This document shows positions 1-64,000 of a stretch of 64,000 nt of DNA, piece by piece. Both the position numbers and the translations under genes were made by a program. The DNA is taken from positions 1 to 64,000 of the forward strand of contig JBBCKI010000028.1 in NCBI GenBank assembly GCA_037190965.1, in the 5' to 3' direction. This DNA comes from Chthoniobacteraceae bacterium. Lineage in GTDB: Bacteria; Verrucomicrobiota; Verrucomicrobiia; Chthoniobacterales; Chthoniobacteraceae. How positions within the stretch are numbered: position 1 is the stretch's first letter; each line of letters opens with the position of its first letter. The notes beneath the pieces are model-generated. The model saw only the letters and a program-made list of their open reading frames with translations, did no database searches and was not told the origin of the DNA.

Positions 1-256
1 GGGGTTCTCCGGGCTTTTCATTGAGGGGGGTATTTAGATTTAAAAAACCCTAAATCCCGAAATTATTTAAATTTTGGTTGCGGGCTCTTCCTTGGGTTCG
101 CTATGGTGCCCTCATCGGTCGTTTTCCTGTATTTTCAAAGCCGGAAAATGGCAGAAAATCACTGCTTCTTAGCCCCTCGAAAAAATCCATCAAAACCGCT
201 TTGAGCGGTTCGTCTTATAGACTTCGGCTTCGGCTTGCCGAAGTTCCGGACTTCCA

Positions 257-388
257 ATGAAAAAAAGTCTTCTCCCCGCATTTATTTCGTTTGGGGCGTC
301 TCTATCCGCCTCCGCTGTCACTCTGGTCCAGGATGGCAAGCCTGCCGCCATTATTGTAGCCAGCGGAGAAGCCTTCGACGCAAGGTGA
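257..388 (+). pseudogene. Truncated N-terminal fragment (43 aa) of a secreted DUF4838/GH20-N-like protein
   Basis: Reads MKKSLLPAFISFGASLSASA-VTLVQDGKPAAIIVASGEAFDAR*: signal peptide then a 'LVxDGKxxxxIV' start resembling the mature N-terminus of the protein at 51429 (APLSVVEGGKSSYVIVVS), then an early stop. Confidence 0.55.
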
Positions 389-407
389 TCATTTGACTAA
401 AGACGCC

Positions 408-1445
408 ATGCAGGAGAAGAAGATCGAAAACCGCAAACCGGCGGGAACAAAAAAATTCACCATCGGCCTGGCCGGCGCTGGGTTAATCGCGCGGGATCAC
501 GCGATTACGTTGTGCCGGTTGCGAGCTGTGAAGGAGTTGCTCGTTTTTGATGCAAACGTGTCGCGGGCCTCGGCTTTGGCAGAAGCGATGCAAGCCAGGT
601 TGGCGCTGACAACCCAAGAGTTGGTGGAGGCCAGCGATATTGTTTGGATCTGCACCCCACCGTTTGCCCGGACGGAGATCATCCGCGAGGCCTGCCGCCA
701 GGGCAAGGCTGTCATGTGCGAGAAGCCGCTTGGCCTGACACCCCGGCAATGCCGCGAGATCGAATCAATGGTCCGCAAGGCGGGAATTCCCTTTTTCATG
801 GGACAGAGTGGACGCTATTCCACCTATTTCATTAAAATGAAGGAACTGGTGGACGCGGGCGCGATTGGCGCCCCCGTGCACCTCTGGGCCACTCGAATGG
901 GTTGGCTGGATCCGAAAACATCGCCTCCATGGCGCCTCGATAATGGATTGAGCGGCGGATGCGTGGTGGAATTGGGCGTTCACGAGATCGATTTCATTCG
1001 GTGGGTCGGCGGCGACTGGCAGCGTGTTTGCGCGGTCGGTTCAGGAAGTATTCTGGCTCCCGGAAAATACCAGGATACGATAGTCGCCACGGGGGTGCTT
1101 GGGAGTGGAGCCACGGCTCATCTGAATTTGAGCTGGGCAAGCCCGCGTTACCTCTGGCAGAGAGGGGTAGAGGGAATAGAAGGGAGCTTGTTTTTTGATG
1201 ATGTCGATCTCACGGTTCGTCTTCTGAGACCCGGCAAGAAACCAGTGATCTTCAAAACGGGGGATTGGTTGGACCGCAAAACGGGAGAGAACTTTGCCTT
1301 GCGGGATCAGGCCAAGGAGGTTCTTCAAGCTTTCGCCAGAGGGTGCCCGCCTAAGGTGACGCTTGAGGATGGATTGCAGGCGGCTCGAACCGCCAATGCC
1401 ATGTTCCGTTCGGCCCTCAGCGGACGTTCTGTTTCCTTGAAATAG
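408..1445 (+). CDS. Gfo/Idh/MocA family NAD(P)-dependent oxidoreductase
   Basis: GLAGAGLIA Rossmann motif, CEKP motif, GGCVVELGVHEID; ATG 408 chosen over TTG 393. Confidence 0.9.
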   Translation: MQEKKIENRKPAGTKKFTIGLAGAGLIARDHAITLCRLRAVKELLVFDANVSRASALAEAMQARLALTTQELVEASDIVWICTPPFARTEIIREACRQGKAVMCEKPLGLTPRQCREIESMVRKAGIPFFMGQSGRYSTYFIKMKELVDAGAIGAPVHLWATRMGWLDPKTSPPWRLDNGLSGGCVVELGVHEIDFIRWVGGDWQRVCAVGSGSILAPGKYQDTIVATGVLGSGATAHLNLSWASPRYLWQRGVEGIEGSLFFDDVDLTVRLLRPGKKPVIFKTGDWLDRKTGENFALRDQAKEVLQAFARGCPPKVTLEDGLQAARTANAMFRSALSGRSVSLK

Positions 1446-1452
1446 CCACGCC

Positions 1453-2568
1453 ATGAAAATGACCACCGTGGGGATTATTGGATGTGGAGCGATGGGCGGA
1501 ATCCACGCCGAATGCCTCACTCGGATTCCCTCCTGCCGAATTGCCGGATTTTTTAATCGGACTCGCTCGCGTGCGGAAGCGATGTCAAAGAGATTTGGTG
1601 GCCGGGTCTATGCCCGGTTGAGTGAAATGCTGGCAGACCCTGTCATCGACGCCGTCGTCATTGCCTCGGCCCAGCAGGTGCATGCCCGTCAGATCATGGC
1701 TTCTCTGCAAGCAGGAAAGGCGATCTTTTGCGAAAAGCCGCTGGCGATGACTGTTCGCGAGATGGATCAAATTGAGAGGATGGCGCTCCATTCAAAACGG
1801 ACCGTGATGGTTGGCCATCAGTTGCGTTTTCATCCCGTGGTGGAGGCGGTTCGTCAGGCGATCCCGCGTTTGGGACCGGTATTTCACGCGGATATGGAAA
1901 TGACGTTCCGGATTGCGGGGCACGAAGGTCGTTGTTGGGAGGATTACCGTTCAGGCGGATTTTTCATGGAACTCGGATGCCACCTGGTCGACCTTGCCCG
2001 ACACTTTTTGGGCGAGATTCATCACGTGAGTGGCAACACGCTTCGCCTCAATCCCAAAAGGGTGACAGAAGATTTTGCCCAGACTCTTTTGAGTTTTGAG
2101 TCCGGGGCGACCGCTTCCCTGATCACCAGTGCCAACTACCGAACGACTCGCCAGGGGCTGCTTCGGGGCCGCATCCTGGGTCGCGAGGGAAGAATCGATT
2201 TCACAGTCTACCCCTATGCCCGAGACTTTAACTCAGCCGCACTAGTGGTGGACTGTGGAGAGGACATCTTCGTCCCGGAGGAAAAGATCACGCCGCTGAT
2301 AGGGGGGGACCTCCCGCAATCGCTCAGCGAAATCTATCCCGGATATTTTGACGCTTATCAGCAGCAAATGCTCGCATTTGTCAAAGCCGTCCAATCGAGA
2401 AAGAGACCACCGGTGACTATGCATGACGGGCGAATGGCAGTGGAAGGAGTGCTGGCAACCTATCACCAGCAGGGGCGGGTGACCCGAAGCACGAGCTTTT
2501 CCAAATCCAGGCGAGTCTATCGTCTCGACGGGGGGTGCCATCCTCTCTTGAAATCGGTCGCGCCTTGA
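1453..2568 (+). CDS. Gfo/Idh/MocA family oxidoreductase
   Basis: GIIGCGAMG, CEKPLA, GHQLRFHP, GGFFMELGCHLVD. Confidence 0.92.
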   Translation: MKMTTVGIIGCGAMGGIHAECLTRIPSCRIAGFFNRTRSRAEAMSKRFGGRVYARLSEMLADPVIDAVVIASAQQVHARQIMASLQAGKAIFCEKPLAMTVREMDQIERMALHSKRTVMVGHQLRFHPVVEAVRQAIPRLGPVFHADMEMTFRIAGHEGRCWEDYRSGGFFMELGCHLVDLARHFLGEIHHVSGNTLRLNPKRVTEDFAQTLLSFESGATASLITSANYRTTRQGLLRGRILGREGRIDFTVYPYARDFNSAALVVDCGEDIFVPEEKITPLIGGDLPQSLSEIYPGYFDAYQQQMLAFVKAVQSRKRPPVTMHDGRMAVEGVLATYHQQGRVTRSTSFSKSRRVYRLDGGCHPLLKSVAP

Positions 2569-3071
2569 AACAAGGAGTGGATTGCAGGGAATGCAGGCTG
2601 GCCATTGTCCCTTGAGGAACCTGATCCTGACCTCCGGATACCGAAGTGAGTGTTCCATTTTGCGAAATCACGCGCCGTTTTGAAAAGAGGTTCGTCCCGT
2701 TCCGCCGTCGCTGATTGCAATCAGTCCGCCATGGCCAAATATCGCGTACTTGATCAGCAAGGTCAGTGGTACTAAGGACATCTCATTTCGGCATTTGAGC
2801 GAGCGCTATATGGCCGCGAGTGCCTTTTGTCGGAGGCACACCGGATCTCAAGATACGCCTCTCCTCCTCAGGTCATCGCGGCTCGGCCTTTTGCGCCAGT
2901 TCATCCGCTCCAATATCGGATATCGGTCGAACGAACTCCGGAAAATTCCAGCGACAATGCCGTCGCTTATGAAATGGACCTTCGAAAGAGTTACTGACAT
3001 GCTTCCCTGAGCGACGGGAAGAGATGATCAAGACCATCACCGCGCTTTTTGAATTTTACTCGATCTACCTG

Positions 3072-6000
3072 ATGCCTTTCTACGCCGACCTGCATATCCA
3101 CTCGAAATACTCCAGGGCCACGAGCAAGAATCTGGATTTTTTTCATCTCGCGCTATGGGCGAAGAAGAAGGGTATTCGGGTGATAGGCACAGGAGATTTC
3201 ACTCATCCGGCTTGGATGGCGGCGATCAAAGACGAACTGGTGCCCGCCGAGCCAGGGCTTTTCCGGCTGCGTGACGATTTGGAAGCCGCGATCCATGATC
3301 AGCTTGGCCCCTGCGCCGTCGCGTCCGAGCCGGTCCGGTTTCTGTTGGAAGTGGAAATTTCCACAATCTACAAACAAGGCGACAAGGTACGGAAAGTCCA
3401 CCATCTGCTCTATGCACCCGACCTTGCCAGTGCGGACCGTATGGTGGGCCGACTGGCCCGCATCGGGAATCTTGCCGCCGACGGGCGACCCATCCTGGGA
3501 CTGAATTCGCGCGATCTGCTGGAAATTTGCCTGAGCGCGGGCGATGGCTGTTACCTCATCCCGGCTCATATCTGGACTCCCTGGTTCAGCGTGTTCGGAT
3601 CAAAATCCGGCTTCGACCGCCTGGAAGATTGCTACGGGGATCTCTCCTCCCACATCTTCGCGCTGGAGACAGGCCTCTCGTCGGACCCGGCGATGAACTG
3701 GCAGGTGTCGATGCTCGACCGCTTTCAACTGGTGTCCAATTCTGATGCGCATTCCCCCGGCAACCTCGGACGCGAAGCCAGCCGTTTCGACTGCGAACTC
3801 AACTATTTTGCCATTCGCGATGCACTGGCCACGGGCCGGGGCTATAAGGGTTCGGTAGAATTTTTTCCAGAGGAAGGGAAATACCATATGGATGGTCATC
3901 GGGCGTGCGGCTTCCGTTGCGCGCCGGAGGAATCACGCCGTCTTGGCAAGCTCTGTCCAGTGTGCGGTGCGGCACTCACCCTCGGTGTTCATTATAGGGT
4001 GCAGGAATTGGCCGATCGCACCGAACCGCAGCCCCCGCCTGGTGCCGCACCGTTCGATAGTTTGATTCCGTTGCCGGAAGTACTGGGCGAGATCTATCAG
4101 GCCGGTTCAAAAAGCAAAACGGTGCAGGTTGCCTATGAGCAGACAATCCGCCGTTTAGGGCCTGAGCTTGACATCCTCTCTCAACTCCCGCTTGACCAAA
4201 TCCGGGGCCATGGCTCGGAATTGCTGGCCGAGGCTATCTCCCGCATGCGCGAGGGCCAGGTCATCCGTGAAGGCGGCTATGATGGTGAGTACGGTGTCAT
4301 CCGTATGTTCGAGCCCGGTGAACTGGAGAACCGGCATTCCGTGGGGGCGTTGTTCGATCTGCCTCCCGCGAATAGGCCGCCGCTCCAAAAAGAGCTGCAC
4401 AAACCGGAGCCCGCTCCAGAATCCTCCAGTCTGTCCGTGCCGCCGGCGCCGTCAGCTCCCAATCTCCTGCCTCCTCCTGCCGACGCCATGCCCGCCTCTC
4501 CTCTTTTGGCGGGGCTGGACATCGATCAACGTCGTGCGGCTACTGTGGTCCAGGGGCCTCTGCTTATCATCGCCGGTCCCGGCACCGGCAAGACCCGCAC
4601 GCTTACCCACCGGCTGGCGCATCTCATTACCGATTACGGAGCAACTCCCGAGTCATGTCTGGCCATCACCTTCACCCGCCGTGCTGCCGCTGAAATGCGG
4701 GAACGATTGATCCATCTGCTGCCCGATGGAGTGGGTTCCCGAGTGCCGGTAATGACATTCCACTCGCTGTGTCTCACCCTACTGCGGGAACAGGAAGCGA
4801 GACTCGGGCTGGGCGCTCCCCTCCGCGTGTCCGGAGAGCGCGAAATGCTATCGCTAGCTCGCGATCTGCCCGGCGTCACCGCTGCCGAGGCCAAAGCGTT
4901 TCTCTCCCGGCGTGATCTCCGTCCCGCTGCCTTCACTCAAGCCATGCGCGAGTGCGGATTCGTGGATTTCGACGACCTCATCGCCCTGACCGTGGAGCAA
5001 CTCGCCGCCAATCCCGACCTTGCCGCCCTCTACCGTGCCCGCTGGCCCCACCTGGCCGTTGACGAATACCAGGATGTGGACGAGCGCCAGTATCAACTCG
5101 TCCATCTCCTGGCCGATGGCGGTGCCAGCCTGTGCGCCATTGGTGATCCTGACCAGGCTATCTACGGCTTTCGCGGTACTGATGTGCGGTTTTTCCAGCA
5201 ATTTCAAAGCGACTACCCTCAGACCCATGTCGTGCAACTCACCCGCAATTATCGTTCCGCCCGCTTCATCGTGGAAGCCGCATTGCAGGCCGTAGCGCCG
5301 GGCACGCTCGTCCGAGACCGTGTGTTACAGGCTCAGAGCACCGACACCACTCGGGTTACGTTGCGAGAGTGCGCCACCGAATACGCCGAGGCCGAATTCG
5401 TGGTCGCCACCATTGAGCGGCTTATCGGCGGCACTAGCCTGACCTCCTTCGACACCGGCCGCGCCACTGGATCGGAAGAACGCGCCTACGCTTTCAACGA
5501 TTTCGCCATCCTCTACCGGACCGATGCTCAAACGCCCGCGCTCGTCGAAGCGCTCACCCGCTCCGGCATTCCCTTCCAGAAACGCGCTCACGGTCCTCTA
5601 CTCGAGCATCCCACCGTCCAGGCGCTCATTACTCAACTCAAAAGGCTCCCGCCGGACGCATCGGTTGCGGATCGGCTCTCCCAAGCTGCCGCACAACTGG
5701 CTCTGACCGAATCTCCCGACGCTAATCTGAGAACCATCGGCGATGCGCTCCGCCCTTTGGCCGCCAAGCATGGGACCAGCCTCGATGCTTTCCTCAACGA
5801 ACTCCTCCTCGGCGTGGACGTGGACCTGCACGATGCCCGCGCCGAGCGAATTTCGCTATTGACCCTGCACGCCGCCAAGGGTCTGGAATTCCGCGTTGTC
5901 TTTCTCGTCGGTTGTGAGGACGGCCTGCTCCCTCATCGCTTCGGCTCCGCCGGGGACGACGCCGACAGCGCTGAAGAACGCCGTCTCTTTTTCGTTGGCC

Positions 6001-6176
6001 TTACCCGGGCGAAAGATCGCCTTTTCCTGACTCACGCCCGCCGCCGTCACTGGCAGGGAGAGCTTCGTGACCGGCAGCCCTCTCCTTTTCTGCACGATAT
6101 TCAGGATAAGCTGCTGGAAAAGCAGAACGAGGAAATCCCGCTACATCCAAAGATGCGCCAACTGAATCTGTTTTGA
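3072..6176 (+). CDS. Fusion of an endonuclease Q-like PHP domain (with Zn finger) and a UvrD/PcrA-like SF1 helicase
   Basis: N-term DLHIHSKYSRATS, GTGDFTHP, PAHIWTPW, ETGLSSD, SNSDAHS, GKYH..C..C...CPVCG, GYDGEYG; C-term motifs AGPGTGKT, ITFTRRAA, TFHS, VDEYQD, GDPDQAIYGFRG, NYRS, TLHAAKGLEF, EERRLFFVGLTRAK. Confidence 0.92.
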   Translation: MPFYADLHIHSKYSRATSKNLDFFHLALWAKKKGIRVIGTGDFTHPAWMAAIKDELVPAEPGLFRLRDDLEAAIHDQLGPCAVASEPVRFLLEVEISTIYKQGDKVRKVHHLLYAPDLASADRMVGRLARIGNLAADGRPILGLNSRDLLEICLSAGDGCYLIPAHIWTPWFSVFGSKSGFDRLEDCYGDLSSHIFALETGLSSDPAMNWQVSMLDRFQLVSNSDAHSPGNLGREASRFDCELNYFAIRDALATGRGYKGSVEFFPEEGKYHMDGHRACGFRCAPEESRRLGKLCPVCGAALTLGVHYRVQELADRTEPQPPPGAAPFDSLIPLPEVLGEIYQAGSKSKTVQVAYEQTIRRLGPELDILSQLPLDQIRGHGSELLAEAISRMREGQVIREGGYDGEYGVIRMFEPGELENRHSVGALFDLPPANRPPLQKELHKPEPAPESSSLSVPPAPSAPNLLPPPADAMPASPLLAGLDIDQRRAATVVQGPLLIIAGPGTGKTRTLTHRLAHLITDYGATPESCLAITFTRRAAAEMRERLIHLLPDGVGSRVPVMTFHSLCLTLLREQEARLGLGAPLRVSGEREMLSLARDLPGVTAAEAKAFLSRRDLRPAAFTQAMRECGFVDFDDLIALTVEQLAANPDLAALYRARWPHLAVDEYQDVDERQYQLVHLLADGGASLCAIGDPDQAIYGFRGTDVRFFQQFQSDYPQTHVVQLTRNYRSARFIVEAALQAVAPGTLVRDRVLQAQSTDTTRVTLRECATEYAEAEFVVATIERLIGGTSLTSFDTGRATGSEERAYAFNDFAILYRTDAQTPALVEALTRSGIPFQKRAHGPLLEHPTVQALITQLKRLPPDASVADRLSQAAAQLALTESPDANLRTIGDALRPLAAKHGTSLDAFLNELLLGVDVDLHDARAERISLLTLHAAKGLEFRVVFLVGCEDGLLPHRFGSAGDDADSAEERRLFFVGLTRAKDRLFLTHARRRHWQGELRDRQPSPFLHDIQDKLLEKQNEEIPLHPKMRQLNLF

Positions 6177-6429
6177 CAGATAGTGCATCCTGCCATCGTC
6201 AAACTGTGTCCCCAAGGTTTTGGGAAGTGCCCCACGTCGGACTGAAAACTGGCGGAACAGTGAATCCAAATCAAAATGGTCACTCCGTATTCTCTGTTCC
6301 GCGAATATCAGAGAATTTGTCCGTCATTCGCTTCGTTCGGCTGCTTGGCGCCAAACGCCTGTCACACTCCTTTAGACAGTAGTCCTTGGACGAATCACCG
6401 ATAACATGCTTTGGGAAGTTGATGTTGTC

Positions 6430-7770
6430 CTACACACGGCAAGATGAACCTCGCCGAAGAGGGATCATCTTTTCCACTGCATCTTTAATTTGAGTTTCGA
6501 TCCCTGTGCGGAACGGGGCAGGCAGCAGAAAGAGTTTATGTGCGCCTCCGCCTTCATAGCCACCTTCTGCGATCTGTTGATCGGTGGGGATATAGCCGCT
6601 CATGCCATTCGCATAGCCAATCGGCAATATCTCACCTTGGCCGAGTGATTTGACGTGAAGGCCGTACTCCAGAACGGTTTCGCCACTGAAGCCCATCAGT
6701 TTAAGCTGCGAACCGATGCTGAGAAACGAAAGATGGAATCTCTCATAAGGTCGAAGACCGCCCGGAGAGAGCATGGCGTCAATCCATTTTAGCTCGATTG
6801 CGCGTTGAAGCGGTGTTGGTTCGGCAATTGAGGGGGTTCTTAAAACATCGCGGCGTAGAATTAGATCTTCCTTTGTGGGGATGGCCTGAAAAGGGAGTTC
6901 TACCTCTTCGGTCGAAGCATGAATTTTGCCAGCGAAAGCGTGTTGTTGGGCGTTGCACGCGGCCTGCCTGATTGCCTTCAAAAGTACCTCCCCAAATTGG
7001 GCGATTTGTTCCACATTTCCCACGACGAAGCGGCCATCTTCCTGAAGATTTGGCCGGGTATCTCCGGCACACCCTTGAAGGAAAAGGGAGACAACCCCCG
7101 TTTCGCCCTCCAGCTTATCCATCGCATCACCGCAATACTCGGATGACACATAGCGATCTCCTTTCACCGTGGGATGACAGGTGAAGTGCGTGAGAAGAGA
7201 TTTGACGCTCCCATCGTGCCGATGGAAGCGAAAAACGGTGACCTCCCGGTCGACGGCGCCTCCGGGATTGGGCGCCATGATCACCTCGTTGCCAACTCTC
7301 TTGCGACGATGGATGCCGATGTCGCAAGGGGCAACGCCTCGACTCACATGCGAAATTAGCTCTCGATTTTCGAACGCTTCCTTTATTATCGCGTAAACGG
7401 TTTTCTGGAGTTTCTGACGATACCAGCGACGGGATTTACCCAAGGTGCTTGCAAAGTGAGGCCCCGGCATTGGAGCTGAATGGGTATGAGATGCGACAAA
7501 GAGTTGGGCGCTTTCCGGAATGGCAAAGCGCCTCTCGATCTTCTTTTTCCAGACATCGATTACGTCCCGCTCCCACCAGATCAGGTCTGCGGAGATCAGG
7601 AGCGCCCTCGCCCCCACACTGTCTTCGAATACCAACGCACGGATTGCCAGTGGGTGGGCGACGCCGATGCTCACCTTCGTTCTCGAGAAGTAGCCTGCCA
7701 GTGGAATCGGCCGATCGGGGGTGATATCTCCTTTCGCGCTTCCGAGCAGCAGCTTATCGGGATCCATCAT
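6430..7770 (-). CDS. Neutral/alkaline ceramidase-like (N-acyl amidohydrolase-fold) protein
   Basis: DITP..PIPLAGY, ASHTHSAP, HFTCHPT, FLQGCAGDTRP, GYANGMSGYIPT...EGGYE. Confidence 0.8.
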   Translation of the reverse strand: MMDPDKLLLGSAKGDITPDRPIPLAGYFSRTKVSIGVAHPLAIRALVFEDSVGARALLISADLIWWERDVIDVWKKKIERRFAIPESAQLFVASHTHSAPMPGPHFASTLGKSRRWYRQKLQKTVYAIIKEAFENRELISHVSRGVAPCDIGIHRRKRVGNEVIMAPNPGGAVDREVTVFRFHRHDGSVKSLLTHFTCHPTVKGDRYVSSEYCGDAMDKLEGETGVVSLFLQGCAGDTRPNLQEDGRFVVGNVEQIAQFGEVLLKAIRQAACNAQQHAFAGKIHASTEEVELPFQAIPTKEDLILRRDVLRTPSIAEPTPLQRAIELKWIDAMLSPGGLRPYERFHLSFLSIGSQLKLMGFSGETVLEYGLHVKSLGQGEILPIGYANGMSGYIPTDQQIAEGGYEGGGAHKLFLLPAPFRTGIETQIKDAVEKMIPLRRGSSCRV

Positions 7771-8681
7771 TCCTTTACTCCTCCGAGTCGCACACCCGCC
7801 ACAAAGAATCGTTGGCCAAACAGGTAGATAGCGAGAATCGGAAGGATGGAAATAAGGCTTCCTGCCATGAGCAGCGGCCAGTCTGCGCTATTGAGGTCGA
7901 CAAAGTTCAGCAAACCAAGCGGAAGCGTTTTCAGCTCATCGCTGTTGATCTTGACAAGAGGGCCGAGAAGGTTTTGCCAGTTTGCGAGAAAACAGAAAAT
8001 CCCGAGGGTCGTCAGGGCGGGGCCGGAGAGAGGAAGAATAACACGCCAAAAAATGGTGAATGGGCCGCAACCGTCGATTGCAGCGGCCTCTTCGAGGTCG
8101 CGAGGAATCCCCATAAAAAATTGCCGAAGCATGAAGGTGCCGTAGGCGCTGAAAATGGGAGGCACAATCAGGGCGGAGTAAGTATCTATCAAGCTGGTTC
8201 GGCTCAGAAGAACAAAGGTGGGAATCAAGGTGACGGTGGCTGGAACCATGAGGGTCGACAGGTAGCAAAAAAACCATCTGTCCCGGTTGCGAAATTCAAA
8301 TCGGCTGAAAGCAAAAGCCGCCATCGAGCAGGTGATCAGTTGCCCGAACGTCACGGCGAGGGCGACAAACAGGCTATTTAAAAAATAGCGGGCAAACGGA
8401 ATTTCCTTGAAGACGGCAGGATAGTTCTCCCAATGCCATCGCTTTGGAAAGAGGTTTTCCAGGATATTGCCACCTGCGGGAAAAATGCTGGAACGATCGC
8501 CCTCTGTCATGATGGCCGTCGGATCAACTGTCTTCAGCGAGGTGCCGAACATCCAGAGAAGAGGATAAATCATACTGATGCCTGCGGCGATCAGAAGAAG
8601 CCAGAGGGCGATACGCTTACCCGCCTCGAAGGCGCGGACTCTGGGATCCCGGATTTCGTATAGGAAACGTTCGCGTGCCAT
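7767..8681 (-). CDS. Carbohydrate ABC transporter permease (MalG-like)
   Basis: Multiple TM helices; EAA loop FFMGIPRDLEEAAAIDGC; C-term QRFFVAGVRLGGVKE. Confidence 0.93.
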   Translation of the reverse strand: MARERFLYEIRDPRVRAFEAGKRIALWLLLIAAGISMIYPLLWMFGTSLKTVDPTAIMTEGDRSSIFPAGGNILENLFPKRWHWENYPAVFKEIPFARYFLNSLFVALAVTFGQLITCSMAAFAFSRFEFRNRDRWFFCYLSTLMVPATVTLIPTFVLLSRTSLIDTYSALIVPPIFSAYGTFMLRQFFMGIPRDLEEAAAIDGCGPFTIFWRVILPLSGPALTTLGIFCFLANWQNLLGPLVKINSDELKTLPLGLLNFVDLNSADWPLLMAGSLISILPILAIYLFGQRFFVAGVRLGGVKE

Positions 8682-8685
8682 AAGA

Positions 8686-9591
8686 TCAGTAATGCACTTT
8701 GTTCGAACCGAGCCGCCAGTTGATCCAGGTGAAAACCATCACCATCATAAATAGAATCAGACTGGCTGCCGATGCCCGGCCCATATAGAAGAATTGGAAG
8801 CCGTTTTCATAGATGAAATAGCTGAGCGTAGTGGTGCTTGCGGCGGGGCCACCCTGCGTCATCACATAGGCGGAATCGAATCCCCCCTGAAATCCCTGGA
8901 TAATTCCCATTGTGAGGATGAAGAAAGTTGTTGGGGAGACCATTGGCCATGTGATGTGCCAAAACTGGCGCCCTGCTCTCGCGCCGTCGATTTCGGCTGC
9001 CTCATAGAGTTCTGGGTTAATATTCTGTAGCGCAGCGAGATAAAGAATAACATTCATTCCACCCACGGCGGCCCAGAGCTGCATAATCATCAAGGCGGGC
9101 TTGGCCCAAGCGGTTGATTCCAGCCAGCGCGGCCCCGCAACGCCGAAACATTGCAGAAGAACGGAATTGAACAGGCCATAATCAGGATTGAAGATCCACT
9201 TCCACAAGAGATAGATCCCGACACCGCTCACGATCGAGGGGATAAAGAAGAGGAGACGAAAGAAGTTTCGACCATAGAGGCGGCGATTGAGGAGGCAGGC
9301 GAGCGCGAGTGAGCCGATGACGGAGAAGGGAAGTCCGATCATCAGGAATAGAGTGTTATAGACGTAATACCAGAATCGCGGATTCACCGCCTCAATTCCC
9401 CCTCCAACAGCGCGCCGGAATCCGATCAGGTCAACAAAGTTATCGAAGCCGACAAAACGGGGTGGGCTGAGAAGATCCCAGGAGCAGAACGCGAGAATAA
9501 ATGACGCGAGAATGGGAAGGAATGTGAATGCCAGAAAACCAAGCAGGTTTGGCATGAGAAACACCCCGGTGACCCAAGGGCGCACTTTCAT
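8686..9591 (-). CDS. Carbohydrate ABC transporter permease (MalF-like)
   Basis: FVGFDNF, LAALQNINPELYEAAEIDGA, MTQGGP. Confidence 0.93.
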   Translation of the reverse strand: MKVRPWVTGVFLMPNLLGFLAFTFLPILASFILAFCSWDLLSPPRFVGFDNFVDLIGFRRAVGGGIEAVNPRFWYYVYNTLFLMIGLPFSVIGSLALACLLNRRLYGRNFFRLLFFIPSIVSGVGIYLLWKWIFNPDYGLFNSVLLQCFGVAGPRWLESTAWAKPALMIMQLWAAVGGMNVILYLAALQNINPELYEAAEIDGARAGRQFWHITWPMVSPTTFFILTMGIIQGFQGGFDSAYVMTQGGPAASTTTLSYFIYENGFQFFYMGRASAASLILFMMVMVFTWINWRLGSNKVHY

Positions 9592-10886
9592 TCTTTTTCC
9601 TCCTTACGATGAAGAGAGAGGATTCTGTTGATATTCGATTCCGCCTGGTTCAAAGCTTCTTCCGCTGTTACCTGGCGAAGGATTGCTTTTTTCTTCCAGT
9701 ATTTCCATTCCGCATCGATTTCCGCAAACGCGGCGGTGCGCGGGTTGCCTTGCATAGAGTCGAGCATTCGTAACAATTCGGAGAGATGTTCTGGTGGGGC
9801 AGGGTGTGCAGAGCGATACTCGTCGTGGAGCGACGCCAGCGTCGGAACGGTCTGCTGCATCGTCGACCGCTGAAAGGCGGCACCGGTCAAATGCCGGAGG
9901 AGTTTCCATGAGGCATCCGGATGTTTGCTGCTCCGCGCGATGCAGAATGCCGCACTGGAGGCCCATGCTGCTCGTTTTCCACTCCGCCCAGTCGCCACGG
10001 CCACGATGTCCCATTGAAACGGCGCGCGCTGGCGAAGTTCCGAGATATCCCAGCTATAGATGTCGATCATCGCTGTCTGCTGACTCAGGAATCCGTTGAG
10101 ACGATCGATGGTATCAGTATCCGCACCTGCGGGTATTAGCTTCTCATCATGAACCAGCGCCACGTTTTTCTTTAGCCATTCGACGCCGGTGGGGGTATTC
10201 AGGGCAAAATGCCTCTCATCGGCATCGAGAAGCGAAAGACCGAAGTAGCGATAGTCGAGATCCTTGAGCCCGAGTCCACTTTTGAATGGATGCTGATCGT
10301 TTCGCCGGTCGGTGAGTTCGCGCGCAATCGCAAGCATCTCATCGACGGTCCAATCTGCCTTGGGATACGGTACGCCCGCGGCATCGAACCAATCTTTGTT
10401 ATACGCGATCGCCTGCACATCGATCCCATAGGGGATCCCGTAAAGCTTCTCCCCTCGCCGATACCAATCGACCACCTCCGCACGGGTGTCTCCGGGAAGG
10501 GGATCGCTCGCCAGATAGGGGGTAAGATCGAGAAGGGCATTCCGCCCCGCGAACATGCCGAACCCTTGCCCCATCCACAAGACATCAACGGGCACCTGCC
10601 CCACCAGCATGGTAAGCGACTTAACGTAATAGTCCTTCCCCGGCGTCGTGATGATCTTTACTTTCAATCCGGGATTCTCCTGCTGGAACTGTGCGACCGC
10701 TGTCTCCACCGCTTTTCGGGTCGCACCGCCCGGTGAAAGAAGAACGAGATGATCGCTCTCTTTGCGCTGACATCCGGAGATGATCAGCGCAAAGAGGCAA
10801 ATGGCGTGCCTGGCGTGGCGAGAGGCTTTCTCGAAGATTGTCCGCATTCGCCTTCTGCTAAACTTTTCGATTAGCCTCTCATTCAT
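9588..10886 (-). CDS. Sugar ABC transporter substrate-binding lipoprotein
   Basis: Lipobox-like LIISGC, LLDLTPYL, YGIPY...AIAYNKDWFDAAGVPYP; adjacent to two permeases; start uncertain. Confidence 0.88.
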   Translation of the reverse strand: MNERLIEKFSRRRMRTIFEKASRHARHAICLFALIISGCQRKESDHLVLLSPGGATRKAVETAVAQFQQENPGLKVKIITTPGKDYYVKSLTMLVGQVPVDVLWMGQGFGMFAGRNALLDLTPYLASDPLPGDTRAEVVDWYRRGEKLYGIPYGIDVQAIAYNKDWFDAAGVPYPKADWTVDEMLAIARELTDRRNDQHPFKSGLGLKDLDYRYFGLSLLDADERHFALNTPTGVEWLKKNVALVHDEKLIPAGADTDTIDRLNGFLSQQTAMIDIYSWDISELRQRAPFQWDIVAVATGRSGKRAAWASSAAFCIARSSKHPDASWKLLRHLTGAAFQRSTMQQTVPTLASLHDEYRSAHPAPPEHLSELLRMLDSMQGNPRTAAFAEIDAEWKYWKKKAILRQVTAEEALNQAESNINRILSLHRKEEKE

Positions 10887-12142
10887 CAGAGCTGTGCCAC
10901 TCGTTGGGTTGCCATTGCATCGATGCTCACGGGGGCACTCTCGGCAAAGACCATTGCCCGGGCGTTGCGAATCGATACTTGTGACCCGGTGCGATTGCTC
11001 TCCTCCGCACAGATGGAAGTGATGGTTGCCTCAAGGCCTTCACGCAGGCCCGCGCGGACGTCTGTTTTGTTTCCCGCCACGGCAGCCCAAAATGCGTCGT
11101 TGATGTGGCTGTCGCCGCCGTTGTGCCCGCTTTTATCGTGCGCGATCTCGAAGCGTTGCCGTTCCCAGCCATCCTCGCGGTGGCGGCCGATGTCAACTTC
11201 GATCCATGACCCTTGGATATCACCGGTGAGTAGGCCGTTGCTTCCCATGATGCGAAGAAGGCGGGTTTGACGGGGTTGCCCAAAGGTCACGGTGAATGCA
11301 GTAAGAACTCCGTTTTCATATTCCACCAGTGCTGATTGATGATCAGGAACTTCGCTTCGCTCATTGTAGACGCTCTCATCGGAGGTCGATTCAAAAAAGC
11401 GTTTGATATGGGCGTCTCCATAATCCAACGCAAGACGACGGGTCACCTCTGCGTCGAAGCGCGCGTGTTGTTCCTCGCGTGGGCGTGAGATGAAATGGGT
11501 CCGTGCGGCAAAAGAGAAGACGCTTTTCGCCGGGGCTCCGGCAAGCAACGAGAGGACGTCAAAATCGTGGCAGCATTTCTCAAGAAGAACCCCGCCACTG
11601 CGAGAGTTCTGGAGTCTCCATCCCTCCCGGAAGAAGACGGAGGTGAGGGCCGTCCCAACGATTTCGTCGCCGTCCACCTGAAGGATCTGGCCAAGGATTC
11701 CGGACTGCACCAGTTCCTGCACCTTGCGATAGAACGGCGTGTAACGGAGTACGAACCCAACGAAGATCGTAGGCCGCTGCGAGTATTGGTAGGCATGCCA
11801 GATTGCGTGACAATCTTCCAGAGAGATGCAGATCGGCTTTTCAATCAGGATCGGGACATTCCATTTCAGCGCCGGGATCAGATGTTCCACATGAGCGTGA
11901 TTGGGGCTCGCAATGATCAAGGCATCCGCGGTCTCCCGGTTAAGCAGGTCGTGGGCAGAATCATAAGAGACGGTCTGCTCATTGCCGAAACGGCTCACAA
12001 AGAAATCGCGATTTTCTATGGATGGATCAGCAACCGCGGAAAGAGAGACGCGCTCTCTAAGGCTCTCTGGCAGATTTCGTAAGTAAGCGGTGGCACGCAT
12101 GCCACATCCGATGAGAGCGATTCGTAGTTTTGGTTCGGACAT
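10886..12142 (-). CDS. Gfo/Idh/MocA family oxidoreductase
   Basis: IALIGCGMRA, IEKP, GFVLRYTP, GGVLLEKCCHDFD, GHNGGD; start at MSEPKLR. Confidence 0.9.
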   Translation of the reverse strand: MSEPKLRIALIGCGMRATAYLRNLPESLRERVSLSAVADPSIENRDFFVSRFGNEQTVSYDSAHDLLNRETADALIIASPNHAHVEHLIPALKWNVPILIEKPICISLEDCHAIWHAYQYSQRPTIFVGFVLRYTPFYRKVQELVQSGILGQILQVDGDEIVGTALTSVFFREGWRLQNSRSGGVLLEKCCHDFDVLSLLAGAPAKSVFSFAARTHFISRPREEQHARFDAEVTRRLALDYGDAHIKRFFESTSDESVYNERSEVPDHQSALVEYENGVLTAFTVTFGQPRQTRLLRIMGSNGLLTGDIQGSWIEVDIGRHREDGWERQRFEIAHDKSGHNGGDSHINDAFWAAVAGNKTDVRAGLREGLEATITSICAEESNRTGSQVSIRNARAMVFAESAPVSIDAMATQRVAQL

Positions 12143-12155
12143 CGTAGAATGAGAT

Positions 12156-13451
12156 TTAGAGAGAAGCCACGCCAAGGGCGGAGTGGATGTCGATGATCGA
12201 TTGCGCGATGTGGTCGGCATCTTCTTCGGTGAATAGGACACCGAGAGGGATGGCAACGAAACGGCGTACTAAGCTTTCCGTTCGGGGAAAATCTTCCATG
12301 CGGTATCCCGGAGCAGGCCATTCTTTAAAGTCACGGAACGGGGATGACTGCTCGGCATGGGTGGAGCGATTCCGGCAATACTCCTGCCCGTAATGGCATT
12401 GTGTCCCGGTCATTTTCATGGAGATGACGCTCCGGGCGTCGAGCATCTCCTTGAAACGGATGGTCGTCTCCTGATCAGGAAGGCAGAAATAGATCTCAAA
12501 TCCGGAATCTCCCGTCGGGTCCGGGATGCGACGTAACTCCAAGCCGGGAAGGTCGGCAATGCGGCTGAGGATCCGGCAGCTTAGCTCTCGACAATACGAG
12601 CGAATGGTATCGAGCTTCCGGAGCTGCGCGAGTGCGACTGCCGCCGTCATTTCATTCATGCGATATTGTGCGCCACAGAATGGCGAGACTGTCGGATCAA
12701 CAAATAAAGCATGATGGGCGCGAAGGAGTCCCAGGTCATGCATTCTCACCGCGCGCTCATAAAGGAGCGGGTCACTCGTGACGAGCATCCCACCTTCGCC
12801 GCTCGTCATGGTCTTCTGATATTGAAAACTATAAATGCCCATGTCGCCCATCGAGCCGACGCGCTTCCCTTGGTAGAGTGCGCCCGGCGACTCCGCGCAA
12901 TCTTCCAGCACACGAATCCCCGCTTTCCGTGCTTCTTCCAGAATGGGGTCCATGTCCGCAGCCACTCCTTGATAATGAACCACAATGACCGCCTTTGTTC
13001 GGGGCGTCGTGAGTCGGGTGATTTCTCCAGCGGCCAAACAGAAGGTATCATTCAGTTCTGCAAGCACCGGAAGGGCGCCGACGCGCACCACGGCCGAGAA
13101 ACAGGAGATCCAGCTCCAGGCGGGGATGATCACTTCGTCTCCAGCCCCGACGCCCATGGCACCCAAGGCAACTTCGAGGGCTGCCGTGCCGCTGGTGACG
13201 GCGAGCGCGTATTTTGCGCCCATCATTTCCCGAAACTCTTTTTCGAGTGTTGCCGTCATCTTCCCTTGTTCGGCAGCGGGAAGGTCATAGGTGTACCGGA
13301 ACAGGTGTTTGCTACGGACGACTTCCAGTAGAAGCGCCTCCTCTTCTTTTCCAATGAGCAGTTTTCCAAGACCCAGAGTGGGGCGTGGTCGTAAAGGTGC
13401 GGGAGGGGTCCTGTCCAGGGCGCTGGGCGTTGCAGTCGTTGACGGATTCAT
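12156..13451 (-). CDS. DegT/DnrJ/EryC1/StrS family PLP-dependent aminotransferase
   Basis: VTSGTAAL, GAGDEVIIP, EDCAES, YSFQYQKTMTSGEGG (PLP Lys), YRMNE; ATGA overlap with upstream stop at 13448-13451. Confidence 0.92.
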   Translation of the reverse strand: MNPSTTATPSALDRTPPAPLRPRPTLGLGKLLIGKEEEALLLEVVRSKHLFRYTYDLPAAEQGKMTATLEKEFREMMGAKYALAVTSGTAALEVALGAMGVGAGDEVIIPAWSWISCFSAVVRVGALPVLAELNDTFCLAAGEITRLTTPRTKAVIVVHYQGVAADMDPILEEARKAGIRVLEDCAESPGALYQGKRVGSMGDMGIYSFQYQKTMTSGEGGMLVTSDPLLYERAVRMHDLGLLRAHHALFVDPTVSPFCGAQYRMNEMTAAVALAQLRKLDTIRSYCRELSCRILSRIADLPGLELRRIPDPTGDSGFEIYFCLPDQETTIRFKEMLDARSVISMKMTGTQCHYGQEYCRNRSTHAEQSSPFRDFKEWPAPGYRMEDFPRTESLVRRFVAIPLGVLFTEEDADHIAQSIIDIHSALGVASL

Positions 13452-14797
13452 GCTTGAGTATGGGCTAGGGAAACGGATGGCTGTTCGGAATGGTTGGCGG
13501 GATGGTTGGCGGGATGGTTGAGAAGCTTGTGAATCGCATGGCAAAGAATGCCCTCGCTCTCCGGGGAGCAAAACGCGTCGGACGGTTCATAGCCCCCTTC
13601 TTCATAAGATCGGCTCAGCGGAATGTATCCTGGGCCGCAGTCACCGTAGGCAGGAGTCACCACCATTGCGTTCGGTGCGAGACTCTGGGCATAAAGTTGG
13701 TATTCGATAAATGCCTCGCCGGGCAGACTGAGCAGGATGAACGCATCTCCAAGATGCAATGCGGATAGGGTGATCGAAATCTTCGCTTCACATCGGCGCC
13801 GGTAAGTGAGTGCCACGGCTGCACGGCTTTTGGCCTGAGTCGTCGAAGAGGCGGATTGGACCGTTTGTAAGAGCGCCACCTCGGTGAGATCTTCTCTCGG
13901 AGGGAGGATCACTTCCGATGTCCGCCATTCAAGGGAGGAGAGTGGATGGACTTCCGCATGAGATTCCGAGGCCCGCATGGCGTTGAAGATCCGTTCCGTG
14001 AAGAGCTCCCTATTATCCGCGAGGCCATCGTTATACTTTCCGGGTGTGATGTTCCCCGCGCATTCGGTGAAATAGAGGTGAGGCACCCCGTCTTCTTCCG
14101 TGAGTCGATCACGGGCGATGCCGGCAAAATCCGTAGTGACGATCCCGGTCCCATCGTAGCTCGTCGGATGCACCGCGTAGAAGTGAAGGGCGGCGATTTT
14201 CCGCGATCCGCTCCAAAAGCTGACGGTCTTCAGATAGGGATCGATCTCCCCTTCGGGCGCGGCGCGGAGTTCCGCATTGCGGCAACGTGTCCAACGGACC
14301 CCCTTGACCTTCCCATCAGGCCCGAGGACACGCCGATTGCTCGCGATCTGCGGAACCTTCGCCTTGCCTAGGCGGATATCAGTCACCTCCTGCGCATTCT
14401 CCAGAGAAGCTCCAGCAGATGCCGCGACGGAATGACGGACCTTTTCACACCATTCTACATCCATGATCTGGCAACAGGCATTTGCCTGATCCAGAAGTAT
14501 TTGGGCTTCACGATCCGGCCACGGTGCATCGTGAGCATGGATGCAATGAATGGCTACCCGATTGGGCTGTGTGCCCGTTGCTTCCGCGATGCCCTCTTGC
14601 CAGAGGCGATACTCGCCATTGCTCATCTCCGCCCAATCGAGAGCACAAAGCACCACGGGGAGTTGATCATTGAATGACAAGATGACGCCATTTGCTGATA
14701 GACGATCAGCAATTGCAGTAGAGGAAGGATACCAACCCGCACAAAGGGGATGCCCGATCGGCGGTGTGATATCAGAATGAAAGACGGAGAGTCTCAT
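13448..14797 (-). CDS. Second neutral ceramidase-like protein
   Basis: DITPPIGHPL, HCIHAHDAP, FYAVHP, TECAGNITPGKYNDG, LPGEAFIEYQL, AYGDCGPGYIP...EGGYE. Confidence 0.7.
   Translation of the reverse strand: MRLSVFHSDITPPIGHPLCAGWYPSSTAIADRLSANGVILSFNDQLPVVLCALDWAEMSNGEYRLWQEGIAEATGTQPNRVAIHCIHAHDAPWPDREAQILLDQANACCQIMDVEWCEKVRHSVAASAGASLENAQEVTDIRLGKAKVPQIASNRRVLGPDGKVKGVRWTRCRNAELRAAPEGEIDPYLKTVSFWSGSRKIAALHFYAVHPTSYDGTGIVTTDFAGIARDRLTEEDGVPHLYFTECAGNITPGKYNDGLADNRELFTERIFNAMRASESHAEVHPLSSLEWRTSEVILPPREDLTEVALLQTVQSASSTTQAKSRAAVALTYRRRCEAKISITLSALHLGDAFILLSLPGEAFIEYQLYAQSLAPNAMVVTPAYGDCGPGYIPLSRSYEEGGYEPSDAFCSPESEGILCHAIHKLLNHPANHPANHSEQPSVSLAHTQA
13488..13520. repeat. 12-bp tandem repeat (ggatggttggcg), about 2.75 copies, encoding NHPA-NHPA-NHS
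   Basis: gaatggttggcg ggatggttggcg ggatggttg read directly. Confidence 0.85.
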
Positions 14798-14832
14798 GCT
14801 GAAGGGAAATGAGAGAGTGATAAGAAGAATAC

Positions 14833-15558
14833 CTAGCGGTCCCAGTAGTAAAATTCGTCCGGGAGCGGATAGGAATGCTTAGCGGCATGCCCATCGTAGA
14901 AGAGAAGATTTATGGCCTTGTTTTGATAGTGAGGCCTGATGTAAGGACCGGGATCCCCCGGAGGGAACTGGACTTTGTCGCAACGGTTATTCCATTCGTT
15001 CGTGCTATCCTGCCACAAACCAAGCGGATATGATCCGGTATAGGCCACGTCAAAGAGCATGACATAGGTGGAGGGATGCAATACATCCATGACGGACCGT
15101 CTATCAAGCGGTGTGGGGAAGCTGAAGGGGATATAGTTTTCACCCCAATCTGAATTGCTGGTATTGAAGCGGTAGGTCCGCTTTTGTTTCGGGTTCTCGG
15201 AAGGATCCGCCGGACAACGAAAAACCGGCGCTTCCTCCTCTTCGCCAGTGAGGCCGAGATAAGGCGCGATCTGGCGCATCCAGCTTCGCTCAAGGGGTTG
15301 CTGAAGGACAATGGGAGCTTTCATCTGGTTCTCCCCCATCCAGCCCTGGATGGCTACTCCCAGTTGGCGCATGTTATTCAGGCACTTGGTCGAGCGCGCT
15401 TGTTGGGTGATCGCTTGGATCCCTGTTAGAAGCAACGCCGCGATGACAATGATAAGCGCTATGGCCACCAGCAGCTCCAGGAGGGTGAACGCGCTCACGC
15501 GTCGGGTTACATCACTTCTCAGATGACGGCAAGGTCTGGAGAGGCATCGGTGAGGCAT
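14833..15558 (-). CDS. Prepilin-type N-terminal cleavage/methylation protein with DUF1559/H-X9-DG-type C-terminus
   Basis: SAFTLLELLVAIALI, CLNNMRQLG, FRCPAD, HYQNKAINLLFYDGH; alternative start 15582. Confidence 0.88.
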   Translation of the reverse strand: MPHRCLSRPCRHLRSDVTRRVSAFTLLELLVAIALIIVIAALLLTGIQAITQQARSTKCLNNMRQLGVAIQGWMGENQMKAPIVLQQPLERSWMRQIAPYLGLTGEEEEAPVFRCPADPSENPKQKRTYRFNTSNSDWGENYIPFSFPTPLDRRSVMDVLHPSTYVMLFDVAYTGSYPLGLWQDSTNEWNNRCDKVQFPPGDPGPYIRPHYQNKAINLLFYDGHAAKHSYPLPDEFYYWDR

Positions 15559-15568
15559 GGCAATCAAG

Positions 15569-16225
15569 TCATTGTTGTGCATGGGGAGGCGGAGGGAAAC
15601 TGCCCTCGTTTGTCCAGCGTAGGAATATCCACTCCGTTATTCCACCAATCTCGTCCCCTGCGTCGCCAAAATAGAAGTGATTGGAGTTGACGCCTTCCGG
15701 AAGCGAATAGCCGGATGAGGTATGTTCTGGAGTCTCATTGTTGTTACGATAAAGCTCGGCAATCCCATCGTTGATCACGACGCGGTAGGTCATCCATTCA
15801 TCGCTCCCGACAGGAAAGCTATAGTATTTTCTGGAATCGGCGATCACGATATGGGCAGCGGATGTTTTGCCTGGCTGAAGTTCCCGGACGCGACACCTGA
15901 ACTCGACCGTCGTCGGACGACTGGCGTCCCAATACCGGTTGTGCACATCGCCCTCGACTCGCCAGACATAATTGGCTCCAGAGCTATTGTCGCTTGTGTC
16001 GATCACCAGGTGACTCTCTTCGATATAGGTACGGCCTTCTCCCAAGCCCCTCCATTGAGGAGCGAGTTCGTCGGGGAGCTTTTCAAACCGGAGTTCTTGG
16101 GTCCATTGGACATCCGCTTGTTGCGCAACGCCTGCCGGCGCGAGGAGGAGTCCAGCGAGCACTGAAACGGCCAGCCGCAGCACGCCTCTTTTGATGTTTT
16201 CCAAAGGGAATGGAGATGCGTTCAT
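15569..16225 (-). CDS. Secreted protein with ConA/lectin-like beta-sandwich; paralog of the PEP-CTERM protein at 18979
   Basis: Signal peptide ending GVA-QQ; motifs TVEFR, WMTYRVV..GIAELY, FYFGD, EWIFLRWTNEGSF shared with 18979..19737. Confidence 0.65.
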   Translation of the reverse strand: MNASPFPLENIKRGVLRLAVSVLAGLLLAPAGVAQQADVQWTQELRFEKLPDELAPQWRGLGEGRTYIEESHLVIDTSDNSSGANYVWRVEGDVHNRYWDASRPTTVEFRCRVRELQPGKTSAAHIVIADSRKYYSFPVGSDEWMTYRVVINDGIAELYRNNNETPEHTSSGYSLPEGVNSNHFYFGDAGDEIGGITEWIFLRWTNEGSFPPPPHAQQ

Positions 16226-17181
16226 TTGTTGGGATAAAAAACCGCCTCGGTTGCCTTACGATATGCGGCGGAAAGCTCGGTTAACCCTCGCGCCCGCACT
16301 TCTTTCATTGAATAGATCGGGAAGTTGTAGTCATTTTTTGACTCCAATGAATAGTTCACCACGCCCAGAAGCTCTTTTGGATGGAAGTATTCGTTGCGCA
16401 GTTGCGTGATCAGGTCTGCGTAGCGCCAGCGGGGAGAGACGTCATTCACGACGGCTTCAGATTGCGAGCCGAGCAACGCGGGGTCACGATAGATTTCCCA
16501 TGCGGAAGCCAATGTGCCGTCCGGTTTAAGGAAATAGAGGCCCGAACGAGAATCGATATAACCCCACTTCCCGTTCACCAGGATCTCCGCCACTAGATGC
16601 CCCCCGATGATGTGGATGATAATCCTGCCTGGCATTCCCACGGTTTCAGCCAGTCCCACTAACAATCGGCTCACGCCTTCGCATAACCCATCGCCTCGTG
16701 CAATCAACTGCTCCTCCGTGCCGCCAAACTGGATTGCACCGGGATCACTTGGATTTCGATAAATGTTCCTGACGTAGCGCATTAGTGCGAGTGCTTTTTG
16801 CTGTTGCGTAACGCAGTCTTTCGTGACGGAGAATGCGATCGCCTCCAGCTCGGGACGGCTTCCTGCGCGATATTTCGCAACCGGCCAATTATTGCCATAG
16901 ATGATCGGAGTTGTATTCTCATTCAGAATCGTCACCTTCTTTCGCAACTGAAAGTCGACGGAATCGAGATAGTTCGCTTCCATGAGGTGCCAGTTGGCCT
17001 TGAATGCGTCGCGTTGATGCGTATCGCGGATCTGCTCCAGTGCATCCCACCCCGAGTAGGGTTTTAGCGGCATGAGCTGATCTACGAGTTCCACAGTCTC
17101 AGCTGGCGCTTCGGCGGCGATGAGGGGCGTTAGTTGCGTCAGCAGCCCCGCTAATAGAAATGGCACGATCGACGGTTTCAC
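16222..17181 (-). CDS. Secreted transglutaminase-like (Cys-His-Asp) domain protein
   Basis: GDGLCEGVSRL, GMPGR, GGHLVAEILVNGKWGYIDS; GTG start overlaps upstream TGA; signal peptide. Confidence 0.8.
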   Translation of the reverse strand: MKPSIVPFLLAGLLTQLTPLIAAEAPAETVELVDQLMPLKPYSGWDALEQIRDTHQRDAFKANWHLMEANYLDSVDFQLRKKVTILNENTTPIIYGNNWPVAKYRAGSRPELEAIAFSVTKDCVTQQQKALALMRYVRNIYRNPSDPGAIQFGGTEEQLIARGDGLCEGVSRLLVGLAETVGMPGRIIIHIIGGHLVAEILVNGKWGYIDSRSGLYFLKPDGTLASAWEIYRDPALLGSQSEAVVNDVSPRWRYADLITQLRNEYFHPKELLGVVNYSLESKNDYNFPIYSMKEVRARGLTELSAAYRKATEAVFYPNK

Positions 17182-18929
17182 GGTATGATCGAGATGATTT
17201 CCGAGCCGAGATTTCGTGGGTCCTGAAACAGCGACCATTTCCGTACATACTCTTTGTCACCGAGCTGGTTCAGGGAAATGTGCTGTTCCGGCTCGCGCAT
17301 GAAATTGTTGTAAAGATAGAGCCCGTCGGCACCGTCGCGATAGAGCTCGGCTGCGCGATGGAGATAGTCTTCTTTTGTGTAGATTGTCTGCACCCCTGGC
17401 TGTACGCCGCTTTCCACCTCTTCATCGGTCAATTCCGTGTGGGAACTTTCGTCGATGAAATATTCGATATTTCCGTAGATTTTGACGTCGCTTCCCTTGG
17501 TCATCTCGACCCAGGGCTTGATGTCATACCAGATCTCCATATTTCCGAAAGCCTCCCCCGGTACCAGCATGTCGACAAGCCGCTCCTTGATCCACGTTTC
17601 GGGGTCATATCCGTAGCGGCGGGGACTGTTTGCGGGGAGGCGGATGCAGACACCGATCTTTTTGCCTAATGTTTTGCCCACTTCATTGAGTTCCGTGCGC
17701 ACTTCGCGAAGGAAATTGGTCATCACTTCGCATCGCACTTTCTGCCAGCGGGAGTCGCTTTCCGGAAGCCTACGAGGATCCTGGCCAAATTTCTTTTGGA
17801 AGGCGGCGACCATCGGCTCCTCGTATCCCAAGACATGAGGGGTGTGAAAATCGAGCGTCACGCCCTCGCATCCTTGCTCCACCAATTCCTTCAGAACGCC
17901 GAGCTTTTGCTGTCGGATCTCGGGGAAGGCGTAGCTCAATTCTCCGCGGCCTGCGAAGGGTCTTCCGGACTTGTCTTTTATGCCGAATTTTTCGTGGTTC
18001 TCGCGCCAGAAGGCACCGTTTAATGACCATCCAAAAGGGTGATCGCCGTAATAGGCATTCATCCGTTGTGCCCCCCAAACCGGTAATTGGATCTCTGCTC
18101 CCCGTTTCACGAGTGTCGGGTAGAGCGGCATTCCTGCATCCACCAGTTTCCGATAATTGGCGGCGGCGTTCTTCTCGAATTCCCGTGCAAAATTGACGAT
18201 CCCTTCGCCATAGAACTCCAGATATTTGCTGGGAAACTGGACCGTGCCACCGGAGACCGTTTGGTAATCCAATCGCTCGCAGTCGCTATCCTTGAAGCGA
18301 TCGATCTGGCGGTAGATTTCCTGTGGCGTCCAATCACTTTCACCAAATCCCTCACTAAAACCGTCGTTGTTATAGATGACGCGCCGATTTTTTGTCGGGT
18401 TGTTCTCATGTTCCAGAAGGGCGAGGTCTTCCGGGCTGAGGGAGCGAATGCGGATTCGCGTGATTCTCGTTTGTTTCTGGCCATTCTCGATGATCAAGGG
18501 ACCTTCGGCGAAATCGCCATAGCCTGCAAAGATTTCCTGGGAGACGAACTCCCCTTGCTTTGCCGGATTAATGGCATAGACACTTCCGTTGCGAATCGTC
18601 GATTTCGCCGGAAATGGCTCTTTCACTCCATGGTAAAAACGTGCATTCGGAGCCAGAGAAAAGCGCCTATTGCCCCAAGTGGCATTCAATCTCGGGCTCG
18701 GAGTGACCAAGGAAAGGTAGACGGCGTACTTGCCCTCCTGTTTGGGCTGAAACTTGATCGTCTCTCCCCCTTGAAGCTGAACACCGTACCCGTCTGTTTT
18801 GGCATCCGTTCGATAGTGGAGGTGATTGGTGGCCTCCGGTTTGAAAATCCGGAGATCACGGTAGAGATCGCCTTTGGCGAATACAGAGGAGAACGCCAAA
18901 ATAAGAGAGAGAGGGAGTATGCGAATCAT
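17178..18929 (-). CDS. Secreted glycoside hydrolase-like TIM-barrel protein (GHL10-like)
   Basis: Signal peptide; RRVIYNNDG, LSYAFPEIR, EGVTLDF, YDPETWIKERLVD, GADGLYLYN. Confidence 0.7.
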   Translation of the reverse strand: MIRILPLSLILAFSSVFAKGDLYRDLRIFKPEATNHLHYRTDAKTDGYGVQLQGGETIKFQPKQEGKYAVYLSLVTPSPRLNATWGNRRFSLAPNARFYHGVKEPFPAKSTIRNGSVYAINPAKQGEFVSQEIFAGYGDFAEGPLIIENGQKQTRITRIRIRSLSPEDLALLEHENNPTKNRRVIYNNDGFSEGFGESDWTPQEIYRQIDRFKDSDCERLDYQTVSGGTVQFPSKYLEFYGEGIVNFAREFEKNAAANYRKLVDAGMPLYPTLVKRGAEIQLPVWGAQRMNAYYGDHPFGWSLNGAFWRENHEKFGIKDKSGRPFAGRGELSYAFPEIRQQKLGVLKELVEQGCEGVTLDFHTPHVLGYEEPMVAAFQKKFGQDPRRLPESDSRWQKVRCEVMTNFLREVRTELNEVGKTLGKKIGVCIRLPANSPRRYGYDPETWIKERLVDMLVPGEAFGNMEIWYDIKPWVEMTKGSDVKIYGNIEYFIDESSHTELTDEEVESGVQPGVQTIYTKEDYLHRAAELYRDGADGLYLYNNFMREPEQHISLNQLGDKEYVRKWSLFQDPRNLGSEIISIIP

Positions 18930-18978
18930 AAATCATTCGGCAGCAATACCCGAGGGGGAAACGGCTGAGGGAGGCGGG

Positions 18979-19737
18979 CTATCCGCGTTTTTTGAAGCGT
19001 CGATGGATGAGGATGCCGCCTACAGCAAGAAAGAGGAAGCAGGTCGGTTCCGGCACCGGAATGAACGCTCCGTCATTGGTCCAGCGGATATATTCCCATT
19101 CACTACTTCCAAGCGCGTCGACGTCACCGGTGAAGCGGCCGATGAAAAAATTATTCGCAAAGCCACCACTGCCGACGTTTGCGATCCCGGAGAACGCGTC
19201 GTCGATATATAAGGACGCTTCGCCCGAATCGAACACGATCCGGTAGGTGTGGTAAAGGCTTGTATCGAGAGTGATGGAACCTCCGCCGCCCGCTCCGTTA
19301 TTATTCGTGAGCTCCGCGCTATTCTGGCCGAGACCGAACTGAAACTGGACGCCATTCCATCCGATCCCCAGCGCGGTGCCCCACGCTTCGCTGCTGCCCG
19401 TGGTCAGAAGTTTTACGCGGAATTCCAGAGTGGACGCGGGACCCTCATTTGCGCCCCCACCAAACCATTGACCTGCTGCAAGAGCGGCATAGTTAGCCGG
19501 ATTGAGAACGGTGGCTGTGCCCGTGCCATTCAGCGAGGGCGTTCCGGCGACATTCCAATCCGGATCCCAAGGTAAAGCGGGGGCGTCTTGAGGAAGGCGA
19601 TCTCCTTGCCAGTTAAATGCCCAGTCCACACCATCAATCACAGCGGCAGAAGCGGCGTGGGTTAAAAGAGAGACTGCCATTGCTGCGAGAATCATCGACC
19701 GTCGCAGACTGACTTTTGTTGAGGAGGGGGTGTTCAT
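18979..19737 (-). CDS. PEP-CTERM sorting domain protein with lectin-like domain
   Basis: Signal peptide ending ASA-AV; C-term VPEPT + hydrophobic helix + HRRFKKRG. Confidence 0.9.
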   Translation of the reverse strand: MNTPSSTKVSLRRSMILAAMAVSLLTHAASAAVIDGVDWAFNWQGDRLPQDAPALPWDPDWNVAGTPSLNGTGTATVLNPANYAALAAGQWFGGGANEGPASTLEFRVKLLTTGSSEAWGTALGIGWNGVQFQFGLGQNSAELTNNNGAGGGGSITLDTSLYHTYRIVFDSGEASLYIDDAFSGIANVGSGGFANNFFIGRFTGDVDALGSSEWEYIRWTNDGAFIPVPEPTCFLFLAVGGILIHRRFKKRG

Positions 19738-19759
19738 AGTGCGATTTGATGACGATCTC

Positions 19760-19789
19760 TTTCTAGTATCTAATATATCAGATTGTCAA
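19760..19789 (-). promoter_or_regulatory. Candidate sigma70 promoter of the PEP-CTERM operon with palindromic operator in the spacer
   Basis: Minus strand TTGACA (19789-19784) then ATCTGATATATTAGAT (16-bp palindrome with one mismatched pair, 19768-19783); weak -10 TAGAAA. Confidence 0.6.
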
Positions 19790-19905
19790 TGGGGATTTTG
19801 AAAATCGACTGGTCATGGGATCTGGACCCCGCCTCCCAAAGGGAAAATGCTCGAAGCCATCATTGGGACTTGCGAGACGTGAGAGAGTGCGCCTTTCTAT
19901 TGATC

Positions 19906-20580
19906 ATGCAGAATGCAAAGACGAGTGAGGGTTATTTTTCGACCTTGAGCGAGGCTTGTGCCGTTGAAATTATGACCCTTATTCGGAACGGGGAGTACCC
20001 GCCGGGGACAAAACTCAGCGAGTATTCATTGGCAAAGAGGATTAACTTCGGCCTCAGCCCAATCAAGATGGCGTTGAATCGCCTGGCGGAGGGTGGGATT
20101 CTTGAACGGCGCAACCGTTCCGGCACTTATGTCCGGAGCATCACGACGGAGGAGTATTTGAGTTTGCTCGATATTCGCATCCGTATGGAAGGGTTATCGG
20201 CTTATCAGGCGACGACGAAGTTGACCGCCTCGGAGTTGAAGCAACTCGAGAAGCTGGCCATTGAAACAGATGCTTTTACCCATCTGACGACGCCAGGGGA
20301 GGGAATCCAAAAGCTGAAATCGATCCAAAAGGATATGGATTTCCATATGCGCATCGCCCGAGCTACCCAGAATCGATTCCTCGTTGAGATTCTGGATCGG
20401 CAGCATATTCTGCACATCTGTTTCCTTTTTTCGCTCCAGATCAGCCCCGCTCCATCAAAGGAACTGCTTTCCGGCGTAGGGCACGCCCAGATTGTAGAGG
20501 CATTCAAGCAGCGCGATCCCGCCTTGGCGGAGCAATTGATGCAGCGTCACATTGGCCGGATTCGCGAGTTCCTGAAATAG
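19906..20580 (+). CDS. GntR family regulator (FadR/FCD type)
   Basis: IRNGEYPPGTKLSE..LA...SPIKMALNRLAEGGIL...SGTYV; FCD motifs DMDFH and H..IVEAF..RDP..AEQLMQRHI. Confidence 0.9.
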   Translation: MQNAKTSEGYFSTLSEACAVEIMTLIRNGEYPPGTKLSEYSLAKRINFGLSPIKMALNRLAEGGILERRNRSGTYVRSITTEEYLSLLDIRIRMEGLSAYQATTKLTASELKQLEKLAIETDAFTHLTTPGEGIQKLKSIQKDMDFHMRIARATQNRFLVEILDRQHILHICFLFSLQISPAPSKELLSGVGHAQIVEAFKQRDPALAEQLMQRHIGRIREFLK

Positions 20581-20747
20581 CAGATCATCACTTATTCCAA
20601 AACCGGTCCCATCTGCCTGAGATCAAGGTAGCGAGGAGGCTGAATTTGGGAAAGGGGAAGACCGCAAACCGCTACTTTGCCCGAAATCGAGGAGTTATAA
20701 GTCAAGGCCGTGCTCGCTCACGCAAGCGGCTATCACCGGCTGCTTGA

Positions 20748-21109
20748 TCAAGAAACTGACGTCAACAAAGTAGCTCGAAGGTTTGCTGGTCTCCTCGGTA
20801 TGCCATCGCTTTGGCCGAAAATTCTAGATCGCCTTCTTTTTGCTTCCAAAGTTGCTACGCCCGGCGTTCCTCCCGGGAAAGTCTGATTTTGGGACGCCCT
20901 CCTAAAAGCCTCCTTTTCGATCTTCTCCCGCGCCTGCTCCATTTTCGCGTTCAGAACGGGCCAAAGCGACCTCATACGCCTTCAGTGCTTCCTTTCTGTC
21001 CGCGCTCCTAACGAGTGTGGAATCATTTTGCCGCGATAAGCCCTTCCAAATTGGAAGGCACTCTTCGCGGGAAATAATAAACGCCGTTGGCACGTCGATG
21101 AAGGTACAT
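20748..21109 (-). pseudogene. Frameshifted remnant of a DUF6538-type N-terminal domain of a tyrosine integrase
   Basis: Joining frames gives MYLHRRANGVYYFPRRVPSNLEGLI/GKMIPHSL/RSADRKEALKAYEVALAR/LNAKMEQAREKIEKE; begins about 110 bp past the tRNA 3' end; no catalytic domain visible. Confidence 0.6.
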
Positions 21110-21217
21110 TTTGGAGTTCGTCACGCCTGGTTGTCTGACAGCTTGTGTCACAGAAGGGTAGTCGTAACTCGTTGATCCGTCGGGAGTTGATTGATTCCCA
21201 GTCACTTGCGTAAGGAC

Positions 21218-21305
21218 TGGCGGATGGGGGGGGATTCGAACCCCCGGTACCTTTCGGTACACACGCTTTCCAGGCGTGCACAATCGACCACTCTGTCACC
21301 CATCC
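21218..21305 (-). tRNA. tRNA-Ser (anticodon GGA)
   Basis: GGATGGG acceptor stem, D-loop AGTGG, anticodon arm CACGC-CTGGAAA-GCGTG, long variable arm GTACC-GAAA-GGTAC, GGTTCGAATCC, encoded CCA. Confidence 0.97.
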
Positions 21306-21411
21306 CTCGAAAAGAGGACGCGCAGTGTGGTTGGAAACGGAACGGACTTCAACCGAATTTTTTGGAACTTTTGGGGAGAATGCGGACCCGGGACATTGTG
21401 GCTCGGTTTTG

Positions 21412-21427
21412 TGTCTCATATGAGACA
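21412..21427. promoter_or_regulatory. Perfect 16-bp palindrome TGTCTCATATGAGACA; candidate enhancer for a sigma54 activator
   Basis: Palindrome read directly; about 100 bp upstream of a -24/-12 motif. Confidence 0.55.
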
Positions 21428-21498
21428 AATTGGCTCATTTGGTGACGGCGTTTTTTTTGAGGTCTGCAACGTTTGTCTTTGTAAGCTGCTCATAATAA

Positions 21499-23547
<2,049 letters not shown>

Positions 23548-23563
23548 ATCCCTTTACCGATCC

Positions 23564-23593
23564 CGCCGGGGCGGTGTTCGCGCCGCCCCGGCG
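23564..23593 (+). other. GC-rich intergenic stem-loop without U-tract (possible mRNA processing/stabilising hairpin)
   Basis: cgccggggcggtg-ttcg-cgccgccccggcg between dnaK and groES. Confidence 0.6.
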
Positions 23594-23639
23594 TGTCAGT
23601 AATATCAACAACAAAAAACCAAAAGCAGAACCCTACGTT

Positions 23640-23933
23640 ATGGCAGTAAATGTCAAACCTCTCGGCGATCGCGTTCTCATCCAGACGATCGAAGAGACCG
23701 AAACCAAAAAGGGCGGTATCATCATTCCTGACACGGCCAAAGAAAAGCCGCAGGAAGCCAAAGTGATCGCTCTCGGAACCGGCAAGCTCGACGAAGACGG
23801 TGACAAGATCGATTTCGTTGTCAAAGTCGGCGATCGCGTTCTCATCTCCAAGTACGGCGGAACGGAGATCAAAGTGGACGGCGAAAGCTACCTCATCCTG
23901 CGCGAGGACGACATCCTCGGCATCGTTGGCTAA
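23640..23933 (+). CDS. groES: Co-chaperonin GroES
   Basis: [40 protein letters not shown]. Confidence 0.99.
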
Positions 23934-23962
23934 CCCCAAATCTATTTACCATCCCTACATAA

Positions 23963-25606
<1,644 letters not shown>

Positions 25607-25646
25607 GCCGTTCTTAGGAACGCTGGTTAAGTCCAGTCAATGCTTG

Positions 25647-25686
25647 AGCCGGACCCGGGGAATCTTTCCCGGGTCCGGTTTTTTTT
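25647..25686 (+). terminator. Rho-independent terminator after groEL
   Basis: agccggacccgggga-atct-ttcccgggtccggtt followed by T run. Confidence 0.85.
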
Positions 25687-25705
25687 GATGATCTCGAGGT
25701 TTAGA

Positions 25706-26779
25706 TTAACGGCTCAAGAGGGCAAAGAGCGGTTCGTTAATATAGTAGTTGGTTCGTCCAACCTTGTTCTTTCGAACAAAACCGGCCTTTCCGAGCGCAT
25801 CGAGATATTTCATGGCGGTCGGACGGGACACCCCCAGGTCGCGCTCGATGAATTCGATCTTTGTGTAAGGATGGCGAAACAGATTGTTCAGCAATTCCTG
25901 GCTGTAGAGCTTTGGAAGATCGCGGCGTAAACGCTGTTTGGTATCTTGCATCAGATCCTGGATGCCGCGGACTTGCGTGAGGGTTTCGCGAGAGGTCTCC
26001 TCTACAGCCCGAAGCAGATAGAGCACCCAAGCCTCCCATGCCTTGGCTTCCCGCACCGCTTGAAGCCCTCGATAATAGTCGGACTTCTGCTTTACGATGT
26101 AGCGGCTGAGATAAAGCACCGGAAGGTCCAGCAAGCCATGGATTACCAGGTAAAGCAGATTCAGGATTCGCCCCGTTCGCCCATTGCCATCGTAGAATGG
26201 GTGAATGCTCTCGAACTGATAGTGCAGCACCGCCATCTGTACAAGAGGGTCGGGGGCGTCGGGCTGATCGCGGTGAAAGTGCTCGAGGAAGTTGCCCATT
26301 AAACGCTCCACCTCCTCCGGATGCTGGGGTGGTTCATAGACCACCTCGCCGGTTAGTTGGTTCTTCAACACGGTTCCCGGCAGCTTGCGCAATCCTGCCC
26401 GATTCTCCTCCAGGGCGCTTTGGATCGCGAGGACGTCATCCAGCCTCAGAAATCCTTGTCGACGTACACGCTCAAAGCCGATCTTAAGCGCAGTCGAGTA
26501 GTTGTGGACTTCCTTTGCGGCTGCGCTGGGAAATTGGCCGGAAATTTCATCACCCTGATAAAGTTCGTCCTCGGTCGTAATGATGTTCTCGATGGCAGAA
26601 GAGTCCTTCGCTTCCTGCAGGCCAAGGGTGTCGATCAAAATGGACTCATTTGGAATGGTGCCAGCCGCGCCTTTCAACTCAGCCAGATGGCGATGCGCTT
26701 TCGCTGCCTGTCGCAGCACCTCTGGCGTTTCCAGAGCAACGGAGGTGGGAACCGGCAAGGGATCGAGGCGGAATTTCAT
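25706..26779 (-). CDS. Fic family protein (N-terminal inhibitory helix, C-terminal HTH)
   Basis: HPFYDGNGRTGR catalytic motif; EAKDSSAIEN inhibitory motif; C-term IERDLGVSRPTAMKYLDAL. Confidence 0.93.
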   Translation of the reverse strand: MKFRLDPLPVPTSVALETPEVLRQAAKAHRHLAELKGAAGTIPNESILIDTLGLQEAKDSSAIENIITTEDELYQGDEISGQFPSAAAKEVHNYSTALKIGFERVRRQGFLRLDDVLAIQSALEENRAGLRKLPGTVLKNQLTGEVVYEPPQHPEEVERLMGNFLEHFHRDQPDAPDPLVQMAVLHYQFESIHPFYDGNGRTGRILNLLYLVIHGLLDLPVLYLSRYIVKQKSDYYRGLQAVREAKAWEAWVLYLLRAVEETSRETLTQVRGIQDLMQDTKQRLRRDLPKLYSQELLNNLFRHPYTKIEFIERDLGVSRPTAMKYLDALGKAGFVRKNKVGRTNYYINEPLFALLSR

Positions 26780-26817
26780 ATGGAAAGAAATCGCTGAAAT
26801 TTTTACAGGTCCGAATG

Positions 26818-26850
26818 ACGTGTAAAGAAAAATGTAATTTCTTTACATGT
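26818..26850. promoter_or_regulatory. AT-rich inverted repeat upstream of fic (candidate operator)
   Basis: acgtgtaaagaaa-aatgtaa-tttctttacatgt, 12/13-bp arms. Confidence 0.5.
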
Positions 26851-26930
26851 TATGTCTTGAATTTCAAAAGGGGAGCTTTTTCGTTCTTTTCTCTCTTTCT
26901 CAATTCGCAAACATGCCCTAACTTGCTGTT

Positions 26931-26971
26931 CCGGACGAGATGCGCCGTACCCGGTTACGACAAGACGACGC
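26931..26971 (+). ncRNA. Guanidine-III (ykkC-III) riboswitch
   Basis: ccggacgagatgcgccgtacccggttacgacaagacgacgc fits the class pattern CCGGACGA..GCGCCGUACCCGG...GACAAGACGGCGC; 24 nt before an SMR gene. Confidence 0.9.
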
Positions 26972-26995
26972 GCCAACCTCAACGCACGTCTTGTC

Positions 26996-27316
26996 ATGAA
27001 TTGGATCTTATTGATTATTGCCGGACTTCTCGAATGCTGCTGGGCCGTGGGCCTGAAGTACACGGAGGGCTTTACGAAGCCCCTCATTTCCACCCTGGTG
27101 GTGGCAACCATCATCGCTAGCATGGGATTGCTGGGCGTCGCGCTTCGGACGCTCCCCGTCGGCACCGGCTATGCAGTCTGGGTCGGGATCGGGGTGCTCG
27201 GCACGGCGATTGCCGGTATCCTTTTGTTTAAGGAACCAGCCAGTCTTGGCCGCATTTTATTTCTCGCCCTTCTGGGTGTCTCGATTATCGGCCTCAAGAT
27301 GACATCGCCGGAGTAG
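26996..27316 (+). CDS. sugE: SMR family guanidinium exporter (Gdx/SugE)
   Basis: W..L.IAGLLECCWAVGLKYTEGFTK, LPVGTGYAVWVGIG; four TM helices; guanidine riboswitch upstream. Confidence 0.93.
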   Translation: MNWILLIIAGLLECCWAVGLKYTEGFTKPLISTLVVATIIASMGLLGVALRTLPVGTGYAVWVGIGVLGTAIAGILLFKEPASLGRILFLALLGVSIIGLKMTSPE

Positions 27317-27337
27317 GGCTTTCGGCGCGGTAAATTG

Positions 27338-28669
27338 CTACCATTTCGCGAGAATCAGCTCTCCCTTGACGAGGAAGAGGCCAAGTCGCAGATCGGTAAA
27401 CAATTTCACGGGGATCCCCGGGGTTTCGTCGATGCTATAGCGTTCACGGGAGATCGGCTTGAGGTCGAGATCGAGCGTCGTCACGCCATTAGCGTTGTCG
27501 CGTAACAGGACGGCCTTTTGGTCGGCGGAGTCGGTCAGGTAGGTTCCCTTTACCCATCCCCGGCATGCTCCCTTCGGATTGAAGAACCATGTTCTCGGAG
27601 AAGCTTGCCCGGGGGAGGGGAGGGTCTCTTCCTGCGCCCAAAGGTAAGGCTGGTAGGCACCGATATAGACGTCGCGGGAGCCGGGCATAAAGCCGAATGG
27701 TTTGCCCCCATCGGCGATGATCTTGTTTTGCGGATCGATTCTATTCCAATCGAATCCCGGGTAGCCCACCCAAGGGCCATGCCCGGGTACATTGCGCGAG
27801 AGGGTATCTTTCCCATCGTCACTGGGAATGGACAGGGCGATGTAGTATCCCTTTGGTTCCAGGTCTCTCGGATAACAGAGCCTCCAGGGATCGATCTCCT
27901 TCCTGCGTACTTTTCCGTCGGGCGTCACGAAGACGACGGCGCGCCCCCATTCGGAGCCGATGGAAACGACCCAGCCCTTTCCATCCCGATCGCACCGGGC
28001 CCAGCCGATAATGTCGCTGCCGAGGCTGGAACTCTCGCGATCTTCGGGTGTCAGCGGCGCGAGTTGCGTTGAGCTCATATCCTTGAGGTACTTGCCCTTC
28101 TTCGAAAAGAAATGGAGCGTTTTATCGAAATCCCACAGGTCCGTGGTGACCCATCGCCCGTCGGGCAGGAACGCGCCATACCACTCGCGTCCGGCGCCAT
28201 CACGGCGAGGGACGGTGACTTCATTGACGAGCTTGCCTTCTGGATCAAAGAGCCAGCCGCGTTTGGGAGTCCAGACTTCGAAGCGTGTCTTGGTCATCCG
28301 GCGAATGACCCACGCCGCGCGGCCATAGCGCCCCTCCGGTTGCACGCCGAGGCGGAAAAGCTCTTTGGTTTCCACTTGCGTGATTTCGGCGGGAAGCGGG
28401 ATTTCCTTGCTCGCAACATCGCCTCCTGCGGCAATCTCGTCGATGATTTCAGCCTTGTCCGCGCGCACGGCGGCTTCGATCAACTGCTCGCGGAGTTCCT
28501 TGTGCGCTTCCCCGCCGGTTGGAGATCCTGCCGCGCGCCATTCCGTCAGAAGTTTTGTGGCTTTTGCCTGTTGCTCTTCAAGGTAATCGTCGGTCTCGTC
28601 GGCTCCTCCCGAAAGGGAAAGCAGCGGCAGCAAAATGCATCCAAAAACCCACCCCTTTGGCAATTTCAC
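27338..28669 (-). CDS. Hypothetical secreted protein, Trp/Gly-rich, possibly beta-propeller-like
   Basis: 443-aa ORF with signal-like N-terminus; no motif recognised. Confidence 0.65.
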   Translation of the reverse strand: MKLPKGWVFGCILLPLLSLSGGADETDDYLEEQQAKATKLLTEWRAAGSPTGGEAHKELREQLIEAAVRADKAEIIDEIAAGGDVASKEIPLPAEITQVETKELFRLGVQPEGRYGRAAWVIRRMTKTRFEVWTPKRGWLFDPEGKLVNEVTVPRRDGAGREWYGAFLPDGRWVTTDLWDFDKTLHFFSKKGKYLKDMSSTQLAPLTPEDRESSSLGSDIIGWARCDRDGKGWVVSIGSEWGRAVVFVTPDGKVRRKEIDPWRLCYPRDLEPKGYYIALSIPSDDGKDTLSRNVPGHGPWVGYPGFDWNRIDPQNKIIADGGKPFGFMPGSRDVYIGAYQPYLWAQEETLPSPGQASPRTWFFNPKGACRGWVKGTYLTDSADQKAVLLRDNANGVTTLDLDLKPISRERYSIDETPGIPVKLFTDLRLGLFLVKGELILAKW

Positions 28670-28786
28670 ACCGGCCAGTCTGGCACGGATGGCGGGTCGT
28701 TCTCAATGAAGAACGCTTCGGCCTCGCACGATAAGGCGTGACAGGCGGGCAAGAGCGGGTCTCAATAGGCCGCCTTTCGGTCGCCC

Positions 28787-30172
28787 ATGAAAAAGCACCT
28801 TCTTAGCCTGACGCTTCTCCTTCTTGGGGGAGTCGCTTTCGCCGACGATAACGCGCTGATCGACCTTCTGGTGAAGAAGAAAATCCTCACGCCCAAGGAG
28901 GCGAAGGAGGTTCGAGCCGAACTCGATAAAGAAAAGGAGAAGCCCGAAAAATCGGCGGATAAGCTCAAACTCAGCAGTTCGGTAAAGGAACTTGCTCTAT
29001 CCGGCGAGATGCGGTTCCGCTACCAATACGACAATCTCGACCCGCAGGTGCCGGACTCGTTCAGCGACCAGCAACGCTCTCGCTGGCGGTTTCGCTTGCG
29101 GTTGAACGCCGATTTCCGACTCACCGATAATTGGTTCGGCGGGGTTCAACTCCAGACCAACAATCAGGCCGATAGCGGGTTCCAGACGTACAATGGCGGC
29201 TTTCGGAGCTACGAAATTTTTATAAGCCGAGCCTATGTCGGATGGAACGCCTCCGAATGGGCCACCTTCCTGCTCGGCAAACAGCCCAACCCGTTCTACA
29301 CGACCGACCTTCTCTGGGATCCCGATATCAACCCCTCTGGATTCGTGGAGCAGTTCCAGTTGCACAAGCTTTTCGCCCTGGGCGGCGCGGAGGAGGAGAC
29401 GGTGGGCTACACGAAGGATGGCAAACCGATTACGAAAGAAGGGAAGAAGCGCGAGCTTCCCTGGGAGCTGACCGTGCAGGCGGGGCAGTTCTTCTTTTCG
29501 GACAACAGCGACATCCGCAGGCCGAGTGCCTACCTGTTCGCTCAGCAGGTCCTCTTCAGTTACCGGTTCTCCAAGAATACCAGGCTGACCGTTGCCCCCG
29601 CTTACCTGACCTACAATCCCGCGCGCATCATTGACGCGCGCAATACCCAGCCGTTCACCCGCGAGACCGATGCTCCCCTGGTGGTGAATGAGAGCGCGGA
29701 TCTTTCGCTGCTCCAGTTCCCGGGCGACATTGCTTTTTCTGTTTGCGGGCTGAAGGTCAAGATCCTGTGGGATAGCGTTTACAATATCAAGGGAGGCGAC
29801 CGGGGGCGTCGCATCTATCAGCTCCCCAGCCATAGTACGGTGGATGACATCGCCTTTTTGGCGGGGTTTCAGGTGGGAGAAAACAAGAAGAAGGGGGACT
29901 GGTCCGTGTTTGGCAATTTCCGCCAGATCGGCATGACTTCCATTGATCCGAACCTGAACGACTCCGACTGGGGATTGAGCCGTCTCAACCTGCGCGGTTT
30001 CAAGGGTGGGATTGCTTACAGCTTTACGGACTTCGCGGTCGGGAATTTCAACTACAGCGCAGCTTGGAACGTCCGCAAAAACCTCGTGGGAGGCCAGGCG
30101 ACGAATGGGGCGAATCTCGCCGACGCCAACGCCGTGCAGGTGATTCAGTTGGAGCTCAACGTTAAATTCTGA
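28787..30172 (+). CDS. Putative outer-membrane porin
   Basis: Signal peptide; ALIDLLVKKKILT..EA coiled N-terminus; GEMRFRY, RWRFRLRL, LLWDPDINPSG; C-terminal Phe (LNVKF). Confidence 0.8.
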   Translation: MKKHLLSLTLLLLGGVAFADDNALIDLLVKKKILTPKEAKEVRAELDKEKEKPEKSADKLKLSSSVKELALSGEMRFRYQYDNLDPQVPDSFSDQQRSRWRFRLRLNADFRLTDNWFGGVQLQTNNQADSGFQTYNGGFRSYEIFISRAYVGWNASEWATFLLGKQPNPFYTTDLLWDPDINPSGFVEQFQLHKLFALGGAEEETVGYTKDGKPITKEGKKRELPWELTVQAGQFFFSDNSDIRRPSAYLFAQQVLFSYRFSKNTRLTVAPAYLTYNPARIIDARNTQPFTRETDAPLVVNESADLSLLQFPGDIAFSVCGLKVKILWDSVYNIKGGDRGRRIYQLPSHSTVDDIAFLAGFQVGENKKKGDWSVFGNFRQIGMTSIDPNLNDSDWGLSRLNLRGFKGGIAYSFTDFAVGNFNYSAAWNVRKNLVGGQATNGANLADANAVQVIQLELNVKF

Positions 30173-30195
30173 CCAGCCTGCGAGTGGCGTTGTCT

Positions 30196-30762
30196 ATGGA
30201 GCAAAGCATACATACCCTCCCTCGGGTGCTGATCGACGAAGCCTCCATCGCCGCGCGGCTCGATGCCCTGGCGGTGGAGATTACCGATTTTTATCGGGGC
30301 AAGCCGCTTACTGTCGTGGCGATCCTCAGCGGCAGCCTGCTTTTTGCGGCGGATCTCCTGCGGCGCATTCCTTTGCCGCTGCAACTCGAATGTCTCAATG
30401 TTTCGAGTTACAACGGCCTGGAGAGCAGCGGGGTAGTTCATTTCCTGGATGACCGGTTGCCGAGTTTGGAGGGGAGGTGCGTGTTATTGCTCGATGATAT
30501 TCTGGATACCGGGCTGACGCTGGATGAAGTCCGGCTAAAGCTCGTTTCCGAAGCGGGTCTGGTTAGCATGCACGCAGCCGTGCTGCTGCAAAAAAGAAAA
30601 GCCCGTGCGCGGGAGGTTTGCGCCGACTGGGTAGGCTTCGAGATTGGTGATAAATTTGTAGTGGGGTATGGGCTCGACTATGAGGGGGAGTACCGCAATC
30701 TCCCGTACGTGGGGGTGTTAGAGGCTTCGCAAGTTCGGTCGCGGAACAGTGGAAAATCATAA
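30196..30762 (+). CDS. hpt: Hypoxanthine phosphoribosyltransferase
   Basis: ILSGSLLFAADL, VSSY, VLLLDDILDTGLTL, FVVGYGLDYEGEYRNLPY. Confidence 0.93.
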   Translation: MEQSIHTLPRVLIDEASIAARLDALAVEITDFYRGKPLTVVAILSGSLLFAADLLRRIPLPLQLECLNVSSYNGLESSGVVHFLDDRLPSLEGRCVLLLDDILDTGLTLDEVRLKLVSEAGLVSMHAAVLLQKRKARAREVCADWVGFEIGDKFVVGYGLDYEGEYRNLPYVGVLEASQVRSRNSGKS

Positions 30763-30846
30763 TTTTAGGGAGACGCAATTCCGAGGAGATGGAGCACAAG
30801 TGCGAAATAGCTGAATTCACCGCTTGCCGCTTTAATCAGTACACCA

Positions 30847-31515
30847 ATGAAACTTCACAAACTCTTCATCCTGGCAGCGTCTGGACTTCTCTCCCTTGCC
30901 GGGGTTTCCGAAGCCACGACCATCGGTCTTGCAAATCCTCAGGGGGCTTATGCCATTTGGGATACCTTTACGAGCGGAACTACTTTTTCCGGCGTGACTC
31001 CAGATGGAGGAACGGCGGGGTTTCTTACCTCCAGCCTTTCTCAAAGCGCCAATAGCTCCGGCTCAGGCTTCGGGCCAAATGCCACAGACTATTTCTATGA
31101 CGCTACAAAAACCACGGCGTGGACTGTAGCGGCAAAGGCGGATATTAAAATTACGTCCATTACTTTGCAGATTAAATTGAGCCAGCCGTTTGATTCGTCT
31201 GACGTCGGGGCGTACTTCACACCGCTTCTCTCGTATGGGATTGAGACCGGAATCGGAACAAATGCTCCAACTGTGGCTTCAACGGGTGAAACCGCGCAGA
31301 GTCAAGACGTCAGTGTTGTAACCTGGACGTGGACGGGGCTCGATATTGACGCGAATACTGATTTCTCTTTCAGCTTTGGTCGTGCAGCAGGCAAGCATGT
31401 GGTGATGGATACAGTTGCCATCGACGCGGTTCCCGAACCCGGTACTTGGGCGAGCCTTGCGATGGGACTTGGCCTCCTTGCCGGCGGTCGTCGGTTCATG
31501 CGCCGGTCCAAGTAA
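30847..31515 (+). CDS. PEP-CTERM sorting domain protein
   Basis: Signal peptide ending SEA; Ser/Thr/Gly-rich body; AVPEPGTW + hydrophobic helix + RRFMRRSK. Confidence 0.9.
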   Translation: MKLHKLFILAASGLLSLAGVSEATTIGLANPQGAYAIWDTFTSGTTFSGVTPDGGTAGFLTSSLSQSANSSGSGFGPNATDYFYDATKTTAWTVAAKADIKITSITLQIKLSQPFDSSDVGAYFTPLLSYGIETGIGTNAPTVASTGETAQSQDVSVVTWTWTGLDIDANTDFSFSFGRAAGKHVVMDTVAIDAVPEPGTWASLAMGLGLLAGGRRFMRRSK

Positions 31516-31555
31516 CTTTTTGTTTAAGGGGTAACCGGGTAGTTGCCTTTTAATC

Positions 31556-31594
31556 AACGCCGAAGCATCGCGAGTGCTTCGGCGTTTTATTTTC
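31556..31594 (+). terminator. Terminator hairpin between convergent genes
   Basis: aacgccgaagcat-cgcga-gtgcttcggcgtt then ttatttt. Confidence 0.7.
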
Positions 31595-33260
31595 CCGCAA
31601 GCTTTTTCGCGAGTCTCGCCGCTAGCCTCTCCAGGGCAGGGGAGCGGTCGAGCGGGTCGAGGTGGACTTCGATGAGGCTGTACGAGCGGGTGTTCGCATC
31701 GGCTTCACCCAGCGCCGTTTCCAGTTCTCCCTCGGTGTGGACCTCCCAGCCTCGCCCGGCCGCCAGTAGCTCGGGCAACGCCGCATATCGCCACGGGTGG
31801 ACATCGTTATAGGGGCCGTCCTGCAAGTGCCGCTCCGTCCCGTAGCCTTTGTTATTGAGGACGATGACAATCGGTTTCAGGTGGTTGCGCACGGCGGTGG
31901 AGAGTTCCACCCCGGTCATCTGGAAAGCGCCATCGCCCACGAGCACCAGCGGACGCAAGGCCCGATTGGCAATTTCCGCGCCGATGGCGGCGGGGACGGC
32001 AAACCCCATCGAGGCATAGTACGCCGGGCCGAGGAATTCCGTGTGGCGGTGAATGCGCAGATCCACCGCGCCGAAGAGGGCGTCTCCGACGTCGCAGACG
32101 ACCAGCGTATTGTCTTTCAAGAATGCGTTCAGGCGCTCGAAGAGACGCGCCACGGTCAGGGGGGCTTGCGGGTTGGGAGTGTAGCCGGAGGGTTTCGGCG
32201 GACGGCCTTCGGACTCCACGGTCGCTTGGGAACTCTCAGGCTCGCGCTTGGTAATGGTGCTTCCCGCCCTTTCGACAAGTCCGTGCAGGAAGTCTTGAAA
32301 GCGGACATTGTCAAAATGGTGGTAGCGAATGGAGATCGTCTCGCTCGTCGCGCTGATGGAGCGCGCGGGATCGAGCCGCGCCGTGTAGATGCCGAGGTTG
32401 ATATCGGTCATGAACGCCCCGAGCATCAACACGCAGTCGCTATCCTCCACCCGTGCCCGCACATCGTCGCGGCCCATGGCCCCTTCGTAGAGTCCCAGGT
32501 AGAGTGGGTGTTGTTCGCCGAGCACCGATTTGCCGAGAATGGTGGTGACAAAGGGGATGCCGGTCTTTTCAACGAAGGCGAGCACCGCCGTCTGAAGGTG
32601 GAAACGGTGCACCTCGACATCCGCGAGCACGATTGGGCGCTTCGCCGCGTTGAGCAGGGCCGTGGCTTCTTCGAGAGCTTCACGCAATGCGGCGGGATCG
32701 CTCGGTTCCTCGAATCGCGCGGGGGTATATGGCGTGACTCCACGCACATCGACGCGGTCGCGGGGGAGCTCGATGTAGACCGGTCTTTTGTGCCGCATCG
32801 CGGCGTGGAGCACCCGGTCAATCTCCGCGAAGGCGGTCTGCGGATCGCACAGGACTGTCGAGGCGACGGTAATCTGCTCGAATACCCGCCGTTGCGTGTC
32901 GAATTCGCGCACCTTGTGGTGGAGCAGGGGGTTCTTCTCGCGTTCCCGCATTCCCGGCGCCCCGCTGATGACGACGACGGGGGATTTTTCCGCGAACGCC
33001 CCGGCAATCGGGTTGACGATCTTCAGGCCGCCCACACAATAGGTGACGCACACGACGCCGAGCCCGCGTAGGCGCGCGTAAGCGTCGGCGGCGAACCCTG
33101 CCCCCTGTTCGTCGCAGGTGACGATGGTTTCCAGGGGGCTGCGGCTTAGCAGATCGTAAAACCCGAGCACATAATCGCCCGGGATGCCGAAGACGTGGCC
33201 AACTTCATGGTCGCTGAGCCGTTGGATCAGGTATTCGCCGATGGTAGGTGCCGTACTCAT
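31587..33260 (-). CDS. TPP-dependent alpha-keto acid decarboxylase (indolepyruvate/pyruvate decarboxylase family)
   Basis: VFGIPGDY, EQGAGFAADAYAR, LLHH, GDGAFQMTG...NNKGYGTER. Confidence 0.92.
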   Translation of the reverse strand: MSTAPTIGEYLIQRLSDHEVGHVFGIPGDYVLGFYDLLSRSPLETIVTCDEQGAGFAADAYARLRGLGVVCVTYCVGGLKIVNPIAGAFAEKSPVVVISGAPGMREREKNPLLHHKVREFDTQRRVFEQITVASTVLCDPQTAFAEIDRVLHAAMRHKRPVYIELPRDRVDVRGVTPYTPARFEEPSDPAALREALEEATALLNAAKRPIVLADVEVHRFHLQTAVLAFVEKTGIPFVTTILGKSVLGEQHPLYLGLYEGAMGRDDVRARVEDSDCVLMLGAFMTDINLGIYTARLDPARSISATSETISIRYHHFDNVRFQDFLHGLVERAGSTITKREPESSQATVESEGRPPKPSGYTPNPQAPLTVARLFERLNAFLKDNTLVVCDVGDALFGAVDLRIHRHTEFLGPAYYASMGFAVPAAIGAEIANRALRPLVLVGDGAFQMTGVELSTAVRNHLKPIVIVLNNKGYGTERHLQDGPYNDVHPWRYAALPELLAAGRGWEVHTEGELETALGEADANTRSYSLIEVHLDPLDRSPALERLAARLAKKLAGK

Positions 33261-33400
33261 GGATGGAAGAAAGGAAAACGCGTTCTGTATTCATCGTTTC
33301 CCAAAAGGTGGGGAGGCGTAACCCGAAATTCGAAGTTGATTGCGGCGGCCTTGCGCAGTTCCGCTCGCTTCAATATCGGATTTCGCGTTAAAAACCCGGG

Positions 33401-34885
33401 ATGCTGGTCTCCTTTTTTCTCTTTCTTGCCGGTCTGGCCGTAGGCGCGATTGCCGCCTGGTTCCATGGTCAATCGCAGGCGTCGCTGTTGCTCACAAGGC
33501 TTGCGGCGGAGAAGGAACGGGAACGGAGCGAATCGCTTCGCTCTCTGGAGCAGCGGCTTGCCGAAGCGAAGGCGCAGGGATCTCGCCTGCCGGAGTTGCA
33601 GGCCATTATTGCCATGCGCGATGAAGCCCTGGAGGAATTGCGCGACCGGCTCTCCGCTGCCGAGACCAGCGCCGCTGCCACACAGGTGGAACTGCAAAAG
33701 GAGCGGGAAGCCGCCGCCGAGAAACTCGCGATGCTGGAGAACGCCCGAACGAACCTCGCGGAGACCTTCCAGTCGCTTTCAGCGGAGGCATTACGCCGCA
33801 ATAACGCCTCGTTCCTCGAACTCGCCAATACTTCCCTTGAACGTTTTCAGGAAACCGCCCGAGGCGATCTGGAAAAGCGGCAGACCGCCATCACCGATCT
33901 CGTCAAGCCGGTGCGCGATTCGCTGGAGAAGGTCGATCTCAAGATCCAGGAGATCGAAAAGACCCGCGCCGGGGCCTACGAAGCGTTGACCCAGCAGGTG
34001 CGTGGGATGATGGAAGCCCAGGGGCAACTCCGCACGGAGACCAACAACCTCGCGCAGGCGCTCCGCTCCCCGGTTGTGCGTGGGCGGTGGGGCGAAGTCC
34101 AATTGCGGCGCGTCGTGGAACTCGCCGGGATGCTGGACCGTTGTGACTTCATTGAACAGGCCACCGTCGGCACCGAGGGTGGCGGGCGGCTCCGGCCGGA
34201 TCTTGTCGTTCAACTCCCCGGCGGCAAACAGATCGTCGTCGACGCCAAGGCTCCACTTGCCGCGTATCTCGAAGCCATGGAGGAACGCCATGACGAGCAG
34301 CGCGCCCGCAAGCTCACAACGCACGCGGTCCAGATTCGCGCTCACATCGATACCCTTACCAAGAAAGCGTATTGGGAGCAGTTCGCGCAGGCCCCGGAAT
34401 TCGTGGTCCTGTTCCTGCCGGGCGAGAGCTTCTTTAGCGCCGCGTTGGAGCGAGATCCCTCCCTTCTTGAGTATGGCACCGAGCGTATGGTCATTCTTGC
34501 GACCCCGACGACGCTCATCTCCCTCCTGAAAGCCGTCTTCTACGGCTGGCGGCAGCAGAACCTTGCCGCGAACGCGGAGGAGATTTCAAAGCTCGGCCGG
34601 GAACTCTACAAGCGGGTCTCCGATATGGGTGGGCATCTCGACAAGATGGGCCGCAGCCTCAACAACGCGGTCGATCACTTTAATAAACTGGCCGCCAACG
34701 CGGAGAGCCGCGTCCTTGTCACCGCCCGGAAGTTCCGAGAGCTTGAACCTGCGCAAACGGGCGACAGCATCGAGCCGTTGCCCCAGGTGGAAATTGCCGT
34801 CCGTCAGTTGCAGGCTCCTGAACTCGTTGTCGAGCCGAAGCGGAAGCGGGTCGATTCGGGAGAGGTATTGCTTTGGGAGGAGTAG
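33401..34885 (+). CDS. rmuC: DNA recombination protein RmuC
   Basis: N-terminal TM + coiled coil; RGRWGEVQL, RPDLVVQLPGG..VVDAKAP, PEFVVLFLPGE, ATPTTL. Confidence 0.93.
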   Translation: MLVSFFLFLAGLAVGAIAAWFHGQSQASLLLTRLAAEKERERSESLRSLEQRLAEAKAQGSRLPELQAIIAMRDEALEELRDRLSAAETSAAATQVELQKEREAAAEKLAMLENARTNLAETFQSLSAEALRRNNASFLELANTSLERFQETARGDLEKRQTAITDLVKPVRDSLEKVDLKIQEIEKTRAGAYEALTQQVRGMMEAQGQLRTETNNLAQALRSPVVRGRWGEVQLRRVVELAGMLDRCDFIEQATVGTEGGGRLRPDLVVQLPGGKQIVVDAKAPLAAYLEAMEERHDEQRARKLTTHAVQIRAHIDTLTKKAYWEQFAQAPEFVVLFLPGESFFSAALERDPSLLEYGTERMVILATPTTLISLLKAVFYGWRQQNLAANAEEISKLGRELYKRVSDMGGHLDKMGRSLNNAVDHFNKLAANAESRVLVTARKFRELEPAQTGDSIEPLPQVEIAVRQLQAPELVVEPKRKRVDSGEVLLWEE

Positions 34886-34901
34886 AAAGGACGGAGTACG
34901 G

Positions 34902-35147
34902 TTAGAGAGGCTGAATCGACAGGTAGACGAACGCGAGCATCGAGATCGTATTGATGACCCAGATCGGGATGGCAATCATCCGAGCCGCCTTCCTCGCCGC
35001 GCCCGGCGAGCATCCCGTTTTGGCTTGGTAGTAGGTTGCAAATTTTCGGGTGGCGATGATGATGCCAATCGAGGCAACGGCATAGATTACGACAAGATAA
35101 AGGATCACCGCAGACTGAACATTCATAGCCGCCTCCAGGTTCGCCAT
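34902..35147 (-). CDS. Small hypothetical membrane protein (two TM helices)
   Basis: Two hydrophobic segments; follows the 35155 gene on the same strand; start uncertain. Confidence 0.5.
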   Translation of the reverse strand: MANLEAAMNVQSAVILYLVVIYAVASIGIIIATRKFATYYQAKTGCSPGAARKAARMIAIPIWVINTISMLAFVYLSIQPL

Positions 35148-35154
35148 CCTGTCC

Positions 35155-35673
35155 TCATTGCCATTCCCCACGCCCGCGGGCTCGCTCCATCAGCGGATGA
35201 TCGACGGAGGTCAGTTGCCAGTCCCACGGCTTCCAGCTTTGTTGTTTCCAGACAAACGTGAATGGCTGGTTGGAGGTATTCACCGCGTCTTTTGCGAATT
35301 CCGCAATCGGCGTGCCGTTCCCTTCGATCCGAAGCATCGTCGTGATGGTGGCGGCCGTCCTTTCCGGGAGACTAAAAGCATGGGAGGGATCGGTCTCCAG
35401 CACCGTGAGCGCGAAGAATTGCCGGAGCACCTCGCGTGATTCCTTGATCACCCATGCTTTGTCATGGTCAAAGCGGTCGCGGAAATCTTCGGCGAGGAAT
35501 GCGTCGATCTTTTTCCATTTTCGCTCTTCGACGGCGTAGAGGAAATGCTTCTGGTGCAGGAGTACCTGGCGCTCCGGTTGCCAAAGCCAGATGCAGCGGG
35601 CTGCCACCAAGGCACAAATAACCGCTCCGAAAAGCAGGGATGATTTCGATTTTGGATTGAAGTCTCGGAACAT
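35155..35673 (-). CDS. Hypothetical membrane-anchored protein, possibly NTF2-like
   Basis: N-terminal TM, then WQPERQV, FLAEDFRD, PFTFVWKQQSWKPWDWQL. Confidence 0.7.
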   Translation of the reverse strand: MFRDFNPKSKSSLLFGAVICALVAARCIWLWQPERQVLLHQKHFLYAVEERKWKKIDAFLAEDFRDRFDHDKAWVIKESREVLRQFFALTVLETDPSHAFSLPERTAATITTMLRIEGNGTPIAEFAKDAVNTSNQPFTFVWKQQSWKPWDWQLTSVDHPLMERARGRGEWQ

Positions 35674-35704
35674 CGCGGGAGAATGGGAGGTTTACGCGTT
35701 CAGC

Positions 35705-36205
35705 ATGTCTCAGCCTGATAATAATTTTGAAACCGGGATCGCCCAGGGCGGAGCGATCATCAGGCTGCGGCCCAATGTGGCAGGAATTGTGCAGAATGCC
35801 GAGGGCCAAATTCTGATCGGCGAGCGGTTGAATGTGGCCGGCTCATGGCAGTTCCCCCAGGGTGGGGTGGACAAGGGAGAGACCAGCGAGCAGGCACTGG
35901 CCCGCGAGATGGAGGAGGAGCTCAGCCTGCGTCCGGGCGCTTATCAAGTATTATCGAAAAAGGGGCCCTACCGGTATCTCTTTGGAAAAGGGCGGCAAAA
36001 AAAGGGGTTTCACGGACAGGAGCAAATTTATTTTCTCCTAAGGCTCACCGTGCCTGAGGCAGGTATCAACGTCGCCACCAGCCACCAGGAGTTTCGCAGC
36101 GTTCGGTGGATCAGGCCGTCGGAGTTCGACCTCAATTGGTTGCCTGGGTTTAAGCGGGCGGTTTACCGAGCGGTATTGACCGACTTTTTCGGCGTTCTCA
36201 AGTGA
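35705..36205 (+). CDS. NUDIX hydrolase, RppH-like
   Basis: RPNVAGIV, WQFPQGGVDKGE..EQALAREMEEE Nudix box, GQEQIYFLL, FKRAVY. Confidence 0.88.
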   Translation: MSQPDNNFETGIAQGGAIIRLRPNVAGIVQNAEGQILIGERLNVAGSWQFPQGGVDKGETSEQALAREMEEELSLRPGAYQVLSKKGPYRYLFGKGRQKKGFHGQEQIYFLLRLTVPEAGINVATSHQEFRSVRWIRPSEFDLNWLPGFKRAVYRAVLTDFFGVLK

Positions 36206-36250
36206 CGGCGCTTGACGGCGGGGGGCGATTTCGGCACACAGAGCGCAATC

Positions 36251-36340
36251 ATGCTTACCTTGGGAATGTTTTCCTTCGTTTTCGTCGCCTTTCTGGGATG
36301 CGTCTGGTGGGCTTGCCATAACGAAGACCGGCTTAACTAA
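36251..36340 (+). CDS. Possible 29-aa single-TM peptide
   Basis: MLTLGMFSFVFVAFLGCVWWACHNEDRLN*; below the ORF-track cutoff. Confidence 0.35.
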   Translation: MLTLGMFSFVFVAFLGCVWWACHNEDRLN

Positions 36341-36608
36341 CGGCCTCAGAGAACCTCGAGGGCCCTTAAAAGCCTGATCATCTCTGCGCAACGCTACGTC
36401 GTCGCGGAGTGCCGTGCCGGGTGATTGGAAAACGAACCGGCGGCCCGCTCTCACCGAAATCGCCATCCCGCCAAAGAATCGTTTTTTGCCCCCCAAAACT
36501 TTTCGCGGGAAAAGGCGCAAAGAGGGTGTATATTAGGAAAACAGAGCCGTTCGTACCGTGCTCTTGAGTAGGAGCATGGAGAAACGGCCCGAAACCGGAA
36601 TTCTCCCT

Positions 36609-36764
36609 ATGTTACACTACGCATTAATCTTCCTGATCGTTGCAATCATCGCGGCGGTTCTTGGCTTCGGCGGCATCGCGGGCACGGCGGCATGGATCGC
36701 GAAGGTGCTTTTTGTCGTTTTCCTGGTGCTGGCGCTCGTCTCGTTCGTGATGCGGCGAGCCTGA
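36609..36764 (+). CDS. DUF1328 (UPF0391) small membrane protein
   Basis: [35 protein letters not shown]. Confidence 0.92.
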
Positions 36765-36845
36765 AGCTTCGGAGCGATTCAAGTATCAGCCGTTTTTTGC
36801 GATGGGCGTGAGCCGTTACGCGGCTCTTCAAGTCCGGCAGTATGG

Positions 36846-36881
36846 AAAATGCAGCCGCTTCGCTTGAGAAGCGGCCGCATT
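36846..36881. terminator. Hairpin between convergent genes (possible terminator)
   Basis: aaatgcagccgcttc...gaagcggccgcattt. Confidence 0.5.
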
Positions 36882-36890
36882 TCTAACAGT

Positions 36891-37337
36891 CTAACGTCTG
36901 CCTGCCTGGCGGTGAATCGTCCTTTCGATCTGGCTGATCAAAGGACGGGGGCCGCCCCTCGTGTAAACGATCTCGCCCGCGATCTTTCCGCCCGGTTTCA
37001 GAAGGATCAGCGTAGGAAATCCGGAGACGCGGTACCTCATCTTCAGGATCTGGTTCTGCTCCCGTTCGTGCCGGGGCTGCGGTTTGCGAGCCGGGTAGTC
37101 GAGCTTGAGCAGAACAAGGTTTTGTGCGGCATAAGCTTGAAAGGCTCTTTGGTCGAGAGCTTCGCGGTCGAGTTTTTTGCAGTAGCCGCAGAAGTCTGAT
37201 CCCGTGAAGTACATGAGCACCGGCTTCTGTTCGGCCTTTGCCCGTGAGAGAGCGCGATTGTAGTTTGTGTGCCAGGCGTCGGCATGGGCCAGCGCTGGAA
37301 TTCCGATTGCCGTTATAAGAAGCAGGAGAAATTTCAT
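36891..37337 (-). CDS. Exported thioredoxin-family protein
   Basis: Signal peptide ending AHA; KPVLMYFTGSDFCGYCKKL; VSGFPTL cis-Pro loop. Confidence 0.88.
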   Translation of the reverse strand: MKFLLLLITAIGIPALAHADAWHTNYNRALSRAKAEQKPVLMYFTGSDFCGYCKKLDREALDQRAFQAYAAQNLVLLKLDYPARKPQPRHEREQNQILKMRYRVSGFPTLILLKPGGKIAGEIVYTRGGPRPLISQIERTIHRQAGRR

Positions 37338-37434
37338 CGGCGGAACGTAGCTCGGCTTTTTCAAAACGCAAAACACCCTCGCCAAAAAAATTCGGCGAGG
37401 GTGTTGAATTGCTAAACTGCTGTTATCTGGCTGT

Positions 37435-38598
37435 TTACAGCGTGCGGCAGAATTCTTCGAAACGGTCGAGCCCGTTCTTGATGATGTCCATGCTCGTCGC
37501 GTAGCTGAAGCGGATCGTACGGTCATCGCCGAAGGCGATGCCGGGGACCACGGCTACGTTGGCCTTGCTGAGCAGGCGGTCGGAGAAATTTTGCGAGGTG
37601 AGCGAGAGCCGGGAGATGTTCACCAGCATGTAGAAGGCGCCCTGTGGTTTCACGACGGAAACGCCCTTGATGGCCGAGAGACGCTGGAACATGTAATTGC
37701 GGCGCATCTCGAACTCTTCGCGCATGTCGCTGACCGGCTGCTGGTCGCCCTTGAGCGCGGCAATACCGCCCTTTTGCGCGAACGAGCAGGGGTTGGAGGT
37801 GCTGTGGCTCTGGATGGAGTCGATTGCCTTGGCAATCGATTCCGGCGCGCCGAGGTAACCCAAGCGCCATCCGGTCATCGCGTATGCCTTGGAGAACCCG
37901 TTGATGGTGATCGTCAGGTCGTAGATCTCCGGGGAAAGCGAAGCGATGGAGACGTGCTCGGCACCATCATAGGTCAGCTTTTCGTAGATCTCGTCGGAGA
38001 GAATGAGAATGCCCTCTTCCTCGGCCACGGCGGCGAGAGCGGTCAACTCCTCGCGGGTGTAAACGGCGCCGGTCGGGTTGCCGGGGGTGTTGATGATGAC
38101 CATCTTCGTGCGTGGGGTCATCGCGTCTTCGAACTGCTCAGCCGTCATTTTCCAGCCGTTCTCTTCGGTGGTCTGAACGAACACCGGCTCGCCACCGGCG
38201 AGGCGCACCATTTCAGGGTAGCTCAGCCAGTAGGGGGCGGGGATGATGACTTCGTCGCCGGGCTGCACCGTCGCGAGGATGGCATTGAAGCAGGAGTGCT
38301 TGGCTCCGTTGGAAACGATGATCTGGCTCGGCTTGTAGTCGAGCTTGTTGTCGGCGAGGAACTTGTCGGCGATGGCCTGGCGCAGGTCCGGGATGCCGGA
38401 GCTGGGCGTGTACTTCGTGAAGCCGCCGTCGAGCGAGGCCATGGCGGCCGCCTTGATGTGTTCGGGCGTATCGAAATCGGGTTCCCCGGCGCCGAAGCTG
38501 CAAACGTCAAGGCCTTCGGCCTTCATCGCCTTGGCTTTGCTGTCGATGGAAAGGGTGAGCGATGGTGTGAGGATGGTGGCGCGTGAGGCGAGGTCCAT
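37435..38598 (-). CDS. Aspartate aminotransferase (PLP class I/II)
   Basis: GEPDFDTP, GAKHS, NTPGNPTG, SDEIY, NGFSKAYAMTGWRLGY. Confidence 0.95.
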   Translation of the reverse strand: MDLASRATILTPSLTLSIDSKAKAMKAEGLDVCSFGAGEPDFDTPEHIKAAAMASLDGGFTKYTPSSGIPDLRQAIADKFLADNKLDYKPSQIIVSNGAKHSCFNAILATVQPGDEVIIPAPYWLSYPEMVRLAGGEPVFVQTTEENGWKMTAEQFEDAMTPRTKMVIINTPGNPTGAVYTREELTALAAVAEEEGILILSDEIYEKLTYDGAEHVSIASLSPEIYDLTITINGFSKAYAMTGWRLGYLGAPESIAKAIDSIQSHSTSNPCSFAQKGGIAALKGDQQPVSDMREEFEMRRNYMFQRLSAIKGVSVVKPQGAFYMLVNISRLSLTSQNFSDRLLSKANVAVVPGIAFGDDRTIRFSYATSMDIIKNGLDRFEEFCRTL

Positions 38599-38654
38599 AG
38601 GTATGTTTCGTTTTGGGTGTAACGGGATGAAAGGGAAGGTGTTTGCCGCGCAGT

Positions 38655-39830
38655 TTATGCGCAACCGAGGGCTGACTCCACAAACGGTTTCAGATTATTT
38701 TCGCTGATTCTCACAATGCCCATTTCCCGCGCGGCGTTTTCGGCCGAGTCGGAAGCATGGGCGGCATTGACCATCATTGTCTGGCCAAATTCTTTGCGGA
38801 TGGTTCCGGGAGGGGCCTTGGAGGGGTCCGTCGGCCCGAGAACCTCGCGGATCTTCTTTACGGCATCGACGCCCTCGTAAATCAGGGCGATGATCTTCTC
38901 CGAGCCGGGTTCATCGAGCTTATCGGGAGCGCATTCGCTGGGGCGGGTTCCCGCCATGAACTGCACAATCGACTCCCAATGCTGGCGGCCTTTGATCGGG
39001 CCAAGCAGTTCACCCAGCTGGCGCTGCACATCGGCGTCGATGGAAATGCCAAGCTCTTGTTCGGCCGCAAGTTTCACCACGGCACCGGCGGGCTCACGCA
39101 TCACTTTTTTGAGCGCGTCGAGCACCGGGCCGTAAAACTCGGAGGCTTGCGCCACGCTCATGAAGTGAACCTTCATGCCGATGATGGAAAGCCCTGTGCG
39201 CGAGAAGACGTCGATGACGCCGCCCGGGCGGTAGTTGGGGAAACGGAAATTGTCGGGCTTGATGAGCACCAGCGACCGCTCGATGTTCGCCCCCGGTTGG
39301 TAGGTCGCCGTGCCCTCCAGAAGACCGCCGTCGGAGTCGGAAAACTCCGCCCACAGGGCGAGATCACGCCGGGCACAGGCGATGTCCGGCGGGGCGAGAA
39401 CGGCAGGTTCAAAGTAGACCACCTTTTCTCCTTCGGTGATGTAGTCGCCGTAGGTGTCACGGATCGTCTCGCCGCTGGTGCGCTCGTGGACGATATGGCC
39501 GACCGCTTCGCGGACCTTTGCCACGGCGTTCTCTCCCTGAAACACCAGAAGCGCCACCCGGGGCTGGACGCCGCCGTCGATGGTGGGGTTAGGGAGGAAG
39601 TGCGTAAAGAGGTAGTCCCGGATCCGTTCCTGCGTCTTTCGGTGCCGAGGATCGGGGTCGGAAACGATGATCTCGGCATAGCGCTCGATCAACTTCCTGC
39701 TCGGGGCAAACATCCGCGCGCGCACCAGATCAAGGCCGGTGCGGGAAATCAGGCGCGATACAATGCCCCCCGTTCGAGCCTTGCGGATCGAGTGCGGCGT
39801 AATGAGCACATAGGAAAGTTCTTCGGCCAT
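38655..39830 (-). CDS. ndk: Two-domain nucleoside diphosphate kinase
   Basis: C-domain ERSLVLIKPD, GPTDPSKAPPGTIRKEFG, NAAHASDS; N-domain ELSYVLITPHS...GETIRDTYG without HxSD. Confidence 0.85.
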   Translation of the reverse strand: MAEELSYVLITPHSIRKARTGGIVSRLISRTGLDLVRARMFAPSRKLIERYAEIIVSDPDPRHRKTQERIRDYLFTHFLPNPTIDGGVQPRVALLVFQGENAVAKVREAVGHIVHERTSGETIRDTYGDYITEGEKVVYFEPAVLAPPDIACARRDLALWAEFSDSDGGLLEGTATYQPGANIERSLVLIKPDNFRFPNYRPGGVIDVFSRTGLSIIGMKVHFMSVAQASEFYGPVLDALKKVMREPAGAVVKLAAEQELGISIDADVQRQLGELLGPIKGRQHWESIVQFMAGTRPSECAPDKLDEPGSEKIIALIYEGVDAVKKIREVLGPTDPSKAPPGTIRKEFGQTMMVNAAHASDSAENAAREMGIVRISENNLKPFVESALGCA

Positions 39831-39949
39831 AGATGAAAATTGCCTGCGCCGACTCTCCCAAAACGGTCAGTTCCGGGGTCAAAACCAGCGAAGGCAGGGA
39901 TTTTTCAGCAATATTTTTTTGGGAAGCTACCGGTCGCAAGCGCGGGGCG

Positions 39950-40852
39950 TCAACGTGTTTTTTGGCGGCTTCTCTGTAAAGGGGTCTTGCCCGAAGCCTT
40001 TTTCGCCTTTTTTGCGGGCGCTTTTACACCTGTGTTCCGGGCCAGCAAGGTGACCCATTTTCCCTTGCGCACGGCGCGTTCGAACGTGAACCCCAGGGCG
40101 GTAAAGGTCTCCACCACTTCGGCTTCCTGCACCCGGAGAATTCCGGAGAGAAGGAGCAGCCCATCGGGGCGGACGGCGGCGGCAATGGACTTCGACGCGG
40201 CGATCAGTACCTGGCTGAAGAGATTGGCGGCAACGACATCCCAGGTGCGGACAGGGGTCCACTTGAGCACGTCGGTCTTTTTGACCGGCAGCGGCGCGGC
40301 TTTGTTGACCGCGACGTTTTCCTTGGCGGTACGAACGGCGTGGGGGTCGAAGTCGCACGCCTCGGCCCGTTTGGCCCCGAGTTTCTTGGCGGCGATGGCG
40401 AGAATCCCGCTGCCGGTCCCGAGGTCGTTGAATTCCCACGGAGTGTCCCCTTGTTCCTTCGCAACGTCACACAATAGACGCAGGCAGGAGGCCGTCGTGG
40501 CGTGGTCACCGGTGCCGAACGCCATCGCGGCGGGGATGATGAGAACGGGGCGTCCCTCGGGTGCCTTTTTTGCCGCCTCGGCGCTATCGACGACGACGAG
40601 CCGGTCGCGAATGGCAAGGGGCTTGCGGGGAGGAGGCTGGAGAACCGGCTTGTCGGCAACTTCATGAACGGCCCCGCCAAACTGGGTCACCAGCGCCTTG
40701 GCTTCGGCCTTCGTGAGGTTGTGCGCCTCAATGCGAAGCGATTTGCGATTGGGCAGGCCGACGATGGCAAGGCGCGTGGGCCCGAGGAACGTCAGACGTT
40801 CCACCCAGGCGTCTTCCCATTTGGCAGAGGCAAGTTTTCTCCAGACAAGCAT
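39950..40852 (-). CDS. prmA: 50S ribosomal protein L11 methyltransferase
   Basis: AMAFGTGDHATT, DLGTGSGILAI, DFDP.AV...ENV, VVAANL, LLLSGIL. Confidence 0.9.
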   Translation of the reverse strand: MLVWRKLASAKWEDAWVERLTFLGPTRLAIVGLPNRKSLRIEAHNLTKAEAKALVTQFGGAVHEVADKPVLQPPPRKPLAIRDRLVVVDSAEAAKKAPEGRPVLIIPAAMAFGTGDHATTASCLRLLCDVAKEQGDTPWEFNDLGTGSGILAIAAKKLGAKRAEACDFDPHAVRTAKENVAVNKAAPLPVKKTDVLKWTPVRTWDVVAANLFSQVLIAASKSIAAAVRPDGLLLLSGILRVQEAEVVETFTALGFTFERAVRKGKWVTLLARNTGVKAPAKKAKKASGKTPLQRSRQKTR

Positions 40853-40918
40853 GGGCCGATTATTGAGAGCCCCCGCCGTTACTCAATTCAAAAAGGGGAG
40901 GGGGTGTAAAAGCTGCGC

Positions 40919-41542
40919 TTAGCTTTTCGCGACGAGGGCGGCGGCGATCAAGAAGAGGCAGCCGAAGAAGCCGTCGATGCGGCGACGCCAGAGATCGTCT
41001 GTCAGTGAACGTAAGATTCGGGAGCCGATGGCGGTGTAGCCGCTCATGACGGCGAGGTCAATGGCGACCATGCTGGCCGCGATGAGGCCATATTGAAGCG
41101 GGAGTGAGTGCGCGGGATCAATGAAGCGCGGGGTAATGACGAACAACGCGAGGAGTGCCTTTGGGTTGCTCGCGTTGACGAAGAAGCCGTGGAGCACCAT
41201 GCCACCGGGGTTTGCCGGGATGGTCTGCCGGGCTGGTGCCGTTTCAACATCCCGATGCTGTCGGAATGCCGCGACGAGGAGGCGCAGGCCGACCCAGGCC
41301 AGGTAAGCAGAACCCAGGAACGTGAGAATGCCGATCGAGCCGGGGATGGAGATGAGCAGCGAGGCCAGGCCGACTGCCGAGATGAGGAGGAAGAGAAGCA
41401 GGGCCAACTGTTGACCGACGGCGGTCCAGATACCACGCCGCCAGCCGTGGGTCGCGCCACTTGACATGGAAGCGACCGCTCCCGCTCCCGGCGAGATGCT
41501 GATGAGGAGCATCGTCGCGATCCATGGCCAAAGGTGCGTCAT
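40919..41542 (-). CDS. LysE/RhtB family amino-acid efflux protein
   Basis: SISPGAGA, GSAYLAWVG, GFFVNASNPKA. Confidence 0.9.
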   Translation of the reverse strand: MTHLWPWIATMLLISISPGAGAVASMSSGATHGWRRGIWTAVGQQLALLLFLLISAVGLASLLISIPGSIGILTFLGSAYLAWVGLRLLVAAFRQHRDVETAPARQTIPANPGGMVLHGFFVNASNPKALLALFVITPRFIDPAHSLPLQYGLIAASMVAIDLAVMSGYTAIGSRILRSLTDDLWRRRIDGFFGCLFLIAAALVAKS

Positions 41543-41653
41543 GGCTGTGCGATTAAAGGATATAGGTTGTGAACCATCTGCACGGGAATCATGCACACAA
41601 GCCTCCCCAAATCCAAATCAAACCCGAACGATGACAGGTGGTGCGAAAGCACC

Positions 41654-41800
41654 GGTAGGCCGCTCGCGCCGTCGAGCGCGGGATCGATGAAGAGTCGCGT
41701 TTGGCGTCCATCCCCGCAGGACGGGCTGCTGGTATCGGGATGCAGCCCTCATGAAGCCAAGGAAGCCGATACTCGCGCTCGACGGCGCGAGCGGGCTACC
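41654..41800. repeat. Inverted pair of GTAG-type REP sequences (REPIN-like)
   Basis: ggtaggccgctcgcgccgtcgagcgcg (41654-41680) and inverted copy cgcgctcgacggcgcgagcgggctacc (41774-41800), 26/27 identical, each with a GCTCG/CGAGC hairpin. Confidence 0.75.
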
Positions 41801-42629
41801 TTGCGCTCTCCACTGAAAGCGCCTGACTTTCCTTCGTAGCTTCCAGCGATTGGAGAAATCGAAGCAGATCGGTACAAGCCATCCTTTGGGATCGACGGCT
41901 CATGGCATAAAAGAATCCATGCTCTGCCGCGGGGTAGATCCGGTAGTCAGCCCGTGCTCCAAGGGCCTTTAGCTGTCCGACCCATTCTATCGTCTGATCG
42001 TTGGGAAACATATGCTCGCATTCCCCGAGCAGGAAAAAAAGGGGTGGAGAATCAGAATCTCCATACCGCCGCGGAGAGAAACGCCGGTAACGCTCCGGCT
42101 CCTCTGCATAGGGAACGCCGACTGCTTCGCAAATCGCGTTCCAGCTTTCCGGGAACATCTCATCCCACGGTTCAAAGGTGATCGCGGCACAACTGACAGC
42201 GACGCCTGCCACTCCGGGAGTCGCTCCACGAAAGCTCTCCCCGCAAGCGCCCTGAGCGGCCAGCCCGGCTAGAAGCGCCAAGTGCCCTCCTGCCGAAGAT
42301 CCGTAGAGCACAAACGGCTGTTCTATTCCCTGCATTCTCAAGTGGTGATCCGCCAGGGCCATTCCTTCCCGGATATCGCCAACCTGCACTGCCGGGTCTG
42401 CGTCTTTCAAGCGGTAGTCCAAGGAAACACAAGGATACCCCCGCTGAAAGAATGCCGTCATAATATCGTGCATCTGATCCCTCCGCCCTTGCCTCCACCC
42501 TCCGCCGTGAATGAAGCAAAGCGTGAGCGGTTGAAGGATCGGAGCGGGCGGAATCCACAGGTCGAGCGCTCGTCCGGCTCGCGGAATGCCGTCGTAGTAG
42601 AGCGATGTATAAACAAAGGCTTCTCTCAT
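41796..42629 (-). CDS. Alpha/beta hydrolase (HSL-like carbohydrate esterase candidate)
   Basis: FIHGGGW, LDYRL, GSSAGGHLA nucleophile elbow, AEHGF. Confidence 0.88.
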   Translation of the reverse strand: MREAFVYTSLYYDGIPRAGRALDLWIPPAPILQPLTLCFIHGGGWRQGRRDQMHDIMTAFFQRGYPCVSLDYRLKDADPAVQVGDIREGMALADHHLRMQGIEQPFVLYGSSAGGHLALLAGLAAQGACGESFRGATPGVAGVAVSCAAITFEPWDEMFPESWNAICEAVGVPYAEEPERYRRFSPRRYGDSDSPPLFFLLGECEHMFPNDQTIEWVGQLKALGARADYRIYPAAEHGFFYAMSRRSQRMACTDLLRFLQSLEATKESQALSVESAR

Positions 42630-45010
42630 GGCTGTCTGGAAGGAGGGAGGAACGGCGATAGCACGCCGGAGACAAAGACCATCTCCTCGTTGAGTTTTTC
42701 ACCTTTCTTGAAGATGATTGCGACATTCCCGTCTGCCGACACAGGAACGGACGAGATATTCTCCATCACCAAAAGCCGCGGTGCTTTCTCCAGGTTGACC
42801 ATTCCCCGCTGAGACAGGCCATTGAAGAATCGGCTGCTTCCTCCTGCCATGTAGAGGGTGCCCTGATCGGAGTAATTCACGATGTTGGCCATGCCGCCGG
42901 ACTCCCCCCCAAAGCGGTTGTTGAGCGCGTAGAGGCTGCCGTAATTATCGATCCAGCGGGTGTTCCGGCTCTGCTTCCACTCTTTAATTGCTTCGGGGCG
43001 CTTGCCGCGTTTGCCATCCCAGAGCGTCGGGTTCATGAGGTTCCCTTCAATGCGCATCCTGCCACCATGGTTCTCGATAAAGGCCCGATGATTCAGACGC
43101 GGGTCGTTGACTAGCCATGCCTCTTTGATCTGTGCCTTGGACGCGTTTGTGACCAGCGCCTGATGACCGGCAAAGACGCCGCCGCGGATCGAAATCTCCC
43201 CGCGATTTTCCGCGCCTTCCTTTCCGCTGAAATAGCGAATCCCCACGCCGGTCTGATTGACAAAGGAGCAATCCTCGAAAGCCACGCGCGCCTTCGCGTC
43301 GGGAGTGCTCTTGACATCCACCCCGTCCTTTCCTCCCTCAAAGAAACATCCTTTGAACAAGGCTTGTTCAATCCCTTTGCCTTCAAATAAAGTTTGACCG
43401 GGATCTTTCGCGGAAAAGATTACTCTCCCCTCCGCCTTTACCACGACACGTTGGGGTAGTGTTACCGGAGTTGCGAAACGATAGAGGCCGGGAGGGAAGA
43501 TCACGACGCTATCGCCTTTTTGCGAGGCTTCCTTGAAGATCCTGCTGATGATCTCATCCACCTCCTGATTGGAGGCAGCTTTCAGTCCGAAATCGACCGC
43601 GTAGATAACCGGTCGGGCTTCGCGCTCGAGATCGGCGGAGGTCCACTCCAGTTCCGGCAGGAAGCTTCGCTCGATGGCTTCATGAGGGATCGCCTTTTCC
43701 TCAAGCGCGGTGATCGTTTCGGGAAGTGGGGTGGAGATATTCGCGCTGTTTCCGGAAAGCCGGACGCGGAACCAGGTGCGAGGCACCAAGGCATTGTTGG
43801 GCGGGATCAGCGCGTGCAGCATTTCCTCATCGGGTGGGAGTTCCCATCGGATGGCCTCGACCGGGCGCCCGGTGGTCTCGGTGACGTTCGTCAAAGAAAG
43901 CAGACTGGGCTGGTTGCCCTTGGAGAGCCAGCAGAGGGCATTGTTCGCTCCCCCGGCCGCCTTGATCCTGCTGTTCCTGATGTTAATGCAGAAGCCGCCA
44001 ATGGTTATCGATACCGGCTTGGGGGAACGAGAAACCCGGATAAAGTCGACGCCTTGCCCGCCTTCCGTGTCGAAATCGAGGTGATCGCCGGAAAGAATGC
44101 CGCCTCCTTCTATCCAATAGGGGGCGCGTTCTTTCTCCGGACGCAGAATGCCCTTGATGTTTACAAGATTAGCCATTCCGCTGGGAAGATTCAGCATGGG
44201 GAGACCGTGCCGCCCGCCTCCGGTGATGCGGCAATTGCGCAGGCTGGTGTCGTCGCACTGGAGATCCGCCGCGCCGGCGCAGTCGATGAATTCAGAGTCG
44301 GAAATGACGAATAGCGTGGAGTTAAACCATTCGCCAAGGTTCTCGCCTTTATTGGGTTGCAGGGTGGGCCGCCCGTTGCTCCATTCCACTCCGTAGGGTG
44401 CCCACGGCTTGGTGTGGTCCAACTCCCGGTCGGTACCGGTGAACTTTGTTTCGGTATACGACTGGCATTCCACCGCGTAACCGCCGGAGCGGGTGAACGT
44501 GCAGTTGAAGACGTTAATCTCCGCAGGCCCGAGATTGTTCGTCCAGAATCTAAGCTGCGTTTTCCCGCCGACAAAAGAGAAGCCCTCCACCCGGTGTCGG
44601 GCGGTGCTGTGAAAGTAGAAGATCTCGTGATCGGGATTCGCCTGTTCAACCGTGACCTCCCCAAGAGAGCGAAGGTGAATGGGGACGGTAAAGACGATGG
44701 GGCGCGTGATACGATAGTGGCCCTTCGGAAAGACGACTTCCGGCACTGCCCAGATATTGAATCCGTTAACCATATGTCCCCAATGCCCTCCCTTTAGATG
44801 AAGAGAGGACCTGGATTCCACAGCAGCCTGTACGGCGGCCTGAATGGCATCGGTATCGTCGGCTACTCCATCGCCCTTTGCGCCAAAGCGGGCGACATCG
44901 TGAGCGGAGGATGGGGTTGAAAGGGGCGGAACCGCCGCCCCGGTATCCCCGGAAGCAGCAGCTATCGTCAAAAGGGGAACTGCAACCCCAAAAAGGATGG
45001 ATCGGAACAT
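42626..45010 (-). CDS. Secreted parallel beta-helix protein (pectate_lyase_3/GH28/GH55-like) with two tandem N-terminal-type motifs
   Basis: DVARFGAKGDGVADDTDAIQAA...VVFPKGHYRITRPI and a second AVDFGL...VVIFPPGLYRF. Confidence 0.78.
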   Translation of the reverse strand: MFRSILFGVAVPLLTIAAASGDTGAAVPPLSTPSSAHDVARFGAKGDGVADDTDAIQAAVQAAVESRSSLHLKGGHWGHMVNGFNIWAVPEVVFPKGHYRITRPIVFTVPIHLRSLGEVTVEQANPDHEIFYFHSTARHRVEGFSFVGGKTQLRFWTNNLGPAEINVFNCTFTRSGGYAVECQSYTETKFTGTDRELDHTKPWAPYGVEWSNGRPTLQPNKGENLGEWFNSTLFVISDSEFIDCAGAADLQCDDTSLRNCRITGGGRHGLPMLNLPSGMANLVNIKGILRPEKERAPYWIEGGGILSGDHLDFDTEGGQGVDFIRVSRSPKPVSITIGGFCINIRNSRIKAAGGANNALCWLSKGNQPSLLSLTNVTETTGRPVEAIRWELPPDEEMLHALIPPNNALVPRTWFRVRLSGNSANISTPLPETITALEEKAIPHEAIERSFLPELEWTSADLEREARPVIYAVDFGLKAASNQEVDEIISRIFKEASQKGDSVVIFPPGLYRFATPVTLPQRVVVKAEGRVIFSAKDPGQTLFEGKGIEQALFKGCFFEGGKDGVDVKSTPDAKARVAFEDCSFVNQTGVGIRYFSGKEGAENRGEISIRGGVFAGHQALVTNASKAQIKEAWLVNDPRLNHRAFIENHGGRMRIEGNLMNPTLWDGKRGKRPEAIKEWKQSRNTRWIDNYGSLYALNNRFGGESGGMANIVNYSDQGTLYMAGGSSRFFNGLSQRGMVNLEKAPRLLVMENISSVPVSADGNVAIIFKKGEKLNEEMVFVSGVLSPFLPPSRQP

Positions 45011-45058
45011 GGAACAGGAAGAAGGACCCGTTTTCTCACAGAGCCTTTGGCAATGGAG

Positions 45059-45691
45059 CTACTCGGGAAAGATGTGAAGGAGATTGACGTTGGAGAGGCT
45101 CTCTACGTGCCCGTCGGCGTAGAGGCCATTGAAGCGGCCGGAGTGGCATTTGCCGATCCGCTCCGGCGTGGCGGTTGAGAATCCGGAGACAGCAGCATCA
45201 ACTGGCGCATCCGTAATCATCAGAAAGCTGGCGGGATACTGGAGCTGCGACCGGCCCCCCCGGAAGAGACTTTGGCCAACGGCGTTCAGATTTCCGAGAT
45301 GGAAGTTGTAAGCATAGCTATCATACCGGTTCGGGTGCTCCGGGCAGCCGTTGATGCCGCTGGCTTGATTCCAGCGGGCAACGGTGGCGTTGTCGGATGC
45401 TCCGCCAAGCAGGTAGTTGAGGACCAGCGGGCTGCTGAAGTGGTACCACGCCCGGCCGTCATTGAAGGGATACGAACCCGGGAATCTCCCCTGGAAATCC
45501 GATGTGTATTGGTGAATGACGGTTCCCCATTGCTTGAGATTGGAAATGCATTGCGTCTGCCTTGCGGCCTCGGCAGCCCTTTGCGAGAAGCTGACCAGAA
45601 GCCCTGCAAGGACAACCAGGACGCTAACAGCTATCAGCAACTCAACGAGGCTGAAAGCGCTTCGAGGTTCTCTGGGGGAGGGCAATCGCAT
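45059..45691 (-). CDS. Prepilin-type N-terminal cleavage/methylation protein with H-X9-DG domain
   Basis: SAFSLVELLIAV, CISNLKQWG, GCP, SYAYN, HSGRFNGLYADGH. Confidence 0.9.
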   Translation of the reverse strand: MRLPSPREPRSAFSLVELLIAVSVLVVLAGLLVSFSQRAAEAARQTQCISNLKQWGTVIHQYTSDFQGRFPGSYPFNDGRAWYHFSSPLVLNYLLGGASDNATVARWNQASGINGCPEHPNRYDSYAYNFHLGNLNAVGQSLFRGGRSQLQYPASFLMITDAPVDAAVSGFSTATPERIGKCHSGRFNGLYADGHVESLSNVNLLHIFPE

Positions 45692-45720
45692 CGGTTTGGT
45701 GGGTATATTCCGATGGAGCC

Positions 45721-46410
45721 TTACTTCGTCCCCTTGAGGTGTTTGCTCAACAAAAATCCGACCCCCATAAACGGGATGAGCAAGCCCATGGCGGACACCT
45801 CCGGAATGGCGGTGCCTTCAATGTACATGGTGAGGCCCCGCGTAGTATAGCGACCATAGGCGCCGGTATCCTTGTACCATGTGAAAGAGTTCTGGCCAGC
45901 GGCATTGGTATTGGCGATCACAAAATTCACCGAGGTATTCAAATCATGCGAGCGGAGCATGAAGATGTAATATTTATCCTTATCAAGATTCACCGGACCC
46001 GCCAGTTCAAAGCGGAGAAAGGTATTGTTAGTAAGGGAACCGGGGAAGGTGCCCGTGTCTTCCGCAATCAGGTTGCCTGCGGAGGGAGCCTCTGAGGCAC
46101 TATTTGTCTGGTAGATGCTGAGCGTGAAAGTCTTGGTGGCGGCACCAGGCTGAGTGACTGCAAACGGAAGCGTAATGGCGGTAACAGCGAGCCTCTGTGT
46201 GGCGTAGAACGATTGGCCCAATTCGTATTGGTTATTCCACGAGTAGCTGATGGAACCGCTCCCCGCGTCGGTCGGAATATGCTGAAGGACCAGCCCACTG
46301 GTGGGAGCGGTGGCCGGGTTGGTAACGATCACGCTGGCAGAAGCGGGAACCGCTTTGCCGAGAAGAAGGAGGACCAGGGGAAGGGCGGTAGGGAGGCGTT
46401 TGAGTTTCAT
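45721..46410 (-). CDS. PEP-CTERM-like surface protein (IPEV variant)
   Basis: Signal peptide ending ASA; C-term AIPEVS + hydrophobic helix + KHLKGTK. Confidence 0.75.
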   Translation of the reverse strand: MKLKRLPTALPLVLLLLGKAVPASASVIVTNPATAPTSGLVLQHIPTDAGSGSISYSWNNQYELGQSFYATQRLAVTAITLPFAVTQPGAATKTFTLSIYQTNSASEAPSAGNLIAEDTGTFPGSLTNNTFLRFELAGPVNLDKDKYYIFMLRSHDLNTSVNFVIANTNAAGQNSFTWYKDTGAYGRYTTRGLTMYIEGTAIPEVSAMGLLIPFMGVGFLLSKHLKGTK

Positions 46411-46490
46411 GGATAGGAGTAGGGGTGAAGAGAAGGCGGGGTCCTGCCTGAAGCAGATACTCAGCCCTGAGGGTTGTTGTTTCAACCTCA

Positions 46491-46527
46491 CGGTACCGCA
46501 TAATACCAAAGGAAAGTGGAGCGTCAA
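46491..46527 (-). promoter_or_regulatory. Candidate sigma70 promoter with palindromic operator near +1
   Basis: Minus strand TTGACG-16 nt-TATTAT with extended TG; CGGTACCG palindrome (46491-46498) just downstream. Confidence 0.6.
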
Positions 46528-46640
46528 TCCCTTTTTCGAAATCGGCCTTTTGCTTTCCAGTTGTGATGAAGGATTCGAGAAGGTATTTTGTGGTTCCAGG
46601 CTTTCCTTTTTCCGTTTTTTGCCTGAATTTCCTCTCCTTC

Positions 46641-47786
46641 ATGTCTGACCTTTCCGCTCCCCGCAGTAAACCGGTGCAAAAGCCGAAGAGTTCGTCGATT
46701 GCTCCCTCGGAGAATACGGCCGATCCGATGGAGAATCAGATCGAACTGCACTACACGCATGAAATCCTTTCGGGCAAGCTCCCGCCGGGCACGCGCCTTC
46801 CCTCCAACCAGAGTTTGGCAGGACAGTGGTCCACGAGCTGCCGGACGATTCAGCGGGCGATGGCCAGCTTGACGGCTCTGGGACTGATCGAGCGAACGGC
46901 GAGTCGGGGAACTTTTGTGCGAAGCCGTGAGCAGCAGGCGCTGGTGGGCGTGCTCATGGGGCCGAGCCTTGTTGACGATGTATCCGGCTACTACCGGATG
47001 ATCTGGTCGGCGCTGCAGACGGAGTTGAGTTCTGCGTATCTCTCTGCCCGCATCTATGACAGCCTGGATCAAAGTTATTCCTCGCCGCACAGGGACACGC
47101 AGATCAGCTATCTAAATGCCGATCTGAAGTACCACACGTTTACCGGCTTTATTGAAATCGCCACGCTGGGGGTTCCGGCGGGCATTCACCCCGTTGGCTA
47201 TCCCCGCGCGGTCTATGAACCGAAGCGGGAGGATAACGATGTGTCCTACGATTTCGAAGGGATCGGCCGACAGATTGTGCACGATTTTCATCGCAATGGA
47301 GTTCGCCGACTCTGGATTTTCCGTTCCAGCCCGGATCCCTCTTCGCGCGATCTTGAGGTGAAAGCGGCTTTAAAGGCGGCGCGCGATCTGGGGATGCCGA
47401 AGCCGGAGGTCTTCAATATTCCGGCAGAGCACGAGGGCTACTATGTGGAAAAGGAAACGCATGACTGCCTGATCCGGAAGCTTGCCGGGCTGCCGCGAAG
47501 GCAGCTGCCGGAGGGGCTGATGATGACGACGGATGTGGCCGCGAAAGGAGCTGTCATGGCGTTGCTCAAGCATGGCGTTGAGATTCCCCGGCAGGTGAAG
47601 ATCGCGGTGGTTACGGCGGAGAACTCGCGGGTTTACTACTCCGTGCCGGTCCAGCAGTACTGCCTGCCTATTCAGAAGCTGGCTTCATCATTGGCCACTG
47701 TGCTGAGAGATCGCATTGCGAAGAAAACCTCGGTGGAAACGCCGATCATCCTGCAAGGATGGCTGGAAAGCGAAAAGGGATCGTAG
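46641..47786 (+). CDS. GntR-HTH plus LacI-type sugar-binding domain regulator (AraR-like)
   Basis: ILSGKLPPGTRLPSNQSLA...TIQRAMASL..LGLIER..SRGTFV; C-term DVAAKGAVMALLKHGVEIPRQVKI; start 46641 or 46728. Confidence 0.85.
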   Translation: MSDLSAPRSKPVQKPKSSSIAPSENTADPMENQIELHYTHEILSGKLPPGTRLPSNQSLAGQWSTSCRTIQRAMASLTALGLIERTASRGTFVRSREQQALVGVLMGPSLVDDVSGYYRMIWSALQTELSSAYLSARIYDSLDQSYSSPHRDTQISYLNADLKYHTFTGFIEIATLGVPAGIHPVGYPRAVYEPKREDNDVSYDFEGIGRQIVHDFHRNGVRRLWIFRSSPDPSSRDLEVKAALKAARDLGMPKPEVFNIPAEHEGYYVEKETHDCLIRKLAGLPRRQLPEGLMMTTDVAAKGAVMALLKHGVEIPRQVKIAVVTAENSRVYYSVPVQQYCLPIQKLASSLATVLRDRIAKKTSVETPIILQGWLESEKGS

Positions 47787-47957
47787 CCCAGAACGTTCTT
47801 GATGGCCGGATGGGACAGGCGGGTATCGCCGTGAGCTAGTTTGCCGCGTTCCCTTTCCGGCCCGGTTGCGTGGGCTAGGAGATACTGCAAGCTATTGAAG
47901 CGATAGTGCAATCCTTCAAGTTTGATTCTTGCCATCCATGGAGGGACGATAGCGGCA

Positions 47958-49823
47958 ATGATTTCCCGCTCTCATCATCAACCCTCGGCAGCAGCCTCTG
48001 CGCATATCGGTCAGCCGGTCCCAGCCTTGCGCATCTGGCGTTCCTGGCGGTCGAAGTTTGGCGATGGGAACAGAGACCAGCCTGGAGATGACTTGGGAGA
48101 TGAGGTGATCACCGCAGAGGTGGTGTACGACGATGCCGAACTGCAGCGGGTCGCGCGGCAGGGCTTTAATGGAATCTGGGTGCACGGCATCCTGCGGCAT
48201 CTCGTCTCCGTCTGCCCATTTCCGGAGTTGGGGGATAATGCCGGGATTCAGCAGGTAGCATTGGAGCGCTTGATCGCCAGGGCGGCACGGCACGGATTGA
48301 AGGTCTGGCTTTACCTTCAGCCCCCGCGAGCGGTGCCGGTATCATGGTCGCATTTTTGGGAGAAGCACCCGGAGGTTGGAGGCGAAGAGATGGAGGTGCC
48401 CGGAAGCCCCGGGGAACCCGATGCGTGTTTTCGGTCGCTCTGTACTTCCACACAACCGGTCAAAGATTGGATTTACCACGCGTCTGCGGAACTGGCCGCG
48501 ACGTTCCCTGAGATGGGGGGAGTGATCCTGATTACGAGTTCGGAATTCCCCTCGCATTGCTACACGCACCGCACCCGTTATGAGCCGACAGACTGGTGCC
48601 CTACCATTTCCTGCCCCCGTTGTGCCAATCGTGAACCGGAGGAAGTGACCGCAGAGGTGGTCACGCTGGTTCATGCAGGGATTGCCTCGAAGTCGGAAAC
48701 GATGGAAGTGATCGCGTGGAACTGGTCGTGGGCATGGCGAGGGGATTCATACGAGCAGGTGATTGCCCGTTTGCCTCAGGAAGTGATCCTGATGGCCGAT
48801 TATGAGCGCGGCGGCTTCCGCGATCTGCCGGGCCGGAAAGCATTTCTGGTTGATGAATATTCACTAGGGTATAGCGGCCCATCCGAACGCTTCCAGCGAT
48901 GTGCCCTGGCGGCGAGGGCTCGGGGGATGCGCGTGATGGCGAAGCTTCAGCTTGGCACCACTCATGAGCTGGCTTCGGTGGTGAGTCTCCCGATCATCGG
49001 CAGTCTCTATGACAAGGCCGTGGCATTGGTGAAAGATGAGGCCACCGGGTTTATGGGGTGCTGGAATTTCGGGAATTATCCGAGCACGAATACAGTCGCC
49101 TTCATGGAGTTCCTGCGACAGGGGACTGGCGCAGACAAGGAAGCGGTGCTGGAGCATTTTGCGCGGGAGCGTTTCCCCGGTTGCAGCCCCGGCCTGACGA
49201 GAAGAGCGTGGGAACTTTTTGAAACGGCGATGCTATACTTCCCCTTTACCATTGCCTTTCTCTATCATGGGGCACATCCATACACGCTGGCTTACCATGA
49301 GATTTATCACCCGACGGACCTGAGCGGCAAGCCTGCCGGCCGGAGTTGGCTCGGGGATAACCGGGGTGACGACCTTTCCAATAGCTACCTGTTGCATCAC
49401 ACGCAATTTAATCTGGACGAAATCATTGATCGGCTCGGGCATCTTGCCGCACTCTGGCAGCACGGCGTCGCGCTGCTCACGGAGGCACTCGCGGGAGTTC
49501 AGACCGAGGAGGCGCGGCAGGAACTGGGGAATGCGGTGATCTGCGGCGCCATCTGGAAAAGCACGGAGCGCACTTACCGGATCTTTCGCCTTCGGAAGGC
49601 ATGGAGCGATGCCGCCCGCGCTGAGTACCTAAAACTGGCTGGCGAGGAGGAAGAGCTTCTTGGGCAGGTGCTTCCCTGGGTCGAGGCAGACGAGCGGCAG
49701 GGATTTCATCTGGAGCCGCATGTCCGGATGTTCGGTGCAGAGTCGATCCGCCATAAAATCAATCATCTAAAGGAACAGCTTTCCTCACTGCTCCCGCCTC
49801 AATCGCGAAAGAGGTGGAACTGA
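47958..49823 (+). CDS. Hypothetical glycoside hydrolase-like TIM-barrel protein
   Basis: GFNGIWV, LIARAARHGLKVWLY, FPEMGGVILITSSE, CPRC, AWNWSW, EYSL. Confidence 0.6.
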   Translation: MISRSHHQPSAAASAHIGQPVPALRIWRSWRSKFGDGNRDQPGDDLGDEVITAEVVYDDAELQRVARQGFNGIWVHGILRHLVSVCPFPELGDNAGIQQVALERLIARAARHGLKVWLYLQPPRAVPVSWSHFWEKHPEVGGEEMEVPGSPGEPDACFRSLCTSTQPVKDWIYHASAELAATFPEMGGVILITSSEFPSHCYTHRTRYEPTDWCPTISCPRCANREPEEVTAEVVTLVHAGIASKSETMEVIAWNWSWAWRGDSYEQVIARLPQEVILMADYERGGFRDLPGRKAFLVDEYSLGYSGPSERFQRCALAARARGMRVMAKLQLGTTHELASVVSLPIIGSLYDKAVALVKDEATGFMGCWNFGNYPSTNTVAFMEFLRQGTGADKEAVLEHFARERFPGCSPGLTRRAWELFETAMLYFPFTIAFLYHGAHPYTLAYHEIYHPTDLSGKPAGRSWLGDNRGDDLSNSYLLHHTQFNLDEIIDRLGHLAALWQHGVALLTEALAGVQTEEARQELGNAVICGAIWKSTERTYRIFRLRKAWSDAARAEYLKLAGEEEELLGQVLPWVEADERQGFHLEPHVRMFGAESIRHKINHLKEQLSSLLPPQSRKRWN

Positions 49824-49836
49824 ATCTACATTGACC

Positions 49837-50673
49837 ATGAGTTTACCGATGAAACGAAAATTGAAAGATCGCCTTTGGCTTTGGGGACAGAGCGCGGGAA
49901 GTCACCACGGCTCCGCAGGAAACAAGGTTTGGAAGCTGCCGGGCGTGAACCGGATGGAAGCCGCCGAGGGGGCTGCTTATCTGGGGATTGAGAGGATGTG
50001 CCGGGTGGTAATGGGCGGCCAGCCCCTACCGCCATTCGACGCCGAGCAGGAAAGGCTCGCCGGGATGAAGGAGGTGATCTGGTCGGCGGTGGGTGATAGC
50101 GGTTCCATTCGGAATAACTCGACGAGCGATCTCTGTGAAGTGCTGCGGCTGGCGGAGACGCACCCGAACATCTCAGGCGCGGTACTGGACGATTTCTTCC
50201 GGGCGAAAGCGACGCCGGAGTCGTCCCACGGCAGATATAGCGTCGAGAGTGTCCAGTCGATGCGCGACCAGCTTGCGGCATTCCCCGCGCGGCCCCTTGA
50301 TCTCTGGATTGTCTGGTATAAGGAGGAGCTTGATTTCGATATCGATGACTATTTGGGGATCTTCGATGTCATTACCTTCTGGAATATGATGGCCCCGGCT
50401 CACCATGCGGAATGGGAGGCCGATATTGCGAAGGTGGTTGCGCGGACCCCGGGCAAGCGACGCCTGGCCGGATGCTATTTGTGGAACTACGGTGAGGGAA
50501 AGCCGCTGGGAGTGGATGAGATCCGTGCCCAGTGCGAGACTTACCTCGAGTGGATCAGGCGCGGAGAGATCGAGGGGATCATCTTTTGCTCGAACTGCTG
50601 TGCCGACCTCGGCTTGGAAGCCGTGGAGTGGGTGCGCCAGTGGATCCAGGAGCGGGGGGAGGAAGTGGTATAA
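49837..50673 (+). CDS. Hypothetical protein (possible small TIM barrel)
   Basis: About 280-aa ORF inside the operon; LWLWG, HPNISGAVLDDFF, DVITFW, GCYLWNYG. Confidence 0.65.
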   Translation: MSLPMKRKLKDRLWLWGQSAGSHHGSAGNKVWKLPGVNRMEAAEGAAYLGIERMCRVVMGGQPLPPFDAEQERLAGMKEVIWSAVGDSGSIRNNSTSDLCEVLRLAETHPNISGAVLDDFFRAKATPESSHGRYSVESVQSMRDQLAAFPARPLDLWIVWYKEELDFDIDDYLGIFDVITFWNMMAPAHHAEWEADIAKVVARTPGKRRLAGCYLWNYGEGKPLGVDEIRAQCETYLEWIRRGEIEGIIFCSNCCADLGLEAVEWVRQWIQERGEEVV

Positions 50674-50681
50674 GAGGAAAT

Positions 50682-51398
50682 ATGACGAAGCTCAGACATA
50701 GAACAGCAGAATCGGGAGCCGGGCAGTGCAGATGCGAGGCTCCGATGGGTTTTAGCCTCACTGAGTTGTTGGTTGTCATCGCGATTATCGCGGTTCTTCT
50801 GAGCATCATGTTTCCAGTCTTGGGTAGCTTCCGCAAGAACAGCCAGTCTGTCCAGTGTATGCATAATCTCAGAAAGCTGGGCATGGCCTGGGTTCTCTAT
50901 TCCAACGATAATAAAGGCTACCTCCCGCCCATCTTTCGCCCCGCCGAAAGTCCGTCCGACTCCGGGAAAACGTGGGGAATGATTCTGACAGATCTGGGGC
51001 TGGTTCCGCCGCTCTGGGATGACGCCAGCTTTAAGGCCTGGTATTGCCCGGGATGGGCGCCCGCTTCCCCAACCGCACCCGGAGGAGGTGCTCCCTGGAC
51101 CAATATCTACGGGGGCCTCCTCTACCGCGATTCGCTGGATGACGAACGTCGCCTGAGCGAGATTCCCGGCACGACCCCTTTGCTGGCAGACAGCATCAAC
51201 GAAGCCTCCGGGTTTCCCCACTACTACATTCCCGTGCATCAACCGGGTACGACGATCAAAATCCACCTCCGCCATAACAAAAAGGCAAACCTCTTCTTCG
51301 CGGACGGGCATGGAGAAAGCGTAACCGCTGAACGCCTGGGCCAGATTCAGTACGGTGGCACTCCCATTACCAGCTGGTCGGAACGGGAATCCCCCTAA
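50682..51398 (+). CDS. Prepilin-type N-terminal cleavage/methylation protein with H-X9-DG domain
   Basis: MGFSLTELLVVIAIIAVL, CMHNLRKLG, WYCPG, HNKKANLFFADGH; GAGG before ATG 50682. Confidence 0.9.
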   Translation: MTKLRHRTAESGAGQCRCEAPMGFSLTELLVVIAIIAVLLSIMFPVLGSFRKNSQSVQCMHNLRKLGMAWVLYSNDNKGYLPPIFRPAESPSDSGKTWGMILTDLGLVPPLWDDASFKAWYCPGWAPASPTAPGGGAPWTNIYGGLLYRDSLDDERRLSEIPGTTPLLADSINEASGFPHYYIPVHQPGTTIKIHLRHNKKANLFFADGHGESVTAERLGQIQYGGTPITSWSERESP

Positions 51399-51428
51399 CA
51401 CGAAGTTTTTTCTTACGACATTCATCCA

Positions 51429-54392
51429 ATGAAGTTATTACTGTTGCCCCCATTTCTTTCCAGATCCCTGCCGCGCCGGTTCAGACGCGTGGTGCTTGCC
51501 GCTTTCGGATTTGTCTTTGCCGTCCAGATGGCGTTTGCCGCTCCTCTCTCTGTGGTCGAGGGTGGGAAGTCGTCGTATGTGATTGTGGTGTCAAAGGACG
51601 CTTCGCTGCCCGAGCAGCACGCGGCGGATGAGCTTCGGCGTTATGTTGCAAAAGTGTCCGGCGCGGAACTGCCGGTCATTCATCAGGCGGGGGAAGGCCA
51701 GAAGGCAATCTACATCGGGACGAAACACCCTCAACTTGCGCAGGGCGGAAAAAAGGGAGAACACCCATCCCACGATGACGGCTTTCTCGTTCACGCGGAT
51801 GATGGGAACATTGTGATCACCTCCGAAAGTCCCAGAGGGGTTTTATACGGCACCTATGCTTTCATCGAAAAGACGCTTGGCGTCCGTTGGATGAACCCCG
51901 GGGAAGATGGAGAATACGTGCCAAAGAGAGAAGCGGTAGGCATTGAATCGGGCCGGTGGGCTGAAGATCCCTTTTTCAAGAACCGCTTCTTCACGCTGAC
52001 CTGTACGAATATCAACGCGATGCTGTGGGATACGTGGGACTGGATGGTGCGGAATCGGATGCAGGTGAAAGTGACCTACAAGCCCTTTTGGGAAAATTCC
52101 GAGCATGGCGATTGGCTGAACAGACGGGCGGTGTTGATTGAGGGCGGCGGGCACGTCCTCGCCAGCTTTGTTCCGGAAGAAGTCTACTTCAAGAGTCACC
52201 CCGAGTATTTCACGCTGATTGACGGAAAGCGGATTGCCGGGGGTCACGCGGTCGATGAATTCGGCAAATGCTATCAACGTTGTACCTCGAACAGTGATGT
52301 TATCAAGCTGAGCGCCGGCTATATTAATAGCTTCTTCAGCACGGAACCCGCGGGTGATATTTTTGGGATCGGTAACAATGATGGCGACGGCTGGTGCGAG
52401 TGTGGGCCGTGTACGGCTCTGGACCATCCCGACGAAGCGAAGGAACACCTGGTATCGACGCGCTTTATGCACTTTGTGAATGCCGTGACGGAGGAAGTGT
52501 TGAAGGCACACCCGGAAAAGGAGATCTACACGTGGGGCTACCAGCGTTTTCGCTCGGCTCCAAAGGGCGTAAAGCCGCACCCTAAGGTAAGTCTCTTTGT
52601 AGCCCTGCACGGGCGTTGCTATCGGCATTCACTCGATGATGCGAAGTGCCCGGCAAATACGCAGATGCGTACGATCCTTTCGGAATGGCGGAAGTTTTCG
52701 AACCCGGTGGGAGTGAGGGAATACTACTCTTGCTTTCTTGGAGGAGACGTAAGGAGCCCGGTGCCGCCTTATACGCCGCTGGAAGATGTCGTGGCCAAGG
52801 ACATCAAATACCTCGCCAGCATCGGTTGTGTGTTGTGGGAGGATGAGACACCGCCACCGGATGGTGTGTTTGGTTCAGTTTTTGACAATGAAAGTGTGCG
52901 TGAGTCGTGGCGGTCGCGCTTTCCGATGTATTACGTCGCCGCAAAGCTCCTCTGGAATCCTGAACTGGACGTAGAGGTCCTCAAAGATGAGGTCTATCGC
53001 GCCTGGTATGGCGCAGCTTATGAGGAGATGAAGTCGTATCGAGAGCTGATTTCGAAAGCATGGCAGGAATCGGACGGACACTTTATCTACGGATCCAACG
53101 CGATCTTTATCGGGAAATCACTGGATGCACCGGGGCGTCAGGAGGAATGTCTTCGACTGCTGAATGCGGCGACGGCCAAAGCGCAGGATGATCCCAAGTT
53201 GGCGAAGCGGATCGCCGAGGAGAAGCACTACTTTGAATCGATATGGGTCAAGATGGCTGGTGAGCTTCGCACGACCTTCGCGTGGGAAGATGTGCAGGCG
53301 CACCGGGCCTCCGGGCCGGTAAGCATTGACGGGAACCTGAGCGACGCCGCATGGGCAAAAGTGCCTGTGACCACCGGGTTCCACACGGCGGCTGGGAACC
53401 TTGCGGAGCAGCAGACCTTCGTCAAGATGCTCTATGATAAGGATGCCCTGGTGATTGGCATGGAGATGATGGAGCCGACTCCCAAAGCGATGGAGGTGAG
53501 CGAGACACAGCGCGATGGGCGTGTGTGGGGAGAGGATAGCGTGGAGCTGTTCATTGACCCGGAGCGCTCCGGATCAAGCTATTACCATATCGTCTTTAAT
53601 GCATTGGGGACGATTTACGACGCCGCCTGCGTGGAAGGCGGCAAGATGGATCGGGCTTTCAATGGGAACTATGAGATTCGCACGAAGGTGTTGGAGGATC
53701 GTTGGATTGCAGAGGTGCGAATTCCCTTTGTTGCTTTCAAAACCGAGGCGGCAGAAGGGAGCGCCTGGAAGATGAATATCGGCCGGACGCGCAGTGTGAA
53801 GGGAGCTGCCGTGGAAAATAGCTCCTGGACGGATGGACGCTTCCATCAGGTCAATAGCTTCCGCACGGTGGTCTTCGGGGATCGGCCTGCGTTACTGACA
53901 AATGGGGGCTTTGAGAAAATTGGAGAGGTCAACACGGATGCAGACCGGGATTTTTACAGTGTGGGTAAGTGGGAGTTGGGAAATACACCGGCGATTTTCC
54001 CGGTGAGATGGAGCCTTCATGATGCCCATCCCGGCAAGCTGACGCTGGTTAACGATGATGTTCATTCGGGGAAATGGGCGGCCAAGGTGGAGCGAGGATG
54101 GATCTATCAGGGAGTCGATGTCGGCGAGGGGGCATCTTTGAAGATCTCCTTCTGGGCCAAAGGCGAGGATTCGCTCAAGGCCATGCTCTTCCAGTATCGG
54201 CAGGAGGCAGGCGAGGTTAAGGATTTTCTCGAAACGGTTGAGCTGGAGACCTTCCCACTTCAGGGGGATTGGCAGAAGTATACGATCGAGTACGTGTTGA
54301 CGTCGCCATCGGTGAACCACGTGGCCATCGCTCTTGATGTTCAGGGAGAGGCGATTCTCGACGACGTCTTTATTGAAGAAAAACAGCAATGA
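51429..54392 (+). CDS. Secreted DUF4838 protein with CBM9-like and CBM4-like C-terminal modules
   Basis: AADELRRY..KVSGAELP, RGVLYGTYAFIEK.LGVRW, HPEYF, NDGDGWCECGPC; IDGNLSD.AW, DSVELFIDP, WIAEVRIPF; LLTNGGFE..ILDDV. Confidence 0.82.
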   Translation: MKLLLLPPFLSRSLPRRFRRVVLAAFGFVFAVQMAFAAPLSVVEGGKSSYVIVVSKDASLPEQHAADELRRYVAKVSGAELPVIHQAGEGQKAIYIGTKHPQLAQGGKKGEHPSHDDGFLVHADDGNIVITSESPRGVLYGTYAFIEKTLGVRWMNPGEDGEYVPKREAVGIESGRWAEDPFFKNRFFTLTCTNINAMLWDTWDWMVRNRMQVKVTYKPFWENSEHGDWLNRRAVLIEGGGHVLASFVPEEVYFKSHPEYFTLIDGKRIAGGHAVDEFGKCYQRCTSNSDVIKLSAGYINSFFSTEPAGDIFGIGNNDGDGWCECGPCTALDHPDEAKEHLVSTRFMHFVNAVTEEVLKAHPEKEIYTWGYQRFRSAPKGVKPHPKVSLFVALHGRCYRHSLDDAKCPANTQMRTILSEWRKFSNPVGVREYYSCFLGGDVRSPVPPYTPLEDVVAKDIKYLASIGCVLWEDETPPPDGVFGSVFDNESVRESWRSRFPMYYVAAKLLWNPELDVEVLKDEVYRAWYGAAYEEMKSYRELISKAWQESDGHFIYGSNAIFIGKSLDAPGRQEECLRLLNAATAKAQDDPKLAKRIAEEKHYFESIWVKMAGELRTTFAWEDVQAHRASGPVSIDGNLSDAAWAKVPVTTGFHTAAGNLAEQQTFVKMLYDKDALVIGMEMMEPTPKAMEVSETQRDGRVWGEDSVELFIDPERSGSSYYHIVFNALGTIYDAACVEGGKMDRAFNGNYEIRTKVLEDRWIAEVRIPFVAFKTEAAEGSAWKMNIGRTRSVKGAAVENSSWTDGRFHQVNSFRTVVFGDRPALLTNGGFEKIGEVNTDADRDFYSVGKWELGNTPAIFPVRWSLHDAHPGKLTLVNDDVHSGKWAAKVERGWIYQGVDVGEGASLKISFWAKGEDSLKAMLFQYRQEAGEVKDFLETVELETFPLQGDWQKYTIEYVLTSPSVNHVAIALDVQGEAILDDVFIEEKQQ

Positions 54393-54462
54393 TGATGACC
54401 CGAAAAACTTTCGTGGGGCACTAGCTGCACGGAAGCCGGGGTTCCTACGCCTGGGTTTACAC

Positions 54463-55746
54463 ATGAAAAAGAAAATCGGTATCGTTGGGTTTGGCGAGAT
54501 GGGGAAGCGCCATGGCCTTGAGTTTCGCGAGGCGACTCAGGGATTGATCGAAATCGCGGGAGTGGTGGAGCCGAGTGACGAAATGTACCGGCGTGGGTGT
54601 GAGTGGAATCATATCGAGGTCCCACGATATGGGAACATCCGGGAAATGCTCAGAGGGGGGCAACTGGATGGCGTGTTGATTACGTCTCCCAACAATATGC
54701 ACCTTCTCAATCTCCTGGAGTTCGCGGGGCAGACAATTCCGATTCTTTTGGAAAAGCCGCTTGATACGAAGCCGGAGGTGGTGGCGGAGATTGTTCGCTT
54801 CGCCAGTCGCTACGAAGGAATCATCGTGGTGGATCATGTGATGCGCTACGCCCCGGTTATCCGGCGAGCGCGGCAGATCGTGGAATCAGGCAGGCTCGGG
54901 AAGCTTGCATCGTTCCAGTTCACCCAGAGGATCGGCAGCAGCCCGTTTAATACCTTTCGCCGTACGTTCGAAGGAGGCGGCGGGCAGATTATTGAAAAGG
55001 CCACGCACGATCTTGACGTGATCCTCTACCTGTTTGACACGCTGCCGGACAAAGTGGCGATGGTTTCGCGCCAGCAGGTGATCGGGGGGAACAAGCCCAA
55101 CGACCTGAGGTGTTCGGTTTGTGAAGAGCGGTTGCGTTGCCCGGAAGCGTATCATTCGGATAATATCAGAACGGGGATCAAGGATATCAGCCTTGAGAAC
55201 GACCTCTGTGTTTATGCTCAGGAGGTCGATGTGCCCGATAACGAAACCTGCCTCATCGAAATGACGGACGGGACGTTTGGCACCTATTCCCATACTTATT
55301 TCTGCGAAATGCGGGGCCATAGCAGGATCTACGAAGTCATCGGTACGGAAGGATCGATGAGCCTTCAACTCTCGGCGGAAGATCCGGGCTATCGGGGGAT
55401 CCTCCGTGTTTTCCCCCGGAACGGCGGCGGTGAAGTGGAGACGTATGATTACGACTACAACGGAAAGATCCACTACAATGGCGGCCCCTACGTCGCGCGG
55501 CATTTTTACAACCTGATGACGGGGGCCGAAACGGAGGCGTTCACGACGGTGAACCAGGCCTTCGTCGCGGAGACCCTCGGATTCGCCGCGATCAGGGCGG
55601 CGAGGGAGGGGCGTTTTGTGCCGGTGGCATCCTTGGTGCCGGAGGATTTGCTGGCCGCCTATTCCGCGACCTATCGCGGCGCCCGGGAGGTGCCTCGGGT
55701 GCTCCCGGCGGACCCTGTTGCTTTGGTGGAAGCGGTTTGTGGGTAA
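54463..55746 (+). CDS. Gfo/Idh/MocA family oxidoreductase
   Basis: IGIVGFGEMG, LEKP, HVMRYAP, GGQIIEKATHDLD, CSVCEERLRC, HYNG. Confidence 0.9.
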   Translation: MKKKIGIVGFGEMGKRHGLEFREATQGLIEIAGVVEPSDEMYRRGCEWNHIEVPRYGNIREMLRGGQLDGVLITSPNNMHLLNLLEFAGQTIPILLEKPLDTKPEVVAEIVRFASRYEGIIVVDHVMRYAPVIRRARQIVESGRLGKLASFQFTQRIGSSPFNTFRRTFEGGGGQIIEKATHDLDVILYLFDTLPDKVAMVSRQQVIGGNKPNDLRCSVCEERLRCPEAYHSDNIRTGIKDISLENDLCVYAQEVDVPDNETCLIEMTDGTFGTYSHTYFCEMRGHSRIYEVIGTEGSMSLQLSAEDPGYRGILRVFPRNGGGEVETYDYDYNGKIHYNGGPYVARHFYNLMTGAETEAFTTVNQAFVAETLGFAAIRAAREGRFVPVASLVPEDLLAAYSATYRGAREVPRVLPADPVALVEAVCG

Positions 55747-55748
55747 GG

Positions 55749-56732
55749 ATGAGGGTGAAAATGAGGTGCTTGACGATGAGCGGTCCGTTAGAGTGGCGGC
55801 TACCCCCCGAACACATGAGACCGAAGACTCATTTCCACGATCGCGTCACGCGCTATCACGAGTTTGCTCCCGACCAGTACAAGATTGAGGAACATTTCTG
55901 GATTAACCGGCAGAGCGAGGACCAAGGTGCGCCGAATGATCTCTACTGCTTTGCCTACGGAGAATGCTGTTGGCAGCGGGATGCGGAGGCGATTTTTAAG
56001 GAAGACACCAATTCGTGGGCTTTCGAGTACGTGACCGCGGGGAGCTTCACCGTTGAGTATGAAGGAGGGGAGCGCGAGCTGAGGGCGGGAACACTTTACG
56101 TTCATGCGCCGGGAGGGCCCATACGGCTACAGGCCAACCGGGGCGGCATCTGCAGAAAGCGGGTGATCATTCTGAGCGGAAGCATGGTGGACTACCTCTG
56201 CAACTTGAGTAACCTGCGGATTTCCCCCTATATCGAAATTGATGCCCCCCAGCGAGTCGACAAGATCTTTGATCAGGTGAAGGAACTGGCTTCTTCCGGA
56301 AGCTGCTATCTCACGGAGGACTTGAGTGTTTGCAGCTATTCGCTGATCGCGGAACTGGGGAGAACGATCAAGATGCTGAAGTACCCTCGTATGCTTACCC
56401 ACGCTGTTCAGTTCATTGACAGCAAGCTGCACGAGAACCTTACGCTTGCAAGGATCAGCGATGAGTGCCACGTGAGCGCCAATACGCTGAGCCGCCTCTT
56501 CAGGAAGCATCTGAATGTCAGCCCCATCAACTACATTATCTCGCGCCGGTTGGAGCGCGCCCGTCACCTGATTGCGGTGAACGATCTTTCCTTCAAGGAG
56601 ATTGCCAACGAGTGCGGGTATACGCGGGAGTCATTCTTCTCCAGGGCTTTCAAGCAAAAGTATGGTGTGGCTCCGAACGGTTATCGCAGGGCAATTCTTG
56701 CGGGTAAGGTGAGCGGCTCCTCGCGGACCTAG
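55749..56732 (+). CDS. AraC family transcriptional regulator
   Basis: LSRLFRKHLNVSPINY, RLERARHL, IANECGY....FSRAFKQKYGVAP..YR; start uncertain. Confidence 0.9.
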   Translation: MRVKMRCLTMSGPLEWRLPPEHMRPKTHFHDRVTRYHEFAPDQYKIEEHFWINRQSEDQGAPNDLYCFAYGECCWQRDAEAIFKEDTNSWAFEYVTAGSFTVEYEGGERELRAGTLYVHAPGGPIRLQANRGGICRKRVIILSGSMVDYLCNLSNLRISPYIEIDAPQRVDKIFDQVKELASSGSCYLTEDLSVCSYSLIAELGRTIKMLKYPRMLTHAVQFIDSKLHENLTLARISDECHVSANTLSRLFRKHLNVSPINYIISRRLERARHLIAVNDLSFKEIANECGYTRESFFSRAFKQKYGVAPNGYRRAILAGKVSGSSRT

Positions 56733-56749
56733 TCTTTTCGTTTTTTGTG

Positions 56750-58780
56750 ATGAATTACTTTTCTTGTGCATACTATCCCGAATACTGGGGCACCGAACGG
56801 GTGAAAGTGGATGCTGCTTTAATGCAGGAGGCGGGGGTCAATACCGTTCGCGTCGGGGAATTTGCCTGGGCAAGACTTGAGCCTGCGGAGGGAGTTTATA
56901 CCTTCAAGTGGCTGCGCGATGCGCTGTCGATTCTGGGGGAGCACGGCGTGCGGGTCGTCATGTGTACGCCTTCAGCCGCGGCTCCGGCCTGGCTGGTGAG
57001 GCAACACCCTGAGGTTTTGGCGGTGGATAAGAATGGGCGGCAGGCATGGTTTGGAGTGCGGCAGCACACTTGCTATCGTTCGCCGGTCTATCGTCGTTAC
57101 GTGGCGGAACTGACGGAGCGACTCGTAAGAGAGGCGAGCGGGGACGCCAATGTGATTGGTTGGCAGATCGATAACGAGGTAGGGCACACGATCTTCGGAT
57201 TGTGCCATTGTCCCGAGTGCCAGGCGGGGTTCCGGCTTTGGCTGAAGGACCGCTACGGCACGGTGGAGCGGCTGAACGAAGCTTGGAAAACGGGCTTCTG
57301 GAGTATGGACTACAGTTCGTGGGAAGAAATTCGGCTTGGGGATTTTAATCAAACGCTCGGTTCCAGCCATGTGCTCGACAGTTTCCGGTATCATAGCGAG
57401 GTAAAGTCGGACTACGTCACGATGCAGGCGGAAATCATCCGGCGACTCCATCCGGGGGCAATCGTAACGACGAACTCGCCTTCGGGCATTTCCGATCGGA
57501 ACCGTATTTTTCAGGAACTGGATCTTGCCGGAGTGGATATTTATCCCACGAGCGATGGCTATTTGAGTAGTTCCTATCACAGCGCCCTCTTCCGGGGAAT
57601 GAAGCCGGAGCGGCCTTTTTGGGTGATGGAGACGGGCATTGGAGGGCAGGGGTATAGCGGTGCTCCTCATAATCGTCGGCTTCGCGCTCACTTCTGGCAC
57701 TTTTTCGCCCATGGAGCGGAGATGATGGAGATTTTCTGGTGGCGTAGTTGTCTCTCGGGTTACGAGAAAGATCTGATGGGGGTACTGGGGCACAATGGAG
57801 TGCCGCGAAAACGCTATCAGGAGCTCAAGACTTGCATCGCAGAGGTGAGGGGAGTGAGTTGCAGGCTGGGCGAGCTACCCATGCCGAAGGCTCCCGTAGC
57901 GGTGGTGTTTGATCACGAGGCGCATTGGGCTTTCAGCGCGGGCCATATGGGAGAGTGGGAGGTCTATGAGGCTGTAAACCAGTGGGCGCACCACGCTTTT
58001 GCCGGGCGGGGAGTTGGCGTGGATGTGATTCCAACGAGCCGCGATCTCTCCGGGTACAAGCTCGTGGTCGTTCCAGCGCTGGTTCACGTTCCGGAGGCGT
58101 TCGGTCGGGCCCTGGAAAAATTCGCGGAGGATGGTGGCGTTGTCTGCCTGATCGGGAGAACTGGCAACCTCGATGCGAATGGGAATTTCCGTTCTGAGGC
58201 GTGGCCGGATCACCTGCGGGCAATGGCGGGGCTGGTGATTGCGGATCAGCTTGTGGTGATCAACCTTGATCAAAGCGCCTCCCGTCCAGGTGCCGATCCC
58301 GCATTTGAGGGAACGATCGGCGGAAAGGCAGTTCGCGGTTTAGCCCGGTACTGGCTGGCCGACATTGAGTTGGAGGGGGGCACGGCGCTGGCCCGCTTTA
58401 CGAATAGCGGCCTGGAAGGACAGCCGGTGATCGTGGAGAATCGTTTCGGGAACGGCATGTGCCTCTATATTGGAGCGACGCAGATTGATGACGAAACGAT
58501 GATAGTCATTGCCGATTACCTGATTGAGCGAGGGGGAGTTGGGGCCATCTCCGGGTTGCCGAAGGGGGTGGAGGCGGTCCGTCGCGGCGAGTTTGCTTTT
58601 CTCATCAATCACACGGAGGAATCCAAGGAGGTGCCATGGTCGTCGAGCAGTGAGGGGATTTTGGGGCATTATGCAGACGGGAAGATCATGCTGGAGCCGT
58701 ATGATGTCTGCATTCTTCGCTGCGGATTGCGCGAATCAACGCGGGGAATGGCGGCGGCGTCCGAATTAGGTCGGTTTTAG
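56750..58780 (+). CDS. Beta-galactosidase, GH42
   Basis: YYPEYW, GEFAWARLEP, WQIDNE (acid/base), CHCPEC, PFWVME (nucleophile), trimerisation-type C-terminus. Confidence 0.92.
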   Translation: MNYFSCAYYPEYWGTERVKVDAALMQEAGVNTVRVGEFAWARLEPAEGVYTFKWLRDALSILGEHGVRVVMCTPSAAAPAWLVRQHPEVLAVDKNGRQAWFGVRQHTCYRSPVYRRYVAELTERLVREASGDANVIGWQIDNEVGHTIFGLCHCPECQAGFRLWLKDRYGTVERLNEAWKTGFWSMDYSSWEEIRLGDFNQTLGSSHVLDSFRYHSEVKSDYVTMQAEIIRRLHPGAIVTTNSPSGISDRNRIFQELDLAGVDIYPTSDGYLSSSYHSALFRGMKPERPFWVMETGIGGQGYSGAPHNRRLRAHFWHFFAHGAEMMEIFWWRSCLSGYEKDLMGVLGHNGVPRKRYQELKTCIAEVRGVSCRLGELPMPKAPVAVVFDHEAHWAFSAGHMGEWEVYEAVNQWAHHAFAGRGVGVDVIPTSRDLSGYKLVVVPALVHVPEAFGRALEKFAEDGGVVCLIGRTGNLDANGNFRSEAWPDHLRAMAGLVIADQLVVINLDQSASRPGADPAFEGTIGGKAVRGLARYWLADIELEGGTALARFTNSGLEGQPVIVENRFGNGMCLYIGATQIDDETMIVIADYLIERGGVGAISGLPKGVEAVRRGEFAFLINHTEESKEVPWSSSSEGILGHYADGKIMLEPYDVCILRCGLRESTRGMAAASELGRF

Positions 58781-58782
58781 AT

Positions 58783-60696
58783 ATGAGCTCATCATCTTTT
58801 AAGCCGTTCGGATTCAGGGCGGTTCAGTTGGATCTCGCCCGTCAACCGGAGACGCTCGACTTCATCTTTTCGTTTATCGATTTTGTCAGCCAGTACGGCT
58901 ACAACTATCTGGTGCTCTATCTGGAGGGACGCATCAAGACGCCCTCGTTCCCTTACCTGCCGGACGAGGAGTCGTACTCGTCGGACGAGATTCGGCAGAT
59001 CGTGGCGTATGCCGGAGCGAAGGGATTGGAGGTGGTGCCGGTCGTGGCGCTTTTCGGTCACGCAAATCTCTTTCTGCACTGCCCGGAGTTGGAGTCTCTG
59101 GCGGAACTACGAGGCGGAAGACAGGGGCGATTCTCCCGCAGCAAGCATGTCTTCTGCCCGTCGCAGGAGGCAACCTATGAGTTCCTGGAGCGTTACCTCA
59201 TGGAGGTGGCGGCGCTCTTTCCCTCGGAATACTTCCACGCAGGGTTTGATGAAGCGTGGGATATCGGCTATTGCACTCTTTGCGCGGAGCGGTTGGGGAA
59301 GGAGGGGCAGGGCGGAATCTTTCTGAAGCATTTGAAGGACTGCCACGCCATCGTGACCGGTAAGCTCGGAAAGACGATGATGATCTGGGACGATCTCTTC
59401 GATCTCTACCCGGAGACGCTTGCCGATGCGCCGCGCGATATTGTCCTTTGCGGGTGGCACTATGAAAAGCTGGTGGAACTCCCGGGCGGCCACACGGGTG
59501 GCCCGCAGCGCGACGTCTTTGCCGTCTACGAGGCACTCGGCTTTCGCTACCTCTTTGCCCCTTCTGCGGTTTCCATCAGGAACGTGGAAACCCTGACTGC
59601 CTATGCCTGGAAGGGAAATGCCCTGGGAGGATTGCTAACGGTATGGGAACTGGAAAGGCGGTTTCTTTTCTCGGAATTTCCCACGGTGGCCTATGCGGGG
59701 CTGCTTTGGTCGGGAGAGCAGGAGGGGGTGCCGCCGCGTGCGCTCCAGGAGCGCGCCATCCGGGAGGTCACAGGTCTGAAGCAGAGGGAGCATGTGGCGA
59801 TCCTCCGAGCGTTCCTTAATGAGCAGGATCAGGAGTTGCCGCTCTCCCGGCAGATGTACTTGCGTGGCCCTTTGAATGATGAAGATTACGCGCATCAGTC
59901 GCTGGTAGAGATCGCGCTGGAAGCGCTGGAATCCCATCGCGCGATGACTGCGGGAGAACCGGAAGACCTGGCTTGGGAAGTCCTCAATGATACGTGGATC
60001 GACTTATCCATCGAGTCGATCTACTTTGAAATGCGGGAAGTGATCTCCGCGCTGTATCTCCCCAAGACTCCGGCTTCGGAAAAAGAAGCGCTGAAAGAGC
60101 GGGTGAGGGGATGCCTCAATCGATTTACGGCGATTCGCGCCATCCGACGAGAGCAATGGGAGCGGTTTCGCCCCGGGATTCCCTCTCGCGATTGCGACGC
60201 CTACTATGGCGGGGCCATTCAGATGATGACCGGGGTGCTGGAGGCGGCGGACCGGGTGCGTGCCTTGTTGAAGGTGAGGTTCGGCATCGGACAGGCATCG
60301 GTGGATTTTCTCTTCAAGTACCCTGGAAGCGATTTATGGCATCAGGGGGTGCCGACGTTTGGAAAGATGATTCCCACCGAAACCGACTTCTATTTCCCGC
60401 TGGATGGCGATGCGATGGCAGCTATGCCTGGGGCGATTCGGATCGAGGCGTCCGGGTACGTCGGTGTGGGGGTGATCTATCTGGAGATCGAATCGGCATC
60501 GGCTCGCATGGTCCCGAAGTCGATTGGCGCGATTGAAGGGGCGGTGATCCACCCTGAAGCGCTATTGGAGAACGGTCGCGATGCCTGTTTCCTGGGAGAC
60601 GGAGAGCAGGCGGCACGTCAAAAATTCCGAAACCCGGCCCTGGCAAAAGTCAGGCATGCGATTGAGCTGAATCTCGGGATAGTGGCTGCGCGGTAA
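58783..60696 (+). CDS. GH20-like hexosaminidase
   Basis: FRAVQLDLAR, YLEG, EVVPVVALFGH, FHAGFDEAW (DE pair), MMIWDD, WHY. Confidence 0.82.
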   Translation: MSSSSFKPFGFRAVQLDLARQPETLDFIFSFIDFVSQYGYNYLVLYLEGRIKTPSFPYLPDEESYSSDEIRQIVAYAGAKGLEVVPVVALFGHANLFLHCPELESLAELRGGRQGRFSRSKHVFCPSQEATYEFLERYLMEVAALFPSEYFHAGFDEAWDIGYCTLCAERLGKEGQGGIFLKHLKDCHAIVTGKLGKTMMIWDDLFDLYPETLADAPRDIVLCGWHYEKLVELPGGHTGGPQRDVFAVYEALGFRYLFAPSAVSIRNVETLTAYAWKGNALGGLLTVWELERRFLFSEFPTVAYAGLLWSGEQEGVPPRALQERAIREVTGLKQREHVAILRAFLNEQDQELPLSRQMYLRGPLNDEDYAHQSLVEIALEALESHRAMTAGEPEDLAWEVLNDTWIDLSIESIYFEMREVISALYLPKTPASEKEALKERVRGCLNRFTAIRAIRREQWERFRPGIPSRDCDAYYGGAIQMMTGVLEAADRVRALLKVRFGIGQASVDFLFKYPGSDLWHQGVPTFGKMIPTETDFYFPLDGDAMAAMPGAIRIEASGYVGVGVIYLEIESASARMVPKSIGAIEGAVIHPEALLENGRDACFLGDGEQAARQKFRNPALAKVRHAIELNLGIVAAR

Positions 60697-60724
60697 TCAT
60701 CCGCATCGAGTTGGGGAAGAAAGT

Positions 60725-61657
60725 TCACTTCGCACCGCCCCTTTTTTCGGGCGGTGTGCCCGAGGGGATGGAGATAACCGGCGCGTGCAGAACGGTGCTG
60801 CTTCCGGCGAGATCCGTGGTAGCGGGAGTATTTGAGAGGCGGTAAGCGGCGGGCGTCATCTTCTGCACGGAGCGAAAGACGCGGGTAAAGTGGTAGCGAT
60901 CACAAAAGCCGGTGGCCTCGGCGATCTGCTCGATTGAGGCATCGGAGAACTGGAGCATCAGGCTGGCTTTCTCAATGCGCTTGATGCGGATGTGGACCTG
61001 CAGGGTGTGGCCGATCTGTTCCTTGAAGAGCTGATTCAGGGAGCTGACGTTCATGCGTGCCAGTCGCGCCAGTTCGGCATTCGTCGTGTTGGGCTGGAGA
61101 TGTTCGTCGATATAGGAGAGCACTTTGAGGACTCTCGCATCGAGCTGTGGCGAGCGCCTCATATCGGGGTGTGTCTGCGCAAGCACCATGCCGATGAACG
61201 AGCGGGCCGTGAGCGAGATCTGCCACGTGCAGAGTGTCTGCATCTTCATGAGCTCCACCAGCTTTTCGCCGATTCCGAGCAGAGGCTGCGCCATGGGGAG
61301 GACGGCGATTTCCGAGGCAGTCTGGTGATGAAAGGCCACGCTATGGAAATGAAGGTAGAGGTGATCCATCGTGCCGGTGTTTGTCGTCGTGCAGGCCGCG
61401 TTGGGGCTGACAAGCACGACGGAGGAGGGATCGAGGTCCACCGTCAGATTTCCGCACCGGATGGTCGCCCCGGGGGAGGAGTTCCAGTAAAGCCGCCAGA
61501 AAGGTTCGCAGAGGCGTGAGAAAGTCCATTGCTTCGGGAGTAGCTGCCCGTAGCCGCACAGCAGCAGACGAAGGCAGGGATCCTCCAGCGTCGCAATGGT
61601 GCGGTGGCTCGCGGGGATCTTTCCAGGGCTGGCGCGATAAATGGCGGAAGCAGGCAT
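60725..61657 (-). CDS. AraC family transcriptional regulator
   Basis: ELARLARMN.SSLNQLFKEQIG, IEQIAEATGFCDRYHFTRVFRS...MTPAAYR. Confidence 0.9.
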   Translation of the reverse strand: MPASAIYRASPGKIPASHRTIATLEDPCLRLLLCGYGQLLPKQWTFSRLCEPFWRLYWNSSPGATIRCGNLTVDLDPSSVVLVSPNAACTTTNTGTMDHLYLHFHSVAFHHQTASEIAVLPMAQPLLGIGEKLVELMKMQTLCTWQISLTARSFIGMVLAQTHPDMRRSPQLDARVLKVLSYIDEHLQPNTTNAELARLARMNVSSLNQLFKEQIGHTLQVHIRIKRIEKASLMLQFSDASIEQIAEATGFCDRYHFTRVFRSVQKMTPAAYRLSNTPATTDLAGSSTVLHAPVISIPSGTPPEKRGGAK

Positions 61658-61772
61658 GGTGTCTCGTAGGAAGGGGTGGGAAGGGCCGTGATGTCAAACC
61701 AGCCACGGATTGTACACAAAAGCCACCTTATCTGCATTTATTTCCCTTTTTCGAAAGCGATAACCTCGCGGC

Positions 61773-62930
61773 ATGCATTCTTCGTTCATTCCCGATACAG
61801 AGTTCCTCCAGCGCATCGAAAAAACGCGACATCTTATGGCGGAGGCCGGCCTTGATCTTCTTCTGGCCTTTTCAACGGAATCCGAGCCGGCTTACGTGCG
61901 GTATTACTCGGACTACTGGCCGAGCTTCGAGACGGCGGGCGTGCTGATCAGCGCTTCGGGCGAGCAGCATCTGCTCATCGGGCCGGAGAGCCGTACTTAT
62001 GCGGCGGCCCGCTCCAGGATTCCCGGGATCGTGAGGATGGTGGACTTCCGTGAATCCTCCCAGCCTGCCTACCCCGGCAGCAAGCTGGCAGACTGGCAGG
62101 AGGTGCTCTGCAGCTACCGCCCGAAGCGGATCGGCATCGCCGGGTGGCATCTTTTCCCCCATGCAATTCTTCAGAACATCGTGGCCGCCGTTCCGGGTGT
62201 GGAGCTGGTCAATGCCGACGATGTGGTGCGGCAGGTGATGCGGTCGAAATCCCCGGCAGAGCTCAACTGCCTGCGCGAAGCGGCAAGGATCTCCGAGCTT
62301 GGCTTCAAAGCGGTGCTGGAGAACATCCGCGAAGGAATGACGGAAGCGCAGCTCTGCGGAATCGCTACCGCGGCCATGCTGGCCGATGGAGCGGAATCCA
62401 CCGGCTACCCGATCTGGTGCTGTAGCGGTCCGAACTCCACTCAAGCCATCAGCCGCCCGACGCATAGAAAGGTGCAACGCGGCGAGGTCATTCATTTCAG
62501 CATCGGGGCAAAGGTTTCGGGCTACAGCGCCAGTGTAGGGAGGCCCATTGTGCTGGGGCATTGCCCGGAGGATCTTCGCAAGTTTCTGCAAACGGGCTTG
62601 GACGCGATGAAAATGACCATTGACCTCATGCAGGCCGGCCGGGTGTCCGGAGAGGTGGCCCGGAAGGTGCACGGCTGGATTGCCGACCAGGGCTACGGTG
62701 ACACGATCTTGTACGGGCCGGCGCATGGTTGCGGGCAGATGGAGTGTGAATTTCCATTCCTGGAAAGTTCGTCCACCTTCGTCCTTGAGGAGAACATGGC
62801 CTTCATGGTCGACGTCTTCCTCGCCAATGAACGCTCAGGCTTCCGCTGGGAGGACGGTGTGATTGTGCGGAATGGCGCGGCGGAGGAGCTTTCATCCTTC
62901 GGTCGGAACCTGAACATCCTGGAGGTATAA
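61773..62930 (+). CDS. M24 (Xaa-Pro peptidase/creatinase fold) hydrolase
   Basis: Creatinase-N-like start, RSKSPAEL..LREAARI, GPAHGCG, GFRWED. Confidence 0.85.
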   Translation: MHSSFIPDTEFLQRIEKTRHLMAEAGLDLLLAFSTESEPAYVRYYSDYWPSFETAGVLISASGEQHLLIGPESRTYAAARSRIPGIVRMVDFRESSQPAYPGSKLADWQEVLCSYRPKRIGIAGWHLFPHAILQNIVAAVPGVELVNADDVVRQVMRSKSPAELNCLREAARISELGFKAVLENIREGMTEAQLCGIATAAMLADGAESTGYPIWCCSGPNSTQAISRPTHRKVQRGEVIHFSIGAKVSGYSASVGRPIVLGHCPEDLRKFLQTGLDAMKMTIDLMQAGRVSGEVARKVHGWIADQGYGDTILYGPAHGCGQMECEFPFLESSSTFVLEENMAFMVDVFLANERSGFRWEDGVIVRNGAAEELSSFGRNLNILEV

Positions 62931-62931
62931 G

Positions 62932-63729
62932 ATGATTATTGATGTTCATGGCCATTTGGGCCGGATCAATCAGGCACCCTTCTGGGCGGCGGATGAGACG
63001 CAACTGGATAGCTATCTTGATGAAGCGAAGGTTGACGCGCTCTGGGTATCCTCGTCGAAGTCGCTGATGTATGAAGCGCGAGAGGGGAACGCGGAGCTGA
63101 TCGCGGCGCTGGAGAACTCCCGGAAGCTGCTCGGCTACGTGGTGCTCAATCCTGTCTGCCCAGACTCCATTGCCGATCTTGCGCTGCTGGAACACGAGAA
63201 GGTGATCGGTGTGAAGATTCACCCTGACTATCACGGCTACGACATGATCTCGCCTTCCGTTCAGCCGTTCCTTGATGAAGTTGCCCGGGCGACGGGGTTG
63301 ATCCTTACCCATGTCTCGTGCATGCCTGGGATGGCTTTTTCCGAAGGGGGCAAGCTGCTAGACTTCGCCGAGCGGCACCCGGAGACCAATTTCATTTTCG
63401 CCCATCTCGGCGGGATGTATCAGAACGGGCACTATCCCTACTTCCCTAACTATGAGGGGCTGGAGAAGATCGCCGCGCGGAATCTGCCGAATGTCTATGT
63501 CGATACGTCGCAGCACTTGATGTATGTCTACCCGGGCGTGATGCAGCGCGTGGTGGAGATTTACGGTGCGGACCGGTTGGTCTTTGGGACGGATATGCCG
63601 CTGCAGGGGCCGATGCAGGCGCGGTTCGCCATCGAAGCCATTCAGGCATTGGCGATTCCGCAGGAGGACAAAGACAAGATCTTCTTCAGGAATGCGCAAA
63701 GGCTATTGGCATCAGGGGGGAAGCGATGA
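62932..63729 (+). CDS. Amidohydrolase_2 family TIM-barrel hydrolase
   Basis: IIDVHGH, GVKIHP, FAHLGG, NVYVDTS, LVFGTDMP, IFFRNA. Confidence 0.88.
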   Translation: MIIDVHGHLGRINQAPFWAADETQLDSYLDEAKVDALWVSSSKSLMYEAREGNAELIAALENSRKLLGYVVLNPVCPDSIADLALLEHEKVIGVKIHPDYHGYDMISPSVQPFLDEVARATGLILTHVSCMPGMAFSEGGKLLDFAERHPETNFIFAHLGGMYQNGHYPYFPNYEGLEKIAARNLPNVYVDTSQHLMYVYPGVMQRVVEIYGADRLVFGTDMPLQGPMQARFAIEAIQALAIPQEDKDKIFFRNAQRLLASGGKR

Positions 63730-64000
63730 GCGGAGGAGCGCGGGTCTGGTATTTCCCCGACGGTTATCTTCCAGCCAAGAAGGCAGGGAGGTGCTTGAAG
63801 CGCATGAGTCGCTGATGCTGCTGAACGTGGGAGAGGAGGATGCGCACGTGGTGATCGACATTTACTTCTCCGATCGCATGCCGACGAAGGGAATCAAGGT
63901 CGATGTCCCCGCGGAACGGATCATTGCGCTACGGTTGGATCATCCCGCCGATCTTGCGGGTGCGGTGATTCCTGAGCAGACGCAGTATGCATTGAGGATC
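63726..64000 (+). pseudogene. Sensory rhodopsin transducer (ASRT) family gene with a 1-nt frameshift; runs off the window end
   Basis: MSGGARVWYFPDGYLP, then in the shifted frame EVLEAHESLMLLNVGEEDAHVVIDIYFSDRMP...VPAERIIALRLD...IPEQTQYALRI; break at GGG 63786-63788. Confidence 0.75.

Follow-up and report, generated by a model that had tools for sequence, protein, structure and literature searches.

Repeated pairing of H-X9-DG-class pilin and PEP-CTERM genes in nutrient loci of a Chthoniobacteraceae bacterium, with a possible role in TonB-free capture

Polysaccharide utilization loci of the Bacteroidota are defined by the SusC/SusD pair. They resemble the loci analyzed here in devoting a regulated locus to each substrate and in combining a surface binder with secreted enzymes and catabolic genes, whereas the present loci encode no SusC-type receptor or SusD, use ABC importers and GntR/LacI regulators, carry a pilin in a recurring slot, and extend to heme and probably zinc. 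The pilins share a prepilin motif, an N-terminal DUF1559 match, a C-terminal DG, and many dispersed paralogs with the DUF1559 (PF07596, SBP_bac_10)/H-X9-DG proteins of PVC bacteria. In Tuwongella, 91 proteins of this type are spread around the genome and are often flanked by signal-peptide genes (PMC8567305); unlike the excerpted Tuwongella account, the pilins here show a statistical link to PEP-CTERM genes and sugar regulators and can be divided into subtypes matched to nutrients. The PEP-CTERM/exosortase (EpsH) system, which was first seen in Verrucomicrobium and is proposed in the cited part of that report to relate to exopolysaccharide and biofilm (PMC1569441), has the same PEP-TM-basic tail, signal peptide, and single exosortase, but here 31 of 81 PEP-CTERM genes adjoin pilins in nutrient-acquisition loci. 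A type IV-like pilus locus has been implicated in glycan uptake in Akkermansiaceae, and this locus, MUL2, likewise connects pilus-type proteins of Verrucomicrobiota with glycan capture (PMC13174399); it is, however, a single locus of four genes, among them those for PilM and an archaeal-like pilin, and is reported to be less conserved in Chthoniobacterales, unlike the dozens of substrate-matched pilins described here, which have no machinery in their own loci. A literature search, which for the Akkermansia MUL loci covered PMC13174399, found no description of nutrient pairing between pilin and PEP-CTERM proteins. Our tentative proposal, to which we give slightly less than an even chance, is that each matched pilin and PEP-CTERM pair is a nutrient-specific capture kit on a shared retractile type IV filament, allowing TonB-free passage of the outer membrane.

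The window is a stretch of 64,000 nucleotides encoding 49 scanned proteins. Two PEP-CTERM genes (18979-19737 and 45721-46410) each open a run of minus-strand genes that diverges from a GntR-family gene, as the earlier note had claimed, with gaps of −61 to +49 bp within the runs. The plus-strand regulator of locus 1 (19783..20580; PF00392 and PF07729) is of the GntR-FCD (FadR) type, is 64% identical to its ortholog in the orthologous locus L175, and probably has its true start at the ATG at 19906. On the minus strand, PEP-CTERM protein 1 is followed by a secreted putative glycoside hydrolase that is weakly GHL10/GH156-like (17178..18929), a transglutaminase-like protein (16222..17238; PF01841; Cys, His, and Asp motifs at residues 185, 213, and 227), a secreted paralog of the PEP-CTERM 1 domain without the anchor (15569..16225; BLASTP E 6e-10; A2 profile E 1e-42), and, four genes downstream of the PEP-CTERM gene, pilin 1 (14833..15582). 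Family matches define a downstream minus-strand catabolic and uptake block (6430..14797) comprising an unassigned ORF, a DegT-type aminotransferase, a Gfo/Idh/MocA oxidoreductase, a ceramidase-like protein, and a sugar-type ABC binding protein with two permeases; the oxidoreductase and ABC genes are 58-75% identical in L175. A search of genome contigs found no related locus for the transglutaminase-like protein. The 17178 protein scores 19.4 against PF02638 (GHL10), below the cut-off of 27.9, and matches the exosialidase 6RZD over 94 residues (E 1e-8), so that glycan activity in locus 1 is putative and weakly supported by sequence.

The regulator heading loci 2 and 3 (46563..47786, plus strand; PF00392 and PF13377; 65% identical in L172) combines a GntR-HTH with a LacI-type sensor. 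Its minus-strand arm encodes PEP-CTERM protein 2 (an IPEV variant of no known family, recognized from its sequence and homolog conservation), pilin 2 (45059..45691), a secreted pectate-lyase-like beta-helix protein (42626..45010; PF12708, 61 bits, above cut-off), and an alpha/beta-hydrolase esterase of the BD-FAE family (41796..42629; PF20434). The secreted glycan-active genes previously ascribed to both loci are therefore clear in locus 2 and weak in locus 1. On the plus strand, pilin 3 (50682..51398) lies 30 bp ahead of the gene for a secreted GH67N-DUF4838-CBM9 protein (51429..54392), directly preceding it as had been noticed; this protein was assigned by family matches and has no solved relative by sequence. 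Genes for a Gfo/Idh/MocA oxidoreductase, an AraC regulator, GH42, and GH20 follow (54463..60696, plus strand, family matches). Because the regulator of locus 2 also stands at the head of the plus-strand arm that contains pilin 3, loci 2 and 3 make up a single cluster with two arms, which amends the earlier division into separate loci.

A TTGAC promoter and a palindromic operator had been described in front of both PEP-CTERM genes. Locus 2 has a sigma70-type promoter, TTGACG-16-TATTAT (46500..46527, minus strand; 1 found against 0.1 expected), whereas in locus 1 the TTGACA (19789-19784) is present and abuts an imperfect 16-bp palindrome (19768-19783), the promoter scanner lists no promoter, and this candidate promoter/operator (19768..19789, minus strand) is not above chance. 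The palindromes were rejected as above-chance signals, being equaled by 86 of 200 shuffles in locus 1 and 184 of 200 in locus 2.

All three window genes taken for H-X9-DG pilins encode pilins, but only pilin 2 (A|FSLVE) passes the TIGR04294 cut-off (20.7 vs. 19). Pilin 3 (G|FSLTE) has the nine-residue H-DG spacing and scores 15.2, below that cut-off, and pilin 1 (A|FTLLE) has H-X11-DG and no TIGR04294 match. The TIGR02532 prepilin motif is above cut-off in pilins 2 and 3 and visible in pilin 1 (PF07963 20.5 vs. a cut-off of 21.2); PF07596 is above cut-off in pilins 1 (30.4) and 2 and unmatched by pilin 3. The structure model of pilin 2 (pLDDT 82, helix 3-53) predicts a type IV pilin architecture: its top nine structural rows are type IV pilins or pseudopilins, the best being a middling match (Z 5.8, rmsd 3.3, 116 aligned), and the DNA-binding minor pilin ComP of Neisseria is among its neighbors (Z 4.8), although Foldseek gives no match at E≤0.001. 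Residue −1 is Ala, not Gly, in 19 of the 31 such pilins of the genome, which would suit pilins that stay unassembled in the inner membrane as periplasm-facing binding or hand-over proteins, with the PEP-CTERM proteins likewise periplasmic. Such an arrangement would agree with the cited parts of reports that a pilin of Legionella contributes to iron acquisition independently of PilD and PilT (PMC13170364) and that Akkermansia PEP-CTERM proteins are higher in intracellular than outer-membrane fractions (PMC4960237). However, Ala at −1 is equally common in other prepilins (27 of 55), E5, like the C-terminal DG, is conserved in at least 90% of 76 pilins, and the arrangement leaves outer-membrane passage unexplained in the receptor-less heme loci described below; we regard it as distinctly unlikely.

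Both PEP-CTERM proteins have a signal peptide and a C-terminal PEP, TM helix, and basic tail, read from the sequence as VPEP, a hydrophobic stretch, and a basic end in PEP-CTERM 1 and as the variant IPEV in PEP-CTERM 2; neither tail gave a Pfam or NCBIfam match at the thresholds used. PEP is kept in at least 90% of 84 aligned PEP-CTERM 1 homologs, and PE is invariant across 15 PEP-CTERM 2 homologs. For PEP-CTERM 1, 274 homologs were found, and their alignment is too divergent for pattern-based locus searches. The model of PEP-CTERM 1 (pLDDT 88.9) is a concanavalin-A/LamG-like beta-sandwich (Z 14.6, rmsd 2.6, 162 aligned; Foldseek E 5e-7) in which Vibrio cholerae sialidase and its sialic-acid-binding domain (Z 14.5-14.6) tie with AbnA domain 4. 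The predicted fold is thus lectin-like, and since this sandwich is common to lectins, hydrolases, and non-binding domains, carbohydrate binding is only putative. The same fold occurs in the minor pilin PilC of Streptococcus sanguinis (Z 12.1), which binds glycan. Genomes with ComP or PilC have one or two such subunits, whereas here pilin and lectin-like protein are separate genes repeated per nutrient. The likeness to PilC would fit a pair serving adhesion only, with pilin and lectin holding the cell on a particle and import proceeding through other, unrecognized channels; MUL2 has been described as attachment-facilitating (PMC13174399), and type IV pili of one planctomycete, according to the excerpted report, aid chitin adhesion (PMC11131199). 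We consider adhesion alone very unlikely, because the pair is also found in heme and probable zinc loci, whose likely targets are solutes and not surfaces, and because at hemS it trades places with a TonB receptor. Complex prediction for pilin 2 with PEP-CTERM 2 scored 0.00 in two runs, with controls not folded, and is evidence neither way.

Across the genome, the pilin/PEP-CTERM/regulator layout is far above chance. A PEP-CTERM gene lies within five genes of 29 of the 31 H-X9-DG-class pilins (6.0 at random positions, maximum 14 in 3000) and a GntR/LacI regulator near 20 (random positions, 4.1); glycan-active families account for 25 of 128 pilin neighbors vs. 6 of 130 control genes. The predicted enrichment did not extend to AraC regulators (6/31, P = 0.12), and Gfo/Idh/MocA oxidoreductases (7/31, P = 0.06) and small secreted proteins (7/31, P = 0.13) were also not significantly enriched near the 31 pilins. 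Fifty of the 81 PEP-CTERM genes lack such a pilin nearby. Expansion of both families is seen in the genus, and related genomes and duplicated operons are not independent samples, operon duplication alone being enough to co-inherit neighbors; the two families might then have been co-duplicated in mobile catabolic islands with no functional link. This account is already largely refuted, and we give it almost no weight: among 52 sugar-type regulators, PEP-CTERM genes accompany 17 of 18 with a pilin vs. 14 of 34 without one (P = 2e-4), so that linkage holds conditional on regulated loci; other prepilin loci have PEP-CTERM nearby in only 7 of 24 cases; gene order in sister genomes is polar, with 23 of 50 pilins directly following a same-strand PEP-CTERM gene and 1 preceding one; and subtype-matched pairs persist across classes at 30-50% identity.

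As the earlier note had observed for these loci, no TonB receptor, SusD, pilus ATPase, or prepilin peptidase family was found among the 49 window proteins, nor was PilM or another assembly family. The 97%-complete genome has no match to SusD (PF07980; a Bacteroides control was positive) and one TonB receptor match, on a contig (C62) that carries no pilin of the 31. In genomes of the same genus, 1-4 receptor matches stand beside as many as 149 matches to TIGR04294; since TonB receptors are also scarce (0-7) in same-family genomes where such pilins are few, a low receptor count by itself is no predictor of the module. The shared machinery that had been postulated lies elsewhere in the genome: one PilD (C56), five PilB/GspE-type and four shorter (PilT-like) ATPases, five secretin matches, and a single exosortase (PF09721, C42:6838) for about 81 PEP-CTERM substrates. 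On the capture-kit proposal, the GntR/LacI regulator would induce the operon on its own substrate, PilD would cleave the pilin, and the pilin would enter the filament as a minor subunit, its variable domain perhaps recognizing the substrate or the loaded binder; the exosortase would process the PEP-CTERM protein, and envelope display would concentrate the substrate beside secreted enzymes. Filament retraction would then draw the substrate through the secretin, with uptake completed by the ABC importer and catabolic enzymes of the locus. The matched pair would in this way do the job of SusC/D.

The main rival, still live although we think it unlikely, makes the pilin a cargo-specific type II secretion pseudopilin adaptor that exports the PEP-CTERM protein and large enzymes of its locus, with small products entering via porins. 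Two gsp-type clusters (C13, C52) contain secretins, and by a crude heuristic 13 of the 31 pilins have, no more than three genes away, a large protein whose N terminus resembles a signal peptide (null 2.4); GlyGly-CTERM and MYXO-CTERM proteins depend on type II secretion, as stated in the cited part of PMC11980579. Both window cassettes recur elsewhere, each with its own pilin. Beta-helix homologs adjoin the pilin-2 homologs in all four best matches (L172, L184, L185, and L188), while at three loci with PEP-2 homologs (L186, L187, and L190) the pilin is unrelated and a beta-helix homolog is absent; pilin 2 is therefore linked more closely to the beta-helix enzyme than to PEP-CTERM 2, which fits an export adaptor equally well. 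Locus 1 points the other way. Its ortholog L175, where pilin 1 has its best match, keeps the regulator, PEP-CTERM, pilin, oxidoreductase, and ABC importer, and homologs of the secreted/catabolic ORFs 17178, 16222, and 13448 were not detected there, so that pilin 1 follows the uptake genes and not those enzymes.

In three sister genomes, PEP-CTERM genes occur in 37 of 40 pilin loci and a TonB receptor in none, nor was one found in 60 sister-genome loci, consistent with the view that receptors are not routine in related loci; this absence rests mainly on PF00593 coordinates, because a TonB profile built from four sequences found nothing beyond those four. Pilin pairs of at least 80 bits share a PEP family in 16 of 35 cases, a large neighbor in 16 of 38, and a regulator sensor in 9 of 30, vs. 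2.6%, 1.5%, and 1.4% for unrelated pilins. Pilin subtype thus tracks locus type, in line with the locus-specific subunits suggested before, but the restriction to glycans was too narrow and a glycan-only role is rejected: distinct pilin subtypes mark heme and probable zinc loci, making the module nutrient-general. Among 13 hemS loci, eight have the pilin only, two a TonB receptor only, one both, and two neither; of the 12 hemS genomes, the two without a heme-type pilin are those of the receptor-only loci. The locus with both, the two with neither, and the absence of hemS from 7 of 17 genomes carrying the heme-type pilin speak against the capture-kit proposal. An export role by itself, in turn, leaves heme passage through the outer membrane unaccounted for in the eight receptor-less loci. 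The subtype marking the probable zinc loci has DH[T/I]H in 10 of 10 copies vs. 1 of 31 pilins in the source genome, suggesting that this pilin itself binds ligand, which again argues against a secretion adaptor.

Extended further, the capture-kit reading would give PVC bacteria a TonB-independent route of general nutrient import, in which up to about 150 interchangeable, inducible pilins, each coupled to an exosortase-anchored receptor, would reprogram a single retractile filament and its secretin for glycan, heme, or metal, DUF1559/H-X9-DG proteins being the missing SusC/D counterpart; this we hold as a possibility of roughly one in three. The linkage bears on glycan uptake without SusC/D in Verrucomicrobiota and Planctomycetota and gives two large families, DUF1559/H-X9-DG and PEP-CTERM, a testable role, with substrates predictable from neighboring genes and clean test cases in the heme loci that alternate between pilin and TonB receptor and in the His-motif pilin. 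If the proposal is true, pilin/PEP-CTERM genes would mark utilization loci in PVC genomes as susC/D do in Bacteroidota. The genome also encodes another expanded prepilin group, the Verru_Chthon cassette pilins (TIGR02596/02599 and partners), which form sets of three adjacent pilins without C-x-x-N-L and DG motifs, whereas the window pilins are solitary and score 13-20 bits against the cassette B/C/D models, whose cut-offs are 70-256.

Locus 1 and locus 2 both have the layout described for them, and the gene positions of the earlier note were borne out. The source genome (4.21 Mb, 97% complete; the window is positions 1–64000 of its contig C28) was represented by 3400 genes called with a self-trained script, with approximate starts and with two missed pilins added by hand. 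On the minus strand, locus 1 begins with PEP-CTERM 1 (18979) and continues through a putative hydrolase (17178), a transglutaminase-like gene (16222), a small secreted ORF (15569–16225), pilin 1 (14833), and a tail of an unnamed ORF, an aminotransferase, an oxidoreductase, a sugar-type ABC importer, and a ceramidase-like gene; a GntR-FCD gene is divergent from the run. Locus 2, also on the minus strand, consists of PEP-CTERM 2 (45721), pilin 2 (45059), a beta-helix protein (42626), and an esterase, and is divergent from a GntR/LacI hybrid regulator, behind which lie, on the plus strand, two ORFs, pilin 3 (50682), a DUF4838-CBM9 gene, an oxidoreductase, AraC, GH42, and GH20. The two ORFs (47922–50673) encode 633 and 280 aa and matched no Pfam family; a homolog of the 633-aa ORF accompanies a regulator, a PEP-CTERM gene, and a pilin in another locus, L176. 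Of the three pilins, TIGR04294 is passed by pilin 2 and not by pilins 1 and 3. A good promoter match was found at locus 2; the palindromes proposed as operators were equaled by 86 of 200 (locus 1) and 184 of 200 (locus 2) shuffles, which rules them out as above-chance operators.

The matches that point to the glycan activity claimed for locus 1 are all sub-threshold or partial, including one to exosialidase. PEP-CTERM 1 was modeled with pLDDT 89 as a concanavalin-A-like sandwich (best Z 14.6), a predicted fold that does not by itself demonstrate carbohydrate binding; a Vibrio cholerae sialic-acid-binding domain is among its tied top structural rows. Taken together with the exosialidase match and with the aminotransferase and oxidoreductase of locus 1, that row points tentatively to a substrate of the amino-sugar or sialic-acid kind. 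ORF 15569 is a paralog of PEP-CTERM 1 without the anchor; the domain family has seven members in the source genome (two anchored and five unanchored), six of them within five genes of a pilin, and anchored and soluble copies co-occur in two loci (the places noted are the window, L007, L012, and L026).

The architecture is real and recurrent. A motif scan of the source genome gave 81 prepilins, including Verru_Chthon-type pilin sets, and 85 PEP-CTERM candidates, the latter becoming a set of 81 after six were dropped by eye and two added by profile. The Verru_Chthon-type sets, like a closest homolog labeled Chthoniobacteraceae, suggest membership of Verrucomicrobiota. Of 61 hits ranked by profile, 31 were hand-picked as H-X9-DG-class pilins, omitting three borderline sequences without the DG motif; TIGR04294 independently gave 31 matches at E ≤ 10. 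Within five genes of these pilins, PEP-CTERM genes were found for 29 of 31 (null 6.0, maximum 14 in 3000), GntR/LacI regulators for 20 (null 4.1), and DUF4838 for 9 (null 1.2); neither AraC, for which enrichment had been expected, nor Gfo/Idh/MocA was significant. At the other 24 prepilin loci the counts for PEP-CTERM, GntR/LacI, and DUF4838 were seven, five, and three. Among 52 sugar-type regulators, PEP-CTERM genes were nearby in 17 of 18 with a pilin versus 14 of 34 without (p 2e-4). The converse is looser: only 31 of the 81 PEP-CTERM genes and only 9 of 17 DUF4838 genes lie near such a pilin. In Pfam scans, glycan-active or glycan-binding families, by our own classification, accounted for 25 of 128 genes at most three places from the 28 pilins outside the window (seven of the 25 being DUF4838), compared with 6 of 130 scanned from the 199 genes of 20 random regions (Fisher p 2e-4).

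Four of five same-genus genomes have 96–149 TIGR04294 matches and 1–4 TonB receptor matches; the small genome G004 has two and one, respectively. DUF4838 copy number climbs roughly with TIGR04294 matches (G004, 0 and 2; G000, the source genome, 15 and 31; G002, 29 and 125; G005, 51 and 104; G001, 52 and 149). In 40 sister loci, drawn from the top-listed TIGR04294 matches of G001, G002, and G005, PEP-CTERM genes occurred in 37, GntR/LacI regulators in 33, and a TonB receptor in none. Because PEP-CTERM density is probably high in those genomes, gene order is the stronger figure: for 50 pilins, a PEP-CTERM gene was directly upstream on the same strand in 23, downstream in 1, and on the opposite strand in 2. 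A reverse search from homologs of the two PEP-CTERM proteins of loci 1 and 2 found a pilin in 18 of 20 loci.

Pilin subtype follows locus type. Four loci have both a homolog of the beta-helix enzyme and a PEP-CTERM 2 homolog (L172, L184, L185, and L188), and the same four, no others, supply the four best matches to the pilin 2 head; three loci with the PEP-CTERM 2 homolog but no such enzyme have unrelated pilins. Such tracking of its enzyme would suit a pilin acting as an export adaptor, as would the dependence on type II secretion of sorting signals analogous to PEP-CTERM (PMC11980579); we give this role roughly one chance in four. Pilin 1 has its best match in L175, where identity to locus 1 is 64% for the regulator, 30% for a same-family PEP-CTERM protein, 40% for the pilin, 63% for the oxidoreductase, and 58–75% for the ABC genes; homologs of ORFs 17178, 16222, and 13448 were not detected there, and a different, weakly GH18-like protein takes their place. 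Across 103 pilins, pairs related at ≥80 bits share the PEP-CTERM family in 16 of 35 cases, the large neighbor in 16 of 38, and the regulator sensor in 9 of 30, against 1.4–2.6% for unrelated pairs, a signal to which co-duplication contributes.

The glycan-only scope of the proposed capture module proved too narrow, since heme and probable zinc loci share the layout. The heme locus L005:8327–13512 (contig C13) comprises AraC, PEP-CTERM, pilin, HemS, and an ABC importer, with no TonB receptor. In 301 genomes of the phylum, among which kin are not independent, hemS occurs in 12, the heme-type pilin in 17, and both in 10. Thirteen hemS loci, two on short contigs, carry a pilin only (8), a TonB receptor only (2), both (1), or neither (2), the two receptor-only loci being those of the two hemS genomes without a heme-type pilin. 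A second heme-type pilin (L019:4990–8360, contig C30) has no hemS nearby and is paired with a large PEP-CTERM beta-repeat protein, a pair that recurs in L121. In another pilin subtype, all 10 copies contain DH[T/I]H and nine have a choice-of-anchor-M-like neighbor, the tenth lying on a 2-kb contig. Its representative L027:7860–11226 (contig C71) encodes a Fur-family regulator, a CobW GTPase, the DHTH pilin, and a choice-of-anchor M PEP-CTERM protein; the regulator, CobW (present in only 2 of the 10 loci), and the histidine motifs suggest from sequence that zinc is the nutrient. In two genomes (L111 and L113) a spermidine-synthase-domain membrane protein adjoins the zinc-type pilin. Elsewhere (L023:8442–12755, contig C53), a PEP-CTERM gene and a pilin immediately precede an ABC importer of the branched-chain-amino-acid type, accompanied by a ROK regulator.

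Capture and import are favored by the way the pilin alternates with the TonB receptor at hemS, by its retention with the ABC importer, and by the histidine motif that the zinc-type pilin itself bears. We are fairly sure that the pilin and PEP-CTERM pair is a functional, nutrient-specific module. Only one TonB receptor is present in the source genome, its contig carries none of the 31 pilins, and SusD had no match. The genome encodes one PilD, one exosortase, two gsp-type clusters, five secretin matches, and a group of ATPases that score and length divide into five of PilB/GspE type and four shorter, PilT-like ones; as anticipated, this machinery lies elsewhere, at least 14 kb away on contigs shared with a pilin. 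The pilin 2 model is an N-terminal helix of 50 residues with a globular head (pLDDT 82); its top structural neighbors, with a middling best Z of 5.8, are type IV pilins and pseudopilins. The mechanism we favor, with somewhat less than even confidence, is a locus-specific minor pilin matched to its substrate that, with the anchored binder, would deliver into a shared retractile filament and secretin. An unassembled pilin with a periplasmic role (PMC13170364) seems improbable, and adhesion alone more so. The module belongs to neither the SusC/D PULs, Akkermansia MUL2, nor the Verru_Chthon cassettes, and in its proposed working is closest to a ligand-specific type IV filament system. No paper that ties H-X9-DG/DUF1559 pilins to PEP-CTERM genes or to loci for nutrients came up in our search, which most subscription literature lay outside.

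Other features of the window include a putative porin (PF16930; 28787–30172), through which small products might enter; a solitary PEP-CTERM gene among housekeeping genes (30847–31515) with a close paralog at C24:84143; and a 1050-aa protein (3024–6176) whose N-terminal region, without a Pfam match, is fused to a UvrD helicase. At a locus on contig C2 (L045:3903–7112), a proteasomal ATPase adjoins a Pup-ligase family gene.
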